DNA from: a virus | Taxonomy: Duplodnaviria > Caudoviricetes | Length of the DNA stretch: 54,420 bases | Virus record (IMG/VR): IMGVR_UViG_3300025671_000008 | Location: 1 to 54,420 of that record | Reading direction: 5' to 3' (one strand) | In this document: positions 1 to 54,420 of the stretch, one piece after another | Numbering within the stretch: the stretch's first letter is position 1 | Layout of the letters: every line of letters begins with the position of its first letter | Notes under the pieces: model-generated | What the model was told of the DNA's origin: nothing | Database searches by the model: none | What the model saw: the letters and a program-made list of their open reading frames with translations, nothing else | Position numbers and translations under genes: made by a program

Positions 1-127
1 AGTGATTTCATCTTGATCGTTTGCTCGTTCAATCATTCGATCTGCTATGAATCCTGCTCGATCAACCGCATCTGTTTCATCTGTGACTAGACCTGTTTTT
101 GCCTTGATATGGCTAACTGCGATCTCG
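1..127. repeat. Terminal direct repeat (copy 1), circular-assembly overlap
   Basis: 1-127 is identical to 54294-54420; 127 bp is a common assembler k-mer; an ORF reads through the junction. Confidence 0.95.
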
Positions 128-534
128 GTTTCCTCGTCCTCGATTTGTTCAATCAAATCTTCAAATCTCTCACGTTCACCAGCTGAAGCTCTTGCAGCAT
201 TCACCATTGCTTCCTGCTTCTTCTGCTCCAACATCAATGTTCGTTTCGCAATCTTCTCCTGGAACTCTTGATCCTGAGTGCTTTGGATAGCTGCGAACTC
301 CTGAGCATTACGCTGCATTCGTTCGTCTGATGCCTGCTTGTCAGCAAAGCCCTGCTGCCTCGCCATGATCTGCTCACGAGTCATCTGCCTCGTCGTAGCG
401 TCCTGCATGTTGGCTTGACGAGCACTCTCTTGACGGTCCTTCTCACGAGCAGCAGCCTTGTCACCTTCAGCAATATGCTGGGACACCATTGGAGATACGG
501 GATTCAAAGGCTGTTGATTCTGAAACGCACTCAT
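1..534 (-). CDS. 5' part of a ~508 aa coiled-coil putative virion/ejection protein spanning the junction (continues 54293->53301)
   Basis: ATG at 534 overlaps the upstream TGA (ATGA); frame open to base 1 (MSAFQNQQPLNPVSPMV...) and in frame with ORF 53301..54329. Confidence 0.75.
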   Translation of the reverse strand, partial: MSAFQNQQPLNPVSPMVSQHIAEGDKAAAREKDRQESARQANMQDATTRQMTREQIMARQQGFADKQASDERMQRNAQEFAAIQSTQDQEFQEKIAKRTLMLEQKKQEAMVNAARASAGERERFEDLIEQIEDEETEIAVSHIKAKTGLVTDETDAVDRAGFIADRMIERANDQDEIT

Positions 535-1619
535 GAAATTGCTCCGAGATACTCATCCGGCATGCCCATCATGTATTGAGAGCCAGGCGTCATATCCAGC
601 TGGGCCATCTGGGAAAAGATCGCCGCAATAGAAACAGGACTGGACGGGTACTCCGCGATAGCCCTGAACGAGTTCTCCATGCCTGTGGCAAGGAACTGAT
701 TCGCCATGGCTTCAGCCCCTTGCTGCATGATCACACCCTGCTGGAACAGATTGGAAGCAGTTTGAGTTTGCTGGTTACGCAGAGATCCCGCCTGGTTGAT
801 GTTGCTGCCCGCCTGCATGCCCACCTGTCCGTAGTTCTGGGCACGCTGCATCTTCATCTGGGAACTCAATTCATTGAATCGGTTCGCCAAACCAGACATC
901 GTCTGTTGTGTCTGCTGTGCAGTTTCAAAGTCCATTTGAGCAAGAGCAGCCTGGGCCTGAGGGTCGCCCTTATCTGCGGCAATCTTCATCTGGTTTCTCT
1001 GCTGGCCCCTTTGCCGAGCAATTCCAAGAGCCTGAGCAGAAGCATCAGATGCCACAGACGACTCGAGATCATTCACAGCCTGCTCAAACAGGTTGTCGGA
1101 CTGCTCGAGAACGCCCTTGTTGAACTCAGTTTGGTCTGCCAGAAACTGATCGCCTGCATCCGAGATCGTTGCTGCCTGACCCGACAGCTGATCGAAGGCT
1201 CGATTTCCGCTTTCACGAATGTTCTGAGCCCCCCCCACATAGGCGTCCTGCATGTTCTGCAAACCCTCGTTCATTCGACCGGCTTGAATATTGCCGGCAC
1301 CTACGAGGTTCTGGTAGTCAGACAAGAGGGCCGCACCCATCTGGGCTCGGGCACCCTGAGCCGGAGTGGTCTCAAATGCCGACCGAGGCATGATGTCCCC
1401 GACAGATCGGAAGCCCGTGTTAGACGTGACTCCCGGTCTACGAAATTCACCGGGGTTCCCAGGAATGGGCATGAAACCCTGCTGGGCTGCTCGCTGCTCT
1501 GCCCCGGCTTGGTTCTGGAACATGTTGTAGAACTGGTCAAAGTGGCCACCGCCAAATCCCTGTCCGGGATTCATGCCTTGACCAAAGTTACCGAAGTTGT
1601 AGTTTCCAAACTGGCTCAT
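531..1619 (-). CDS. Gln/Gly/Ala-rich putative internal virion (ejection/pilot) protein
   Basis: 362 aa, helical low-complexity composition, follows the nozzle-like gene, start/stop coupled on both sides. Confidence 0.55.
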   Translation of the reverse strand: MSQFGNYNFGNFGQGMNPGQGFGGGHFDQFYNMFQNQAGAEQRAAQQGFMPIPGNPGEFRRPGVTSNTGFRSVGDIMPRSAFETTPAQGARAQMGAALLSDYQNLVGAGNIQAGRMNEGLQNMQDAYVGGAQNIRESGNRAFDQLSGQAATISDAGDQFLADQTEFNKGVLEQSDNLFEQAVNDLESSVASDASAQALGIARQRGQQRNQMKIAADKGDPQAQAALAQMDFETAQQTQQTMSGLANRFNELSSQMKMQRAQNYGQVGMQAGSNINQAGSLRNQQTQTASNLFQQGVIMQQGAEAMANQFLATGMENSFRAIAEYPSSPVSIAAIFSQMAQLDMTPGSQYMMGMPDEYLGAIS

Positions 1620-4429
1620 CAGGTTGGCCTCTCAGACATGTCAGTACTAGTGGCCCTGCCTCTGCAAATCACGGCCATCAGCTTAAAATCCAGGTCAGGA
1701 GCAAAGATCTCAATGCCGGGATTCAGCACTGAATCTTGGATACCGAACTTGCCGCCTACATTGGCGTCTGTCCCCTTGAAGGCGGCGTAATGATTGGACT
1801 CCCCGTTCTGAACAGAGTCTCCAATCTGGACCCCTGCAAAGTCAGAGGGAATTGCCTGAACCGATGCACTTGTAGCAGTGCTGTTCCAAGCCTCTCCCCG
1901 GAAGAACTTGTAGCCCGTGACCCCCCCACTCACGTCGGTGAAGTGGCACCCGATCGAAGAGATCTGCTTGTTGTTGAACATGTCGTATGACGTGATCGTC
2001 TTCCCGTCCTGTACCCGGACCATCGGGAGGGTGGCACCTACCCAGTGGACGTACATAGGAGACAGTCCCAGGATGGTTCCTGCGATCGCCGTCGTCGATG
2101 CTGACAACTTAGACACCAGATCAGAAGACCTGACGTACAGCTTCTTGAGGCTCGTGCCGGGGCTCGTCGCGTAGTAGATCTTGATCTTGGACCCGACTGA
2201 TTCAGGTGCCCCAGGTGACTCGAGGACGTAGGCATAGGCCCCCACCAGATCGACGCCATTGGTGCCAGCGTCAAGGTAATCAGGGGGCAGCGGAGATCCC
2301 CGGCTGGCATCAAGATTGATGATGGTCTGGCCTGAGGGAGAAGTACCCGCCAGCGAGAGACACTTGAAGTGGGTGTCGCCAGCAAAGTCCAGAGTCCGGA
2401 TCGTGGCAGAGTTGTTCGCAACCTGCGTCGGATTGGTCCCCGCGTTCTTAGATCGATCCACATCCAACAGGTACACCCGAGGCTTCCAGTTAGCCGGGAT
2501 ATCCGTAGCCGTGGTCGAAGGATGGTTCTGGAGGAAGAAGGCCCGCTCCACCATTGATGTATCAGCGGTAGGCACAGGATCCTTGACCGACCATGTCCGG
2601 GGCCAAACACCCTTCTTCACCTTGTCGAACGGCATGTCGTGGAATTCACTGACCCTGCCGACGTTGAACCAGAGACAGGCTACCTCTTCCGTGGCTGGGT
2701 TGAGGATGAACATGCAGGAGGCGTAGGGATCAAATTCCATCTGGAGTGATTCCAGGTTGGACTTCCAATCCTCCATCAGCAGGTTGTCGAGGAACTCCAC
2801 ATCGTCCAACTGCCCGTTGTTAGCGACAGCCTTCAGCCCCTTGGTCGTGACGAAGTAGGCCAATGGACCTGCTGTGGCTGCTGCATCCTGACCCGCCAAC
2901 CCGAAACCAGCGTGCATGTCCTCGATCTGGAGGAACAGGCCATTGCGGCGGATGTGGTAGATCCGATCCTTGCTGAACCCGACAGCAAACTCTCCGACTC
3001 TGACCAGCTTTTCAATCCGATTCTGGTAAATGTCGGGCGTGTACTTGTTGTTGATCGGGAACAGTTCAGGGCTACGCTCAGTCAGCGATGACCACCGGAG
3101 TTCACCCACATTCCGGATCCGGTCTTCCTGATTGCTCAGTACCTGAGTTCCGCCCTTGGGGTCAGCAACCAGCAATGCACCCTCAAACGGTACGGCACTC
3201 TTACCCTGAGGAACCTCAGCGTCATAAATGACTTTGTCCAGGTAGATGTCCTGCATGGCCAACGCCATGTCCGGCAGCTCGTACAGACACACGAATGACT
3301 TCATATTGACGGAAGCGTGGTCTATGTCATTGCTTTCGAGGAGACTATCAGTCCCACTCAGTTCATAGATGTTGTCCAAATGCAGGATGGATGCTGCGTA
3401 GATCCCCCCCACTTCCTGGGTACGCACGGATCGGAAGATGTAGATCTGGTCGTACTTATTGGTGTCCGCCCGGAAAAACAGCTTGGCGTACTTTGCTGCC
3501 GAACTCGTGAAATCTTCTTCTCGAACACCCTTTACTTCACTGAGTGCAGTACGGCGTCCTGACTTGGAATCATGCAGGTAGTACGCAAACGAGTAGTTAC
3601 CCGGCTCAAGTTTCTGATACTCACGATCTGGGAGGACGTTTAAAAAGAGCGGGTTGTCCGTTGAATCGTCTGTTCTGTCCACCTCATGCGTGGAGGCATT
3701 GGTGAGAACAATCTTGCCTTCACCAGACGAGACGGAAATTGATCCGGGATCTCTTGCGTCAATGGTAGATGAAGCATGGCCGGGATCATCCGGAGTCAGC
3801 AACGTAGGCTGAGAACCTGGACCACCCTCGACAATCTTGAGCTTCTTTGGGATGTTTAAATCTGGATCACCCGTGTCGATATACGCAAAGAGGGGCTTCT
3901 TCCCTCGCACAAAGACCCCGACGAACTGGCCCATGGACACGACATCCATAGACGACAGATCGACTTGAGCACCTGACGCAATACGGACAGTCCGCCATCC
4001 GCCAGCCTCACTCTGATCGTTAGACCCGTGGTAAGGGAAATCTGCAATATTCGTAGTCGGACAATAGTCCATGTAGATGGCGACATTGCCACCAGTGTGG
4101 TCCTTGATCCGGTACACAAATCCGTGAAGGAACTCACCTTCAGAGATGTGCATCTGGACCGGGAAGCAATCCGTCACTACAGATCGATTGGTGTGGTCTG
4201 TCCCCCCCACTCCACCATTAGCCTCGCTGGGGCTGAGGACCGCTGCGGTGGTATTCAGCTCGTGGGCCAGCTTCATCCCGCTCGAGGGACGGATGCCGAA
4301 TCGGAGTGAGCCATCAATGCCGGTCAGCTCGTGAGCCACCTGCTGCCCGGAGAGAGCAATACGCTCGATCCCCTTGTTCTGGGTTGTCTTGACCGTGGGA
4401 AATACCCACCGCTTGTTCTCGTTGCTCAT
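1619..4429 (-). CDS. Putative tail nozzle / tail tubular protein B-like
   Basis: ~936 aa (start MSNENKRW, ATGA overlap), beta-rich with an LRWS...PELFP segment; podovirus gene order. Confidence 0.55.
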   Translation of the reverse strand: MSNENKRWVFPTVKTTQNKGIERIALSGQQVAHELTGIDGSLRFGIRPSSGMKLAHELNTTAAVLSPSEANGGVGGTDHTNRSVVTDCFPVQMHISEGEFLHGFVYRIKDHTGGNVAIYMDYCPTTNIADFPYHGSNDQSEAGGWRTVRIASGAQVDLSSMDVVSMGQFVGVFVRGKKPLFAYIDTGDPDLNIPKKLKIVEGGPGSQPTLLTPDDPGHASSTIDARDPGSISVSSGEGKIVLTNASTHEVDRTDDSTDNPLFLNVLPDREYQKLEPGNYSFAYYLHDSKSGRRTALSEVKGVREEDFTSSAAKYAKLFFRADTNKYDQIYIFRSVRTQEVGGIYAASILHLDNIYELSGTDSLLESNDIDHASVNMKSFVCLYELPDMALAMQDIYLDKVIYDAEVPQGKSAVPFEGALLVADPKGGTQVLSNQEDRIRNVGELRWSSLTERSPELFPINNKYTPDIYQNRIEKLVRVGEFAVGFSKDRIYHIRRNGLFLQIEDMHAGFGLAGQDAAATAGPLAYFVTTKGLKAVANNGQLDDVEFLDNLLMEDWKSNLESLQMEFDPYASCMFILNPATEEVACLWFNVGRVSEFHDMPFDKVKKGVWPRTWSVKDPVPTADTSMVERAFFLQNHPSTTATDIPANWKPRVYLLDVDRSKNAGTNPTQVANNSATIRTLDFAGDTHFKCLSLAGTSPSGQTIINLDASRGSPLPPDYLDAGTNGVDLVGAYAYVLESPGAPESVGSKIKIYYATSPGTSLKKLYVRSSDLVSKLSASTTAIAGTILGLSPMYVHWVGATLPMVRVQDGKTITSYDMFNNKQISSIGCHFTDVSGGVTGYKFFRGEAWNSTATSASVQAIPSDFAGVQIGDSVQNGESNHYAAFKGTDANVGGKFGIQDSVLNPGIEIFAPDLDFKLMAVICRGRATSTDMSERPT

Positions 4430-4746
4430 TTTCTCTGGCCTTTGGATTCCTGCCACCGGCCCTCAGGACAGGCGACCTTGGGCATCTTCAGCTTGTTGGT
4501 CAGCCGGGCACCGTCGCCCCGGCCACAACCACACTTCCCACAGAATCCAATCTCGTCGGCCTTATCCTCCACCCGGAAGGGGCAGGACATGCACGAGTCC
4601 TTCCGCTCCTGGAAAACGTGGGGGGGAACATCACCCTCCAATACCTGGGACGCCTTGGCCCGGATGTAGGACGCCACGTTCTTGGGGGTGATCTTGGCCT
4701 TGGCAGCCAGCTCGTCTTCGTTGACTCGAGGGATCTTGTAAGACAT
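4426..4746 (-). CDS. Small Cys-rich metal-binding protein (CxxC...CxxCGC...CPxxxW, DUF6171-like)
   Basis: CMSCP...CGKCGC...KLKMPKVACPEGRW; coupled to neighbours. Confidence 0.6.
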   Translation of the reverse strand: MSYKIPRVNEDELAAKAKITPKNVASYIRAKASQVLEGDVPPHVFQERKDSCMSCPFRVEDKADEIGFCGKCGCGRGDGARLTNKLKMPKVACPEGRWQESKGQRK

Positions 4747-5819
4747 CAGGGTGCATCCGTAGTTACTTGAAAGTTGAGGCTGAATGGAAAACCTGATCCT
4801 GAAGTATCAATGCAAGAGCAACCCCAAGGCCCACATCCTCCGCTAGAGGCGTACCCAAGATCTAATGAAGTAGACATGGTGCCTGACCAAGTGAATGTGG
4901 AACAAGGAAAGCAATCATCAGGATCACTTAGATCTAGATTTCTGTTTTGCGAAACGTAAGAAGAAACCAAGCCATAGCCGCAGCTATGTTCTTCATTCGA
5001 CTCACCAGGCGGAAATCGATATCGATTTAACGTATTGTTTGCGTCGCCCAGATTCGCACTTTGAGTATTCGCACTCCCCGACACATTCACGTACAAGACC
5101 ATCCAATGAACACCGCCAGTGCAATTCAAATCATGGCAGCACCCTTGGTTAAATCCTCCGCAGTATCCTGGATCAGTAGGTGCAAGATCGCAACAGTCAG
5201 AAGCTTCTTGAACAACCGAATACTCAATCTTGGCAGCAAGTCGGAGTATTCCTTGATTCTGATAGATCGCACTAGAAGGATTGCTGCTCACCCCTGTATC
5301 AGGGTAAATCGTCACGTCACTAATGTTGAGTTTTGCGTTTGGGAACTTTGTTGAGTTAGGGCTAAACGAATATCCAGAAGAAGCAATCTTCAAGCATTTG
5401 AAGTCAGGCTCGTTCGCTTCGTACCCCCCCACGCAATCTCCAAACTTTTGATTGCAGTCAGGGTACGAAAGCTCGTCTTCACCACAGGTTGCACAATTGT
5501 TGTTCGATGCCTTTGTATAGAACTGGGCTTGAACAATCGTAGTTGCACCGTCATGACACACGGAATCAGGACCAAATCCAGCACAATCTGGAATTGGATC
5601 TTCAGGGCATCTCAATTGAAAACAGGAATTCAAAGACCCTGATGCTGCCGTTTGCCTGATGTAATCGTATTTAGACAAGCCATTGTTGGTGGCATCTTGA
5701 ATCAGCATGCGCTTGCAGCTAATGCTGGAGTTCATAGATCCACATGCAGGGAAAAGGTGGTAGTACGTTCCCCCGCAAGTGCGGCCTGTACAACAACAAG
5801 GTGCGGCGTAACCACTCAT
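4746..5819 (-). CDS. Cys-rich putative tail/receptor-binding protein
   Basis: 357 aa from MSGYAAPCCC, ~27 Cys, within tail module. Confidence 0.6.
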   Translation of the reverse strand: MSGYAAPCCCTGRTCGGTYYHLFPACGSMNSSISCKRMLIQDATNNGLSKYDYIRQTAASGSLNSCFQLRCPEDPIPDCAGFGPDSVCHDGATTIVQAQFYTKASNNNCATCGEDELSYPDCNQKFGDCVGGYEANEPDFKCLKIASSGYSFSPNSTKFPNAKLNISDVTIYPDTGVSSNPSSAIYQNQGILRLAAKIEYSVVQEASDCCDLAPTDPGYCGGFNQGCCHDLNCTGGVHWMVLYVNVSGSANTQSANLGDANNTLNRYRFPPGESNEEHSCGYGLVSSYVSQNRNLDLSDPDDCFPCSTFTWSGTMSTSLDLGYASSGGCGPWGCSCIDTSGSGFPFSLNFQVTTDAP

Positions 5820-6646
5820 GAGCAAGTCGTATTGAAGTTGGGCAAGGAAGCACCGAACCAGGTGTTGCCGGCAAAGGCAGAACCACCATCGAACTTGCGA
5901 CCCATGACAACTGTGTTGTCCTCGTATCTACGGATGGATTCCCCTGCTGGGACCCCCGGAAGGTCCCCTTCAAGAGCAGCAGTTGTGTTGTTCAAGGTGG
6001 GCCGGTTATCGACAAGCCAATCTGCTGAGCCAGTAGTAATAGTTCCGGAACGTGAAAATACGTGGTAGAAACTACCTGTCGAAATTACGTCGTACTTCTT
6101 GAGACTGCCAGAAGTCTCGAATGCCAGCTGCTCGCAAGCGTACTGAATGAGATACAAAGTACCTTGCCCACCAGAGACATCACGATCGTTCACAGTGTGC
6201 TGAGCGGTATATGACACCAAACGCAGCATGTCCATGCCGACTGAGCCGAGGCTCAAGTTGACCGCATCAGAAATGGCACCGCCAACCGACCCCGCACCAG
6301 AGCCGTAGTCGCCCCCGGTAGTACTCATGCTCACCGTGAATGTGGGGGGTGTGGCACCATTGGACGCCACCTGAATAGGCAGCGTGCCCTGCACCTGAGT
6401 GGAGCCGGACACTGTCGAGGGGGAGATGAAGAAGTTACCGCCCGGAGCAGAGAGATTGAACTCTGGCCCCGTGTTGACGTTGGCGATATTCCCCCCCACA
6501 TTGTTGTTCCACGCACCGATGCTGCCCTGGTTGAACCGGGGCTGCCACTCCACCTCCCGCAACCAGCCAGGTGACACCCGCTTCTGACCAAGGCCAGATA
6601 GAACGTCTTCGTTGAAGGTGTTTACCTGGAGAGGGCTACCCTTCAT
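5816..6646 (-). CDS. Putative tail protein (Gly/Ser/Thr-rich)
   Basis: Likely start MKGSPLQV at 6646; composition and position. Confidence 0.55.
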   Translation of the reverse strand: MKGSPLQVNTFNEDVLSGLGQKRVSPGWLREVEWQPRFNQGSIGAWNNNVGGNIANVNTGPEFNLSAPGGNFFISPSTVSGSTQVQGTLPIQVASNGATPPTFTVSMSTTGGDYGSGAGSVGGAISDAVNLSLGSVGMDMLRLVSYTAQHTVNDRDVSGGQGTLYLIQYACEQLAFETSGSLKKYDVISTGSFYHVFSRSGTITTGSADWLVDNRPTLNNTTAALEGDLPGVPAGESIRRYEDNTVVMGRKFDGGSAFAGNTWFGASLPNFNTTCS

Positions 6647-6854
6647 TGCGGATTGGCTCCACAAAGAGAGGACTTCTATCGCCCATGTACGCTCCCTCAA
6701 TGTTGTAGGAGCAGTACTCTCGAGCTTCTTCGAAGTCCATGCCGTCGTCTTCCATCAGACCTTCCCAAATCTTGAGAAGCGAGTAGACGGCCTTGTCCCC
6801 GATAGTGCCCAAGAGAGCATCTTCACACCCCGGAATTGTCAGAATGTCATCCAT
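6636..6854 (-). CDS. Small acidic phage protein
   Basis: Pattern G.EDA.LG...VY...LM.DGM..EEA.EY..YNI.GA..G...P resembles a widespread phage hypothetical family. Confidence 0.7.
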   Translation of the reverse strand: MDDILTIPGCEDALLGTIGDKAVYSLLKIWEGLMEDDGMDFEEAREYCSYNIEGAYMGDRSPLFVEPIRNEG

Positions 6855-6985
6855 TACTTGTTTATCTTCTCCTTGATCTCTTGAAGGTCACGACGAATTC
6901 CTTTGACCATGGTGTAGTACACAAGTACCCACACGATCAGAGGGGTGAGATTGTTCTCGAGGATGGGAATGATCGATGGTTCCAT
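6854..6985 (-). CDS. 43 aa single-TM protein (holin-like?)
   Basis: Read by eye: MEPSIIPILENNLTPLIVWVLVYYTMVKGIRRDLQEIKEKINK; start and stop overlap the neighbours. Confidence 0.6.
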   Translation of the reverse strand: MEPSIIPILENNLTPLIVWVLVYYTMVKGIRRDLQEIKEKINK

Positions 6986-7608
6986 CAGTCAACTCCAGGT
7001 TCGTATGTGTCTGACCACTGCCCGAACAAGATGCCAAGATCCTTGCCGTCTACGATCCCATCGAAGTTGAGGTCCGATCGGTTCTGGTCACTTCCGAAGT
7101 CCGCCAGCAGCAGACCCTGATCCTGAGCGTTCACCACGCCATCAGCGTTGATGTCTGCAATCTGATCGGCACGGCGAATCGTGCATACCCAATTGATTGC
7201 TTCAGTCACAGTGTTGTTGGCTCCGACAGTAAAGACATAATCGGAAACAATCCGCTGCTTGCCAGCGTCCCAGCACAATGGAGAACCCTGCTCGAAGATG
7301 GGAACGAAGCCGTCGTCGATCCTCGTCGACATCCGGTACTTCACGTTCTTCTCACTGCCGCTGAGGTTCTGGACCTGGGCAGTACCTGCGACTGTGAACC
7401 ATCCCACCTCAGTTACAGCAGGGCGGACATAGGTCACCATCAAGGCTCGTGTTTCAGTGCTGGCCTGCGAGTTGACTTCGATTGCACTCGTGACCTCGCC
7501 ATCCGAATCAACAAACGGAAGGCGAGTAGTAGTCATCGGAAGCATTCGAGGACTGCACGGCTCGGCGTCTTGAAACGCGACGGTAGTTGCGAGGAGTAGT
7601 TCGATCAT
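6985..7608 (-). CDS. Exported protein with C-terminal dockerin-like (twin Ca-binding loop) domain
   Basis: Hydrophobic N-terminus MIELLLATTVAFQD; C-terminus ADINADGVVNAQDQGLLLADFG...SDLNFDGIVDGKDLGILFGQW. Confidence 0.8.
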   Translation of the reverse strand: MIELLLATTVAFQDAEPCSPRMLPMTTTRLPFVDSDGEVTSAIEVNSQASTETRALMVTYVRPAVTEVGWFTVAGTAQVQNLSGSEKNVKYRMSTRIDDGFVPIFEQGSPLCWDAGKQRIVSDYVFTVGANNTVTEAINWVCTIRRADQIADINADGVVNAQDQGLLLADFGSDQNRSDLNFDGIVDGKDLGILFGQWSDTYEPGVD

Positions 7609-7829
7609 GGCGTTCCGGGATCTCCGGCTTCAGGATCAAACTCGATCGTCAGAAGTGCAGCAGCAGCGGCAGTCAACTCCGAAGCCTTTGCTTGGAACTG
7701 AGCGATCAGGGCATCGTCGATTGCACTTCGAGGCTCGATCGCCTCATAACTGGCTGCAAGGTTGCCAATCTGCGACTCGATGCGAGCCAGTTCCTTGAGA
7801 ATGTCAGTGAAAATAAAGAGCGTGTTCAT
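7605..7829 (-). CDS. Helical hypothetical protein (possible fibre chaperone)
   Basis: 74 aa, coupled downstream of the tail fibre. Confidence 0.55.
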   Translation of the reverse strand: MNTLFIFTDILKELARIESQIGNLAASYEAIEPRSAIDDALIAQFQAKASELTAAAAALLTIEFDPEAGDPGTP

Positions 7830-7831
7830 GT

Positions 7832-10800
7832 CTATTGACCCCGTTCGTTGTAATGCGAGACAACGATAATCTCGTCACCGACGGATACGTTGCTCATGAA
7901 AGTAGTCCAGCTTGCGTATGCGACGTTCACGAGTGTCACCTCGTTGAGCCCGGATGTAGAAGTGGTTCCCGTTGCAGTGTGCGTCTTGGTCCCGTTGAGA
8001 TAGACCTCGAAGTCCAGCGATCCGACGTTGTTGACTACCCCGTACCTCATCTTCCCCTGACCGAGAGAAGAACTGGGCAGGAAATCGGTATAGCCATAGG
8101 GACCAATGTCGAAGCCGTTGAAGACCTGTGCGTAGTGGTAGGAACCAGCACCACTCAGGTAGGCACCATTCGCAACATCAATCTGAGTGTTGCTTGCAAT
8201 GATCGTCTGGATATCGCCGTAGAACACGATCGGAGGCTTGGTCCATTGATCTGTCCCGCCCGACCCTGTTGGCCCAATGTAATCATCGAGAAGGACAATG
8301 ATGAATCCGGGCTTCACGCCTGCATCTGAACCGAGATACCCAGAAGCGTTCTCAGTTGCGACCTGGCTCGTCGATGTGTCGCTGGGCCACGCAATCGGAG
8401 TTTCCCACTCCGTCTGACTTGTCGCTCCCGTGCTGGGAATATCGTTCTTGAAGACGTACCAACCCTTGGCGTTGGAAGTGCTGAGGTTTTCCGTCGCATC
8501 TGAATACTCGTTGATATACACCGCGATGTACGGGGCCTCGATTCCGTCGTACCCAGAGATGGTGTTGCCGCTCTTAGGCACATACCCACCAGTGACGCTT
8601 CCGAGCAGCATCGAAGTCATGGTGTTCGAGTAGGTCGTCGCGGCATAACCGGGGATTGCCTTCAGCGTAGACGCAGAGGTGTTTAGTTCATCCACCCCGT
8701 ATACACCATTTGCCAATCCATCCCAGTCCGGTTCAAGGTCTGAAACGAAGTAGGCAATAGTTTGACCAACGGCCAAGGCACTGGTGTTTCCGAGGCCGTC
8801 TCCAGAGTTGATATACGAGGTCTGGTTGGAGGAGATGTCAACAGGCTGACCGAGAATCTGTCGCTCACCACCATTGAATGAGAACCCAATGCGAAGCGAG
8901 TTCCAAAGCGCTCCCACCTGCGCGCTCGTGTATCCGCTTGTGTAAGAACCTAAAACGAAGCGTGGTTTTGTATTTGAGGAAGCACCGTCCCAGTACCCCG
9001 GAGGCCAACTGAAGGTGACATCCTTGAGGATCGCGTCTCCGCTCGAACTCACTCCCATGTTGGTCCAACTGGAATTTGTCAGCGTGTATGTGATCGTCTG
9101 CCGAGTCGAGTACCGGCTTGGGCCGTCATAGGCACGCCAAGACTCAACGGAACCGGGGTTGTCAGAGAAAAGCAACAACGCGAGATCCGTCGACATCTCG
9201 TTGAAGGTGTTACCGCTTGACGAACTTCCTCCGTGATAACGGAAGTCAGCCTTGTACGTTCCACCGCCCACAGCCTCCATGACTCTCCAGCCTTGCGAAG
9301 CGGAATAGAGTGCCGCGTAAGGATAAGCCTTCCCGAAATTGAGCGAACTCATATTGCCACCGGCAATCTCAACTCCCAACTGTCCAGCCCCGGTGTTCTT
9401 TATCTTCGTCGCGTAGAGAGAAGTGCCGCTGTTGACGAAAGGGGTGATGATGTTGTTGTAGTCTTCGGTGTAGGTAATGCTCGATTGCCCTCCACCAAGA
9501 GAGTAATCCGTCGCATAGACGTTCTCGTATTCAGAGACATCCCAGTCATTGCTCGATTTCGTAGGAGCAAGTGACTTGTACGGGTGCGAGAGAGGAAGGC
9601 TTGCTTCAAGGCCCCACTTGTGCGCGAGGTAGCCTTCGATGCTCTTGCGTTGCGATTCAGTCAACGCCTTCTCAAAGATCAGGATTTCAGCAATGTCCCC
9701 ATTGAAACCGAAAGTGGTGTAGTGCCTTCCGAATCCTCCGAGGTGGTATTGCGTCGTGCCTGAGCTGTTCGCCCAACTCGTGAACCGACAGTCAACCCCT
9801 TCGTAAATATGAGCTGCCGTCATTGACTGGTAAATGTCATCCCTGTCTGTCCATGATTGCTCGACACCGTTGACATAGTTCTTCAGGTCGGTGCCACTTC
9901 CAGATGACTCGAAGTTGCTCCAAAGCACCGTGGTGCCGCTACCGTTGTCCGACGACGGCGTGTAGGTGGCGGGGCCTGCGTCCATGTACACCCACTCGTC
10001 ATCGTTGTCAGGCTTGCCAACAATAAACAACGATGCGTTCAGTAGGTTGTGAGGCATCGTGCCTATGAGGCTTTCGGTGCCATCAAAGTAGATCGTGTTC
10101 TTGCCGTTCAGGCCACCCGTATTCAGCGAAGGCTGGTCAGCCGAAGTTGCCTGAGCCAGGTCCGATGTCGCGTAAGGGCTAGATGCGGTGTTCCCGCTCT
10201 TGTCTGCCCAGTTGCTTATGTTCGTAGTGCCAGTGATCGTTGAAGCATCCGAAGCATCAAACCAAGCAACGCACCCGTCGATGGCAGTCGGGTTGTATAC
10301 GAAGATTTCATCGGGGTCACGCCAGTGATCGGTTCCGCCTTCTCCGGTGGAGTCCACATAGTTTGAAAGCAAGAGCCTGACAACGTTGTACTCACCGCCG
10401 TTGTTGAACAATCCGAGGCCGCTGCCTATGTCGCCACCACCTGTCGGACACGCAATCGGAGTGTACAACTGCGATCCGTTTCCACCGGGATTTGGATCCG
10501 CATCCTTCTGGAATACATACCAACCCGAGTTATCTGCTTCTCCGAACGTACCCGCGTCTGCCTCCGCTTGTGAAATCCAGATCGCGTAGTAAGCAGGCAT
10601 CGCCAAGCGGTTCGTGTAATTTGCGTAGCGTGCGGTGGCTTTGCTGGTGTACCCACCGAAGTTCAACCGAGGGTCGTAAACGCCTGAATGCAACGGATAC
10701 GCAGTATCGAAGTTTGTAGTCCGTTGCACGTTCCCGTAGCCCTGCGTCATTCCCGCACCGACTTCGTATGTGTCCCAGTCAGCAGAAGCAGAAGACGGAG

Positions 10801-10903
10801 GCGACCACACCAGGTCTGCACCGGCGTACACCTTGGCGACTGAATCGGTGCCAACCTTGAGACTGGCGATCGCAGATGATGCTGCCTTAAAGTCTGCCAT
10901 CAA
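7832..10903 (-). CDS. Tail fibre/receptor-binding protein with LamG/ConA-like lectin domain
   Basis: WFDASD...WADKSGN...[13 protein letters not shown]...[11 protein letters not shown]; N-terminal LKVG...KVYAG..LVW adaptor; internal domain duplication. Confidence 0.8.
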
Positions 10904-11829
10904 ACAATCACGTAGAGGGTGTTCGCGTTAGGGGAGATCGCGTCATACTGGGCTTGCGTACACTTAATGACGCCGGTGATCGAACCAGAAGACACACCCG
11001 TCATCGATGGACTGGTAACAGGTGAAGTCAAAACAGCTTGCGCTCCGATGTCTGCAAGGACTTCCGAAGCACTGCGACCCACAACAGTGGTGCCACTGAC
11101 CTTCAAGAAGTCTGTGTCTACAACGCCTGCACCAAACTTAGGCACGTTGTTCGTGCTGATGCCTGTATTGAGGGTCACGATCGAAGTGCTAAGCGACGAA
11201 ATTTGCCCTGTTGAAGAGTTGTAGGACAAGCCTGTTCCTGTCGCAGACAAAGCAGCCCGTGCCCGAGCAGAAGTGTGGTATTGATTAGTGCTGCCTTCGC
11301 TTAGATCGTCCGTGTCAAACGAACTAATGTCAGCAGGTCCAGCCGGGCCTTGCGGACCAGTGGCTCCTGCTGCTCCAGTAGGTCCAGTAGGTCCAGCGGC
11401 ACCTGTTGCACCCTGCGGTCCAGTAGCCCCTGCCGGACCTTGCGGGCCGGTGGCTCCGTCAGTGCCATCAGCACCATCGTTACCCGCAGGACCTTGAGCA
11501 CCAGTAGTCCCCTGAGGCCCAGTAGGACCTGCCGGGCCAGTCGCCCCCGCAGCACCAGCGGCACCGTCAGCACCATCATTACCTGCGGGGCCTTGAGCAC
11601 CTGTCGCACCTTGGGGTCCAGTTGCACCAGCAGCACCAGTAGCACCTGCTGCACCTGCCGGACCAGTAGGGCCAGTCGGACCAGTCGGACCAGCTGGACC
11701 TTGAGGTCCTGTTGAGCCCGCAGTAGTCAGAGTCACAGCCGAAGTACTTCCAGTGGACACAGACGTTGTTGTCGTCCCCCCCACTGAGATAGTGACGTTG
11801 GTCGTATTGGGCGTGACTGTAATAGGCAT
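10900..11829 (-). CDS. Collagen-like tail fibre protein
   Basis: ~40 Gly-X-Y triplets; [15 protein letters not shown] motif; C-terminal TQAQYDA...TLYVI. Confidence 0.85.
11340..11718 (-). repeat. Collagen Gly-X-Y coding repeat
   Basis: 9-nt periodic repeats; [13 protein letters not shown] occurs twice. Confidence 0.85.
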
Positions 11830-12182
11830 CAGACAGTGACCTCAGGAGTAAGGATCAAAGTCCCCTCGAGGATTCGAGTAATGGCCCCCCCACTTGCGGT
11901 GAATTCAACGTCGTAGACGTACTTACCAGGGGCAGTCATTGCCGAAGTCTTGTCTGAACTTATGGTGATCGTGACCTTGTTGGTATCCGCACCAGAACCA
12001 ATTACGAAATCGCTTTGGGCCAGCTCGAGAACCTTGTCCCCGCCGTACTTAGTACGGGCTTGCATCGCAAACGTACCACCTGTAAATTCCATTCCATTAG
12101 TACCGCCGTCCGCTTCGGTACGGGTGTAGTCCATCGTCGTGGTTTCGCCCTGATTGACGGTCCAGTCATAACGTGCTGACAT
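11829..12182 (-). CDS. BppU-like fibre-attachment protein
   Basis: QGET...VTITIS...T......YVYDVE.......RILEG.....P pattern. Confidence 0.65.
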
Positions 12183-13105
12183 CAGTGATACCTTCCCTTG
12201 AATGTGCCGTACATCGAGATTTCGTCGTATCCCGAATTGTCAACCGTGTTCTTCTGGTAGTACTTCCCTGTACGCATCTGGAGATTGGCGAGATTGTCCG
12301 TAGCACTCTTGATCGCAGATCGATACTGCTGCTGAATCATCTGGTAGTGCGTGTTCGTGATCTTTCGATACGCACCAAGCTTCAACGAACCACCCGCAGC
12401 AATTGCCTCATACAGGGATTGCATGCCGATCGGTGCAATCTCGTAAGTCAAATCCCCACTCACTGAAGAATCGAACTCCAACCGTGTCACCACCTGGTTG
12501 GTTGTGACATCGTGGGATTCAATCACACGCTCTTCGACCTGACCTGACGCAGGAAGAATCCGCAGGATCTGCCCGGCGTAAGAGTTCTCACGACGATCAA
12601 GGGCTCCCAATGTTGGCGAAGCACTCAAAGTGACCGTTCGCCTGTCCCCTGCCATCGCACCGTCAGTGGCATAGTGGGGGGAGACATCTCCACTGGGCAC
12701 GTAGTAGATGGTCCATGTCCCACCAGCCAGAGATTCCTGCTTGGGATCCACACGCAACGTATTACCTTCGACGGCCCAGCCCACCCCGTGAGGGTGGAAT
12801 TCGTTGCGGGGCATCACTTCGTCAATGATCTTCCCGTCAAGATCACGACACGCAATTCGCCAGATCTCTCCTACACCAGGAGGCAGCTGGTAATACTCCG
12901 TGTTCTCATCGAAGGTGATCTCCTGCCGCAGGACAACAGGATTGTCCAGGTTCATGTTGAGGCGCGACCAGACATCAACCATCACAGGGCTGATGATGTG
13001 CCTCACAATGAAATCGTTGCTGTACTTCGCGTCGAAATCTGGGTCATCCAGATATCCACGAATACGCTCGATTACGGTATAGAGAAATGAATTCGTAGAG
13101 TGCAT
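12182..13105 (-). CDS. Putative head-tail adaptor / tail tubular protein A
   Basis: 307 aa, YYQLPP motif, position downstream of capsid genes. Confidence 0.55.
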   Translation of the reverse strand: MHSTNSFLYTVIERIRGYLDDPDFDAKYSNDFIVRHIISPVMVDVWSRLNMNLDNPVVLRQEITFDENTEYYQLPPGVGEIWRIACRDLDGKIIDEVMPRNEFHPHGVGWAVEGNTLRVDPKQESLAGGTWTIYYVPSGDVSPHYATDGAMAGDRRTVTLSASPTLGALDRRENSYAGQILRILPASGQVEERVIESHDVTTNQVVTRLEFDSSVSGDLTYEIAPIGMQSLYEAIAAGGSLKLGAYRKITNTHYQMIQQQYRSAIKSATDNLANLQMRTGKYYQKNTVDNSGYDEISMYGTFKGRYH

Positions 13106-13108
13106 GGG

Positions 13109-13660
13109 TCAACCGCCCGTAACAATGCGGCCCTTGGCCGAGTTCTGAAGATCCTCTGTGAAGGATTCAAACTCGGGGCTCTCATTGTTAGACCATTGCC
13201 GCTGCCTCAGAGAAGAAGCCGCAGTCTCGTGGCCCTGACCCTTGAGCCAGTCAGCGACACGATGCTTCTCCTCAATCCCGTCCCGCTTGGCTCTCTGCTT
13301 GGCCTTGGCCGTATCACGAATGCCCTTTCGGACGGACTCCGCGATCTCTGCCGCAGGACGCAGCCGGGTTCTGAGCCACTCCTTGTCGGGGGGGTTCCAG
13401 TCAAGAGGCTGCTCAAACGCTTCCAGCTCCATCATGATCCCAATCCCATCCCGCTCAGGGTGGTAGATCCATTTAGCCAGGACAAATGAATTGGATTGCT
13501 TGTGGTAGTACTGGAAGAGATCCTCAATCCCGCTCTCCCGCCTTGCCCACAGGATCCACTCTGAATCAGGCATCAACTGATGATGCTCAGTGAGTTGAAT
13601 CCCCGACCCCAAAGCATGTACTCGAGGGTCGAACGTAATCTCCATGTCATTCAGTGCCAT
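13109..13660 (-). CDS. Hypothetical protein
   Basis: 183 aa coupled ORF in the late operon. Confidence 0.7.
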   Translation of the reverse strand: MALNDMEITFDPRVHALGSGIQLTEHHQLMPDSEWILWARRESGIEDLFQYYHKQSNSFVLAKWIYHPERDGIGIMMELEAFEQPLDWNPPDKEWLRTRLRPAAEIAESVRKGIRDTAKAKQRAKRDGIEEKHRVADWLKGQGHETAASSLRQRQWSNNESPEFESFTEDLQNSAKGRIVTGG

Positions 13661-14178
13661 CAGATTGCTTTCTCAAATATGCCCATCCGAAGAAACTTGG
13701 GACGTATGTGATTTCGAATCCAATACGTCACCGTGTTCGCAGACTTGTAATCAAAATGCTCTGCGATCTCCTGGTAAGGGCGGCCTTCTATCCGCATCTC
13801 CACGACCAGTCTTTCTCGCTCCGTCAAGTCCTCTGGGTATTCAGCACTTGGAATCAGGATGTACCCCGAGTCGATTCCGTCATCGAGACTCGACTCAAGA
13901 ATCTTCCATTGACTGTCGCGGTATCTCCAACCAAATGACTTGCCATAGGCGTAAGCCACACGCGACCAAAGAAACGCCTTGAGATACGTGACGACAGTGC
14001 CTTTGGTAGCGTCGTAGTTACGCTCCAAAAGATCCGCACCAGTCACGTACCCCTGATTCACCAACTCGTCATGAGTCCATTTGGTGAAGTGATTAGCACG
14101 CTTCAGTGCAGACGCCCAGTTATGAAGGAACCCAATGTGGTCAGCCATGTCCCGGCTGTAGCTTTGACCTGTGGGCAT
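13660..14178 (-). CDS. Sigma-70-family (ECF-size) sigma factor-like protein
   Basis: Likely start MPTGQ at 14178; region 2-like DELVNQGY...RNYDATKGTVVTYL; region 4 LTERERLVVEMRIEGRPYQEIAEHF. Confidence 0.75.
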   Translation of the reverse strand: MPTGQSYSRDMADHIGFLHNWASALKRANHFTKWTHDELVNQGYVTGADLLERNYDATKGTVVTYLKAFLWSRVAYAYGKSFGWRYRDSQWKILESSLDDGIDSGYILIPSAEYPEDLTERERLVVEMRIEGRPYQEIAEHFDYKSANTVTYWIRNHIRPKFLRMGIFEKAI

Positions 14179-14188
14179 AGCCCCCCCA

Positions 14189-14410
14189 CTATTTCTTCTT
14201 GGATTTCCAGGAGACGCGGGCCGGACCCTTCTTTGCCGAAGTGCCCTTCTTGGTACACGCCGCCTTGGTGGGGCGACAAGCGGGGTAAGGCCGCTTGCTT
14301 CCGCCCTTTGCTGACTTGCGACCGCACGCCTTACCCGTCTTGCAGTCAATCCAACCCTTGCCGTTGTTCTGAGAGAACCACTTCTTAAGACCAGTCTTCT
14401 TCTTAGCCAT
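14189..14410 (-). CDS. Small Lys-rich protein (GLKKWF...CGR...YPACRP)
   Basis: 73 aa from MAKKKTGLKKWF; resembles a family common in marine phages. Confidence 0.75.
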   Translation of the reverse strand: MAKKKTGLKKWFSQNNGKGWIDCKTGKACGRKSAKGGSKRPYPACRPTKAACTKKGTSAKKGPARVSWKSKKK

Positions 14411-14457
14411 CAGCAGCAGCACTCCTTCCACGCCTTACCACAGCGTGGACAAATCAT
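14410..14457 (-). CDS. Possible 15 aa Cys-rich micropeptide MICPRCGKAWKECCC
   Basis: Fills the intergenic gap; TGATG overlap with the next start. Confidence 0.4.
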   Translation of the reverse strand: MICPRCGKAWKECCC

Positions 14458-14471
14458 TTCAGATGCCGGCG

Positions 14472-14630
14472 TCACTTCTTCTTCTTGCCCCCAGTGCCCC
14501 AGTTCTTAGCACCCTTCTTGCGGCACTTGACCAGAGCTCCACTGGCATAAGCAGACGGCCACTTCTTGTAACGACTCTTGACCTTGTGGTAACAAGCGTC
14601 CTTCTTGCCGCCCGTCTTCTTCTTTGCCAT
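14472..14630 (-). CDS. Small Lys-rich protein (DUF5872-like, WPSAYASG)
   Basis: MAKKKTGGKKDACYHKVKSRYKKWPSAYASGALVKCRKKG. Confidence 0.75.
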   Translation of the reverse strand: MAKKKTGGKKDACYHKVKSRYKKWPSAYASGALVKCRKKGAKNWGTGGKKKK

Positions 14631-14761
14631 TACTTCTTGACTCGCTTCTTGCTCTTCATCATCTTGCCGCAACCACCGGCCTTCTTGGCTTTCTTGGCCT
14701 TGGCGGCAGCAGCCTTGCCCTTAGCGGTGTAATCGAACTTCTTTCCATTCACGTTTGGCAT
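14630..14761 (-). CDS. Small Lys/Ala-rich basic protein
   Basis: Read by eye: MPNVNGKKFDYTAKGKAAAAKAKKAKK...; TAATG coupling. Confidence 0.7.
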   Translation of the reverse strand: MPNVNGKKFDYTAKGKAAAAKAKKAKKAGGCGKMMKSKKRVKK

Positions 14762-14762
14762 A

Positions 14763-15020
14763 TCAGCACGCCCATCTGCGGCGAGCCTTGCGGAGCCGAC
14801 TGTTCGGATCCTTGGCCGCCTTAGGAAACTTTTTCATCTGACCCGCTGAACGGGCACAGAAAGACTTCTTACGAGGACCACCTCCAGGCTGAGGAGCCTT
14901 GAGGTTGGAACCCGTCTTCTTGTTGATTCGCCGTCGACCAGCAGCGGTGAGCCCGCCCTTCTTGGACTTGCACCCGTTCTTGATCCCACAGCCCTTCATG
15001 GCACCCTTCTTCTTGGCCAT
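14763..15020 (-). CDS. Small basic protein (DUF6321-like)
   Basis: GGLTAAGR...GSNLKAP...RKKSFCARS...DPNSRL...RRWAC. Confidence 0.75.
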   Translation of the reverse strand: MAKKKGAMKGCGIKNGCKSKKGGLTAAGRRRINKKTGSNLKAPQPGGGPRKKSFCARSAGQMKKFPKAAKDPNSRLRKARRRWAC

Positions 15021-15039
15021 GTCGACCCCCCGGAAGTGG

Positions 15040-15065
15040 GGGGTGGGGGCCGAAACCCCCACCCC
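15040..15065 (-). terminator. GC hairpin after the capsid gene (leaky terminator or mRNA stabiliser)
   Basis: Minus strand GGGGTGGGGG-TTTCGG-CCCCCACCCC with a UUCG loop; weak U tract. Confidence 0.55.
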
Positions 15066-15082
15066 TTTCACTTACTACCCGA

Positions 15083-16642
15083 TCAGATGTTCGCCGCTTC
15101 GCCGTAGGTCTTCTCGGTGGTCACGCCACCAAGCTTGAGACCGGCAGGCTGATCCGGGATGAGCTGCATACGCAGCATGCCCGGCATCTGAACAGCCTCA
15201 CTGAGGAGGTGGGAACCCGCGTTCATGTACGGGTACTTCACGCTGCTACCGCCAGTGAGTGCCGGGACAACGAACCGGAACGGAACGTAAGAGTCCACTT
15301 CACCCATCTTCTGAAGGCCAGCGTAATCAGGCGGCACGTACCGCTTCCAGTTGTTGCCGGAAGTCTTCCAGCCGTAGACGGTTCCGTCTTCGACGTAGTT
15401 GGAAGTCGCACCCTTGTAGGTTCGACCTTCGAAGGTGAAGGCGAACTCGCCCGACGAGCCCTCGTTGCTGAGGTTCGAAAGAGCGTTGGTGCGATCGATC
15501 ATGTACTGACCGATCTTCTGGGCTTCGTAGGAAAGCCAGACGCCATCCGACGCAACCAGAGTATCGATCGTCTGACCGAGCTTCTGCTTGGCGGCGTGGA
15601 AACGACGGAGGTACTGACGGAGCTTCGACTCAGTCAGAACGCCGACTTCCGTCTTGATGAACGACTTGAACTCGGGGTTGTTGGTCACATCGATCTTGCC
15701 GGACATGGCAGTACCGATGGCCTCAGTACCGAGAAGATCGCCCGTTCCCTTGAGCCACGAGTTCACACCAGCGATGCCGGTGAATGCCTCGGCACTCGAG
15801 TTACCCGCAGCGAGTTCACCGCTGTTGGCGTAGACGATGATGTCGCCAGACGAAGCGTTGGCACTGATCGCGTCGTAAATGTCCTGCGAAGCGATCAGGT
15901 GGATCCAACCTTCAAGGTCATCAACCGCCTCGACATACAGCGACGTGCGAGCACTAGCCGTGTAGTTACGACGGGCACTCTTGGCGTTGTTGTAGATGTC
16001 AAGACGCTGGCCGGGGAAGAATCGCTCGTAAGCTTCTTCCGCAACCTTGACCTTGAAACGGTTCGGCGGGCCAGCAGCCGTCTCACTCTTCTGCGAAATC
16101 CTACCGAGACGGTAGTCAGAGTTCTGACTGACGTACCAGTAGTTACACATGGTGTGAGAAAGGTTCTGAGCAAAGCCCTGGAGCGTCGGAGCAATCACGT
16201 CGCCAATGACGGCGGGAGTTGCTTCCATCTGCATTTCACCCAGGGTGAGCATCAGGTTGGTGTACATCGCCCGCATGGGAACCGAAAGGCTGAACGTCTT
16301 GGCCTTGGGCCCATCGGCGGGGTCAGGGAACGTCGCCATCGTGCCACTGTTGGACTTGATGAGACGATCGCCCACAGCCACCGAGTTCTGCTCGTCACCG
16401 AAAAGACCGAAGTCATTGACGGGGTTCATCTGTTCGATGACACCAGTCATGCCGGTGCGATAGAGCTTGTTGACGACGAAGTCGCGAGAAAATTCCGAGA
16501 TCGGACCGACACCCTGAGAGGTGACGACCGTATCCCGCCAGACAGGATCCAGAGTCGGGAGGATCGTGTCGATCTGCTTGGAGAGGATCTCCTCAATACG
16601 GCCCGATTCCGTATTAAAGATCTGTCCTGCTGAAGAAGCCAT
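15083..16642 (-). CDS. Major capsid protein
   Basis: 519 aa, strong codon bias, GAGG RBS, follows scaffold and portal, followed by hairpin. Confidence 0.8.
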   Translation of the reverse strand: MASSAGQIFNTESGRIEEILSKQIDTILPTLDPVWRDTVVTSQGVGPISEFSRDFVVNKLYRTGMTGVIEQMNPVNDFGLFGDEQNSVAVGDRLIKSNSGTMATFPDPADGPKAKTFSLSVPMRAMYTNLMLTLGEMQMEATPAVIGDVIAPTLQGFAQNLSHTMCNYWYVSQNSDYRLGRISQKSETAAGPPNRFKVKVAEEAYERFFPGQRLDIYNNAKSARRNYTASARTSLYVEAVDDLEGWIHLIASQDIYDAISANASSGDIIVYANSGELAAGNSSAEAFTGIAGVNSWLKGTGDLLGTEAIGTAMSGKIDVTNNPEFKSFIKTEVGVLTESKLRQYLRRFHAAKQKLGQTIDTLVASDGVWLSYEAQKIGQYMIDRTNALSNLSNEGSSGEFAFTFEGRTYKGATSNYVEDGTVYGWKTSGNNWKRYVPPDYAGLQKMGEVDSYVPFRFVVPALTGGSSVKYPYMNAGSHLLSEAVQMPGMLRMQLIPDQPAGLKLGGVTTEKTYGEAANI

Positions 16643-16653
16643 GGGTATTTACC

Positions 16654-17535
16654 TCATGCTTTGGAGTCGCCACCCGGATCGGAGAGCGACCGAAGAATCT
16701 GATCAGAAGTCCAGTCACGCAACTGGGCTTCGACATCCCCATACGCCTTGTTGGTCGTATCGGGAAGCTCAACGGGCTTCCGCTGAGAGAGAGTTTCGGT
16801 CTGCTCCGCCGTTTCCGAGACACGTCCAATCTTGGAGGTATCACCGATTACCGTGAGCATGTCCTTGGAAACCTTGGATGCGGCCTTGTTCACTTCCTCC
16901 GCAAGCCAAGAATCTTCAAATGTTCCGGCTGCATCTCGTCGCCGACGGAGGTTTTCAAGAGCCGTGGCTCTGACTTGCTCCGTGATCCGTTCCTTTGCAC
17001 CCGTAAGGTCTTCGGAACTGCGAGTCGATTCGATCCAGCCAAGAAGAACTTTCGCATCTTCGTTGTCTTTGACCGCAGAAGAAACCGTTTTTTCCATCTC
17101 GGTTTTGAGATTCTGGGCACGCATTCGGTTGATCTCTTCCTGCATCCGACGCGCACTCTGACGAGCTTCTTCGTCCTTCATTTCAGGCATTTCCTGCGGT
17201 GCTTCCTGACTCATCGTGGGCTCCTCTTCGTCATAAATCTTGACCCAATCTTCGACCTGGTCATGTTCGTATCCGGCAGAAAGAAGCATTCGACGAGCGT
17301 CGTTCTTCTTGACCTGCATGTCCGTCTCCGGGTTCATCAGACGCATGGTCGATTCCCGGAATTCATTCAGTTGAGTGTTCTGTTCCTGAAGGGATGCAAG
17401 CTGCTCTCGAGCATCTGCAAGCTCTTTCAGTGAATACTCGTTCCCCCCCACCTTGACCGTTTGATCCAAGTCAAGCGTTTCGGTGGCCCCCGTGTCTTCC
17501 ATGACTTCCGGGGTTTCGGTCTGCTCATCAGACAT
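16654..17535 (-). CDS. Capsid scaffolding protein
   Basis: Acidic coiled-coil with TVKVGGNEYSLKEL motif, between portal and capsid. Confidence 0.75.
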   Translation of the reverse strand: MSDEQTETPEVMEDTGATETLDLDQTVKVGGNEYSLKELADAREQLASLQEQNTQLNEFRESTMRLMNPETDMQVKKNDARRMLLSAGYEHDQVEDWVKIYDEEEPTMSQEAPQEMPEMKDEEARQSARRMQEEINRMRAQNLKTEMEKTVSSAVKDNEDAKVLLGWIESTRSSEDLTGAKERITEQVRATALENLRRRRDAAGTFEDSWLAEEVNKAASKVSKDMLTVIGDTSKIGRVSETAEQTETLSQRKPVELPDTTNKAYGDVEAQLRDWTSDQILRSLSDPGGDSKA

Positions 17536-19527
17536 TTACTGGGCTCCTTGCATCTGCGGCGAAGGCATCTGCGGTTGCTGAGGTTGCTGCGGCATTCCTT
17601 CTGCCATTGCAGCCATGAGATCAGGGTTCGGGACCGTGTTAGGCAAGGACCGACCCATGAATTGAATCAAGGATTCGCGATACTTCTTGAACTCATCGAT
17701 CACACCTGGATCTGCCTTGGCCATCTGAGGACTGGACATGAAGGAAGACAGCACTCGAATCTGGAACTCGGGTGCCGAGGTATGAGGCGTGATGATGATT
17801 TGTCCTGGGCTCATTCCATCGCCATACAAAGTCAGGATGTTCTGAACCACCAGCTCGTAAGCCGCCTGGTTCTCATCCATGTACATCGCGAAGTCGAGTC
17901 CCTCCTTGAGAGCAAACAACTTCAAGGCATCCGGATCCATCAGTCCGGCCTGAAGAAGTTGCATCGCTTCCTGCTTGCGAGCTACTTCCGACCGAGGATT
18001 GATCTGCTTCACGGAGAAAGTCAGGCTCGAGACGTTCGGAATGGGGTTGTTCTCGAACGAAACCTCACTGCGATCGAAGTCGATGACAGCCCCGGCCAGA
18101 TCCAAGTCAAGACTGGTGACTGGAAGCGGCTTGGGTGACATCATCAATTCACGAGACGCATTTGAAACAATCGATCGATAGACCTTGCCGAATGCCTGGG
18201 ACACACCCATGGTCGGATTCGTCATGGCCCGATTGATCTGTTCGTCGAGGAACTGAAGTCCAGTCGCAGAATCGACTCGTCCCTTCTCGGCAATGAGATC
18301 CTGAACTGGATTGATCGACTGCATCAATTGCTTTGCGAACTGAGCCGTCTTTCCTGGGATATCGCCTGCGTTGTGGGGAGAGATCACAAACGGACTGAAC
18401 TTCTCGTTCAAGGGGTCAGGCTGATACGAGATCATCCTGAGTCCCTTACCCACATCCCGGAGTACAGAACGCTCATTGAACGAGCCCTGAGGCATCACAA
18501 CGACGCCGTACTTGTCGATGTCCCGGATGTTGTTGAACAAGGACTTCAACATCTTCTCCATCTCTCGATTGATCGAGAAGAGGAGATCGAACAGGCCCGC
18601 ACCATGGAACGTGCCCGTATCCATGAACCGACAGAAGCCGATCGGGCAGTAGGTCTGGGTGTTGGAGAGATCCTGATCCTCGATCATGTAATCACCCGAG
18701 CAGATGATGTATCGAGAGCAGGTTCCCTTAGGGCCATCGAGCCAAAGTTCACGGACCCGAACCACCGACATCTCCGTTTCAGGATGATCGCCGTGATAGT
18801 TGTCGCCCGTGAAAGCATTCGTGGTCCGGCCAAAGTCGCCGTCCACATCAGACTCCTCCATCACGTCACCCGTCTGGATCTCGTAGTACTCGAGATCCTC
18901 AAGGTTGCTCTTGATGCGAGGGCCGAACTTCTCAACCAATGTCTCGAGAGGCACCAATCGCTGACGGACGATGCCCGACTGCTTGGTGTAATCCTGAGAA
19001 ATCGAAGGGAACGGGAACAGCTCCTTGGGGTGAATTACCTCAAGATCTGCGGTCAATCCAATGGTGGGATGATCAGAGATATGTCCCTGAATCCCTGCGG
19101 ACCCAAGAGCCACCAGAGTATGAGCAAACTTCTGGCTGACCTCAGCGATCTGGTCCGGTGACACCAAGGCATCAGCAAGAAGCTGAGCAATGGAACGCTG
19201 CCGGATCATTGGGAGACTGGTGCCTGTCCTGAGAACCTTGGGCCTCAGATCCATGGAGGCCAGACGAGCGGCAGCCCGGTCAATGGCCGACAGCATCTCC
19301 TGAGATTGGAACTCAAGGTTGCCGTCTTCATCGAGATAGTGGGGGGAGAGGCGACCAGAAGCAGGATCAAACACGTCAAATCGACGCATCCCGTTCAGGT
19401 AGTAATAGACAAGAAGCCAGGTAATCCGTCGATAGGAAAGACGAGCAGTCTCCCGATCAACGTGATCTTCGATCATCCGGCAGATGTCACGCTTCTTTTT
19501 CGGGAGCTTGAACGTCTGATGAGCCAT
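17536..19527 (-). CDS. Portal protein
   Basis: 663 aa, downstream of TerL, Q/P/M-rich tail, DSATGLQFLDEQ segment typical of podovirus-type portals. Confidence 0.8.
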   Translation of the reverse strand: MAHQTFKLPKKKRDICRMIEDHVDRETARLSYRRITWLLVYYYLNGMRRFDVFDPASGRLSPHYLDEDGNLEFQSQEMLSAIDRAAARLASMDLRPKVLRTGTSLPMIRQRSIAQLLADALVSPDQIAEVSQKFAHTLVALGSAGIQGHISDHPTIGLTADLEVIHPKELFPFPSISQDYTKQSGIVRQRLVPLETLVEKFGPRIKSNLEDLEYYEIQTGDVMEESDVDGDFGRTTNAFTGDNYHGDHPETEMSVVRVRELWLDGPKGTCSRYIICSGDYMIEDQDLSNTQTYCPIGFCRFMDTGTFHGAGLFDLLFSINREMEKMLKSLFNNIRDIDKYGVVVMPQGSFNERSVLRDVGKGLRMISYQPDPLNEKFSPFVISPHNAGDIPGKTAQFAKQLMQSINPVQDLIAEKGRVDSATGLQFLDEQINRAMTNPTMGVSQAFGKVYRSIVSNASRELMMSPKPLPVTSLDLDLAGAVIDFDRSEVSFENNPIPNVSSLTFSVKQINPRSEVARKQEAMQLLQAGLMDPDALKLFALKEGLDFAMYMDENQAAYELVVQNILTLYGDGMSPGQIIITPHTSAPEFQIRVLSSFMSSPQMAKADPGVIDEFKKYRESLIQFMGRSLPNTVPNPDLMAAMAEGMPQQPQQPQMPSPQMQGAQ

Positions 19528-19777
19528 GTTTCATTTTCCGTGCAGCAACCCCACCTGGTCGCCAAGTGGGTGGTACATCTGAAGGATTGAAATGAATGTT
19601 GGAAAGATTCAAATTTCCTGGTACTTGTGGTTCAGGAGTTTCGACTGGCTGGACTGGTAGGTCGGCATTTCGCTGCTGGCCGTAGTAAGCCCGAGCCATC
19701 GCTTCGTAGAGGAAATAAGGAATCGTGACCTGCTGATGCGGATCAGACTCGTGAGGGAGGGGTGTCTCGTTCTCCAT
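19487..19777 (-). CDS. Hypothetical protein
   Basis: Start MENETP at 19777, between TerL and portal. Confidence 0.55.
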   Translation of the reverse strand: MENETPLPHESDPHQQVTIPYFLYEAMARAYYGQQRNADLPVQPVETPEPQVPGNLNLSNIHFNPSDVPPTWRPGGVAARKMKHGSSDVQAPEKEA

Positions 19778-21680
19778 CGATTTCTCCAATCTCATCCAGC
19801 AAGGACGGATCCAGCTTGTTCAAGCGATATGCGTAGGGGATACCGTTCTTGTCCTTGTAATCCCCGTCCAAAATGTGTTCTTCAGGCGTTCGATCGTCTT
19901 CGATATGTTCGACCTGACGATTGATTCGACCCTTGAGGATCGCACCGCTCATGGCCACAGTGTCCAGATGGTCGTCCTTAGCAAGGCCGCCATCCTTCAC
20001 CTCAGGGTTGAACTGCTCGATCTGATCAAAGAGATCCTTCCAATAGCGGTCCATCCGCCGCTCGAGAGGGAACTTGATCAAACCATTCTCGAACCGGAAC
20101 TGAAGGGCCGCGATCCGTGCTTCCTTGGCCACCATCCCCACTTTCAAGGGGACGACCTTGGGCAGGTAATCGACGTTGACCATCTCAGTCGCACGCTGCT
20201 TCACGATGGAATCAAGGTTCTGATAGAGGGCAATGGACTGCTTGACGACCTCAGGCCGGATCGACGGCACCCGCCATTTGCTAGCCATCTTGAACACCTC
20301 TTTGATCAGAGTGTTCTCATCGCACTGGCCCCCCCAGATATCAAGAACAAACAACTCGTTCTCAGGAGTCGCAGCCATCACCGTGCAGACTTTGAAGTCC
20401 GAATCCTTGGTCGCGGTCCAACTGGTGTCGATGGTCATGAACAGCCACGACTCTTCCAGGAATGCCGCCAGCGGCTTACTGACTTCCTTCCCCCCCACTC
20501 CCACCCAGTTCAGCAGGGTCATGCTGGCGTAAGGTGCCTCACCCAGGTACTCATCGACCTGCGAGTACTTCCAGGAGAGCGTCTCGTCCAGTTCGGGGAA
20601 GAACACGTCGTCACTGCTGCCGGGGTCAGCCATGTATTCCGACGCGAAGTTGGCCGACCCGATCATCTCCCGGATCTCTTCCAGCGAGATCCGCTCCTTC
20701 AGGCGTGGATCCGAGTTCTTCATCTCCCGGTCCACAGGCCACATTTCAGGCCAGCATGAAATCAGCTTGTTGGACTCGTCTCGGTATGCGGCCTTGATGA
20801 CCATCCGGTTCCAGTGATCAAATCGCGGATCCTTGGCTCGGACTCCCTTGGCCCCCTCCACCGTGTCCATCGCATACCAGGCGTAGTGCCGGCGTGAGAC
20901 GAACGTGGCCAACCACCGGATGCTGGTGTTGGGCCTCGTCACCATGGGCATGACCACCTTGAACAGCAGGTTGTCCATGTAGGACCGGAGAACCGACATC
21001 GAGGTAGATGCTCGAGGGTCATATTCCGGGTCATCCAAGACGTAACATCGAGGACGGCCACCTCGCTGACGACTCTCTGCCGATATCGCCCGGAACCACG
21101 AGCCGTTCTTGAGGTACATCATTTCAATACCGAATGATGCCTCGCCCCTCTTGGGGATGATTCGGTTGTCCGGGAACTCGGGCATCCAGTCTTCGTGGAT
21201 ACGAGCGTTCTCCGTGAACTGGGTCTTGAGGATCTGACCCGTCTGCTTGGCATTGTCGTTGGTCGATGTCGCGTAGATGAATGAGTAGCCTGGCCGAGTC
21301 ATCATCTGCATCAAGATGGCTTTACGGATGCAGTTGCTCTTGGCAAACCCTCGAGGCGCAATGGTGATTGACGCCCTTGCGTTGGCCCATTCCTTGTAAA
21401 TACCAAGATGCCCGTCCGGGATAGGGACGGGATCTTCGTCGTAGAACATCGGATTGAAGTCGTCCTCTTCGTCTGGAAACAGATACCAGTGATCGAAGAA
21501 GAGAACAGACGAAACGAATCTCAAAGCCTTGTCGCTCGGATCCTTCGTCGGAACAAGCCACTGACGACAAGCATTTACTCGTGCTTGACGCTGCCCGTCA
21601 GGGGTCAATGTTTCGTAATCAGGGGGAAGAGGAAAGAGAGGATTTCCCTCACTCTTCGTCGGTACTCGTTTTATCCGCAA
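19743..21680 (-). CDS. terL: Terminase large subunit
   Basis: Walker A APRGFAKS, Walker B YVLDDPE, nuclease motifs MTIDTS and DDHLD. Confidence 0.92.
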   Translation of the reverse strand: MRIKRVPTKSEGNPLFPLPPDYETLTPDGQRQARVNACRQWLVPTKDPSDKALRFVSSVLFFDHWYLFPDEEDDFNPMFYDEDPVPIPDGHLGIYKEWANARASITIAPRGFAKSNCIRKAILMQMMTRPGYSFIYATSTNDNAKQTGQILKTQFTENARIHEDWMPEFPDNRIIPKRGEASFGIEMMYLKNGSWFRAISAESRQRGGRPRCYVLDDPEYDPRASTSMSVLRSYMDNLLFKVVMPMVTRPNTSIRWLATFVSRRHYAWYAMDTVEGAKGVRAKDPRFDHWNRMVIKAAYRDESNKLISCWPEMWPVDREMKNSDPRLKERISLEEIREMIGSANFASEYMADPGSSDDVFFPELDETLSWKYSQVDEYLGEAPYASMTLLNWVGVGGKEVSKPLAAFLEESWLFMTIDTSWTATKDSDFKVCTVMAATPENELFVLDIWGGQCDENTLIKEVFKMASKWRVPSIRPEVVKQSIALYQNLDSIVKQRATEMVNVDYLPKVVPLKVGMVAKEARIAALQFRFENGLIKFPLERRMDRYWKDLFDQIEQFNPEVKDGGLAKDDHLDTVAMSGAILKGRINRQVEHIEDDRTPEEHILDGDYKDKNGIPYAYRLNKLDPSLLDEIGEIDGERDTPPSRV

Positions 21681-21987
21681 TCAGCAGTCCTTTGCCGATC
21701 ATTTCCACGGTCGCCATTCGAGCGAGGCACGCCACGAAAGTAATCGCGTGGTGCTTTACCAGGGAATGAGGAGCGATAGTCTTGTAGAGCCGATAGAACT
21801 CTTCCGTCGGCTCGTCTTTCTCAATCAGGTACGTATAGAGACGGGCACCAAACTGCTCTCGCGAGCCAAGAACCTGGTCAATGTCCTTGATGGCAAGGTC
21901 ATATAGGATCTGTCCTGCGGATCTCGCCAGGCCCATCGGACCCATTTGCCGTGCGGTCCTCACCATCTCCTCCATCTCCTTCGACAT
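21649..21987 (-). CDS. Hypothetical protein
   Basis: Likely start MSKEMEEM at 21987. Confidence 0.55.
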   Translation of the reverse strand: MSKEMEEMVRTARQMGPMGLARSAGQILYDLAIKDIDQVLGSREQFGARLYTYLIEKDEPTEEFYRLYKTIAPHSLVKHHAITFVACLARMATVEMIGKGLLIADKTSTDEE

Positions 21988-22372
21988 TAGACGGGAGATA
22001 TGCGGCTGCGAATGTAGGCTTCTCGTCGTAGATTTCTTTGAGCTTGTTTTCGGGTAGAGCAGCTGAGACGCGCGAGGCTGTTCGGGTGAGCTTGACGCTG
22101 TTTCCCGAATCTTGACTGACGGCTGTGACTTCTTGCTTTTCGATGAGTCCTGAGGCATCCGCTACTTCCTTAAGTACTTTTCGAAGCTGCCCATGAGCCC
22201 GCAGGGCAATGGACGCATCTGTATCCCTGAACAACTGTACCAAAGTACGGACCTCTTCGTGGATACTGAAGTCCACGTCTTTGAGGGCCTTACTTGCCTG
22301 GTCCACTTCGAAGAACGAAAGAACCTTGTCAGGGGGGATTTGGTGCTTGGTGATCGGGGTTTCAGGAGGCAT
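21899..22372 (-). CDS. Possible terminase small subunit
   Basis: Helical ~157 aa protein upstream of TerL; positional inference only. Confidence 0.4.
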   Translation of the reverse strand: MPPETPITKHQIPPDKVLSFFEVDQASKALKDVDFSIHEEVRTLVQLFRDTDASIALRAHGQLRKVLKEVADASGLIEKQEVTAVSQDSGNSVKLTRTASRVSAALPENKLKEIYDEKPTFAAAYLPSNVEGDGGDGEDRTANGSDGPGEIRRTDPI

Positions 22373-24285
22373 CAACCTCGGCCTCCACGGATGATCTTGG
22401 ACAAGATCCTGAGTGCCTCATCCTTGTCTACGCCGGTATCAGCAACCGAACCACTCAGCATCCGGAACAGTTCCTTGACCATGTTCTGGCTGCCTCGAGA
22501 TCGAGCTTCCTGTCGAGCCAAACCGCCCATGCCCAATCGAACCAAGTCTTCTCGGCGGGCCCGACCTTCCTTGAGTTCCTTGAGCATCCGGGTCAAAAGA
22601 ATGGCTTCTTGGTCGGCCTTAGCCGTACCCGCACGCTGGCGAGGAGGACCAAGCACCTCAAGAGGATTGCCTTGACCTGGAATCCGTTCGGGCGTGGGAT
22701 CAGGCCGAGCAGCTTCTGCCCGCCTTGCCATGAGACGACGGTTAGTCGCAGTCTCCCCCCCACGGTTCATGAGGTCTTCGTTACGTTCGCCTCCAAATAG
22801 AAACTGCCTGGCTGCCAGATCAGGTCGAGATATTGACCCGGCAGAAATTGCGGGAGGCAAGCCGGTCCTAGCCGCAGGACCTCCACCTCGACTTCGGGGC
22901 TTCTGAAGATCATCGTCATCGAAAGCGATATCAGAATCGGAGTCGAGTCCTGCTTCTCCCATCAAAGCATCAAGTGATTCCTCGGGCCTTGTCCTTGAGA
23001 AATCTCCTGCCTGAATGTCTTCAATTCGAGACAACGCTTCTTGCTCAGCTTTAAGCTTTGCAATTTTTACTTGAAGCTCTCGCTCTCTACCCGTACCAAG
23101 ACGCTGGCCTTCTGTGCGGTTTGCGATATAGCCTCGTTCACCTGAACCGCCTCGGCCTTCTCGGCGATCCGGATCAGACTCCATGAGTTCAACATCTTGG
23201 CTTTGCCGATCAAGAGCGGTTTCATCAAACTTACCCTTGCCCTTCGAGTAAGTGCCTGGCGATCTCCGCTCGGATCGGAGTTGCCTTTCTGCTACTGCTA
23301 TTTCTTTGTCAAGTTCCATTTGTCTTTGAGCGACTCGGACAACAGGATCTTCCTTTGCAGCAGCTCGGAGCTTCTTGATGTTTCGCCCAAGAGGATCTCT
23401 CTTTCGATTCGGCGAAGTCAACCCTCGGTTGGTTCGTCGAACTCCCAGATCAGAAGTAATAGAGGTAGAGGGCAAAGCTCTAACTCCTGAGTAACGGGTG
23501 TTCTCATCTACAGGTAAAGTTTCGCCCTCCGCTACTTTGCGGATCGTTTTTGGCTTTTCCCTTCTACTACGTTCTGCACGATCGCTTGCTCGAAGACCGG
23601 AACGAACGCCTTCTGGTCGTGGCCGAAATCTTGACTTTCGCTTCCGCTTCTCGTCTGAAGTTTCAAGATCGTCACTTCGAATCGCCAGCTCATCGCCAGG
23701 AAAAGTTACGGAGCGAGGATTAGTTTCGTCGAAGCTGAGACGTCCCTGGTTGTCTCTAACGGGCTCACCCACAGTGACCTTGGTAGTCGTAGGCTTCTTT
23801 TTCTTAGGCTTCTCTGCATCTCTGTCTCGTTGAAACCTTGCCTTATTGCTCCCTTTCTTTGCCGCATCTCCCTTGGTGGTTTTTACTGTTGCTCCGCCTT
23901 GCTCATACTGCTTGATTTGTTGATCGGCAACCGTGGAAGAAACAACCTTCTTTTCACCTTTGATGTCAATGGGCTCTCCATCAAGAGTAGACCGGAACTC
24001 TCTGGAAACCCGGCCATCGCTCGTGTAGGTGTAGACCACATACTTTGCAAGACGCTTTCGATTACCCCCAGATGAAACATCCTTAGGGTCAACTTTTTTT
24101 GGAAGCCTTACTGTTCGAGTCTTCGTTTCAAAAACATCAGTGTCTGGATCGCGAACTTGATCTTGTTCACGACCTGTCTGACTAAGAGAGCCCTCTGCGA
24201 TTAGAGGGTTATTTCCTGTTCGTTGGCGAATACCCGTTTTCTCAGGTTCGGGCTGAAAGATTCCTTTTCCAAAGACAACTGCCAT
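22372..24285 (-). CDS. Large Arg/Lys/Glu-rich, probably disordered protein
   Basis: 637 aa ORF coupled to neighbours; no recognisable domain. Confidence 0.65.
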   Translation of the reverse strand: MAVVFGKGIFQPEPEKTGIRQRTGNNPLIAEGSLSQTGREQDQVRDPDTDVFETKTRTVRLPKKVDPKDVSSGGNRKRLAKYVVYTYTSDGRVSREFRSTLDGEPIDIKGEKKVVSSTVADQQIKQYEQGGATVKTTKGDAAKKGSNKARFQRDRDAEKPKKKKPTTTKVTVGEPVRDNQGRLSFDETNPRSVTFPGDELAIRSDDLETSDEKRKRKSRFRPRPEGVRSGLRASDRAERSRREKPKTIRKVAEGETLPVDENTRYSGVRALPSTSITSDLGVRRTNRGLTSPNRKRDPLGRNIKKLRAAAKEDPVVRVAQRQMELDKEIAVAERQLRSERRSPGTYSKGKGKFDETALDRQSQDVELMESDPDRREGRGGSGERGYIANRTEGQRLGTGRERELQVKIAKLKAEQEALSRIEDIQAGDFSRTRPEESLDALMGEAGLDSDSDIAFDDDDLQKPRSRGGGPAARTGLPPAISAGSISRPDLAARQFLFGGERNEDLMNRGGETATNRRLMARRAEAARPDPTPERIPGQGNPLEVLGPPRQRAGTAKADQEAILLTRMLKELKEGRARREDLVRLGMGGLARQEARSRGSQNMVKELFRMLSGSVADTGVDKDEALRILSKIIRGGRG

Positions 24286-24286
24286 A

Positions 24287-25297
24287 TCAACGTCCCCCCA
24301 TCACGTAAGCAAGCAGATCCTCTGCCGACGGCACATATCCGTTTTCGTCATAAAACTGATCTACCGCGTCAGGCATAGCCTTGACGATTGCGTCAGTCTC
24401 AGCCCTGTCCACAGCAAGACGGTTCTTCAATCCTTTGGTTTCAGGAAGATCCCCCACTTGTACTTGGGGATTGGGGTCAAGCAGATCCAACATCGTTCCA
24501 AGAACAGACAAAGAGCTTCCAGGGCCAGCTGGATTAGCACTGTTCAGTACATCACCGATGCCCCTTGCCCCACTCGACCCTAAATCGATAGCTCCGCCAA
24601 CAACGTCGCTTAGCACGTCAGGGTAGAGATCAATGTCAAAAGGCGAAGCCAATAGTGCATCTCGCAGCGGACCCGCCAGTGATTCATCTAGAACAACCTC
24701 AGGAGTAAAGAGGTTGTCTCGCTCCGAAGGCACACTCGAGAACATCATGTTGGGATTGGGGTTGGGGACACCTCCCAGATCGCCTTCCATCATCCGCATG
24801 ATTTCATTGACCTGGTCCTCAGCCGTGGGAGGCCCCATGTCTGAAGGATCTCTCTCCACAAAATGTCGGCGGAGATGCATAGGAGAAGGAAGACGCCCTG
24901 GATTAGCCGGTCCAACAATACTTGTAGGTGGCGGTGATGCTTGGACTGGATCAGGCAATGTTTGAACTGACTCAGGCTTTGGGCCCAAGACAGACTTCTG
25001 GTTTCCGTTTGCGTCCGTGACAACGTGATGTTCAGGGGCTCGATTGTCAGCCTGCCGGTTAGCCGTCGCAATTCGCTGGGCCGCTGTACCCGAAGTCTGG
25101 TTCACATTCATCTCACGACGACGCGCATCAATCGCCGCCGTCTTTGCAGGATCCATGTATCCGGCAGAGGTGGCTTTCTTCTTCCTACTCGTCGCACGAA
25201 GGATCCGGGCTCGATCGGCTCGAGCCTTCTCTTCCTTTCGTCGCTCCTCAAGAAACATCGAAAAGGCGGGATCTACTGATGATTGAAGTTGCGTCAT
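24287..25297 (-). CDS. Hypothetical protein, first gene of the leftward operon
   Basis: Start MTQLQSS at 25297 with GGAG RBS. Confidence 0.65.
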   Translation of the reverse strand: MTQLQSSVDPAFSMFLEERRKEEKARADRARILRATSRKKKATSAGYMDPAKTAAIDARRREMNVNQTSGTAAQRIATANRQADNRAPEHHVVTDANGNQKSVLGPKPESVQTLPDPVQASPPPTSIVGPANPGRLPSPMHLRRHFVERDPSDMGPPTAEDQVNEIMRMMEGDLGGVPNPNPNMMFSSVPSERDNLFTPEVVLDESLAGPLRDALLASPFDIDLYPDVLSDVVGGAIDLGSSGARGIGDVLNSANPAGPGSSLSVLGTMLDLLDPNPQVQVGDLPETKGLKNRLAVDRAETDAIVKAMPDAVDQFYDENGYVPSAEDLLAYVMGGR

Positions 25298-25336
25298 TAG
25301 TGTATACTCCTCTTTGTACCCCCTACCCGAGTACCT

Positions 25337-26731
25337 ATGACCAACACGACCTCTAACAACACGCTGAGTTCGCCTGAGCCGATGCAAGTCGCGAGGCATC
25401 TCATGCGGAGCAAGTTCTCCACCCCAAACAATCGAAACGGACTCTGGTATTGGAGAGGCGTTTTCTATGAGTGGTACGGAGAAGAGTGGAAACCTCGGAC
25501 CCAGGAATGGGTGGAGTCCTCTCTTTGGAACGCACTCGAGAACCTGACCTATCAGACCGTCAGTAATGGGGTTGTGTCACAACAAAGGTTCGCACCCAAC
25601 CTCTCTAAAGTGCAGAACGTCCTGCGAGCTTTGCAGGCAATTGCAACTTTGGCCCACGAACGAGTCCCGATCTGGATGGGCGACGGAGACGCACCCAACC
25701 CCAGACACTCCATTTCGTTTCAAGACGTAATTCTCAACTGTCAATCCATCTCGTTCACCGACAGAACCGATGCGTGGTTCGACCCCCACGTCCTGCCGGT
25801 CGCCTATGACGATGGAGCTGCTCCCCCCCACACGTGGCTGCGGTGCCTGGAAGAGTGGAGCGGCGGGGACGAGAAGTGGATCACCCTGCTTCAGCGGATG
25901 TTTGGTTACTGCCTGCTCCCCCACCGGGAATACGCCAAGTGGTTCCTGTTCTACGGCAAGATCCGGGGTGGCAAGGGCACGATCATGTCCGTACTGAAGG
26001 CCCTGATGCGAGAGGGCTACATGGGCACCTGCCTGGAGGACATCGCCGGGCAGTTCGGGCTCTGGGGTATCGAACAAGCCCGAGTCATGGCCATCAACGA
26101 GGTGTCAGAAATTTCAAGCCGTGAGGGGGAGGCGGCCTGTCGAGTGCTGAAGAGCATCGTTGGCCGTGACCCCATCAGCATTAACCGCAAATACGAGCCC
26201 CCGCTGCGGAATGTGACGGTGGATGCTGTCCCCATCATGCAGGCAAACGAGATCCCGAAGCTCCCCAACAAGGGCCAAGGGTTGTCGAGCAAGATGGTCG
26301 TGCTTCCCTTCACGGTTTCCTTCCTCGGACGCGAAGATTACGGCCTCCTAAGCAAGCTTCTCAAGGAATTGCCGGCAATCGCACGCTGGGCCGTTCAGGG
26401 CGCGATCGATCTCGAGCAGGAGCCGGACCCCCGACTCAAGTTCATCATGCCTGATGCCGCCCAGGAAACGGTCGAGGAATACACCACCGTCAACAACCCG
26501 TATGACGAGTTCCTCCAAGACTTGTTCGAGGAGGCCAGCGGGGCATTTGTCGGCACGAAGGTGGTCTACGAGAATTGGAAGAACTGGTCCAAGAACCTGA
26601 AGATCCAGCAGGTGTCACAAGCCCAGTTCATTCACAAGCTGCTTCAGGATTCGACCTGGAACATCACGAAGCACCGGATCAAGAACGGCGGGGCGAGGGG
26701 ACTGAGAGGACTCAAGCTCAAGTCGCGGTAA
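25337..26731 (+). CDS. P4/D5-family SF3 helicase (D5_N + ATPase + winged helix), no primase domain
   Basis: Walker A YGKIRGGKGT, Walker B MAINEV, LKSIVGRD.I.INRKY, IMQANEIP. Confidence 0.88.
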   Translation: MTNTTSNNTLSSPEPMQVARHLMRSKFSTPNNRNGLWYWRGVFYEWYGEEWKPRTQEWVESSLWNALENLTYQTVSNGVVSQQRFAPNLSKVQNVLRALQAIATLAHERVPIWMGDGDAPNPRHSISFQDVILNCQSISFTDRTDAWFDPHVLPVAYDDGAAPPHTWLRCLEEWSGGDEKWITLLQRMFGYCLLPHREYAKWFLFYGKIRGGKGTIMSVLKALMREGYMGTCLEDIAGQFGLWGIEQARVMAINEVSEISSREGEAACRVLKSIVGRDPISINRKYEPPLRNVTVDAVPIMQANEIPKLPNKGQGLSSKMVVLPFTVSFLGREDYGLLSKLLKELPAIARWAVQGAIDLEQEPDPRLKFIMPDAAQETVEEYTTVNNPYDEFLQDLFEEASGAFVGTKVVYENWKNWSKNLKIQQVSQAQFIHKLLQDSTWNITKHRIKNGGARGLRGLKLKSR

Positions 26732-26732
26732 A

Positions 26733-27070
26733 GGTACCGGGGGGTACCACGGGGGTACCGGGGGACATGGTTCCTCCGGTGCCCTTTTTTCGTATCAAGA
26801 GCCCCGATTCTGCTGGGGGGTACCATGAGTACCACCTCTCCATAAAAGTAGAGAGGTTAAGGGGGGTAGTAAAGAGATACGCCAGGGCATGGTACCCATG
26901 GCACCCGTGGTACTTATGCGTGTGGGGGGGACAAGAACGCTGGTTCCAAATACCAAGATCCCTGGTATAGCCGCGGAATTTTGATAGCGGAACGGCCTTT
27001 CTACTAATTAGGTATACAGCAGTCAGGGGGCTCTAGGGGGGGTGGTACCACAGTACCTCTAATTACATAT
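26733..27070. other. Putative replication origin with GGTACC iterons
   Basis: GGTACC at 26733, 26743, 26754, 26819, 26891, 27044 plus variants; AT-rich tract at 27061-27078; non-coding, next to helicase. Confidence 0.6.
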
Positions 27071-27199
27071 ATATATTTACTCATACCACGCAAGGCTAAG
27101 TATTCAGACAGTTGTTTTGGTTGTTTTGGGTGATGGTATTGGGATCAGGCATTGCATTGGCTTTGCCTGGTTTTTCCTTCCTTTCACTCAGGAGTTGTC

Positions 27200-27442
27200 A
27201 TGTCTCAGAAAATCAAAGTGACAGACAAGGACCTCCGAAATGGGTATCTCGCCCATCTGGAGGCCGGTTATTGCCATGGCCAAATCTTGGCCACGCTCAA
27301 CGAGATTGCGGAAATCGTTAACGACTTCCCCAGCTCTTCCACTGATGTAGATGCAGAGAAGCGGAAGTTGGAAGTGTTCCAACTTCTTCATTCAATCCAA
27401 CGTCAACTTCACTTCGCCGTAGAAGTGAATCACGGAGATTGA
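27200..27442 (+). CDS. Early hypothetical protein
   Basis: AGGAG RBS, MSQKIKVTDK. Confidence 0.65.
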   Translation: MSQKIKVTDKDLRNGYLAHLEAGYCHGQILATLNEIAEIVNDFPSSSTDVDAEKRKLEVFQLLHSIQRQLHFAVEVNHGD

Positions 27443-27448
27443 TTGTTT

Positions 27449-27500
27449 CCCCCCTTGGGAGGCCGGTGCTGCGCCGGCCCCCCTCGGGGGGGTTTTGGTT
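27449..27500 (+). terminator. GC hairpin followed by T-rich tract
   Basis: GGCCGG-TGCTGCG-CCGGCC core with outer C/G arms, then TTTTGGTTTT. Confidence 0.55.
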
Positions 27501-27546
27501 TTGGTTGTTTTGGATGTTACTAGACCACTACACGGAGGTAGTAATC

Positions 27547-27918
27547 ATGCAAGACGTTGTAGATCTGAACTCAGGGTTTCACATCCTGGAGTTCGAGGAC
27601 TTTAGAGCAGCAGACCTGTCACAAGTCCAGAACGTCCCCATTGAAACCAATGGCGACGAAGACCACATGTATGACAAAGCGATAGTGAAATTCCAAAAGG
27701 AGTTCCACACACTCGCTGATGTCAAGACGTATGCAATCCAGTGCTTGTTGCACTTGGTTGCACACCGCCCTCGTCTACTGAATGCCCTAAGGAGTCATCG
27801 CTTCGACAAAGACTCCTTGCAGCATGTAGACCTGAGTGGTCCGAATGCACTCAAGCAAGTAAGAGCCATCCGCGTTGCAGACCTGCTCCTAGCACGAGCG
27901 GCTCATGCAACCACCTGA
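27547..27918 (+). CDS. Early hypothetical protein
   Basis: GGAGG RBS, MQDVVDLNSG. Confidence 0.65.
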   Translation: MQDVVDLNSGFHILEFEDFRAADLSQVQNVPIETNGDEDHMYDKAIVKFQKEFHTLADVKTYAIQCLLHLVAHRPRLLNALRSHRFDKDSLQHVDLSGPNALKQVRAIRVADLLLARAAHATT

Positions 27919-27919
27919 A

Positions 27920-28114
27920 ATGCGCACACATTTCAAGTGCATTTACCACGGATCTAGATTGGTTCAAGTGACCAGTTCAGATTCTCGTTATCCCGATGTC
28001 TCACAAGTTCCCCTTGTGAGCAACAGGACCACGACGACTCAAGACGTTGTGGTTCCGGCCCGTCAAGCCGAATCCATGTATCGACTTCTTCAGATTCAAC
28101 TCAAAAGAAAGTAG
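27920..28114 (+). CDS. Early hypothetical protein
   Basis: MRTHFKCIY, fills gap. Confidence 0.45.
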   Translation: MRTHFKCIYHGSRLVQVTSSDSRYPDVSQVPLVSNRTTTTQDVVVPARQAESMYRLLQIQLKRK

Positions 28115-28120
28115 GAACTC

Positions 28121-28732
28121 ATGTACTACGGTGCAACCGAGAAGGTCTGCCCCTCGCAGGCCGAGCTGTTTCGTGTCTCCAACATCACGACCAAGACCTC
28201 TGGATCGAGGTACACGACGGTGGCCTTCAAGGCTTACCCGAAGAGCAACAGCCAGGCAGACGTGCTGGTCAGTGTTCCGCCCAACACGGACGCCAAGCAG
28301 CTGGTGATGTACACGCCCGACGGACGTGCAGTCAACCCCAACGTCGAGATCCTCTTCACGATCATCGACCGACTCCTGGGCAAGACCAAGGCCAAGGCCG
28401 CAGCCAAGGCTTGGGTGAGTCACAACTCCACCACCGAACAAGGCGACTTCAACTGGAAGAAGTACCTCGAACCCTTGTACGGCATGTTCATCCAGATCAA
28501 CGTGCGTGAGACTGGAGAAGCATCATGCACCATGAACGACATGGGCATGGCACAGTTCCTTGATGGATCACCGCTGGTCGATCCTGACACCGATGCAGAA
28601 GCCAAGGAAGAGATGGTGAAGCACGTCCTTGCTCGATTCGAGACGCCGACTGATCAGAAGGCACTCGAAGACGAGTTCGGCAAGGAGAAGCGGAAGACTC
28701 CTCGCAACCGGTCCACGCCTGCCAAGGCGTGA
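28121..28732 (+). CDS. Hypothetical protein, strong codon bias
   Basis: 203 aa, AGGA RBS, followed by terminator. Confidence 0.75.
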   Translation: MYYGATEKVCPSQAELFRVSNITTKTSGSRYTTVAFKAYPKSNSQADVLVSVPPNTDAKQLVMYTPDGRAVNPNVEILFTIIDRLLGKTKAKAAAKAWVSHNSTTEQGDFNWKKYLEPLYGMFIQINVRETGEASCTMNDMGMAQFLDGSPLVDPDTDAEAKEEMVKHVLARFETPTDQKALEDEFGKEKRKTPRNRSTPAKA

Positions 28733-28751
28733 CGCAAGTATCTCCTGAACC

Positions 28752-28800
28752 AAGGGGAGACAGGCTTCGGCTTGTCTCCTCTTTGGTTTTTTTCTTTTGT
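28752..28800 (+). terminator. Rho-independent terminator
   Basis: AAGGGGAGACAGGC-TTCG-GCTTGTCTCCTCTT followed by T tract. Confidence 0.8.
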
Positions 28801-28932
28801 TTGTTGATGTGATTGATTGAGTACCAGTGGCATATCGTAATTTTTATATATCCCACTCTTACTCATACTCTCTTTACTTCTTACCTTTGGATAGGCCAAA
28901 GGTATAGTCCACGCAACTTGAAGGAATCCGAC

Positions 28933-29328
28933 ATGCACACTCGCACATGCCCCAAGTGTTCTGGTTCAGGTACAAGGTCTGGCCATCCTGATGACCCCAA
29001 CCCGTGTAATCACTGCGTTGAAGGAGTCACAGCAGAAGAGGGATACAAGCTGGTGTGGTTCGTCTACAGCGAACCAGGATATCCCGTCCTCGATAACGAG
29101 TCACACGAAGTTGCGGAAGCCGAGTTAGAGGCCATGGGTTACGAAGATCTCGACTGGAACAGACACGGAGACGCTTACGTCGGTGCTGCAATCATTGATG
29201 AGCAGACACACGAGATCATGCAGGAATCTACAAACATCGATTCCAAGTGGTTCGAATGGAATGATGACGAACCATGTGACCGAGATGCATGGCGTAAGTA
29301 CCTGGGATCTCGACCCGTGATGAGTTGA
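28933..29328 (+). CDS. Hypothetical protein with N-terminal CxxCxGxG...CxxC zinc finger
   Basis: AAGGA RBS, MHTRTCPKCSGSG...PCNHC. Confidence 0.7.
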   Translation: MHTRTCPKCSGSGTRSGHPDDPNPCNHCVEGVTAEEGYKLVWFVYSEPGYPVLDNESHEVAEAELEAMGYEDLDWNRHGDAYVGAAIIDEQTHEIMQESTNIDSKWFEWNDDEPCDRDAWRKYLGSRPVMS

Positions 29329-29341
29329 GTGATGTTGGCTC

Positions 29342-29399
29342 GAGCCCCGCCTCTCGCTGCGCGAGGCGGGGCTCTCCCCCCTCATCTCTCTTTTTTTTT
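29342..29399 (+). terminator. Strong hairpin with distal T9
   Basis: GAGCCCCGCCTC...GAGGCGGGGCTC 12-bp stem. Confidence 0.6.
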
Positions 29400-29400
29400 G

Positions 29401-29616
29401 ATTGCAGAACCTTCAGGATTAGGTGTGGACCTGGCCTGAAGGGGGGGCGTACAAACCCGTGACTTCAGGTCCACCTAACGCAAGTTCGTCGGAGTCCATT
29501 TAATGACAGGTAGCTCCTGCACATTCACGATGCCGACACCGTTCTAGCTATTGTTCCTGCCAGACGACGGTCTGTAGAGGTTGCACTAATACAATTCTAA
29601 AGCGGCATGCTGCAAT
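29401..29616 (+). ncRNA. Candidate structured non-coding RNA (~215 nt)
   Basis: No ORF in the track; ends pair (ATTGCAG/CTGCAAT); several internal stems; followed by a terminator. Confidence 0.4.
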
Positions 29617-29617
29617 T

Positions 29618-29658
29618 AAGGGTGGCACTACTAGGCCAGTAGTGCTGCCCTTTTTTTT
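29618..29658 (+). terminator. Rho-independent terminator
   Basis: AGGGTGGCACTACT...AGTAGTGCTGCCCT plus T tract. Confidence 0.85.
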
Positions 29659-29718
29659 GATATGCTGTACTCATGTACCTACCCCACCGGGTACACCATA
29701 TTCAAGGAGGCCAGACTT

Positions 29719-29931
29719 ATGGCAGAGGCTCAACCAATCCGTGAGCTGATGAGCATTGCGCTCTACAGAGACGCAACGATCTTTGACATGCACCTCTACC
29801 TGGCAATCGCCAAGGCCGAGGGCTTTACCAATCTCATTCCAGAAATGGAACAGATCATCGAAGCACGGAAAGGAGAACTCGATGCCCCGACTACCCAACC
29901 AGCGTTACCAGAGACTCGTGAAGAAGATTGA
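29719..29931 (+). CDS. Hypothetical protein
   Basis: AAGGAGG RBS, MAEAQPIRE. Confidence 0.65.
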   Translation: MAEAQPIRELMSIALYRDATIFDMHLYLAIAKAEGFTNLIPEMEQIIEARKGELDAPTTQPALPETREED

Positions 29932-30091
29932 ACAAGGCAACCAGGCAAGTAATGAACTTGAAGAACTCTTTGCGAAGCATCTCGGAGAAGACTACGACTG
30001 CAATGAGTTGGCAGGCACGAGCTGTACCACCTTTGACACTTTGTTCTTGCCTAGTTCATTTGCAGAGGCACTCGAGCACTTCACCAGGTGA
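29882..30091 (+). CDS. Hypothetical protein
   Basis: AGGAG RBS, MPRLPNQRY. Confidence 0.55.
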   Translation: MPRLPNQRYQRLVKKIEQGNQASNELEELFAKHLGEDYDCNELAGTSCTTFDTLFLPSSFAEALEHFTR

Positions 30092-30363
30092 GCAATAAAG
30101 AAGCCTTCTCAAGCACATGGGAAGTTCTTATGTCTTCCCTGAGTGAAGAGTCACAACAAGAACTAAAGGAGTATGTGGATGACGAACGAGACGACTTCTG
30201 TCGAGATCACAATGCCGATGCGTGTCAACTACGACGGCTACCTGTCTTTCGTACCCGACCTAAAGGGTGCCTCCAAAAGCAACGCCCGCTGTCTCATGGA
30301 ACGATGGTACGAGATTGCTTGGATTGCTCAGGCCATGTTCAACATGAAGATGCTTTCTCCTGA
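30088..30363 (+). CDS. Hypothetical protein, 3' half overlaps next gene
   Basis: GTGA coupling to the upstream gene. Confidence 0.4.
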   Translation: MSNKEAFSSTWEVLMSSLSEESQQELKEYVDDERDDFCRDHNADACQLRRLPVFRTRPKGCLQKQRPLSHGTMVRDCLDCSGHVQHEDAFS

Positions 30364-30913
30364 AGACTGGCACATCACGATTGCCAGTCGTAAAGAGATG
30401 GAAGACTGGGGAGAAATCGGCTGGGTGAACAAGACGTATGACGTCAAGTTCTTTTACGAACTCACTGATGTACGCAATCAGTTGCACGAACGAGAAGTAC
30501 CTGGATGCAGCAACCGATTTCGATTTGAGTTTGCGCCTTCCAACTTCATGGTCATGAACACAAAAGGCAAGAGATCATTTGGCATTTCGCTTGATGGCAA
30601 TGAGGATCTTGAGGATTTGTTCCAGGAATTCAGGCACAGACTGCCAATCAAAAGTCCTCACCTGACTCTCTGTAATGACACAGGAAAGATGAAGGACTCA
30701 GTTGGCTGGACCAGCTACACCCAAATGGATGTAAATCAGATTGCTTGGACTGGAATCCCAGGGCTTCCACCAGAATTCAATCCTAACCGAGAGAAGTCGT
30801 TGCACCACTTGCACCAAGACTGGTTGTTTAGCCAAGGAAAAGACCTCACCCGTTACGACCGTACTCCTTCTTACGAAGAACTTGAATGCTTCGGCATCAA
30901 CACAAGGGACTGA
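30173..30913 (+). CDS. Hypothetical protein
   Basis: ~245 aa, AAGGAG upstream. Confidence 0.7.
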   Translation: MWMTNETTSVEITMPMRVNYDGYLSFVPDLKGASKSNARCLMERWYEIAWIAQAMFNMKMLSPEDWHITIASRKEMEDWGEIGWVNKTYDVKFFYELTDVRNQLHEREVPGCSNRFRFEFAPSNFMVMNTKGKRSFGISLDGNEDLEDLFQEFRHRLPIKSPHLTLCNDTGKMKDSVGWTSYTQMDVNQIAWTGIPGLPPEFNPNREKSLHHLHQDWLFSQGKDLTRYDRTPSYEELECFGINTRD

Positions 30914-30918
30914 AGACA

Positions 30919-31239
30919 ATGAACATTCTTGATGCACTCAAGCCCTCAGATATCACTGAGGAAGAGTGGGACTCTCGTGCCCACTTTGGATTTCGTGGTG
31001 GCAAGATGCAAATGATTGACTTGGGTAGTGGCTACGTCAACATCACAGGCAAGTGTGTGATGAGTGGCAAGGACTATGTCGTCCACCGCATCCTCATTGC
31101 ACACATCAACATGTGGCTCAACGAGAACAAGATGATCCAGGACGCACTGTCTCAGCTGTCAGCTGATGACCGTGGATTCCTGCTGGATGGAATCTGTCCC
31201 GACGCTCGAGCAAAGATGGAGGAATCACTCAATGGCTGA
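30919..31239 (+). CDS. Hypothetical protein
   Basis: IQDAL..LSADDR.FLLDGICP motif seen in small phage proteins. Confidence 0.65.
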   Translation: MNILDALKPSDITEEEWDSRAHFGFRGGKMQMIDLGSGYVNITGKCVMSGKDYVVHRILIAHINMWLNENKMIQDALSQLSADDRGFLLDGICPDARAKMEESLNG

Positions 31240-31531
31240 AGGTTACGTGTACGTAGACGCAGGATGTATCTGGATCGGTGATCCCTGTTACGTCATGGGA
31301 GATGACGCAAGCAGTCGCGTAAAGGATTGGGCCGGAGACTTCTGCGACAAGCTGGACAGCAAGGTGTCAGTTCAACAGCCGCTTGGGTTGGGAATAGGCA
31401 TGTGTATCGACAGTGGTTTTGGAGACGGTCGATACCCCGTGACTGTTGAGTACGACTCCCATTCAGGCAGACCTGCATCTGTCACTGTCACCTTCATTGA
31501 GGAGCGATTCGAAGATGACGACTACGAATGA
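31232..31531 (+). CDS. Hypothetical protein (VDAG...DPCY...SGFGDGxYPV, DUF4241-like)
   Basis: Motif recognition; GGAGG RBS. Confidence 0.65.
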   Translation: MAEGYVYVDAGCIWIGDPCYVMGDDASSRVKDWAGDFCDKLDSKVSVQQPLGLGIGMCIDSGFGDGRYPVTVEYDSHSGRPASVTVTFIEERFEDDDYE

Positions 31532-31838
31532 ACGCGAGTTGATTGATTCCGTCATCGCCCTGGCAGATGCCGTCGATCCTTCAGGCAAGCTTGCAAAGCA
31601 CACTGACGGGGTACCCGAACTCAACGACAGCGAGTACTCCCTAGATGAAGTGATTGAGTGGGTGCTTGATGTGATGGACGCTATTGGTGAAGCCATGTCC
31701 CACACACTGCAACAGAAAGACGAACGCCTCTATCAATTCGCCTGCATGGTGAATGATGGCGACGACATTGCATTTGATGTGGCAGAGAACATCGCCATTG
31801 AATTCGATCACCTCAAAGAAGAGGAAGAGGAGGAATGA
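31515..31838 (+). CDS. Acidic hypothetical protein
   Basis: Asp/Glu-rich ORF in operon. Confidence 0.6.
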   Translation: MTTTNERELIDSVIALADAVDPSGKLAKHTDGVPELNDSEYSLDEVIEWVLDVMDAIGEAMSHTLQQKDERLYQFACMVNDGDDIAFDVAENIAIEFDHLKEEEEEE

Positions 31839-31978
31839 AACCTCGCAACAAAAACAAGAGCAGGTTCACACAGGACGCTATCACCCGAGCAGCAAGGGGG
31901 ACGCACTCTAACCCCAAGAACCGCACCAAAGCCAAGGCCAAGCCCTTACCCGGCTACAAGAAGAGGACCAAGAGATGA
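31835..31978 (+). CDS. Small basic protein
   Basis: Read by eye: MKPRNKNKSRFTQDAITRAARG...; ATGA coupling at both ends. Confidence 0.55.
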   Translation: MKPRNKNKSRFTQDAITRAARGTHSNPKNRTKAKAKPLPGYKKRTKR

Positions 31979-32172
31979 CGAGGAAATCAATCAGAGTTGA
32001 CCATACTCCTGAACAACCCATCGTTTACCTGGTGACATCAAACAGGGTCACATCTGAATGTATCGCCGAGGTGTATACCTACAAGCACGCAGCACTTGAA
32101 CGTGCAGGTGAGATGGTCGGATGGGTAGTCCACACCATTGACCTGGAGGATGACTTATGCCCGAGTACCTAG
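31975..32172 (+). CDS. Hypothetical protein
   Basis: Coupled ORF. Confidence 0.55.
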   Translation: MTRKSIRVDHTPEQPIVYLVTSNRVTSECIAEVYTYKHAALERAGEMVGWVVHTIDLEDDLCPST

Positions 32173-32384
32173 TGACACTGTGGTATACCGAGATTCTCGA
32201 CGGCAAAGCCTACACTCGAGTCAAAGCTTCAAACCGAGATGAAGCACGAGCCAAGTTCTTCAAAGAGATCAATGAAGGCAATGAAGACAAGATGGAATGG
32301 GAGTACAAAGTTAAAGGTAGTGATGACTTGATCTACAACTACGACGAAGTGGATGTGACAGAGATCAAAGTGGAGGACGATTAA
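32157..32384 (+). CDS. Hypothetical protein
   Basis: GGAGG RBS. Confidence 0.6.
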   Translation: MPEYLVTLWYTEILDGKAYTRVKASNRDEARAKFFKEINEGNEDKMEWEYKVKGSDDLIYNYDEVDVTEIKVEDD

Positions 32385-32737
32385 TGCCCCGATCAGGAAT
32401 CATCTTGTGTTCCTATCGACAAATGATGAAGGCGATTAAGGAAGAAGAGCAAAAGAAAGCAGCAGAAGAATGGATCTTGAAATGGGAGAACACAATCCCT
32501 GAAGAAGAACGAGTCTCAATCATGCAAGCTGCTCTTGATCACTTTAAAAAGGAACGTCAGACTGCTTACGCGGATGATGTCGCTCTTCACATTTACATCC
32601 AAGTAAATGGATGTAAGCCTAAGACTCCAATAGCTGATGGAGATACAAGCCAAGACGTTCCATCCTCTCCCGGCCAACCTCCATCCGACAGTAGTGATTG
32701 TCAATCCCAAGACGAGCATGACCCATCAACGCCCTGA
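32384..32737 (+). CDS. Hypothetical protein
   Basis: TAATG coupling; tail overlaps the integrase 3' end. Confidence 0.5.
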   Translation: MPRSGIILCSYRQMMKAIKEEEQKKAAEEWILKWENTIPEEERVSIMQAALDHFKKERQTAYADDVALHIYIQVNGCKPKTPIADGDTSQDVPSSPGQPPSDSSDCQSQDEHDPSTP

Positions 32738-33581
32738 CTGCTCCGTCATCCTGACCATCAAGCACTGACCTCACAGTTCTTCGCACCGCATACATGCCCA
32801 GGCATGGGACACCTGCCTTCTCACAGGTGTCACGCCAATGACGTTGCACTGTCCTCTTTGCTCCCCACTTAATCTCAAGACACCAACGGTGTTCCTCAGG
32901 TACCCAAGCAGCACGACTGATGCCTGTCTTGGATCTGTTCAATTGAAACACACCATCATGCCACTCCCCCCCACACATTTCAGTGACATCCTTCGGGCCG
33001 TATGCACAGAACCAGGCACACCTGACCAGCCCGTCCTCATCCGCACGGATGAGATCCTTCAACTCACGCACCATGTGGTAGCCACGCTTGTTCGCCCGTG
33101 ACTTACGCTTCTCCCTCATTGTGGGGGGGAGCATGACAGGCAAGTCTTCGACAATCTGAATGCCACGTACTTCAGCCCAGCGATATACAGATCTTGTCCA
33201 GATGACGAAGTTGTGTCTTCTCCACACCCCATAACGTCGGTTGACGTACTCGTAGGCATGCCGGACTCCGCCCCCCCGTTCCGGGAGGGGCGTCGTCCTT
33301 CCATCTACGAATCTCTTCAGGGTGGAAGCAAGCCACTGGTAGTCTTTAAGTGTAGACTGGGCAAGACCTTCCGACTCCTTGTCTTTTAGCCAGGCATCAA
33401 GCACGAGAGTCAACGGCCTGCGAAACTCTTGCTTGCTCTGCTCAAGTCTCGACATCCAGTACTGGAGGTGAGCTTGTTCTTCATCTGTTCCGAAGTACCT
33501 GTGCTTGCCTTCTACAAATCTGTACCACTGTCCGTTAGAATGCAGCTTAAGGTCCCTACTTGTCGTGAATCGATCGCCCAT
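32619..33581 (-). CDS. int: Tyrosine integrase
   Basis: N-terminal arm-binding LHSNGQWYRFVEGKHRYFG; RSKTG, YAVRR, LMGH, catalytic Y in DNHY; AAGGAG RBS; adjacent tRNA fragment. Confidence 0.85.
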   Translation of the reverse strand: MGDRFTTSRDLKLHSNGQWYRFVEGKHRYFGTDEEQAHLQYWMSRLEQSKQEFRRPLTLVLDAWLKDKESEGLAQSTLKDYQWLASTLKRFVDGRTTPLPERGGGVRHAYEYVNRRYGVWRRHNFVIWTRSVYRWAEVRGIQIVEDLPVMLPPTMREKRKSRANKRGYHMVRELKDLIRADEDGLVRCAWFCAYGPKDVTEMCGGEWHDGVFQLNRSKTGISRAAWVPEEHRWCLEIKWGAKRTVQRHWRDTCEKAGVPCLGMYAVRRTVRSVLDGQDDGAVRALMGHARLGIDNHYCRMEVGRERMERLGLYLHQLLES

Positions 33582-33599
33582 GACACGTAACTCCTTACT

Positions 33600-33640
33600 G
33601 GACAGGTGGCCGAGCGGCTGAAGGCACCGGTTTGCTAAAC
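33600..33640 (+). other. Putative attP core: 5' half of tRNA-Ser(GCT)
   Basis: GGACAGGTGGCCGAGCGGCTGAAGGCACCGGTTTGCTAAAC matches acceptor 5' strand, D-arm and anticodon loop TTGCTAA; similarity then stops. Confidence 0.8.
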
Positions 33641-33705
33641 GCTTCTTCCACCTGTTGACCCCCCCACTGTATCCAAAAGGCCGCTCGAGTCAGGGCTAAA
33701 CATGC

Positions 33706-33727
33706 CGTGACTTGTCGTGACTTGTCG
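33706..33727. repeat. Tandem GTGACTTGTC repeats, candidate integrase arm sites
   Basis: CGTGACTTGTCGTGACTTGTCG; a related CTTGTCGTGA lies near 33559 on the other side of the core. Confidence 0.45.
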
Positions 33728-33809
33728 ATCAGACCTTCCCGTTTTTACACGGGTGTGCTATACCATTAGCACCCCACCACTCTTTACCTCACTTCAAAGG
33801 AGTTGCCCC

Positions 33810-34025
33810 ATGATGACAACCTCACGACCCGAAGTTGTTGAAGACATGCACCTTAGATACCTGGACACACTTCGTGATTCAGGTCAGACAAACATGCACG
33901 GAGCCGGCACTTATCTCAGTGAGGCATTCGATCTCGACCCAAGTATTTCTAGAAAAATTCTGAAGTACTGGATGGCCAGCTTCTCAGAAGCGGAATCACG
34001 AAAGAGGCGTGGCGAAGATGCCTGA
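33810..34025 (+). CDS. Small phage protein (YLD.LR.SG..NM.GA..YL family)
   Basis: AAGGAG RBS; motif recognition. Confidence 0.7.
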   Translation: MMTTSRPEVVEDMHLRYLDTLRDSGQTNMHGAGTYLSEAFDLDPSISRKILKYWMASFSEAESRKRRGEDA

Positions 34026-34212
34026 TACCCCCCCACCCTCTGATCTTCCTGCTCTTCCCAAACAAGGAGAAGAACGAACTGGTGAGCCTCGCATCAATCA
34101 GCGGGGCTACGACCTTTGCATGGATTGTTTCACAACTCTCCATCAAGACACGCACTTCACTCGAGGTGGCCTGAACTACTGCCTCCATTGTGCCGCATCC
34201 CTTCCTCACTGA
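34018..34212 (+). CDS. Small CxxC...CxxC protein
   Basis: CMDC...CLHC. Confidence 0.45.
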   Translation: MPDTPPPSDLPALPKQGEERTGEPRINQRGYDLCMDCFTTLHQDTHFTRGGLNYCLHCAASLPH

Positions 34213-34297
34213 AACCCTTGTTCCAAATCCGTATGACTCCCGACACTCAATACAAACCACCACAAATACAGGTGGAGTCCACGGTCAAGAGAGTGTC

Positions 34298-34570
34298 ATG
34301 ATTTCCAAAGAATCCCAGAACAACTTCCAAGAGTTGGTTCGAGTTTGTTCTCACGGCGAGATGTGTGTTGTCGAATGCTCGGATTCCAAAGACCGTAAGT
34401 ACCAGGTGATCTGTGCAGTGGTGGATCTTCCTGAGTTTGACGAAGCCGTGTACGTCCCCTTTGGTTTCATGTTGACACCCAACATGTACAACTTGCTGGA
34501 CCGCATCAAACCACCCGAGTCCCTCAAGGGTGAATGGGCTTGGCCCGAAAGCACCTTCTATTCGTCATGA
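34298..34570 (+). CDS. Hypothetical protein
   Basis: MISKESQNNF, ATGA-coupled to UDG. Confidence 0.6.
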   Translation: MISKESQNNFQELVRVCSHGEMCVVECSDSKDRKYQVICAVVDLPEFDEAVYVPFGFMLTPNMYNLLDRIKPPESLKGEWAWPESTFYSS

Positions 34571-35241
34571 ACCTGCCCCAATTTCCTTCGCATTCTTCAT
34601 GCACGTCTTGTGAGCTGCATCAAGAAGCCAATCATCCGGGGGTGCCGACTGCTCATTACGGGCAGTCGGTATTTCCTTCTCCAGACACACCGTTTCTCAT
34701 CGTCATCGGCATGAACCCTGGGTACCACGAAGACAGAACCAATGAATGCTTTGTCGGTCCCGCAGGAAAGATGCTGAAGAACGTGTACATGGAATCCCTT
34801 GGGATCCTCGACACGCATGTGGTGTACTTCACCAACGCAGTGCGATGCACCACGCCAGGCGACACCGGCCTCAAGAACAGTCACATCAAGAAGTGCTGGC
34901 CGCATACCCAGTCAGACATCAGAAACATCTCCGACTGGCACAATGTGGGGGGGAGCATCCTTTGCCTGGGAACACACGCAGCACAGGCTGCAACCAAACA
35001 CTTGATGGGTAAAGCTTTCTCCTTATCGAGAGCACTTGATAAGCAAGGCTTTCCTCTTCCGCCAATTTCCGACAACAAGTCACTTCAGTTTTTTGTGACA
35101 TATCACCCTGCGGCTGTGCTTCGAACGCAACGATTGAAGTATGCTGTCTCTGAACACCTTGACCTTATTGGACAGCATCTTCAGGGAGCCGTCGCATCGC
35201 CATCGCTTCCAATGATCATCCCACCAAGGAGTCCAAGGTGA
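34567..35241 (+). CDS. Uracil-DNA glycosylase superfamily protein (family 4-like, Fe-S Cys)
   Basis: CTSCEL, IGMNPGYHED...FVGPAGKML, TNAVRC, KKC, LCLG, TYHPAAVLR. Confidence 0.88.
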   Translation: MNLPQFPSHSSCTSCELHQEANHPGVPTAHYGQSVFPSPDTPFLIVIGMNPGYHEDRTNECFVGPAGKMLKNVYMESLGILDTHVVYFTNAVRCTTPGDTGLKNSHIKKCWPHTQSDIRNISDWHNVGGSILCLGTHAAQAATKHLMGKAFSLSRALDKQGFPLPPISDNKSLQFFVTYHPAAVLRTQRLKYAVSEHLDLIGQHLQGAVASPSLPMIIPPRSPR

Positions 35242-35492
35242 AAACCTCTGTAGAAAGAACCATGTCAATTGAGATTGAGATCCCAGTTGACATACACCTA
35301 GACGTTCATCCCTCAGCAGTTGACATCCTCGATGTCGAGTTCACTCAAAAGAAAAGTGATGTGCTTCACTACCTTCAGGAACTCATAGAAGAGTTTGCCC
35401 AAGACGAGAGCTTCGATAGCAGGCAACTTCTCGATGAAGCTTATGAAGATGCACAGGCACAGAAAGCTGATGACTTCCGAAAGGACAACTGA
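35238..35492 (+). CDS. Acidic hypothetical protein
   Basis: AAGGAG RBS, GTGA coupling. Confidence 0.6.
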   Translation: MKTSVERTMSIEIEIPVDIHLDVHPSAVDILDVEFTQKKSDVLHYLQELIEEFAQDESFDSRQLLDEAYEDAQAQKADDFRKDN

Positions 35493-35494
35493 AC

Positions 35495-37864
35495 GTGGAT
35501 GCTCCCATCATCTCGCTTGACATTGAAACCTACGGTGCCGCAAAGCATCGGCGAGATGGCCGGAAACTCCCTTCGCAGAAGTACTTTCATCCTCGCAAGT
35601 CCGAGTATTGGCAAGCAGTAGAAAAGAAAGATTTGATCCTGACCTGTGCCATCACTGTTGCCGAGTCAGACCCACGAGAGAACAAGACCTGGGACCGAGC
35701 ATCTATCCAAGCACTCAAGCCTGGTGAGACTTTCGTTCTCGAGATGGACAAGAGCATGCACCGAGAATGCCTGGCTCTTTGGCTGAAGCATGCTGACACG
35801 ATCATCGGATCGAACATCCAGTTCGACTTGCTCTTCCTCAGGGCCTACGACAACGCTTTCAAGTTCCTTCTGGACGGCAGGCACACGTACATCGATACGA
35901 CTGTGGTTGCTTACCTTTGGAATGAGTTGTCCTCTTCTCGCAGCTTGAAGAAACTTGGTCCTCTCCTGGGCCAGTTCACTTACGACGAGTCCCTTGCAGA
36001 AGGGAATCGATTTGCCAGCGTGTCAGATGACAAGCTCTCCAAGTACAACGCAGAAGACACACACAACACGCTGCTCGTGCTGGCCGAACTTGCACGTCGT
36101 ATGCCCACCAACACTGACAAGTTGTCAGAGTTCTGCATCAATCATTACAGCGGTGCGATTCACTCTGTCTTGTGCATGACCGAAGAGGGAATTCCTTTTT
36201 CCTCAATCGAACTCGAACAACTGCACGATGAACTAGAAGAAAAACTTGAAGTTGCTCGAGCGAAAGCAGAAGATTGCGGACTCATTCTTTCAGGCAAAGG
36301 TTCTGCCCAATCCAAGAATGAGTTCTTCAATGACGCAGTCACGCTGATCGAACGAGCTGGTCAGGAGAACATCCTCGATCTCCTGGACAAGACGCCTAAG
36401 ACACAGAAGATCTCACACTCTAAGAAAAACAGAGTGATTCTCAGCCAGTACCTCCCGGATTCACCGACGGGGAAAAGCCTTGTAAAGGACGGGCTTCACT
36501 GGTTTAGTCAGTTTCAAGACGCACAGAAACTGCTTTCTACATACGTGTTTCCGCTACTTCTTCACAAGCGGAATGATTCAACAAATCTCAAGTCGAGCAT
36601 AATTCCATGGCCAACACTGGATTCATCCCGAACACTGTTTGCTTCTGTCGACGACCAGAAGGAAGTCATTTCATTGAACAAGACGGAGACTCCATCAAGA
36701 TTGATGCCGGAGTCTTCTACGCTGTTCTCAAAGACATCGTCCCCAAAGACCTCGATCTCGATACCCTTCGTGCAATCCACGCCACTACAATCAAAGAAGT
36801 GCTGTATCGAGCAGGCGCTCAAGAACAATCAAAGCAGTACACCACTGAAGCTTCGGAAGAGATTCTCGATAAAGAGATCCCCCGCTGTTGCTGATGCTGC
36901 TGCCTACCCTTCATGGTTCATCACCCCAAGTCGGGTAAAGAATGATGAAGGTTCCGAGGGGGGGACTATTCAAGGTCGGATCACTTGTAAAGATCCATCT
37001 GCTCAGACCTTTCCCCCCCACATCAAAGAGTGCATGGCCTCCCGATTCGAGGGGGGTTCCATCGTAGGCATCGACTTGAGCCAGATTGAACTTAGGGTTT
37101 CAGCCCTGGTATCGGGCGAGCCCTCGATTCGCAACGCTTACATCAACGGAGAAGATCTGCACGCAACCCGTGCTCGATCACTGTGGCCTGACTACGACCA
37201 GGTACCCGAAGAGAAGAAGCGTCGAAGGCAGGTCGGGAAGATGATGAACTTTGCTGATCTCTTCCTGTCCTCAGCCAACACCATGCGAGAACAGGTGTAT
37301 GCCCAGAGCAATGGAGATATCGATCTGCCCATCGACGTGTTTAAGGAAGTAGTAAACACTCGGAATAAGATTCGACCGGTGCTTACAGCGTGGCAGAAAG
37401 AAATGATCTGGACCGCTAAAGCCCGACACCGAATTGAACTCCCGTTGACCGGTCAGTCTCGTTACTTCTCCGATATTGCCAAGGAGAGATCCGAGATTGT
37501 GAACTTCCCAATCCAAACGACTGCATCAAATCTGATGATGCAGATCCAGTTTCACTTACAGACAGAGCTAAACCGTCAGTTTCCGACGTACATTTCTGAA
37601 CGCCCCCGCTTGTTTCTTCAAGTATTCGATGCGGTGTACATTGACACACCACCCAAAATGGGGGGTATGATGAGGGACATCTTCAAGATCGCAATTGAAA
37701 AAGTGTGCAGCCCTTCCGGTTATTGGGGGCTCCTGACGAAGCACTACGATTCACCTCTAATTCCTCTTGAATTTGATGTTGAGGTTCTTGCGACAAGATC
37801 CCCCTCGGAGCCCCCCCATGAGCAATCAATACAAGCCAGATCCTGCCACGAAGGAGCGGCATAA
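35495..37864 (+). CDS. polA: Family A DNA polymerase with 3'-5' exonuclease
   Basis: ExoI LDIET, ExoII NIQFD, ExoIII YNAED; KLLSTY; motif A DLSQIELR; motif B R...KMMNF; NFPIQ; motif C QVFD. Confidence 0.92.
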   Translation: MDAPIISLDIETYGAAKHRRDGRKLPSQKYFHPRKSEYWQAVEKKDLILTCAITVAESDPRENKTWDRASIQALKPGETFVLEMDKSMHRECLALWLKHADTIIGSNIQFDLLFLRAYDNAFKFLLDGRHTYIDTTVVAYLWNELSSSRSLKKLGPLLGQFTYDESLAEGNRFASVSDDKLSKYNAEDTHNTLLVLAELARRMPTNTDKLSEFCINHYSGAIHSVLCMTEEGIPFSSIELEQLHDELEEKLEVARAKAEDCGLILSGKGSAQSKNEFFNDAVTLIERAGQENILDLLDKTPKTQKISHSKKNRVILSQYLPDSPTGKSLVKDGLHWFSQFQDAQKLLSTYVFPLLLHKRNDSTNLKSSIIPWPTLDSSRTLFASVDDQKEVISLNKTETPSRLMPESSTLFSKTSSPKTSISIPFVQSTPLQSKKCCIEQALKNNQSSTPLKLRKRFSIKRSPAVADAAAYPSWFITPSRVKNDEGSEGGTIQGRITCKDPSAQTFPPHIKECMASRFEGGSIVGIDLSQIELRVSALVSGEPSIRNAYINGEDLHATRARSLWPDYDQVPEEKKRRRQVGKMMNFADLFLSSANTMREQVYAQSNGDIDLPIDVFKEVVNTRNKIRPVLTAWQKEMIWTAKARHRIELPLTGQSRYFSDIAKERSEIVNFPIQTTASNLMMQIQFHLQTELNRQFPTYISERPRLFLQVFDAVYIDTPPKMGGMMRDIFKIAIEKVCSPSGYWGLLTKHYDSPLIPLEFDVEVLATRSPSEPPHEQSIQARSCHEGAA
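36607..36894 (+). CDS. Candidate nested gene (95 aa) in an alternative frame within polA
   Basis: Genome-typical codons; boundaries coincide with a Ser/Pro/Thr-rich insertion in PolA; no clear RBS. Confidence 0.5.
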   Translation: MANTGFIPNTVCFCRRPEGSHFIEQDGDSIKIDAGVFYAVLKDIVPKDLDLDTLRAIHATTIKEVLYRAGAQEQSKQYTTEASEEILDKEIPRCC

Positions 37865-38168
37865 GAAAATTGTTTCTCTTCTTAAGCAAGGCTACTCTGT
37901 TCAAGAAGTCTGCAAGCAGGTAAAGATCACACCCAAGCGGGTGTATGCAGTTGCTGAGCGAGCCTCTGTCTCAACTAATCCAATGGTTCATCCTCAATCA
38001 GATGATGAGAACTCTATCTGCCGATTGAACCATGCTGGTTGGAGTCTCAAGAAGATCTCTAAATACATGGGCCGAGAGACTCAGGCCATCACACGGGTGC
38101 TGAATCGGATCAAGGAAGATCCGGTGATGAACAAGACCAAGGATAGGTACGGAGAGTTTGAAGCGTAG
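37818..38168 (+). CDS. Double helix-turn-helix DNA-binding protein
   Basis: LLKQGYSVQEVCKQVKIT and AGWSLKKISKYMGR. Confidence 0.7.
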   Translation: MSNQYKPDPATKERHKKIVSLLKQGYSVQEVCKQVKITPKRVYAVAERASVSTNPMVHPQSDDENSICRLNHAGWSLKKISKYMGRETQAITRVLNRIKEDPVMNKTKDRYGEFEA

Positions 38169-38682
38169 CTGGGTAATCCTCCGGGACACACGGGAAAAGA
38201 AACCCCTAGCCTTTCCTGCCACGCTGCCTTGTCTCAACGATCAGCTCCCCCCCACATCTAAAGCCAGCCTTTCAGTACGCCTCGAGGTGGTGGATTCCAC
38301 TCTCACCACTGGGGACTACGTTCTGCAAGGGCACGAAGACCAGGTTCTCATTGAGAGAAAAGGTGGCCTTCGAGAGATTGCCGGCAACTGCCTCACCCGA
38401 GACGGTCGTCGGCGTTTCATTTCACAGATAGACAGGCTCAAGGCCCAGGCCAAGCACCCCTACCTGATGCTCGAGGGATCCCCTTTAGACCTCCAGAAAC
38501 CTGTTTCCAATGTGCCGAAACCGTTTCTTGCGTTGGATGCTATCCAAAGGATACTCCTGGAAAGAGGGGTACCTTTGCTGCTACTCCCCTCAACGACAGT
38601 CGCATCACGGCGTGCGATGGGGGAATGGGTGGCTCGACTCTTGATCAACGGAGCATTGACCCATGGCATGGATGACACATAA
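38158..38682 (+). CDS. ERCC4-domain nuclease (putative resolvase)
   Basis: DTREKKP, L.TGDY, IERK motifs. Confidence 0.85.
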   Translation: MKRSWVILRDTREKKPLAFPATLPCLNDQLPPTSKASLSVRLEVVDSTLTTGDYVLQGHEDQVLIERKGGLREIAGNCLTRDGRRRFISQIDRLKAQAKHPYLMLEGSPLDLQKPVSNVPKPFLALDAIQRILLERGVPLLLLPSTTVASRRAMGEWVARLLINGALTHGMDDT

Positions 38683-38953
38683 AAGCGGCACTCTCGCAAA
38701 TGGAGAAACCTTTGTAGTAAACCTCGCGGGAGACTCTCAGTGGTTTTGTTTTGAAACCGATATCGCAGGAGTGCTTACTTCGAGCCTAGACAACGCAACT
38801 TACGGCACATTTCTAGATCATACTGGTGCCAACAAAGGTGTCTTGACTGCAAACGGAGACCCTAGAATTCTTCCCCAATATCCGTACATTAAATTCACTG
38901 CGGGGGGAACGGGTGTAATCACAGTATGTGAGTGGGTCCGAGATCCTGCCTGA
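38663..38953 (+). CDS. Beta-rich hypothetical protein
   Basis: 96 aa, TGATG coupling. Confidence 0.55.
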   Translation: MAWMTHKSGTLANGETFVVNLAGDSQWFCFETDIAGVLTSSLDNATYGTFLDHTGANKGVLTANGDPRILPQYPYIKFTAGGTGVITVCEWVRDPA

Positions 38954-39609
38954 TGGCACGAGTCCTCGTCATCGGGGATCTCCACTGTCCTGCGGATCTT
39001 GACCAGTACCGCAAGCATGTGTGCAAGATCCGATCCAAGTGGAAAACCAACCGCACCGTGTTCATCGGCGACATCGTTGATGGGCACAGGTGGGGGCGAT
39101 GGGATCCCACTCACGATGCTCCTGACTCAGAGAGCGAGTACAAGCAAACACTTCAGCGAGTGAAGTGGTGGCATCAGAACTTCAAGGATTCAACAGTCGT
39201 CATCGGAAACCATGACGAACGGTCCGTCCGACAAGCGCGATCAGTTGGAATCCCGGACGGCCTGATCAAGAACTACAACGACGCATGGAAGACCCCCACC
39301 TGGAAGTGGGTGCACACAGTCGATATCGACTCGGTCCGATACTTCCACGGTGAGGGCTTCTCGGGTAAGTACCCCCACGTCAACGCTGCCCTGGCCCACA
39401 ACCAATCAATTTGCATGGGTCATATTCATTCTGTTGCAGCAATTCAATGGGTGCAAAGGCCCAACAATTTTCGATTCTTTGGAATGTGCGTTGGGTCTGG
39501 AATTGACCAGGACCATCCGGCCTTGAGGTATGCCTCTCGAAGCCCAAGCAAGAGCATCATTTCCTGCGGTGTTGTAATTGATGGAACCCCCTACCTCGAG
39601 GTGATGTGA
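38953..39609 (+). CDS. Calcineurin-like metallophosphoesterase
   Basis: GDLH, GDIVD, GNHD, HG, GHIH. Confidence 0.9.
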   Translation: MARVLVIGDLHCPADLDQYRKHVCKIRSKWKTNRTVFIGDIVDGHRWGRWDPTHDAPDSESEYKQTLQRVKWWHQNFKDSTVVIGNHDERSVRQARSVGIPDGLIKNYNDAWKTPTWKWVHTVDIDSVRYFHGEGFSGKYPHVNAALAHNQSICMGHIHSVAAIQWVQRPNNFRFFGMCVGSGIDQDHPALRYASRSPSKSIISCGVVIDGTPYLEVM

Positions 39610-39836
39610 TGGCGAATCAAGGATTGAACCACATTCGTGCAATGGTGGGATCGTTCATTGAAGAAGAAGGTGCCGACGCAGTAGTGATCATCTACAGCAA
39701 GGTGAAGAAGAACAAGACGCAAACTTTCCTCGTTCCATACGGAAACGCACACACATGCAGTGCATTGATTGATTACGCATACGAAAACTACGACGACCCT
39801 GAACCCGTCGTAGAGGAAGAAGATTCTGATGAGTAG
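39609..39836 (+). CDS. Hypothetical protein
   Basis: Coupled ORF with acidic tail. Confidence 0.6.
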   Translation: MANQGLNHIRAMVGSFIEEEGADAVVIIYSKVKKNKTQTFLVPYGNAHTCSALIDYAYENYDDPEPVVEEEDSDE

Positions 39837-40086
39837 TGAATCCCTAAAGATCTCAAACGTGACCGGCATCCTCCAGCTCGTGGTGCTGGTCATTGGCGTA
39901 GGCGGAATCTTCTTTACCTTCGGCACGCGAGAAGAAGTATTGAACTCTCTCGAGAGCGATGTGTCCGAGCTGCGTGCCATCAGCTCCGACCTGGTCAAGG
40001 CTCAGGTCCTTTCGCAGGCCAAGGACGGGGAACACGATCGAATGTTGCAGGACATTCTCGTTCGACTCGCTCGCCTTGAACAATGA
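39829..40086 (+). CDS. Single-TM plus coiled-coil protein (holin-like)
   Basis: ILQLVVLVIGVGGIFFTF followed by heptads. Confidence 0.55.
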   Translation: MSSESLKISNVTGILQLVVLVIGVGGIFFTFGTREEVLNSLESDVSELRAISSDLVKAQVLSQAKDGEHDRMLQDILVRLARLEQ

Positions 40087-40598
40087 AATGCTTACTCTCA
40101 TCGCTGCTTATCGTTATCTGCGTTGGTTGCACAAGTACCGAACGCATCTCGAAGAGCAGCAATCAGATACAACGAGACGCAACGTCAAGCCTTGAACGCT
40201 TCGAGGCCATCGCCGCCGCAGCCCCACCCCCCCACAACGACACCGCAGTGGGGGGGATACAGGAGCAGCAGCGGATCATTGCGACAACCCAACAGATCCA
40301 CACACACCTGACCGGCGTGGAAGACAAAGTACCCGAGTGGATTTATCTCCTTGAATACTTGGCAATCGCCCTCATCTCAGTCGTTGTTCTTCTGATCCTC
40401 TGGTACACGGGGATTGGCCCACTGATCCGAACCATCTTTGGATGGATACCAAGAGCCAAACGGCGAGACGCATCTCTCGCTGTAGATGTTCTATCGGATT
40501 CTGATCCCGCTGACATTCGTGAGTACTTCGCAGCGAGAAGAGCCAGTGATCAGGAGTTTGACAAGGCGTATGAAAAAGCTCGACGAGCAAGAACTTAA
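40083..40598 (+). CDS. Lipoprotein with C-terminal TM helix (unimolecular spanin-like)
   Basis: MKCLLSSLLIVICVG-C lipobox-like signal; TM YLAIALISVVVLLILWYTGI. Confidence 0.55.
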   Translation: MKCLLSSLLIVICVGCTSTERISKSSNQIQRDATSSLERFEAIAAAAPPPHNDTAVGGIQEQQRIIATTQQIHTHLTGVEDKVPEWIYLLEYLAIALISVVVLLILWYTGIGPLIRTIFGWIPRAKRRDASLAVDVLSDSDPADIREYFAARRASDQEFDKAYEKARRART

Positions 40599-40809
40599 AC
40601 AGATTATTCGTTTCGCTCAGATGAGCGACCCTCTGCCAGGTACCGATCTTTGGATCATGCAAGCAAGCGAGTACCTGCATCTCCTCGTGCATCAGATAAG
40701 GAATCAAACATGCTGCACCTCGCCTCAATCGAATCTCTCCTCGGAAGCATCTGGTTTGCAGGACTCACCTGCGTTGTTGGCTACATCGGAGGATGCGTCT
40801 TCCCCGTGA
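40570..40809 (+). CDS. Hypothetical protein
   Basis: MKKLDEQELKQ; overlaps both neighbours. Confidence 0.4.
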   Translation: MKKLDEQELKQIIRFAQMSDPLPGTDLWIMQASEYLHLLVHQIRNQTCCTSPQSNLSSEASGLQDSPALLATSEDASSP

Positions 40810-40835
40810 GCAAGTTGAAGAGCAAGATCGACTGA
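40710..40835 (+). CDS. 41 aa single-TM protein
   Basis: AAGGA RBS; LLGSIWFAGLTCVVGYIGGCVF. Confidence 0.55.
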   Translation: MLHLASIESLLGSIWFAGLTCVVGYIGGCVFPVSKLKSKID

Positions 40836-40860
40836 GAAAAGCGTTCGATCAAACGCTCCA

Positions 40861-40920
40861 GGCCCGCCCCCGCTTCGCGTAGGGCGGGCCTTTCGCGTCC
40901 ATGCTCTCCCTTGGTATAGT
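40861..40920 (+). promoter_or_regulatory. Hairpin plus extended -10-like element
   Basis: GGCCCGCCC...GGGCGGGCC then TTT; TGGTATAGT at 40912. Confidence 0.45.
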
Positions 40921-40962
40921 GTATTCATTCCCCCCCCACCTTCTTTCCCACCGGAGTCCTGC

Positions 40963-41265
40963 ATGCTTGACAAGATGAATGCTCTTGACCACGTTCGTGA
41001 CGACGATCCTGATCCTGCAATGCACGCAGCGATGAACCTGGATCCCGACGCCCTCATCCCTGAGCTGCTCGGTCACGTCGAAGCCATGATCGAAATCTCA
41101 AACCGTGCTGCATTCGTTGCGCAAGATCTGCACATGCTCGTGAAAGGAATCTCCGATGCCACCGGCTCTCCCATCCCTGAAGCCCCCTGCCACTATGGGG
41201 AAAGACGCCGCGGACTTTCTCAGGGCACATCAGATTCTCCCGATCAGTCCGCCTGTCCGTTCTAG
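40963..41265 (+). CDS. Hypothetical protein
   Basis: GGAG RBS. Confidence 0.55.
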   Translation: MLDKMNALDHVRDDDPDPAMHAAMNLDPDALIPELLGHVEAMIEISNRAAFVAQDLHMLVKGISDATGSPIPEAPCHYGERRRGLSQGTSDSPDQSACPF

Positions 41266-42454
41266 TGATTATCGATTGTGCATGAGTGATCCGTTCACGT
41301 ACTACATGGCAAGGCGTTTAGGTGTCGTGCCGGCACTCTCTCACTCCCCTGCCTTGAACCGTGGTACATGGATGCACCTCAGGTTCCAGCACTTTGATCT
41401 ACCGCAGGCCCGACTCAACTCTCTGATGGATCACCACCTCGGCAAGAGGATGGAGGAGTTGACTGAAACGTGTAAAGACCTGGGGATTCAAAGCGAAGGT
41501 CGGGCCAAGGTCATGACTCGAGAGGAGAAGGACTTCAGCTGCTCACTAGGTTGGTACGAAGCAGCGAAGACGGTCGAGTGCTATCAAGGCCAGTCATTCG
41601 AAGAGTTCCTGCTCTCTCCTCACTGGCACCGCATGGGCACGGAGTATCGCCTGGTCACATCGATCAAGACCAACAACCGTTCAAAGCCAATCAAGTGTGT
41701 CACTCAACCTGACCTTCTGCTCTACCACAAGGGGCAGAACTCGGTATGGATTCTCGATCTTAAGACGACAGCCATGGACCCGAAGAAGAGAGCGATGGGA
41801 ATTCCCATCGACTTCCAAACTGAGCATTACATGTTCAGCGTCCAAGCGTTGCTCGAGACAGGAGATCTCCAGCGGGCATTCAATCTGCCCAGCGATTGCA
41901 AGCTGGGGGGAATGATGCACCTGATCATTCGAAAGCCAAGCATTGAGTTCGGCCTGAAGGATCGGGAATTCACCATCGATACCTCACCACTCAAGAGCGG
42001 GCCTCGCAAGGGCCAGCCTCGGATGGTGAAGAACTACGAAGGTGAGCCTCGCCTAGACAACTACATTCAGCGGTGTGCTGACTGGTACCACGCGACTGGG
42101 GACTACATCGACAAAGCAGCAGAGTGGGAAGAGTCTCCACCCGTAGGCATTTCCTTCACTTCGGCTTCACTGGTCCTTGACGAGGGTATCCAAATGCGAT
42201 ACCGTAGTCGTGTACGGCTGATTCAGCGATACGCATCGGACCTCGAGGCCCACCCCTCCAACTTCCCGATGTCTGACTCACCGTTCACTCGAGCGGATTT
42301 GTGTACATATTCACCCTTCATGCTCTCCCCGGTCGGAGAGTGGCCAGGCCTGATTCAGCAGGAAGGCTTTGTGGTCCGTCGTCGAGACGAACCCATCCCC
42401 GAAGACATCGAGTTCGATGTGATACGGGAACCGGAATCGGAATTTACTGATTGA
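41156..42454 (+). CDS. PD-(D/E)xK exonuclease (RecB/Cas4-like fold)
   Basis: LNRGTWMH, E...QPDLL...ILDLKTT...FQTEHY. Confidence 0.8.
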   Translation: MPPALPSLKPPATMGKDAADFLRAHQILPISPPVRSSDYRLCMSDPFTYYMARRLGVVPALSHSPALNRGTWMHLRFQHFDLPQARLNSLMDHHLGKRMEELTETCKDLGIQSEGRAKVMTREEKDFSCSLGWYEAAKTVECYQGQSFEEFLLSPHWHRMGTEYRLVTSIKTNNRSKPIKCVTQPDLLLYHKGQNSVWILDLKTTAMDPKKRAMGIPIDFQTEHYMFSVQALLETGDLQRAFNLPSDCKLGGMMHLIIRKPSIEFGLKDREFTIDTSPLKSGPRKGQPRMVKNYEGEPRLDNYIQRCADWYHATGDYIDKAAEWEESPPVGISFTSASLVLDEGIQMRYRSRVRLIQRYASDLEAHPSNFPMSDSPFTRADLCTYSPFMLSPVGEWPGLIQQEGFVVRRRDEPIPEDIEFDVIREPESEFTD

Positions 42455-42583
42455 ACTCTGACTGTTTCATCCTGGACTGCTGCACCGCTGTGGACTCCAC
42501 GACTCCCCTCACCCTTGAGGAGGTCGCCCTTCAGTACGGCGTGTCTCGGGATACGGTTTTAATCACAGCAATGGAACAAGAAG

Positions 42584-42934
42584 ATGAATGAGATCAATAA
42601 GGAAATCGCGTTCCAAGTGATCCTTCCGAAGCTCCAACTGATTTGCAGCAAGGAAGAGATCAAGAGCGTGCCCGAGCTTCGCAAGAAGTTTAACTCCACC
42701 TACGAAGAGTCGATCTCCGCTGCGAAGTTCCAGGAGTGGATCGATCTCCTCGAAGTGAAGTTCACAAAGAAGGTCGTGATCGAATGGCCCGCAGGGGCCC
42801 GGCCCGCCGGGCAGCCCCCAGCGGTCCCTCAGGATGACGACTTGGAAGAGCAGCAGGATGAACTTGCTGATGACTTCCCCCCCACTCCAGCCTCAGCAAT
42901 GCGTATGGACGCATTCAACCAGATGTCGCAATGA
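42584..42934 (+). CDS. Hypothetical protein
   Basis: 116 aa coupled ORF. Confidence 0.65.
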   Translation: MNEINKEIAFQVILPKLQLICSKEEIKSVPELRKKFNSTYEESISAAKFQEWIDLLEVKFTKKVVIEWPAGARPAGQPPAVPQDDDLEEQQDELADDFPPTPASAMRMDAFNQMSQ

Positions 42935-43833
42935 CTCATACAACCTTTCAGGGAGAACCCATGGGTTTTAAAACACTCGGTTTTTCAGGGCAGCGAATGC
43001 AGTACCCACTCAATTCCATGTTTGGAATGGTCGTGGGCGAACAGAACACGGGGAAGAGCTACCTCTTCCAAAGCAATCCCGATGCGTTCATCTTCAATCT
43101 TGATCTCTCCAGCACGGTGATCCCCACTTGTGCTGCGACCATCTGGCCCGGCGTGAATGCCGAAGGCAGACCCATCGATGTGAATGGAGCATTGATCAAG
43201 CTGCAATGGGAAGACGTACTCGAGAAGAAGAAGCAGCTGATTCAAATGGCTTCTGCTGATCAGCCTCGACCCAAGTGCGTGGTCTTCGACACCATCACTC
43301 CGATGAGCCGCATGCTCAAACCATGGGTTGCAAAGCAGATGGGCAAAGCCCAGTTCTCACAACTGCACGGGCCTGCCGCTTACGACAAACTTTTTGAAGA
43401 GATCCTTCAGATCGCTTTCGATCTTCGCCAGGCAGGTTACGGCGTGTGGTTCATCGCACACCTGTCGAAGGAGTTCGTGCAGATCAGCGAGGACTCTTCC
43501 ACCAAGCAAACGGAACTCATCCTCAACCTCTCGCAGGGGATGAACCGCAGACTTACTCCCGCTGTCGAGATGATCGCTCCGATCTGTTGCGACGTTGTAA
43601 CTGAGATGGTCCCACGAACCAAGACCATCAAGTTGTCCAACGGCACCACGAAAGAGCAGACCGTTCACGACACGCTTACTGCCTACAAGCGGAAGATCGC
43701 GTTCAGTGATCCTCGGTTTGCAGGACTCATTCGTACTCGAACCGTCAATCGAATGAGTGATATTCCCCTCGACGGTAAATCCCCCTGGTCCGCTTTTGAA
43801 ACCGCGTTCAACGACGCCAACAAGGAATCTTGA
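42931..43833 (+). CDS. Sak4-like AAA_24 ATPase/recombinase
   Basis: GEQNTGKS, VVFDTIT, WFIAH; between exonuclease and SSB. Confidence 0.75.
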   Translation: MTHTTFQGEPMGFKTLGFSGQRMQYPLNSMFGMVVGEQNTGKSYLFQSNPDAFIFNLDLSSTVIPTCAATIWPGVNAEGRPIDVNGALIKLQWEDVLEKKKQLIQMASADQPRPKCVVFDTITPMSRMLKPWVAKQMGKAQFSQLHGPAAYDKLFEEILQIAFDLRQAGYGVWFIAHLSKEFVQISEDSSTKQTELILNLSQGMNRRLTPAVEMIAPICCDVVTEMVPRTKTIKLSNGTTKEQTVHDTLTAYKRKIAFSDPRFAGLIRTRTVNRMSDIPLDGKSPWSAFETAFNDANKES

Positions 43834-43834
43834 A

Positions 43835-44368
43835 ATGAGTATCAACAACGCCGCCCTCTCTGCTTTCAACTCCGAGATGAAGACTCTCTCTGCCGATACC
43901 GACGGCGGGTACAACTCGTGGTTCCCCGATGAGGGCATGTACGACTGCACCATCAACGGGATCTACCTTGGCGAATGCACCGCCAAGGAGTGGATCGACA
44001 ACGAGCCGAAGGAACACGACGGCATCCTCGTGAAGTTCAACTACACGCTTCTGGATGATCCCGGTTCGCCTGACAACCCTCGATCTTTTGATGGTTCTCC
44101 CTTCATCCTCCCGGCTGGTGGAGCATCTGCCTACTCCTCGGAGAAGGCACAGAAGCAGCTCGAGCGCACGCTCAAGCGTCTCAAGGGCCACCTCTGCGTG
44201 ATGCTCGACATGAGCGATATCCCTGACGTTTCCGCTGCTGTTTCAGAAGTCGAGAGCAGGCTTCAGACCGAGTCGATTCTCGCCAAGGTCAAGTGCAGCT
44301 CCTACACCAATCCGACCTCGGGCAAGACGTACCACACCGAATACGTGAATTCTCTGCTCGGTGTTTGA
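43835..44368 (+). CDS. ssb: Putative ssDNA-binding protein (DUF669-like)
   Basis: FPDEGMYDCTI motif; follows Sak4-like gene. Confidence 0.65.
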   Translation: MSINNAALSAFNSEMKTLSADTDGGYNSWFPDEGMYDCTINGIYLGECTAKEWIDNEPKEHDGILVKFNYTLLDDPGSPDNPRSFDGSPFILPAGGASAYSSEKAQKQLERTLKRLKGHLCVMLDMSDIPDVSAAVSEVESRLQTESILAKVKCSSYTNPTSGKTYHTEYVNSLLGV

Positions 44369-44422
44369 GGTTCATCATGGGAAGGTTGAATCCTTACCTT
44401 AGAGACTTTCCCCCCCACTTCC

Positions 44423-44509
44423 GTGCTTGGGGTTGCCTATCACGCACCCCAAGCACTTCATCTCTTTCTCCTCCTCCGCGCTACCTCCTTCTTCACGAGG
44501 GAGGTAGTG
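44423..44509 (+). promoter_or_regulatory. Two intergenic hairpins
   Basis: GTGCTTGGGGT...ACCCCAAGCAC; GCTACCTCCT...GGGAGGTAGT, which would sequester the next RBS. Confidence 0.5.
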
Positions 44510-44513
44510 TTTA

Positions 44514-45044
44514 ATGGCTATCAGCATTCCCACATGGGCCAACCTTGGCCCTGTAAAAATTGCTGAAGGGCCAGGCCAACCCGTTCGCGTTCGTATCTCG
44601 ACGGGCCTTGGACGAATTCCAACGCCTGCGATTGATGAACTCGAGATCTCGCCAAACAAAGGATTCACCTCCCTTATGGGATTCCTCTGTTTGGTTCGAG
44701 AGCCACACCTCGGTGGGACTAGGTGGTGGCTCTGCGGCTCATGGATGCTGTTTCAATCAACCGCTGATTGGGATACCCACGAGCTGCTCTTAAGGGAGTC
44801 GGAGCCTACCGAGTGTGACTTTCAGGGGTTGTCGGAGCCCCTCAAATTATCCACTCGGTGGGCCGACTCCTGTTTTAAGTTCCTGGACTTTCGAGTTCAG
44901 CACCCCCACATGAAAGAACTCATTGAACACATGGGCGACCCCCACGGTGAAGGATCTCAATTCTTTAATCGCCTTCTTCCAGGTCGTCTCCCATGTGCGT
45001 TGCGTTGCACCCCCCAACACTGGCAAGTTTGGATACAGCTATGA
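44514..45044 (+). CDS. Hypothetical protein
   Basis: GGAGG RBS, 176 aa. Confidence 0.6.
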   Translation: MAISIPTWANLGPVKIAEGPGQPVRVRISTGLGRIPTPAIDELEISPNKGFTSLMGFLCLVREPHLGGTRWWLCGSWMLFQSTADWDTHELLLRESEPTECDFQGLSEPLKLSTRWADSCFKFLDFRVQHPHMKELIEHMGDPHGEGSQFFNRLLPGRLPCALRCTPQHWQVWIQL

Positions 45045-45343
45045 AATTTCCAAAGGACAAGATTGAGACAGATGAAGACGGCAATCTGCTCTTCATTTAC
45101 ATGGACAAAGACACGCAGAACTGGGCGTGTTGCAAGATCGGCACACTCGTGGACTGTTCCACAAGTGGATACGCGATGTTGCATTTCAAAACGCCTGTCA
45201 AAGCTGACGTAAGAAGTTCAGATGTTTATCTGAATGGCTCGTACCGCTCTCGAGGCAAAGAACACATCGTCGTTGTCCCCGTTGAACCACAGTCACCCCC
45301 CGAACCCAGCCTGTTTCGATCAGGCGGCATCTCTCTCGATTGA
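45041..45343 (+). CDS. Hypothetical protein
   Basis: ATGA coupling, MKFPKDKI. Confidence 0.6.
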   Translation: MKFPKDKIETDEDGNLLFIYMDKDTQNWACCKIGTLVDCSTSGYAMLHFKTPVKADVRSSDVYLNGSYRSRGKEHIVVVPVEPQSPPEPSLFRSGGISLD

Positions 45344-45353
45344 AAGGAATCAG

Positions 45354-45728
45354 ATGCAACTCTCAGCACTCTCTCACTACCCATTGGTAAAGCATCTCGA
45401 AGATAACCTCATGCAGGATCTTCGAAAGAGCGATCCCTACTCGTACCGAATCATTCAGTATCTGCTGACGTATCACCGTTTGGGCAGCGACTACATGATG
45501 TACGACCTTCAATCGAAAACTTCAGAGCTTGTGTCCGATCTGCTTGAAGACAGCAACGACTACCTGCAAAAGAACGCTGACCTCATCGAGCAAGTCGCTG
45601 ATCTCGAGACAGATAAGTCCTGCATGGAGCAGGAAATGAATTGCTTGAAGGAAGCACTGGAAGAGAACAAGCAGGTCGTTCTCAAGGAACGACAGAACTT
45701 TCCCACCCTTACGGAGGATCTCTGCTGA
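45354..45728 (+). CDS. Coiled-coil hypothetical protein
   Basis: AAGGA RBS, MQLSALS. Confidence 0.6.
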   Translation: MQLSALSHYPLVKHLEDNLMQDLRKSDPYSYRIIQYLLTYHRLGSDYMMYDLQSKTSELVSDLLEDSNDYLQKNADLIEQVADLETDKSCMEQEMNCLKEALEENKQVVLKERQNFPTLTEDLC

Positions 45729-46735
45729 TGGCACACGGAATCACTGAAACCGACGGGCTCGTACTTCACAAGACACGAGCATGGCACGGCCTCGGCACTG
45801 TTGTCGAAGACGCCCCCACCCCGGCCCAAGCCCTGGAACTCGCAGGACTCAACTGGAAGGTGGGCTTCACCAACGGAGTGGGGGGGACAACAGAAGATGT
45901 TCCCGTCCACACCAGAGACTGGAAGCTGGTCGTTCGTGAGGACAACAACGAAGTTCTTGGTTGCGTCAGCAAGAACTACTCGGCCATTCAGAATGAGATG
46001 CTGTCCGACTTCGCGTCTGCTCTGGCAGCAGAAGACGACATCGTCAAGGTCGAGAGTGCCGGCAGTCTCTTCGGAGGCCGTCGTATCTTCTACCTGCTGA
46101 AGAGCGAGTCGTTCAACATGGCCGATGATCGAGATGAAGTTGTCCCGTACATCCTGTTGTCGAACAGTCATGATGGCTCCTTGTCGTTCTCTGCCCGACC
46201 CACCTCCATCCGTGTGGTGTGCAACAACACTCTCACCTGGGCTCTCGAGAGTGGAGGCAAGAACATCTTCCGTCTCAAGCACACCAAGAACCTACTGGCC
46301 AATGTGGATCAGGCCCGCAAGGCACTCAAGCTTTACAGCAAGGGTGTGCCTGTGTTCCAGAATCAGTGCCGGCAACTCAACGCCAAGCCTCTTCGCGGTG
46401 AAGATACAAATCGCTACTTCAAGCAGATGTGGCAAGTGCTGAACGGTCCCGTCGACAAGCGTGGGTTCACGAAGGATGAAATCACCACTCGCGAAGTCAT
46501 CAGGAATGATTGGGCACGCAACAAGTGTGGCCTTCTTACATACCACTGTGATCGCGATCGACTTGCCCCTACTGTTTGGACCGGATTCAATGCCATCACT
46601 GAAGACGAGCAAGAGTCGTACAGCACCTCGCCAGACCGTAACCTCAGTTCCAAGCTCTTCGGAGCAGGGGAAGACAAGACCAACAAGCTCTGGAACGCGA
46701 CGCTCAAAATCGCAGACCAGTTCGCGACAGCTTGA
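45728..46735 (+). CDS. DUF932/DUF945-like protein
   Basis: AWHGLG...ALELAGLNW...LGCVSKNY..IQN...SNSHDGS...IRVVCNNTL. Confidence 0.85.
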   Translation: MAHGITETDGLVLHKTRAWHGLGTVVEDAPTPAQALELAGLNWKVGFTNGVGGTTEDVPVHTRDWKLVVREDNNEVLGCVSKNYSAIQNEMLSDFASALAAEDDIVKVESAGSLFGGRRIFYLLKSESFNMADDRDEVVPYILLSNSHDGSLSFSARPTSIRVVCNNTLTWALESGGKNIFRLKHTKNLLANVDQARKALKLYSKGVPVFQNQCRQLNAKPLRGEDTNRYFKQMWQVLNGPVDKRGFTKDEITTREVIRNDWARNKCGLLTYHCDRDRLAPTVWTGFNAITEDEQESYSTSPDRNLSSKLFGAGEDKTNKLWNATLKIADQFATA

Positions 46736-47099
46736 GTCGAAGTACAAGCTTCTTCCATTCATCAATGAGAAGATTGGGTATCCCCCTCAGTTGGGGAAAT
46801 CAAAGCTTGATGTCTTCAGCAAGGTGATCTGGTTGGGCCTAGTCAAGGAGTTGTATCCCGAGCTGACCTATCCAGGTATCGCCGAGTACCTTGGCTTGAA
46901 GAGCCACTCATCGGTCCACGGCTGGCACAGACAATGGCTCTGCCTGCCTTGGACTGATCGGTTCTACTGGCTCATGTTCATCACTCGACATCCCGATGCC
47001 AACCCTGAGCAGGCAATCAAGGATGGGATGAACAACATCACTGGGGTTAAGTATGTGCCCCAAGATCAAGCTTCACCAGTGTCTCGTTTCGAGTCTTAA
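46731..47099 (+). CDS. HTH protein (DnaA domain IV-like); start uncertain
   Basis: KELYPELTYPGIAEYLGLKSHSSV; no obvious start codon at the gene boundary. Confidence 0.5.
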   Translation, partial: LESKYKLLPFINEKIGYPPQLGKSKLDVFSKVIWLGLVKELYPELTYPGIAEYLGLKSHSSVHGWHRQWLCLPWTDRFYWLMFITRHPDANPEQAIKDGMNNITGVKYVPQDQASPVSRFES

Positions 47100-47350
47100 A
47101 TCAGCCGGGGGCTAGGCAGCGCGTAACCAGACTGGGGCTGATTAAGTTACAGCCTGCCTGGATAGACGCACCTAGTCCCCGTTTCTGCTTCCGGGGTCAT
47201 GGCCCCAGACATGGGGGTGGGAGCGTGATGACCCCGGATACTGATTCAATACGGGCGATTTCGGGGTCATGGCTTTTAGCGAGTTAAAGGATAGGTGCCG
47301 GTCCGGGACGGGTAACCACAGGCACCCTTGGTGGCCCCGTCTAGTTTTAA

Positions 47351-50300
47351 TTAAAACCCTTCTGTCGCACTGTAGTTGTCGAAGACAGATGGGGTTGCTC
47401 TAGACTTCTCAGCGGTAGATCGATCGAGTTCGCCAGGCATAGTTCCACCGGCACGCTCCAATATCGGTCGGTACTGCTGCCTTATCTGAGGGTTGAGTCG
47501 TTCATACATTCGCTCGCGAAGTGGGACTTCTCGAACTTGGATAGCTCGGTCGATCTGCTGTTGAGTTACGGTCAGAGGCATTCCAAACTTTCGTTCGAAG
47601 TTCTGAGCCACAGCATTCGCCCGCTGAGTGTTGTTGTTCAAGAGAGCATTGATGTAATCAGCTTTGATTCCATTGAACTGCTCACGGTTGCTGACCATGA
47701 ACTTGTGCAGTTCCTGGTTCTGCTTGTTCATGTACGGCCCAAGACCCACAGAAGACAGGATTCGTTTGACGGCAGGTTCGTACTGAATGACCGTTCCGTC
47801 TGCTCGATAGGTGGGGACATCACCGTTCTCATTCATCTGATTAAAATCAGTGAACTCTCGTTGCAGTCCTCCAATGATCCCCTTCTGGTCCCCCATCTGA
47901 GGAGCCAGATTCAAGGCTCGCTGGAGGGCAATGCCACCAGGCAGCACCCGAGGCACCACAGCACCAATCAAGGACTGATCCTCCGCCAGCAGGGCCTGAG
48001 TCCCATCCATGGCCAAATCGATGATGGGGGGGATAGGCATCTTGTAGCCCAAGCTCGCCCGGTCAGAGGTGAACATCGGGCCAACAATCGTTGACTCCCA
48101 CATGGTCTGGGCTCCGAGGCCCTTGCTGAAGTCCATCCCGAGAGCATTCTTCCCGATCTCGTAGATGGCAGCACTGAACCCCAGAGTCCGAGCCATGTCG
48201 TGAAACATGGAGGAGTATTTACCCTGCGTCTCAAAGCCCGTCAGGCCCCATGTACGGCGTCCCTGATTGATCATGGGCGCCGTGTCCGTCCAGGACGTGA
48301 GCGTCCTCAGAGGGAACGTGAGGAACTGTCGGGCCCAAGGGAGAGACAAGAACCCCTGCTGGAACATGGCAGGGCTATTGACAATGTCAGAGCCAAACTG
48401 GGTGTTCTGAACCATGGACTTGATCGAGTCCGTGGAGCGGAAGATATCGTCCTTCTTGCCCTGCATGGCGTAATCAGTCAAACCGTTCTTGACGGTCTTC
48501 CTCATCCCCCCCACTTTCCCTGCTGCCTGAGTGGCCGCAAAGGCTGCCTCTCCAGTAGCCACCCGGTTGAAGATCTCGGTGTGCTGGAACAGCTTGAGCG
48601 GCAATTCCGTCAGGGCATATTTCAGAGGTCTGGGGTTCTTGTCGGCGATTGTCGAAAAGGCCACCTGGTCAAGCAGCTCGTAGGAGCTGGCCCGGATGTT
48701 GAGCAGATCCTCTCCGTCCACATTGGACAGGCGGAAATGCTTGCGGCGAAGCTCGTCGATGTCGTCGGCGTTGCCCCGGATGCCCAGCTTGATCCTGTCG
48801 TCGATGTAACTGAAGTACTGCTTGAATGCCTGGCCGTACCCCTTGGCCATGTTGCCGGCACCCATCCAGGTCTGGGCAAAGAGCAATGGCTGAAACAAAT
48901 TCAAGACTGCCGAAGCAGGGTTGAATCCCAGGTGAGAGGAGTAAAGAGCGGTAGCAGCACCACGACCAAACTCACTTCCATCAAACTCGGTCAAGTCTCT
49001 CTTGGCAAACGACTTCAAAGAGCCGAGGAACTGACTGCTCTGTGAGTTCTCCCCCCCCACTTTAGCCATGAACTTGCTGTTGGCCAGGCCGCCTGCAATG
49101 TGCTGGGCACCCAGCATCGCGTGGTAGCCCATGAGATCATTGATCTTCATCTCACCACGGATACGAGGAATCAGTACCCCTTGAATGTAACTGCTGGTTG
49201 CCTTGTCCCCAGCAAGATCCAAGTCTCGTACCAATGTCTGGTACACGTCGTACCTCGAGTTGCCCCCCAACATCTTTCGAGCAGCCACTTCTCGCCGAGC
49301 ATCTCGAGCTTTCTGTACAGGGAAGTCCCGAAGGGCCAGACGCACATCACCGGGGAGAGCGTCGGCATAGAACGCCACATCATTTCGGGTCTGCTTGAGG
49401 TACTTGTTAATGGAGTAATCAAAGTCGAGGTTGGATACCTGGACAATGCCATCTTCAGGACTGCGTCGGAATGCTTCTTGAAGCAGCTTTCGATTCTGCC
49501 CCACGAAGTTCTCGAGATTGGAGTTCGCTACACCTGCCTTGGCATAAAGCTCACCAATGATCTCGAGATCTTCCGGGTCATAGATGCCGTCCGAGACACT
49601 TCGATTACGGATCCGGCCCGAAGCAAAGTTGACCTTGCGACGGGAGTCTTGGACTCGATCTACCCTGACCTTGTCGCCATTCTCAAGGACATTCGACCAG
49701 ACATTGCGAGGCATGTAGTTGTCAAGGTCATCCAGAGATCGCTGATCCCGAACCAATTGCTTGAACTCAGAAATATCCAGAGATCCGTTACGCAATTTCT
49801 TGACGACCTCTTCAGCAATCTCGTTGTTCATGTGGCCGAAGTATTCAGATGCCAGGAATGGAACATCCTCAGCCCTTGCCACCTGCACACTCTTCTTGAG
49901 ACTGCCGTACAACCTCAGGATCTTGTCGTCATCAAACCCCCCTGACCTGTTCAAGAACAAGTCACCGTAACGCTTCTTCATGACTGCTCGAGTCATGCCC
50001 ATGTACGGAGCAAACCCCTCCTGCTCAAGCCACTTGGACATAAGATCGTCAGGGTCTAGGTTAGGTCGGACTCGTTGCTCAATCTCGTTCGTGATTCGAT
50101 CTGCTCGAGACACTCGGACAGGCACATCATCGCCCACGATAGGACGGACCTGATTCAAGAACTCTGCTTCTGGAATCTTGCCCTCGTCCAAATCACGCAG
50201 AGCAGCATTCACCGCACCTGCTTGCTCTCGGTTGACAGGCAACTTCTTCCCTGACTCCGTGACCACGTTGTGGGCCATGCCCATGTTGGCCTGCTTGCGG

Positions 50301-50977
50301 ACCACCTGCTTGTTCATCCCGTCCAACACGGCGTGCATGTAGACCTGGGATCTCTTGAGATAGGTAGGCAACGAAATGTACTCGCCGTTGATGTTGGCAA
50401 ATACTTCCGGTGCCCGCTCAGGACGAAGACTTTGGAGAGGCGTCTTCAACCTAAATCGTTCAGAGATACGTGATTGAAGAGAGGCCAGAGTAGAGCGGAT
50501 AGGGATCTGCTCTTCTTCTACCAGGTCACTGATCCTCTTGGTGGTGGAGTTCAACACCGTAGGCAGTGCAGTACCCTGCCCCATTTGATGGGCATTAAGC
50601 AGGCCAAGGCTCTTGAGAACAGACTTGTTCCCAATGACATACTCACCGTATTTCGAGCCCGTGAAGATACGACCTGTAGCCGACAAAGCCTTACCCGCTG
50701 CTGGCGACGTGACAAACGTCAGCCAGACAAACGGGTTTGACGCAAGGTCGATGACCGTGTTTGCCAATGCAGAACCACCGTACTCCTGCTTCAATCGTTC
50801 GACAAAGGAATCCCTCTCCCTTGGGCTCAAAGCAGAGGGATCAAGCATTGTCTGCTTGAACGATTTCCAGGTCAGTTCATCATCGAGGAACTGAGTGAAA
50901 GCGACAGTGGGCCTGTCATAGATGGCAACAGGATCAAAGCCGTCTAGGCCGTCTTCCTGCGGATCGTAATCCATCAA
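47351..50977 (-). CDS. Large internal virion / DNA ejection protein
   Basis: 1208 aa, LGFNPASAVLNLFQ motif, hydrophobic C-terminal helices, last late gene. Confidence 0.6.
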   Translation of the reverse strand: MMDYDPQEDGLDGFDPVAIYDRPTVAFTQFLDDELTWKSFKQTMLDPSALSPRERDSFVERLKQEYGGSALANTVIDLASNPFVWLTFVTSPAAGKALSATGRIFTGSKYGEYVIGNKSVLKSLGLLNAHQMGQGTALPTVLNSTTKRISDLVEEEQIPIRSTLASLQSRISERFRLKTPLQSLRPERAPEVFANINGEYISLPTYLKRSQVYMHAVLDGMNKQVVRKQANMGMAHNVVTESGKKLPVNREQAGAVNAALRDLDEGKIPEAEFLNQVRPIVGDDVPVRVSRADRITNEIEQRVRPNLDPDDLMSKWLEQEGFAPYMGMTRAVMKKRYGDLFLNRSGGFDDDKILRLYGSLKKSVQVARAEDVPFLASEYFGHMNNEIAEEVVKKLRNGSLDISEFKQLVRDQRSLDDLDNYMPRNVWSNVLENGDKVRVDRVQDSRRKVNFASGRIRNRSVSDGIYDPEDLEIIGELYAKAGVANSNLENFVGQNRKLLQEAFRRSPEDGIVQVSNLDFDYSINKYLKQTRNDVAFYADALPGDVRLALRDFPVQKARDARREVAARKMLGGNSRYDVYQTLVRDLDLAGDKATSSYIQGVLIPRIRGEMKINDLMGYHAMLGAQHIAGGLANSKFMAKVGGENSQSSQFLGSLKSFAKRDLTEFDGSEFGRGAATALYSSHLGFNPASAVLNLFQPLLFAQTWMGAGNMAKGYGQAFKQYFSYIDDRIKLGIRGNADDIDELRRKHFRLSNVDGEDLLNIRASSYELLDQVAFSTIADKNPRPLKYALTELPLKLFQHTEIFNRVATGEAAFAATQAAGKVGGMRKTVKNGLTDYAMQGKKDDIFRSTDSIKSMVQNTQFGSDIVNSPAMFQQGFLSLPWARQFLTFPLRTLTSWTDTAPMINQGRRTWGLTGFETQGKYSSMFHDMARTLGFSAAIYEIGKNALGMDFSKGLGAQTMWESTIVGPMFTSDRASLGYKMPIPPIIDLAMDGTQALLAEDQSLIGAVVPRVLPGGIALQRALNLAPQMGDQKGIIGGLQREFTDFNQMNENGDVPTYRADGTVIQYEPAVKRILSSVGLGPYMNKQNQELHKFMVSNREQFNGIKADYINALLNNNTQRANAVAQNFERKFGMPLTVTQQQIDRAIQVREVPLRERMYERLNPQIRQQYRPILERAGGTMPGELDRSTAEKSRATPSVFDNYSATEGF

Positions 50978-51339
50978 CCAATCCGGGTGCGGATCCGAAG
51001 CTGAATGACCACGCCATCAACCGCAACGGTATTGAAATCAGCCGTGACACTGTCTCCAGCAGCAATGACGTTGTTGGTCTTGTCAATGGTTGCAGCAGCG
51101 AAGCTCGCACCAAGAGTCAGTGCCGTGTTCACCGCAGCAGTTCCCGAAGCAGTCGTCTTCAGGGTCAGGCTTGGAGTGCCTGCATCAGCCTTGGCGTGAA
51201 CCGCTTCAATGACGGTGTCTCGTTCCGCATAGAAGATGGGCTTGTCATCCAGCGGGTTGTCAATATTGTTCAGCTGAATAACCACGATCTGATGGAAGTC
51301 CGGAAGTTCCGAAGCCTCGATAGGGATTGCGCCTGCCAT
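50974..51339 (-). CDS. Small beta-sandwich virion protein (decoration-like)
   Basis: 121 aa, Ala/Thr/Val-rich, AGGA RBS. Confidence 0.5.
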   Translation of the reverse strand: MAGAIPIEASELPDFHQIVVIQLNNIDNPLDDKPIFYAERDTVIEAVHAKADAGTPSLTLKTTASGTAAVNTALTLGASFAAATIDKTNNVIAAGDSVTADFNTVAVDGVVIQLRIRTRIG

Positions 51340-51349
51340 TGTTTAATTC

Positions 51350-51781
51350 CTAGAAAAGGGGAGAAGGATCTTGTCCACCCAAGGATCCCATGTTCATGGC
51401 AAGTTCCTGCAAGAGATCTTGCCGTTGCATTCCACCCAGAACCACGGCCCCCTCTGGGAGCCTGCGGCCTGCCATGGCACTCATGTAAAGGTGAGGAGCC
51501 TTCATCTGCAATGCCGCTAGATTCTGCTCGTACTGCCGACGAAGCCGATCCTTCTTCAACCGCGATGCAAAAAGCCTGCTGCGTTTCTCTTGCTCTTCTT
51601 TGAACAAAGCCTCTGGATCTTGACTGGGATCCCTCAATCCCAGATCCTCAGCAGCAGCCATTCCCAATGGGATACCCGCTATCTCTGCCCCGTAGAAAGC
51701 GGTCAAAGGATTGATCGGCTTTGACAGAGAGGTGCCTGTATTACGCAGTAGGCCCTTAATCAGCGACAATCGGCTCATCAA
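51350..51781 (-). CDS. Putative ejection/internal protein
   Basis: 143 aa, position in late operon. Confidence 0.5.
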   Translation of the reverse strand: MMSRLSLIKGLLRNTGTSLSKPINPLTAFYGAEIAGIPLGMAAAEDLGLRDPSQDPEALFKEEQEKRSRLFASRLKKDRLRRQYEQNLAALQMKAPHLYMSAMAGRRLPEGAVVLGGMQRQDLLQELAMNMGSLGGQDPSPLF

Positions 51782-52998
51782 TAAATCCCCTGCCGAGCCA
51801 TCAGTTCGGCATATCCAGGTCTGTTGTTAGATGCGATCCGCTGGAGTTCTTGTTCACGACCTTGGATCAACTGCTGCAACTCACTCGAAAGACGATCTCG
51901 ATTTGCACCAGCATTCAGATTCGATGGACGAGCCATATCTGCTACTGCACCAAAGTGACCCGTGCTGTCTCGAGATAAAGCCTTCTGTTGAATACCCGCT
52001 TGAAGAGCCAGCATCATTTCTCGATTCTTGTTGGCGTCTTCCTTAGCTCGCCTTGAGCCCCGTGTAGCCAAGTCATACGCCATGAGCCCGTAACCAATCG
52101 GACCCAGCATTCGGAGTAGTGTCCCCCCCATTCCCATAGGGGCAGCCGCCTTTGCAGCCTTAGCCGCTTTAGATGCCTTGCCTGCTTTTGACGCACCCTT
52201 TTTTGCAGGATCCTTTTTGTCTGCTTGCCTTCGAAGCAACTCAGCTTCTTTAGCCTTAGCTTCATCCTGTTGCTTCTTAAGTGCCTCCGCTCTTACCTCA
52301 GCCTTCGTCGGAACACGACCTGTTGCTAGACCAGGAGAAAGAAACAGGCTTGCCTTTGACACAAGGCGTGTCGCAGGATTTTTAGACTTAGCGTCTCTAC
52401 GATACTTCTTGTTCCGTTCTCTTGCTGCTTTCTGTTCAGGGTCAGGTTCATTTGCTGCTCTTTCAGCAGCATCCGCTTTCTCTTGCTCATTTATGCGTCG
52501 GACTTCCTCCGACCTAACGTCCCTCTCAGCATCAGGAATTTCACCTGCTTCCCTGCGAACCGCATCTCCTGCTTGTTCACTTGTCAATTCGACATCAAGA
52601 TCTGACGGGCCTTCGGTGCCACGAGACTGAGTGCCCCGAGCAAGAGATCTACCACTGCGTTCGGATCTTTCTTGAAGGCTTTCGGTAAACTTTGTCCTTC
52701 TACCTACATCATTGATTCGATCGCGGAACTCACGGTTAGTAACTGGCCGTGCAGATACGACCTCAACGTCGGTATCTGAATCAGGATTAAATGCCTTTGA
52801 AATCTTGCTGGCACCCTTAGTGTCCTGCTGCTCTTGATAAACGTCCTTGAGGTGGTTTTCAAGACCTTCCGCATCCTTTGAGTTACGGAAGTCGTCAAAG
52901 GTATCACGATCAACAAAGATCGATGTCTTCAAATCTCCGACTTGCAGATCTACTTCAACAAGCTCTTCCTGGTCAAGCAGTTCTTCAAAGGTTGCCAT
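51778..52998 (-). CDS. Charged putative internal virion protein
   Basis: 406 aa, KAA repeats then hydrophobic MLGPIGYGLMAYD. Confidence 0.55.
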   Translation of the reverse strand: MATFEELLDQEELVEVDLQVGDLKTSIFVDRDTFDDFRNSKDAEGLENHLKDVYQEQQDTKGASKISKAFNPDSDTDVEVVSARPVTNREFRDRINDVGRRTKFTESLQERSERSGRSLARGTQSRGTEGPSDLDVELTSEQAGDAVRREAGEIPDAERDVRSEEVRRINEQEKADAAERAANEPDPEQKAARERNKKYRRDAKSKNPATRLVSKASLFLSPGLATGRVPTKAEVRAEALKKQQDEAKAKEAELLRRQADKKDPAKKGASKAGKASKAAKAAKAAAPMGMGGTLLRMLGPIGYGLMAYDLATRGSRRAKEDANKNREMMLALQAGIQQKALSRDSTGHFGAVADMARPSNLNAGANRDRLSSELQQLIQGREQELQRIASNNRPGYAELMARQGIY

Positions 52999-53311
52999 GG
53001 GCCTCTTCCAATCTTTCAGCAGCTTCTTGATGCGTCAACGCACCCAATCGAATAGTGGTTTCTTCCCCCCCACGTTCCACTTGCAGTACCGCCCGGTCAC
53101 GAGTCACGGCCCGATCCTTACGGTTGTCCCACAAGAACCGACGCACAGCACGAGCAGAGAACTCAGTGGGGGGGACAGAAGCAGACAGCCCAGGCAACGG
53201 CACCACCACCGCACCGTCCGGGGCTGAGTCAAAGTCAAAGCCGGGATCACTCAGCAACACGCTGTCGTGGTCCATTGCCTTGGCTGAAATTTGCTTCCAA
53301 TCACGAGTCAT
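52985..53311 (-). CDS. Hypothetical protein
   Basis: 108 aa, GAGGAG RBS. Confidence 0.6.
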   Translation of the reverse strand: MTRDWKQISAKAMDHDSVLLSDPGFDFDSAPDGAVVVPLPGLSASVPPTEFSARAVRRFLWDNRKDRAVTRDRAVLQVERGGEETTIRLGALTHQEAAERLEEAHGNL

Positions 53312-54293
53312 TAAACAGCTCCTCGTAATCGATCAGCCCTGCTTCTAGACCCTCAAGACTTGCAGCTCTTTCCGCATCGGCTTGAAGTCTCCTTATCCTC
53401 ATTTCAGCGTCAGCCTTTTCGTCAACACGTTCGAGGTCGCGAAGTTCCAAGTCCCGCCCACGAGTAATCAGCTCTTCAAGCACGCCAACTTCATAAGGAG
53501 CAGCTTGGTCATCGTCATAACGTGCCAATACACCCGACGGCAAATCTCCTAGTGCCCGAACTGTTGGCATTGTCAAGAGAGTGTCTCGGTCACTAATTCT
53601 CTCCGCGATGCTTCTAAGCCTTGCAGAAGTCATACCTCGCAGCCTTCGACCCATTGCTTCAAGGTTGCTTGACGCATCAATCAAACTCTGTGGAACTGCA
53701 CTTTGGGTTTGAAAGTTCTCATCAGAAGGATCCATCGATCCTCGTGCGTTGTAAGCAGAACTCCTGATTACGTTTGCTTGTTCGAACATGTAAGACCCAA
53801 AAGTCTCAGGGTCAATTTCCAACTCCTTCAACTCAGCTATCAAGTTGGTGTCTTCGCCGCGTCCATAAAGGATGTCTGTCACCAATCCTTCTAGACGAAC
53901 TCTTTTCTCCTTGGCAAGTATGTCTCGTTCCTGGCCTGGAATAGTCTTTCCTTCTGTAATTCCAATGAACGAACCAGCAATGAATTGACTCATTGCTTCT
54001 TTCCCAACAGAAGTCTCCGCTGCGGCATCTGCTTGAAGCCCTTCTTCAACTCCCTGGTATGGGATATCAAGAGCGTCTAGAACTGCGTTGAATCCCCTGT
54101 CTGCAAAAAATACAAGACTGACACCCGCAGAAGTTAATGCAGCAGCAGCATCATCACCCTTAGCAAGATTGAGAGAACTCATGATCGCGTTTCTTGTAGC
54201 TTCTTCTGTATTTTTATACAAGAAGTTAAAGCGTGTGGCCAAAGCATCTCGAACAACAAAAGGCAAATTGCCTGCGTCCTCTTTCGCTCGGTC
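53301..54293 (-). CDS. 3' part of the junction-spanning ~508 aa protein (starts at 534)
   Basis: Frame continuous across the 127-bp overlap. Confidence 0.75.
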   Translation of the reverse strand, partial: DRAKEDAGNLPFVVRDALATRFNFLYKNTEEATRNAIMSSLNLAKGDDAAAALTSAGVSLVFFADRGFNAVLDALDIPYQGVEEGLQADAAAETSVGKEAMSQFIAGSFIGITEGKTIPGQERDILAKEKRVRLEGLVTDILYGRGEDTNLIAELKELEIDPETFGSYMFEQANVIRSSAYNARGSMDPSDENFQTQSAVPQSLIDASSNLEAMGRRLRGMTSARLRSIAERISDRDTLLTMPTVRALGDLPSGVLARYDDDQAAPYEVGVLEELITRGRDLELRDLERVDEKADAEMRIRRLQADAERAASLEGLEAGLIDYEELFNDS

Positions 54294-54420
54294 AGTGATT
54301 TCATCTTGATCGTTTGCTCGTTCAATCATTCGATCTGCTATGAATCCTGCTCGATCAACCGCATCTGTTTCATCTGTGACTAGACCTGTTTTTGCCTTGA
54401 TATGGCTAACTGCGATCTCG
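54294..54420. repeat. Terminal direct repeat (copy 2)
   Basis: Identical to 1-127. Confidence 0.95.

Follow-up and report, generated by a model that had tools for sequence, protein, structure and literature searches.

The window analysed here is the whole 54,420-nt stretch of IMG/VR record IMGVR_UViG_3300025671_000008, from a freshwater virus of the Caudoviricetes whose genes lie in two transcription arms. Besides the genes named in the second list below, it carries the following features:

13660-14349, -: HTH protein
33600..33640, +: 5' 41 nt of tRNA-Ser(GCT), attP-like, beside the integrase-like ORF 32619-33581(-)
37767-38168: double-HTH protein
41156-42454, +: PD-(D/E)XK exonuclease, 432 aa
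42931-43833, +: Sak4-like annealing protein

A G-rich word recurs throughout the window

A short asymmetric motif, in full [A/T]GT-G7-A (10-11 nt), is scattered over the window at about 1 copy per 1.7 kb. The 9-mer CCCCCCCAC, or its G form GTGGGGGGG, has 32 copies, of which 25 are on + and 7 on -, and the positions and strands given for it in a preliminary description of this sequence all held on recounting. In the list that follows, the strand is the one reading CCCCCCCAC, with GTGGGGGGG on the opposite strand:

1230..1238, +: ORF 531-1619(-), VGG; C run of 8
1921..1929, +: ORF 1619-4456(-), SGG; same-place motif in relative G002 and MAG contig C18
3404..3412, +: ORF 1619-4456(-), VGG; same-place G6 form in relative G003 and MAG contig C18
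4202..4210, +: ORF 1619-4456(-), VGG; residues differ in relatives
4618..4626, -, minority orientation: ORF 4426-4746(-), PPH
5424..5432, +: ORF 4746-5825(-), VGG
6491..6499, +: ORF 5816-6700(-), VGG
11776..11784, +: collagen-repeat tail protein ORF 10900-11829(-), VGG
11885..11893, +: ORF 11829-12182(-), SGG
14181..14189, +: HTH/sigma-region-4-like ORF 13660-14349(-), SGG; kept in L001 and L002
17443..17451, +: ORF 16654-17535(-), VGG
20490..20498, +: TerL, 19743-21680(-), GVGGK
22755..22763, +: ORF 22372-24285(-), RGG; kept in L001-L004
25823..25831, +: SF3 helicase/primase-family gene 25337-26731(+), PPH; CP and a gap in distant relatives
26922..26930, -, minority orientation: doubtful 53-aa ORF only
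32966..32974, +: integrase-like ORF 32619-33581(-), CGG
33121..33129, -, minority orientation: integrase-like ORF 32619-33581(-), PPT
33659..33667, +: intergenic, 19 nt past the tRNA-Ser half
34028..34036, +: small doubtful ORF 34009-34212(+), TPP
34945..34953, -, minority orientation: UDG gene 34534-35241(+), VGG
37013..37021, +: family A DNA polymerase 35495-37864(+), PPH
38247..38255, +: ERCC4-domain nuclease 38158-38682(+), PPT
40227..40235, +: ORF 40083-40598(+), PPH; inverted pair with 40248
40248..40256, -, minority orientation: ORF 40083-40598(+), VGG
40931..40939, +: doubtful ORF only; C run of 8
42877..42885, +: ORF 42584-42934(+), PPT
44410..44418, +: ORF 44293-44514(+), PPH
45878..45886, -, minority orientation: DUF932 gene 45641-46735(+), VGG
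48506..48514, +: 1208-aa ORF 47351-50977(-), VGG; RLSGL or similar in relatives
49052..49060, +: 1208-aa ORF 47351-50977(-), VGG; C run of 8; KIESM or similar in relatives
53065..53073, +: ORF 52985-53311(-), RGG
53166..53174, -, minority orientation: ORF 52985-53311(-), PPT
6342..6349, -, minority orientation: GT-G6 variant (GTGGGGGG on +)
12674..12681, -, minority orientation: GT-G6 variant, SPHY; kept in L001 and L002
15036..15043, -, minority orientation: GT-G6 variant
19339..19346, -: GT-G6 variant, 663-aa ORF 17536-19527(-), SPHY

By crude gene calls, 31 of the 32 copies fall inside ORFs, three of these ORFs being doubtful (26795-26956, 34009-34212 and 40849-41076), and are read in several frames as VGG, S/R/C-GG, PPH or xPPT; most copies had indeed been placed in genes. 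The only clearly intergenic copy by the same calls is 33659, which had been described as lying on an attP arm and does lie just beyond the tRNA half. The C run, said to be nearly always 7, has a length of exactly 7 in 29/32 copies and of 8 in the other three (runs at 1229, 40930 and 49051), and C runs of at least 7 on the + strand are followed by A in 28/29 cases and by AC in 25/29. The seven one-mismatch copies pointed out earlier are where they were said to be, comprising GT-G6 forms (6342, 12674 and 19339) and C7/G7 runs with a different flank (20329, 37811, 52123 and 48024). One-mismatch neighbours as a whole number 24 against 16 expected and are not enriched; the phage motif has a fixed run length and flanking A's.

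Evidence for selection at the DNA level

Dinucleotide shuffles gave a mean of 0.50 copies and a maximum of 4 (0/100 reaching 32), and 1000 codon-preserving shuffles within genes, which had been proposed as a check, gave a mean of 4.40 (sd 1.56, maximum 10), none of them close to the real count. The tripeptides VGG (18 vs 5.8 expected) and PPH (6 vs 0.9) are enriched, and 13 of the 18 VGG are encoded by GTGGGGGGG itself. Contigs from four other freshwater metagenome runs show 0 differences and 0 gaps relative to the window in their matching pieces, which jointly span the 13 motif copies within 1-20000; the sole indel listed in this comparison is one of 3 bases at 14475. Because these four independent assemblies carry the motif unchanged, assembly error, which had been named as something that would refute the signal, is rejected. 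There is virtually no chance, then, that chance, codon or amino-acid usage or assembly error produced the pattern without any signal: the GGG and CCC codons are not rare in the window, which speaks for such a reading, but it is refuted by the shuffles and the identical assemblies, and the trait also holds across the clade, as described below.

Among 82 TerL-related phage sequences, 75 carry one "dialect", a single G-rich 9-11-mer with a density of at least 0.25 per kb: G7, AGTGGGGGGA, CAGTGGGGGT, GGCTGGTGGGG or CCTGGAGGGGG. Within GGCTGGTGGGG lies the Chi octamer of E. coli. The dialects cluster on the TerL tree, with 10 changes vs 44 under shuffled labels, and the G-rich motif is a clade-wide trait. 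Its number is maintained, each genome having 26-36 copies, but the positions turn over; the complete relative G002, with 26 copies of its own, has a motif in the same place at 3/21 alignable window sites. A kept number with shifting places is how a density signal behaves. Comparison of synonymous positions, likewise proposed beforehand, finds them kept in relatives: at 17443, G7 is present at the same codons in four close relatives, and GTG GGG GGA in 8/10 other aligned relatives (absent in L005 and L009); at 19339, TCC CCC CAC is kept, synonymous positions included, in 13/16 relatives; and at 40248 a G6 form at the same codons is found in G002 and MAG contig C72. Sites also often arise via amino-acid replacement, such as GLDGN to GVGGK. 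The TerL site at 20490 was made by amino-acid changes, since more distant relatives have GLDGN, DKSGE, DKEGN or DQSGN at this place. The excess survives codon-aware shuffling, synonymous sites are kept, amino-acid changes create sites and numbers are maintained; all this supports the proposal that selection acts on the motif as a DNA-level signal and that codon or protein effects are not its cause.

Strand bias

The counts per transcription arm in the preliminary description (15:2 and 10:5) are correct. The preference for sense or antisense flips between the arms (15:2 vs 3:7, Fisher P=0.004), and the bias therefore acts at the level of the DNA strand and is not merely codon-driven, as had been argued. 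The motif had also been called polarised, which is true to the extent that the DNA-level bias is real, yet this bias is no larger than GC skew predicts: the + strand is C-rich throughout the window (C/G 1.09), the skew is monotonic with no switch, and the excess of 25:7 over the predicted 2.05:1 is not significant (P=0.13). The minority strand holds 7/32 copies of the full motif and 11/36 of its 8-mer core, and these minority copies are also far above chance.

The motif family in candidate hosts

The tRNA-Ser half ties this freshwater phage to Phycisphaerales (Planctomycetota): 65 stretches contain the exact 41 nt, almost all of them belonging to Phycisphaerales/Phycisphaerae or Planctomycetota MAGs, and identity to the host stops at nt 41 in 58/58 host loci examined. 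The proposed check of Planctomycetota genomes for the word and a replichore skew was partly positive, in this link and in the skew of three genomes, but not in overall abundance. Totals of GTGGGGGG lie near those of a reversed-word control in 120/121 Phycisphaerae, in 80/81 genomes of one order and in most of 30 tRNA-matching genomes, with host densities of 0.02-0.13 per kb vs 0.6 per kb in the phage.

Motif-family words are nonetheless among the most strand-skewed in the three tRNA-matching genomes examined in depth (G156, G141 and G148), which are candidate hosts picked after their totals or lists had been seen. In the 400 kb of G156 examined for strand skew, the three most skewed 7-mers are CCCCCAC (38:7), CCCCCCA (27:3) and CCCCACT (29:4), and GTGGGGGG stands at 19:0 (3.7 expected per strand; G-rich 8-mer background 1.9:1, P=3e-4), with 12 sites sense, 5 antisense and 2 intergenic; genome-wide, 48/65 adjacent sites share an orientation (P=5e-5). 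The G156 sites have G6 or G7 with any base after, and G runs of at least 6 that lack the GT are also skewed (28:11). In G141, where GC skew is about 0, GGTGGGG (39:8) is skewed more than any other 7-mer, GTGGGGG stands at 31:8, and a separate KOPS-like word, GGGCAGGG, at 22:3. In G148, GT-G6+ tracks the G-rich strand on three of the four contigs with at least 5 copies (21:5, 12:4 and 0:5; the fourth is 7:6), and G7 stands at 31:7. G-run words generally lean to the same strand in G156 and G148. AddAB-like genes are present in Phycisphaerales-linked genomes: PDDEXK_1 domains lie in open reading frames 972-1326 aa long in 5/5 tRNA-matching genomes (two adjacent in G153), and RecC is found in 0/5.

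Possible readers of the motif

This kind of motif, which the preliminary description recognised from no described system, is not without precedent: in phage tf, a podovirus with two transcription arms, 14 copies of the strand-specific 9-mer TACTRTGMC are all nicked, and tf relatives have 8-9 copies of a variant, TACTATGAC, for which the authors propose co-evolution of nickase and sites. It is possible, if unlikely, that the present motif similarly marks the sites of a phage-encoded site-specific nickase, giving localized single-strand interruptions as in tf, phiKMV and T5, with enzyme and sites co-evolving into dialects. The exact asymmetric 9-11-mer (about 50-fold enriched here), the strand bias independent of transcription arms and the dialects tracking phage phylogeny are all tf-like, host enrichment would not be needed, and the phage encodes ERCC4 and PD-(D/E)XK nucleases. 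However, the opposite strand holds 7/32 copies (11/36 of the 8-mer core), unlike in tf, its relatives and phiKMV-like phages, where every site is on one strand; the same word family topping candidate-host skew lists would be a coincidence; none of the ends of 111 related viral contigs lies within 50 nt of a motif (3.4% expected, a weak test); and no known function selects 30 nicks together with site creation by amino-acid change. Host-side polarity of the same words is also left unexplained by a phage-encoded reader that acts without nicking, which we regard as improbable; it might take the form of a self-mark stopping the phage's own PD-(D/E)XK exonuclease, with host DNA degraded and phage DNA spared, or of an array bound by an HTH protein that serves replication, packaging or the organisation of the genome. 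Such a reader would suit a word that is dense in the phage and rare in hosts, with exact length, A flanks and dialects that follow the phage tree, and candidates exist (the PD-(D/E)XK protein, the double-HTH and HTH proteins and the SF3 helicase), but, as the clades differ in every gene, none of the proteins could be linked to the dialects.

A similarly small probability attaches to a KOPS-like signal, or one for another polar host translocase, in which FtsK or a similar motor would read the double-stranded word and the phage would be moved or oriented (for example towards daughter cells or for dimer resolution). We know of no advantage that would push a phage to about 5-25 times the density seen in hosts, and of no precedent. 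In G141, GGGCAGGG is skewed besides GGTGGGG, so another word may already serve FtsK there; canonical GGGNAGGG is not enriched in the window (2:0); and on G148 contig C39 most G-forms lie on the sense strand of the tRNA, so that integration via this tRNA half would leave most phage copies facing the non-permissive way, on the evidence of one contig. On the other side, GGGNAGGG is unskewed in G156 (11:8), whose GT-G6+ word, with 19/19 on one strand and 1 per 21 kb, lies within the published KOPS criteria (skew of at least 0.9, at least 1 per 40 kb; reported figures 0.79-0.91 and 1 per 13-22 kb), and co-evolution of KOPS spellings with FtsK is documented. Lagging-strand priming from start sites on the G-form strand is very unlikely. 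The motif spacing of about 2 kb is somewhat even in 2/6 tests, one strand is favoured throughout under a monotonic GC skew, and the phage encodes an SF3 helicase that belongs to primase-helicase families; but this protein aligns only to the C-terminal half of primase PHROGs, no primase catalytic domain was found there or by Pfam matches elsewhere, and the sole template pyrimidine would be the T of GTG. Known primases, moreover, read 3-nt sites.

A possible Chi-like signal as the best explanation

The best explanation, which we hold tentatively and at somewhat less than an even chance, is a Chi-like signal that an AddAB-type nuclease of the host would read and that the phage would have amplified about 5-25-fold. 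It thereby comes first among the mechanisms listed in the preliminary description, from which packaging or ejection gained nothing. In its favour are the selection at DNA level, the kept number with shifting places, the dialects, the tRNA link to Phycisphaerales, the strand skew of the word family in three candidate hosts and the AddAB-like genes there. Known AddAB Chi sites are 5-7 nt long, which counts against this reading of a 10-11-nt motif, as do host genomes without the enrichment normal for Chi hosts, a phage motif stricter than that of the G156 sites, the general lean of G-run words to the same strand in candidate hosts, the depth of the host survey being limited to three genomes, and a phage polarity that does not exceed the GC-skew prediction; in G156, the complete skew and the sparse sites fit the KOPS figures at least as well. 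As a precedent, Chi is over-represented in lambdoid phages that carry a recombinase and lack a RecBCD inhibitor; the present phage encodes a Sak4-like protein and an exonuclease, with no nuclease inhibitor family found in Pfam scans of 50 ORFs. Lambdoid phages and their host have Chi at about equal density, and O/E is 2-5 there, whereas the present motif has O/E of about 60 and a density far above that of hosts.

Taken as a whole, the findings suggest that the motif is a signal which the DNA machinery of the host reads. Under the Chi-like reading, a host AddAB-type helicase-nuclease, the presumed reader, would recognise the short single-strand word while digesting inward from a free double-strand end and would then switch from degradation to recombination, the word attenuating degradation. 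By saturating its own genome with the spelling of the host lineage, at about one copy per 1.7 kb, the phage would ensure that exposed ends (injected DNA, concatemer tails and terminase cuts) come upon a copy in the right orientation within one or two kilobases. One main orientation may prevail since ends would mostly be exposed from one direction; assuming packaging in the terminase-to-portal gene direction and last in, first out, the majority orientation would protect the first-ejected end, an agreement that had an even chance of arising by luck. As the phage lineage moves among hosts its spelling would follow, giving rise to the dialects.

An exact G-run word is selected at the DNA level

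The window carries 32 copies of a G-run word, [A/T]GT-G7-A, counted here as the 9-mer CCCCCCCAC (longer spelling AGTGGGGGGGA), whose two strands we call the G-form and the C-form. A preliminary description had reported 25 copies on the + strand and 7 on the - strand; each was recovered exactly where it had been placed, and together they spread across the whole genome. The enrichment over base composition that had been roughly estimated is borne out by dinucleotide shuffles, which produce a mean of 0.50 copies and never more than 4, compared with the 32 observed, and CCCCCCCAC tops all 9-mers of the genome for over-representation (observed/expected ratio, O/E, about 60). The run is, as had been noted, nearly always 7 long (29 copies with G7, three with a run of 8). 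C runs of at least 7 on the + strand are followed by A in 28 of 29 cases, and a sequence logo shows A or T ahead of GT and A behind the run (24 of 32) with no signal further out. One-mismatch neighbours of the motif number 24, against 16 expected, and so are not enriched.

Two explanations that would have undercut the original claim, assembly artefact and codon usage, do not account for the copies. The runs are real, because contigs from four other sequencing runs are identical to the window across the copies between 1 and 20000, with no homopolymer indels. Synonymous shuffles within genes leave 4.4 copies (maximum 10 in 1000 shuffles) of the 32. The motif is selected at the DNA level, and it leaves an imprint on the proteome: it is read in several frames, as VGG, S/R/C-GG, PPH, and xPPT, with VGG occurring 18 times against 5.8 expected (three-fold; 13 of the 18 are encoded by GTG GGG GGG) and PPH 6 times against 0.9 (six-fold). 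The expected conservation of synonymous positions in related phages is also apparent, in that the GTG GGG GG of the copy in the ORF at 16654-17535 is kept in 12 of 14 aligned relatives; similarly, TCC CCC CAC within the codons for SPHY in the ORF at 17536-19527 is retained in 13 of 16. Other copies were created by residue replacement (GLDGN to GVGGK in TerL, and KIESM to KVGGE). There is a hint of even spacing, both for the 11 minority-orientation sites of the window (CV 0.41, P=0.002) and for the majority sites of G002, a complete relative (P=0.02); four further spacing tests were non-significant.

Genome layout and gene content

The window, at 54,420 bases, is the entire record, a virus genome on a single contig. 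Its ends are arbitrary, since a contig from other runs extends beyond the first base. Its genes fall into two arms:

Gene arms of the window
25399 down to 1, and 54420 down to 47351, - strand: late-type genes
25337 to about 47100, + strand: early-arm genes

Genes on the - strand include TerL (PHROG 38, E=3e-44), a virion protein, a collagen-repeat tail protein, and an SU10-adaptor-like protein. The + arm encodes an SF3 helicase of primase-helicase families, UDG, a family A polymerase, an ERCC4 nuclease, a metallophosphatase, a PD-(D/E)XK exonuclease, a Sak4-like annealing protein, and a DUF932 protein; the helicase (25337-26731) aligns with the C-terminal half only of phage primase-helicase families. 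Searches with Pfam on 50 ORFs and PHROGs on 30 found no primase catalytic domain, methyltransferase, or nuclease-inhibitor family, and PDB sequence searches with three ORFs of no assigned function gave no match. The phage is present in freshwater metagenome runs, 24 among those listed, from 16 studies, with no RNA run among them. An annotated phage collection yielded neither a DNA match (25 kb compared) nor a TerL protein match, and a PolA search of genome contigs found no relatives.

Several features of the layout are worth recording in their own right. GC skew on the + strand is negative over 1-54420 and never switches, and the sense strand of the early arm is C-rich at third codon positions (G3/C3 0.80); the unswitched skew suggests one-directional replication or another genome-wide strand asymmetry. 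The largest near-motif-free stretch, 26700-32600 (a single copy, at 26922), is also the lowest in GC (0.50-0.51) and consists of small ORFs with no assigned function, mostly lacking homologues in G002; it may have been recently acquired. Upstream of TerL (21649-22375, - strand), two ORFs in different frames share about 260 nt, and both are kept in relatives (81% and 95% in the relative's locus L001), so that either the second ORF starts further downstream or there is a frameshift in the small-terminase region. Independent metagenome assemblies differ or break, with many SNPs, at 7000-7600, 11350-11700, and 14300-15500, which are strain-variable regions of the tail/head gene area; in the collagen-repeat gene, assembly joints skip 65-300 bases, and there is a separate 3-base deletion at 14475.

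Strand polarity follows the DNA strand

In the late arm of the window the G-form lies on the sense strand 15:2, whereas among the + strand early genes the ratio is 3:7 (Fisher P=0.004). Since the sense/antisense preference flips between the arms, it follows the DNA strand and not the message, which upholds the earlier view that the bias is not simply codon-driven. This flip, together with the use of several frames, led us to reject RNA-level readings such as Shine-Dalgarno-like pausing or frameshift sites. The + strand is C-rich throughout, and composition alone predicts a ratio of 2.05:1, above which the observed 25:7 does not rise significantly (P=0.13); both orientations are nevertheless far above chance. 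The motif stands at 19:7 in G002, where both arms favour the late-gene sense strand for the G-form, and at 9:16 in another relative, G003.

The motif has clade-specific dialects

Fifteen viral contigs and one metagenome-assembled genome (MAG) contig encode TerL at 68-93% identity to that of the window, and a profile search widened the set to 80 viral loci, with identity down to 49%. The close relatives (85-93%) have the G7 form in common, with leftover G6 forms in the minority orientation only. The next group out spells the motif AGTGGGGGGA; G002 holds 26 copies of the 8-mer core, and three phage contigs binned in the MAG G001 account for 32 of its 52 motif matches. More distant dialects read CAGTGGGGGT, CCAGTGGGGGG, GGCTGGTGGGG, and ACCTGGAGGGGGT. 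With the MAG contig locus L016 and the window added to the 80 viral loci, 75 of 82 sequences have one dialect at a density of at least 0.25 per kb; the remaining 7 are short, low-copy, or placed on very long branches. In a quick maximum-likelihood tree of TerL, rooted at the midpoint only, dialect labels need 10 changes, compared with 44 for shuffled labels; the GGCTGGTGGGG sequences form a single clade, the G7 form nests inside G6, and within the G5 group G6 has at least two origins. Only 3 of the 21 window sites that can be aligned with G002 coincide with a motif copy there, and thus copy number is kept while positions turn over.

A tRNA half points to Planctomycetota hosts

An integrase-like ORF (PHROG 1, E=9e-4) adjoins the first 41 nt of a tRNA-Ser(GCT) gene, at 33600..33640. 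The exact 41-mer occurs in 65 stretches of species-representative genomes, nearly all of them MAGs of Phycisphaerales, Phycisphaerae, or other Planctomycetota. Identity to the tRNA half ends at nt 41 in 58 of the 58 host loci examined, and ARAGORN identifies the host gene as tRNA-Ser(gct) in all 4 loci tried. No prophage related to the window phage was found beside the tRNA in L157-L221, nor was the 41-mer found in the viral contigs searched. The MAG G001, in which a G6-type relative is binned, was set aside as host evidence: its motif copies are confined to the three phage contigs, and without the tRNA match it is little guide to the host.

Two further observations concern this region and these loci. 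Within 33600-33667, CCACCTGT (inside 33649-33658) is complementary to ACAGGTGG at tRNA positions 3-10, and the tRNA half can therefore close into a long hairpin; the motif copy at 33659 immediately follows CCACCTGT. The last ~50 residues of a 207-aa ORF (6985-7608, - strand) match translated DNA in five 8-kb host loci around the tRNA-Ser gene (L162, L175, L185, L188, and L214; 39-50% identity).

Related words are polar in three likely host genomes, but mostly not abundant

It had been proposed that Planctomycetota genomes might share the word and its replichore skew. A strand skew of related words is seen in the three genomes read; over-representation by totals is absent from most. A reversed-word control gives much the same totals as GTGGGGGG in 120 of 121 Phycisphaerae genomes, in 80 of 81 from a single order, and in most of 30 tRNA-matching genomes; GCTGGTGGGG is likewise sparse, and the density of the phage motif is about 5-25 times that of the hosts.

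The three genomes, all tRNA-matching, were picked after their counts or lists had been seen. Over 400 kb of G156 (GC 0.46), the three 7-mers at the head of the skew list are all contained in the motif. GTGGGGGG stands at 19:0 there, with 3.7 expected per strand (background 1.9:1, P=3e-4), and its sites include sense, antisense, and intergenic ones. Of G runs of at least 6, GT precedes 19 of 47 on that strand, compared with 0 of 11 on the opposite one. Over the genome as a whole, 48 of 65 neighbouring sites point the same way, and the leading-strand O/E reaches 5 (8-mer) and 2.3 (7-mer). In G141 (GC 0.66, GC skew about 0, 0.002), GGTGGGG heads the skew list at 39:8. G148 (GC 0.52, near that of the phage) has the top total of the 30 tRNA-matching genomes, 1 per 8 kb, and gives a mixed picture, with the motif on the G-rich strand in 3 of 4 contigs holding five or more copies. 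Among the three, leading-strand skew beyond GC skew is thus seen for G156 and G141, the leading strand being taken from G-richness. Since G-run words as a class show this lean in these hosts too, only part of the signal is motif-specific. As for potential readers, 5 of 5 tRNA-matching genomes have PDDEXK_1 within open frames 972-1326 aa long (AddAB-like by domain and size only), and 0 of 5 have RecC.

Other words in these and neighbouring genomes merit mention. In G156, GGGGGCAG stands at 12:0 but GGGNAGGG at 11:8. The E. coli-type KOPS word GGGCAGGG stands at 22:3 in G141:C4:1-340000 (L310-L326), where there is almost no GC skew, and is a candidate FtsK-orienting word of this group. The Phycisphaerae MAG G007 is the one exception to the low totals, with 2,317 GTGGGGGG copies, about 1 per 2.2 kb (contigs C1-C9, loci L142-L156), a density like that of the phage. 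Most lie outside genes, where G5-G11 runs are clustered (for example, GGGGGAAC GTGGGGG AAC GTGGGGGGGGGG), and each contig favours one strand (C9 25:8, C5 23:9, C2 8:0, C3 1:10); they may be a genuine G-rich element of intergenic DNA or may have been produced by the low coverage (1.76-fold). G007 came from a bait search with close motif pairs, whose listed matches were mostly high-GC noise, and we gave it no weight as host evidence given its variable-length intergenic runs, this coverage, and the lack of a tRNA-Ser match within 3 mismatches.

Candidate functions

DNA uptake sequences (USS/DUS) are 9-12-mers that lie in genes in several frames, shape peptides, and have lineage dialects, and the motif resembles them in each of these respects. 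However, USS/DUS are dense in the bacterial genome and have no strand polarity, whereas the words here are strand-polar and the hosts are not dense in them; we rejected this identity because the hosts lack hundreds to thousands of unpolarised copies. Chi words include GCTGGTGG of E. coli, read by RecBCD, and the short words read by AddAB/RexAB in Firmicutes. To our knowledge, neither a Chi nor a KOPS word has been described for Planctomycetota, and we know of no KOPS amplification in phages. In the published accounts consulted, Chi and KOPS are the two classes of polar word with an established bacterial function, and Chi spelling varies between lineages.

We rank first the reading of the motif as a candidate Chi-like signal for a host AddAB-type nuclease, while holding it at somewhat under an even chance. 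Like Chi, the motif is G-rich, asymmetric, dispersed in coding sequence, biased to one strand, and spelled by lineage; one phage dialect contains the E. coli Chi octamer, and the hosts have AddAB-like genes. A Chi-like role would give the phage a clear benefit and would have a precedent: lambdoid phages without a nuclease inhibitor are reported to over-represent host Chi (Bobay, Touchon, Rocha 2013), a class that the window phage fits by gene content. Lambdoid Chi is described in that work as having O/E of 2-5, a density about that of the host, and a concentration between origin and cos (Bobay et al. 2013), whereas the motif has O/E about 60 and a genome-wide spread. Also against a Chi-like role are the low host density and ~5-25-fold phage excess, the KOPS-like statistics of G156, and the motif's unusual length (10-11 nt, with the G run exact in size); host genomes are skewed for the word but mostly do not over-represent it.

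Sites for a phage-encoded nickase are a less likely candidate, and not a probable one. Their best structural precedent is phage tf, a podovirus with two transcription arms whose localized nick motifs are described as a strand-biased exact 9-mer with variant spelling in relatives; the motif shares the strand bias, the exact 9-mer far above chance, and the variant spellings, and host enrichment would be unnecessary. But in the accounts of tf, phiKMV-like phages, and T5, every copy lies on one strand and nicks were demonstrated, whereas 22% of the window copies break this one-strand rule and the motif is known from sequence alone. The word family is polar in the likely hosts too, which a nickase would leave as coincidence. 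Contig ends of relatives do not fall at motif copies, a weak test for nicks; the sequences used were assembled contigs. We regard a phage-encoded reader of the motif and a KOPS-like signal as improbable, to about the same degree. KOPS and SRS words, the targets of FtsK and SpoIIIE, are described as G-rich 8-mers with extreme leading-strand skew, at 1 per 13-22 kb, that co-evolve with their reader, and for KOPS the values given are a skew of at least 0.9, peaking near dif, and a frequency of 1 per 40 kb or higher. G156 reaches this skew and frequency in its 400 kb, while G141 and G148 are below 0.9 for GT-G5+; moreover, a separate word, GGGCAGGG, is already skewed in G141, and a KOPS-like role offers no reason for amplification in the phage. 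Last, and also improbable, the clade might have its own Chi-like self-mark, a phage nuclease or motor (the PD-(D/E)XK exonuclease being the obvious candidate) halted by a 10-11-nt word. Host and competing-phage DNA without the right dialect would then be degraded and the phage's own genome spared, dialects would diversify by competition between related phages, and host polarity of similar words would be a separate phenomenon.

Novelty and implications

A full-text literature search for the motif letters returned unrelated eukaryote matches only, and among the papers listed for isolated podoviruses of Planctomycetes none proved useful. That a phage genome can be saturated with a strand-biased word is already known from Chi in lambdoids and from nick motifs; what is new is the scale, the dialect family over about 80 related phages, the protein reshaping, and the link to polar words in Planctomycetota. 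At ~60-fold over chance and with proteins reshaped, the scale is far beyond that reported for lambdoid Chi. If the Chi-like reading is true, this phage clade would be a natural amplifier exposing the recombination signal of an uncultured host group, and its dialects would offer a sequence-only means of pairing phages with host lineages. If the copies are instead nick sites or a phage self-mark, the clade would provide about 80 natural variants in which reader and sites have changed together.

Follow-up and report, generated by a model that had tools for sequence, protein, structure and literature searches.

A putative small gene nested out of frame within the family A DNA polymerase gene of a freshwater phage

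Background

Small genes that are embedded completely in larger ones and read in a different frame are well known from phages, with Rz1 inside Rz of phage lambda and gene B inside the replication gene A of phiX174 as examples. The locus described here shares with them the layout of a small gene lying wholly in a larger one, on the same strand and in a shifted frame, presumably with a start of its own on the same mRNA. There are also clear differences. Here, the host gene is the family A DNA polymerase gene of a tailed phage, the gene-like frame is the nested one, whereas the host gene reads a disordered loop of low complexity, and the nested gene appears to be dispensable and to be swapped or lost, and in other lineages this site is occupied by nested ORFs that are unrelated. 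The locus is a variant of the phage embedded genes and new as such; full-text literature searches and a term search within PMC10201439 brought up no account of a gene embedded out of frame in the family A polymerase gene of a phage.

In hepadnaviruses, the spacer of the polymerase is overlapped by the preS/S envelope gene. As in the present locus, a polymerase tolerates a variable, disordered segment that encodes another protein in another frame. However, hepadnaviruses are reverse-transcribing viruses of animals, their overlap extends over much of the genome, there is no discrete loop insert and the two systems share no homology.

PMC3428280 describes a group I intron with a homing-endonuclease ORF within the gene for the DNA polymerase of cyanophage Pf-WMP3, which likewise is a sporadic, ORF-bearing insert in the gene for a phage DNA polymerase. 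In contrast to introns of this type, the insert described here has neither an intron RNA signature nor an endonuclease domain, and the host frame is kept open through it. Overprinting, the de novo birth of an overlapping gene, is the subject of the review PMC8227390 and also involves two proteins from the same nucleotides and an adaptive conflict between the frames. In our case, however, codon usage and conservation make the nested frame look older and the frame of the host gene newer.

Since gene callers forbid long overlaps on the same strand, such genes go unseen. The nested ORFs of the present study have been called as separate proteins only sporadically (P0121/P0122 and P0123/P0124).

Results

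The window, i.e. the whole stretch of DNA that was analysed, is the complete virus record of a freshwater phage and comprises 54,420 bp. Its polA gene (35495-37864, plus strand) is an ORF of 789 aa encoding a family A DNA polymerase (3'-5' exonuclease and polymerase). Residues 490-734 match PF00476 of Pfam (E 6.9e-22; 78.3 bits against a cut-off of 34.3), and in PHROGs the protein matches the DNA polymerase family phrog_17 (E 9e-47). The Taq, Klenow and Bst polymerases match PolA in profile comparisons with E-values of 1e-13 to 1e-22, the match beginning with GGTIQGRITCKDPSAQ, just after the insert. A Pol A catalytic domain with the motif A region is present, and DLSQIELR is invariant in the PolA alignment. 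In total, 1048 PolA homologs were collected. The AlphaFold model of PolA has a mean pLDDT of 77.9.

A complete ORF of 95 aa (ATG 36607 to TGA 36894, plus strand) lies wholly within polA in the -1 (= +2) frame, and over its whole length the PolA frame is without a stop. Both points had been made in the initial annotation and both were borne out by the ORF list, which gives the same translation; the -1 frame of the nested ORF follows from frame arithmetic. The nested ATG is formed by CC-ATG-G, which PolA reads as its Pro-Trp codons. The Trp of 'IPW' is imposed in this way by the nested ATG and is not a conserved PolA residue. Assembly indels, for which a check had been proposed, are not the cause of this arrangement, because the contigs of three further DNA runs that are not flagged as source (X11, X13 and X18) align to 36300-37200 without a single differing letter or gap, one X11 contig covering 36576-37200. 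The X18 contigs leave a hole at 36720-36890, which does not count as evidence.

The extent of the insert had been overestimated. An insert exists, but of the approximately 97 extra PolA residues claimed at first, the surplus relative to L080 and L081, the nearest relatives without the insert, is only 138 nt or 46 codons (36614-36751 in the MAFFT alignment), and the last approximately 35 PolA-frame residues of the claimed stretch, from about ALKNNQSSTPLKLRKRF onwards, are PolA sequence conserved throughout the clade. The PolA-frame reading of the nested gene corresponds to residues 375-447 (36617-36835), a loop rich in Ser, Thr, Pro and Lys that is predicted to be disordered, with pLDDT values below 50 (block means 26-31) and no secondary structure in the AlphaFold model, compared to 77-91 in the flanks. 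The fraction of Ser, Thr and Pro is 0.38 in the PolA frame versus 0.14 in the nested frame. PolA appears to read the nested DNA as a floppy surface loop.

Codon usage is gene-typical in the nested frame, as already supposed from the sequence: its score is 0.248 bits/codon, and the in-frame windows of the genome have a mean of 0.272 (sd 0.119, n=307). Read in the PolA frame, these bases have a score of 0.121, above nearly all of the 307 true +1 off-frame windows (maximum 0.133), an exceptionally good value for an off-frame. In the third frame, the score is -0.680 bits/codon. The chance of an open PolA frame was estimated by codon resampling, given each nested protein and the codon usage of its locus, and amounts to 0.27 for the window, 0.11 for L078, 0.031 for L085, 0.025 for L104, 0.005 for L010 and 0.006 for L017. 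The value for the window is unremarkable on its own. All six loci have an open PolA frame, which is more than would be expected from codon resampling, the window, L078 and L085 sharing ancestry and not being fully independent tests.

Homologous nested ORFs are present in L078 (4113-4379), L082 (501-767) and L085 (1821-2087). The comparison of selection per frame among related polA genes, which had been suggested as a check, finds the nested frame to be the constrained one across the gene's conserved core (36607-36825; 73 codons), and the PolA frame in the flanks. In three pairwise comparisons of the core by NG86, which is not designed for dual coding and whose pN/pS is biased in overlapping frames, pN/pS was 0.264/0.512, 0.342/0.842 and 0.421/0.685 in the nested frame (0.41-0.61), and 0.311/0.358, 0.495/0.369 and 0.473/0.498 in the PolA frame (0.83-1.3 overall). 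Amino acid identities of the same pairs were 0.56, 0.45 and 0.42 in the nested frame versus 0.47, 0.16 and 0.25 in the PolA frame. Between the window and L078, the core has a pN/pS of 0.58 in the nested frame, a modest signal (Fisher p=0.01), and of 0.83 in the PolA frame (p=0.4), while the two PolA flanks have 0.20 and 0.17 in the PolA frame and 2.07 and 2.48 in the nested frame. The substitutions per site at PolA codon positions 1, 2 and 3 are 0.20, 0.09 and 0.47 upstream versus 0.25, 0.43 and 0.32 in the core, so that the maximum in the core falls on PolA codon position 2, which is the wobble position of the nested frame. In the insert-bearing relatives (L078, L079 and L082, and L085), selection is apparently switched to the other frame inside the core, and the nested frame is evidently under purifying selection in three diverged lineages, beyond the constraint of the host frame as measured by NG86, a method that is not overlap-aware.

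The situation is reversed in the remaining part of the nested ORF (36826-36894), where it runs on over ancestral, constrained PolA sequence. In this tail, the PolA frame has a pN/pS of 0.41 (p=0.0004) and an identity of 0.43-0.64, versus 1.34 and 0.20-0.29 for the nested frame. The last approximately 23 nested codons are, by this comparison, an apparently unconstrained run-on into conserved PolA sequence. The position of the nested stop differs between lineages.

L080 and L081 are 89-98% identical to L078 at the DNA level over most of polA, yet 138 nt of the core are missing from them. In both, what is left of the nested frame has five internal stops and its ATG is gone (CCT TGG), and the PolA frame is still open. 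Homologs that conserve the PolA-frame residues while the nested frame gains stops, and compensating assembly indels, had been named in the initial annotation as speaking against a nested gene; the outcome of both checks favours one. The nested gene can apparently be lost by in-frame deletion. Overall, the polA sets show gain, loss and recombinational swap among phages that are up to approximately 98% identical elsewhere in polA, and the nested gene is, judged by these alignments, probably dispensable and swapped or lost among near-identical phages.

Free-standing homologs of the 95 aa protein were looked for and only nested copies came up. In an exhaustive HMMER search of 1.84 billion representatives, the nested protein matches just two clusters, P0121 (95% identical) and P0122 (L085 type), both of which appear to be nested copies. 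An HMM of three nested proteins, searched against the six-frame ORFs of 157 sources, finds the nested copies of the window and its duplicate L001, of L078, L079, L082 and L085, the next best match having E=1.2. A distant-mode blastn search with polA against a phage collection gave no match.

Distant PolA lineages (L010/L017 and L104) have unrelated nested ORFs at the same site, in the same frame and with the same CC-ATG-G start; the unrelated ORFs in other lineages comprise 95-129 aa. No homology between the window-type nested protein and those of L010, L017 and L104 is detectable by hhalign (probability 1.1%). The L010-type protein has only P0123 and P0124 as relatives, and a scan of viral contigs returned its own contig only. 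In L010 and L017, about 120 codons have been added where the sister clade has a linker of 11 residues. None of the inserts of the window, L010, L017 and L104 is surrounded by convincing target-site duplications or terminal inverted repeats.

The start is CCA-TGG in the window, L078, L079, L082, L085, L104, L010 and L017, which are all eight of the sources whose nested ORF is long, and CCT-TGG in L080 and L081, the two relatives that are without the nested gene. Upstream of the ATG, the window, L078 and L085 have TCGAGC, and the nested-free L080, L081 and L086 have TCAAGC or TCAAGT. In L010, L017 and L104, (A/G)GGAG is found 12 nt upstream, arising from PolA residues that are GD or RS here and SS in the sister clade. 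These motifs are suggestive of a Shine-Dalgarno-like signal upstream of the nested ATG, of which the window has just a weak GAG (36595-36597), 9 nt upstream. A 211-nt contig from an RNA library (36469-36679) runs uninterrupted over the 5' junction and could be DNA carry-over. A scan of 35300-38300 found 0 sigma-70 promoter sites and two terminator-like sites, which is below the shuffled expectation.

Discussion

We consider it likely that a small protein-coding gene, with an ORF of 95 aa and a core of about 70 aa, lies wholly inside the gene for the family A DNA polymerase, in its -1 frame, and has its putative internal start at AUG 36607. This was the first of the readings offered in the initial annotation, that of genuine dual coding by a nested gene which is tolerated as a loop, and it is supported by the selection on the nested frame, the open PolA frame, the predicted disorder and the observed case of loss. 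Ribosomes translating polA would read the nested bases in frame 0 as a loop that has about 73 residues, is disordered and is rich in Ser, Thr, Pro and Lys. This loop follows the KLLSTY helix, precedes the AYPSWF...GRITCKDPSAQ segment and lies upstream of motif A. Other ribosomes would start at AUG 36607 of the same mRNA by internal initiation and synthesize a small acidic protein.

It might be argued that the nested reading is not expressed and represents a relic or by-product, and that PolA alone is translated with the insert as a variable disordered loop. Indeed, the single RNA-library contig is ambiguous, the nested protein has no known family or fold and a poor AlphaFold model, and the loop is dispensable, as L080 and L081 illustrate. 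However, this is improbable for an intact nested frame with gene-typical codon usage and with pN<pS at a synonymous divergence of 0.5-0.84 in three lineages, when off-frames in the PolA flanks have pN/pS values above 2; moreover, the five nested-frame stops appeared after the deletion of the core.

The selection on the nested frame would fit equally well if a -1 frameshift near the Pro-Trp codons in some of the ribosomes joined a truncated PolA (exonuclease and N-terminal part of the polymerase, residues 1 to about 371) to the nested sequence as an alternative C-terminus, similar to the tau/gamma products of dnaX. A short way before the ATG, the nested frame is already open, in L078 over about 40 codons upstream, and in six sources with AT-C-CCA-TGG the Pro-tRNA could re-pair in the -1 frame. 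In the window and L078, however, ATT-CCA allows no re-pairing, and in L085 a nested-frame stop lies just five codons before the ATG. Direct reading of the sequence also revealed no X-XXY-YYZ heptamer in the stretch from the last nested-frame stop upstream to the conserved nested residues, and neither a conserved slippery sequence nor a take-off/landing pair at the frame junctions. Given in addition the ATG kept in 8/8 sources and the Shine-Dalgarno-like motif upstream of it, we regard a frameshift product as quite improbable.

Very improbable is the second reading of the initial annotation, recoding by bypass or by paired frameshifts (-1 in and +1 back), through which the nested peptide would become part of PolA as a folded inserted domain. 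A nested frame conserved in the core, followed by a tail in which the PolA frame resumes, is the pattern expected from two frame changes. Recoding, however, does not need an open PolA frame, which is nevertheless found in 6/6 loci with resampling chances down to 0.005. Conserved shift sites and a slippery heptamer are missing on direct reading of the junctions, the nested stop and the point at which constraint is handed over vary between lineages, the tail is unconstrained in the nested frame, and the conserved ATG and Shine-Dalgarno-like motif are left unexplained. Furthermore, every unrelated nested ORF of the other lineages (95-129 aa) would require a separate pair of shift sites.

The remaining reading, removal of the insert before the polymerase functions, by a self-splicing intron or an intein-like element, would have parallels in the endonuclease-encoding group I introns known from DNA polymerase genes of phages (PMC3428280 and PMC11812291) and in the sporadic occurrence of mobile introns among close relatives, but it is extremely improbable in view of the open PolA frame, an Rfam search of 36300-37200 that gave four chance snoRNA matches only at E<=10, an RNA fold z-score of +0.30, the lack of a conserved intron RNA structure and of an endonuclease or other Pfam/PHROG domain, host-frame insert residues that are poorly conserved (identity 0.16-0.47), a conserved frame that is -1 and not the host frame and thereby makes an intein impossible, and, as a weak point, the RNA-library contig that is colinear across the 5' junction.

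The product of the nested gene would be a dispensable, fast-evolving accessory protein, and it is predicted to be small and acidic with three beta-strands followed by helices. Six nested proteins searched against Pfam and PHROGs gave nothing below E 0.05 and no endonuclease domain. The AlphaFold model has low confidence (mean pLDDT 58.3), and with this model as query (pLDDT 58) Foldseek found nothing at E<=0.001 in PDB and BFVD; the best score in the ESM Atlas, 0.85, is below the lead threshold. The complex prediction for PolA and the nested protein has a score of 0.00 and is uninformative either way. A role in host take-over or counter-defence is our own doubtful guess, and that of a replisome partner seems more doubtful still.

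With respect to its origin, the nested frame would be the older reading, stemming from a pre-existing gene or gene-like DNA that was inserted where a loop could tolerate it, and the derived reading would be the loop in the PolA frame. The database matches contain no free-standing ancestor that would back the origin from an inserted gene. The approximately 120 codons added in L010 and L017 point to an insertion of coding DNA rather than to overprinting by point mutations. As a tentative generalization, which we hold to be possible though not the likelier case, a surface loop in this clade of phage polymerases may be a recurrent harbour for whole accessory genes, which would be inserted out of frame, start at a Pro codon (CC-ATG-G) and be read by the essential host gene as a disordered linker. 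At least two and probably three unrelated families (window; L010/L017; L104) would then have settled there independently, with the cassette of loop and gene exchanged between phages by recombination.

Significance

An essential replication enzyme tolerates 46-130 extra codons with little meaning for its own reading, probably because the same bases encode another gene. This calls for caution in reading low-complexity inserts of viral polymerases as functional linkers. The gain, loss and swap of the nested gene among near-identical polA genes offer a clean natural experiment on the origin of dual coding and on the sharing of selection between two frames. If the polymerase loop is indeed a recurrent harbour, a position inside an essential gene would protect the passenger against all deletions except those in frame, and 'insertional overprinting' would represent a route by which genes are acquired and kept, distinct from classical overprinting, introns and inteins. 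Loops rich in Ser, Thr and Pro in core genes of phages would then be a search signature for hidden accessory genes, possibly with anti-defence functions.

Results

The virus, whose complete record measures 54,420 bp and carries direct terminal repeats, encodes on the plus strand a family A DNA polymerase (PolA; 35495-37864, an ORF of 789 aa with a PF00476 match), which belongs to a replication module and has as its neighbours an HTH protein, an ERCC4-type nuclease and a metallophosphoesterase. On the same strand, a complete ORF of 95 aa lies within polA in the -1 frame (ATG 36607 to TGA 36894). Its start codon is built from the PolA codons CCA-TGG (Pro-Trp), and the PolA frame is stop-free across it. 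The ORF listing agrees with the coordinates and translations given for this nested ORF in the initial annotation. Directly upstream of the polA region, a 235-aa ORF (34534-35241) has no PHROG match at E ≤ 0.001.

The nested ORF is not an assembly artefact. Compensating indels, which the initial annotation had considered, are absent from contigs of three DNA sequencing runs not flagged as source (X11, X13, X18; no differing letters and no gaps over 36300-37200), and a single X11 contig (36576-37200) spans the entire ORF and both junctions. The stretch is present at at least half of the sampled words in at least 22 runs. A metatranscriptome contig of 211 nt (run X23) matches 36469-36679 unbroken at 100%, which is weak evidence since RNA libraries can contain DNA. 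This library is from an estuary and most copies of the stretch are in freshwater samples, a hint at an occurrence of the phage, or of its transcripts, outside the latter.

With a threshold of E ≤ 0.001, PolA matches 1048 homologs, and an alignment of 19 of them is well conserved throughout, save for the stretch after ..SSIIP. In relatives' DNA taken from metagenome contigs, the insert is present at the loci L078, L079 and L082 (77% PolA identity) and L085 (71%) and absent from L080 and L081 (75%). Three-frame translation revealed that the nested frame keeps the motifs FIPNT[VI].F..RP.., I.ID.GVFY.VLK, DTLRA[IL]DA, E.LY and EEQ, with 22 invariant columns across six sequences whose identity to that of the window is 41-95%, and that these bases, when read in the PolA frame, vary almost without restriction. 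This is the opposite of the pattern (PolA residues conserved, stops in the alternative frame) that the initial annotation had held to speak against a nested gene.

Frame-wise pN/pS values (by NG86, which is not designed for overlapping genes and whose ratios are comparative here, not absolute) were obtained for the conserved 5' part of the nested ORF, the core (36607-36825; 66 codons in the alignment, which was guided by the nested protein). In the nested and the PolA frame, respectively, they are 0.264/0.512 and 0.311/0.358 for window-L078, 0.342/0.842 and 0.495/0.369 for window-L085, and 0.421/0.685 and 0.473/0.498 for L078-L085. As a control, the window was compared with L078 along the whole polA: the flanks have ratios of 0.20 and 0.17 in the PolA frame and 2.07 and 2.48 in the nested frame, the core 0.83 (p=0.4) and 0.58 (p=0.01), and the last approximately 22 nested codons 0.41 (p=0.0004) and 1.34. 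Raw substitution counts are in line with this: at the first, second and third PolA codon position they amount to 0.20, 0.09 and 0.47 differences per site upstream, and to 0.25, 0.43 and 0.32 in the core, where the substitution peak therefore falls on the nested wobble position (PolA codon position 2). Since selection acts on the nested frame in the core and on the PolA frame behind it, the functional nested protein comprises the first approximately 70 residues. The remainder, 36826-36894, is an unconstrained run-on over conserved PolA sequence (..ALKNNQSSTPLKLRKRF..) up to a chance stop, the position of which differs among the window, L078 and L085.

We also resampled synonymous codons of each nested protein with the codon usage of its own locus (20,000 trials). 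The PolA frame stayed open in a fraction of 0.27 for the window, 0.11 for L078, 0.031 for L085, 0.025 for L104, 0.005 for L010 and 0.006 for L017; the real frame is open in all six. The value for the window is unremarkable alone, but the six-locus set is remarkable, also when common descent of the window, L078 and L085 is taken into account. Codon usage is in agreement with this: that of the nested frame is typical (0.248 bits/codon; mean of the genome's genes 0.272), and the PolA frame over the nested ORF, at 0.121, exceeds all 307 true +1 off-frame windows.

In the polymerase, the insert follows the KLLSTY helix and precedes AYPSWF...GGTIQGRITCKDPSAQ, presumably near the thumb-palm junction, going by Klentaq topology; the profile match to the Taq, Klenow and Bst polymerases starts after it, at the GGTIQGRITCKDPSAQ segment. 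In the AlphaFold model of PolA (19-row alignment, mean pLDDT 77.9), residues 375-447 (nt 36617-36835) are predicted as one long low-confidence coil (block means 26-31, neighbours 77-91). Ser+Thr+Pro account for 38% of this PolA-frame segment vs 14% in the nested frame, owing to the frame relation: a GAN codon of the acidic nested protein, read one base further on, turns into a codon with A in first position (Thr, Ser, Lys, Asn, Arg).

The PolA C-terminal tail of 21-24 residues (..SPSEPPHEQSIQARSCHEGAA; 37795-37864, residues 769-789, pLDDT <50) overlaps the beginning of the following gene (37818-38168, HTH DNA-binding protein, phrog_323, E 4.6e-09), which is in a different frame, so that a short stretch of dual coding may exist here as well. 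Among database PolA proteins it is kept in P0002, P0003 and P0005 and absent from P0004, a protein without the nested gene. In the distant homolog P0113 (886 aa), the polymerase carries a fused uracil-DNA glycosylase domain (PF03167); this enzyme is a candidate identity for the 235-aa ORF upstream of polA. Elsewhere, a near-identical G/T-rich repeat, gttgttttggttgttttgg, precedes the ORF starts 27133 and 27514 (about 27110-27135 and 27490-27515) and could be a regulatory or structural motif.

Discussion

L080 and L081 illustrate how the nested gene is lost. Both lack 138 nt (46 codons) corresponding to 36614-36751, the nested ATG has become CTT-GG, and the remnant, still alignable to ..DLDTLRAIHATTIKEVLY.., contains five stops in the nested frame, with the PolA frame intact. 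These sequences imply that the nested gene is a separable, dispensable unit, that selection keeps it open in other relatives, and that the polymerase requires nothing beyond an open frame of its own. Outside the loop, L080/L081 and L078 have nearly the same polymerase (DNA identity 0.89-0.98 per 100-nt bin). In the four bins over 36495-36894, however, L081 is only 0.74, 0.68, 0.42 and 0.51 identical to L078 and more similar to the window (0.80, 0.84, 0.58 and 0.75), and the loop region is therefore a recombining cassette. P0002, which is 86% identical to the window overall, has an L078-type loop. The insert-free relative L086 (PolA identity 62%) already shows CCA-TGG at this position, but with an alternative frame of just 13 codons (1639-1680 of that locus); this represents either a precursor state or else a relic.

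The same site is occupied in other PolA lineages. The KxxSxY-to-GRITCK distance, parsed in 126 of 157 sources, is mostly 41-59 residues; the wider clade of the window reaches 96-107, and eight sources reach 142-180 (window, L078, L079, L082, L085, L104, L010, L017). L104, L010 and L017 come from PolA lineages that share just 38-39% identity with that of the window. Ser/Thr/Pro make up about 50% of their PolA-frame inserts, which contain clean nested ORFs of 95, 124 and 129 aa with the same relative frame and CC-ATG-G start. The nested proteins of L010 and L017 are homologs, with P0123/P0124 as further relatives, and lack detectable similarity to the window type (hhalign probability 1.1%). In a PolA tree without the loop (67 of 104 anchored loci; truncated genes, X-containing genes and duplicate cores omitted, L085, L104 and L082 among them), the window clade falls within a group of mid-length linkers, L010 and L017 form, with support 100, the sister group of 16 loci whose linker has 11 residues, and the nested state requires three changes. 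Either unrelated genes settled here independently, or a single ancient gene evolved fast and underwent many losses; for L010/L017, the short linkers of the 16 sister loci speak for an independent gain. Among the matches listed for the 1048 homologs, the linker was parsed in 109 of 120 PolA proteins, and at least 11 have a long S/T/P-rich one (≥0.34) at the site (P0001, P0002, P0003, P0005, P0030, P0031, P0033, P0034, P0035, P0038, P0044). That of P0030 (737 aa, 20 member sequences; 44% S/T/P) begins ..VLLKWDSRR.., with Lys-Trp instead of Pro-Trp, and could hide a further nested ORF starting at A-ATG-G.

With regard to expression, ATG 36607 is the first start after the upstream nested-frame stop, and the start is CCA-TGG in all eight sources with a long nested ORF (CCA share of Pro codons in these genes: 14-37%). 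The window family has an SD-like TCGAGC (giving GAG) 9 nt upstream of the ATG; nested-free L080, L081 and L086 have TCAAGC or TCAAGT there. L010, L017 and L104 have (A/G)GGAG 12 nt upstream, made by the PolA residues Gly-Asp or Arg-Ser (Ser-Ser in the sister clade), and AGGAG/GGAGG-type sites precede many genes of the window genome. Since, besides these signals, direct reading found no slippery heptamer at the nested-frame junctions and no internal promoter or terminator stands out in a scan around polA, the nested protein would most likely be translated by internal initiation on the polA mRNA. A frameshift yielding a truncated PolA with the nested peptide as its C-terminus is improbable, and paired frameshifts that make this peptide part of PolA itself are slightly more so; neither accounts for the conserved ATG, the SD-like motif or the open PolA frame. 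An intron (no Rfam family match over 36300-37200 at E ≤ 10 apart from chance snoRNA hits, RNA fold z-score +0.30) and an intein (the conserved frame differs from the host frame) are very unlikely.

The nested proteins have no Pfam or PHROGs match below E 0.05. A free-standing homolog, as looked for at the suggestion of the initial annotation, was not found with HMMER among 1.84 billion representatives, where only two clusters matched, both apparently nested copies. The best ESM Atlas score (0.85) was not usable, and Foldseek against PDB and BFVD gave no match at E ≤ 0.001 for the AlphaFold model (6 rows, pLDDT 58.3), in which strands (11-14, 23-26, 29-33) and helices (34-44, 51-55, 59-87) are predicted. 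All four nested families are acidic by manual residue counts (window core: D+E 11, K+R 8, computed), and the nested protein is fast-evolving, with 43-49% identity where PolA keeps about 70-80%. Because it is small, acidic, fast-evolving, recombining and dispensable, our guess is an accessory protein for host take-over or counter-defence, or a replisome accessory.

Out-of-frame genes embedded in another gene, like the one described here, are exemplified by Rz1 in Rz and B in A of phiX174, and such embedding in phages is not new as such. Full-text literature searches turned up no description of such a gene within the family A polymerase of a tailed phage; the passages on frameshifts retrieved by term search from the 2023 PolA reclassification paper (PMC10201439) concern only an exo/pol gene fission. 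What is new is the probable inversion of the age relation, with a host frame that is the junk-like reading, and the repeated use of a single loop of the polymerase.
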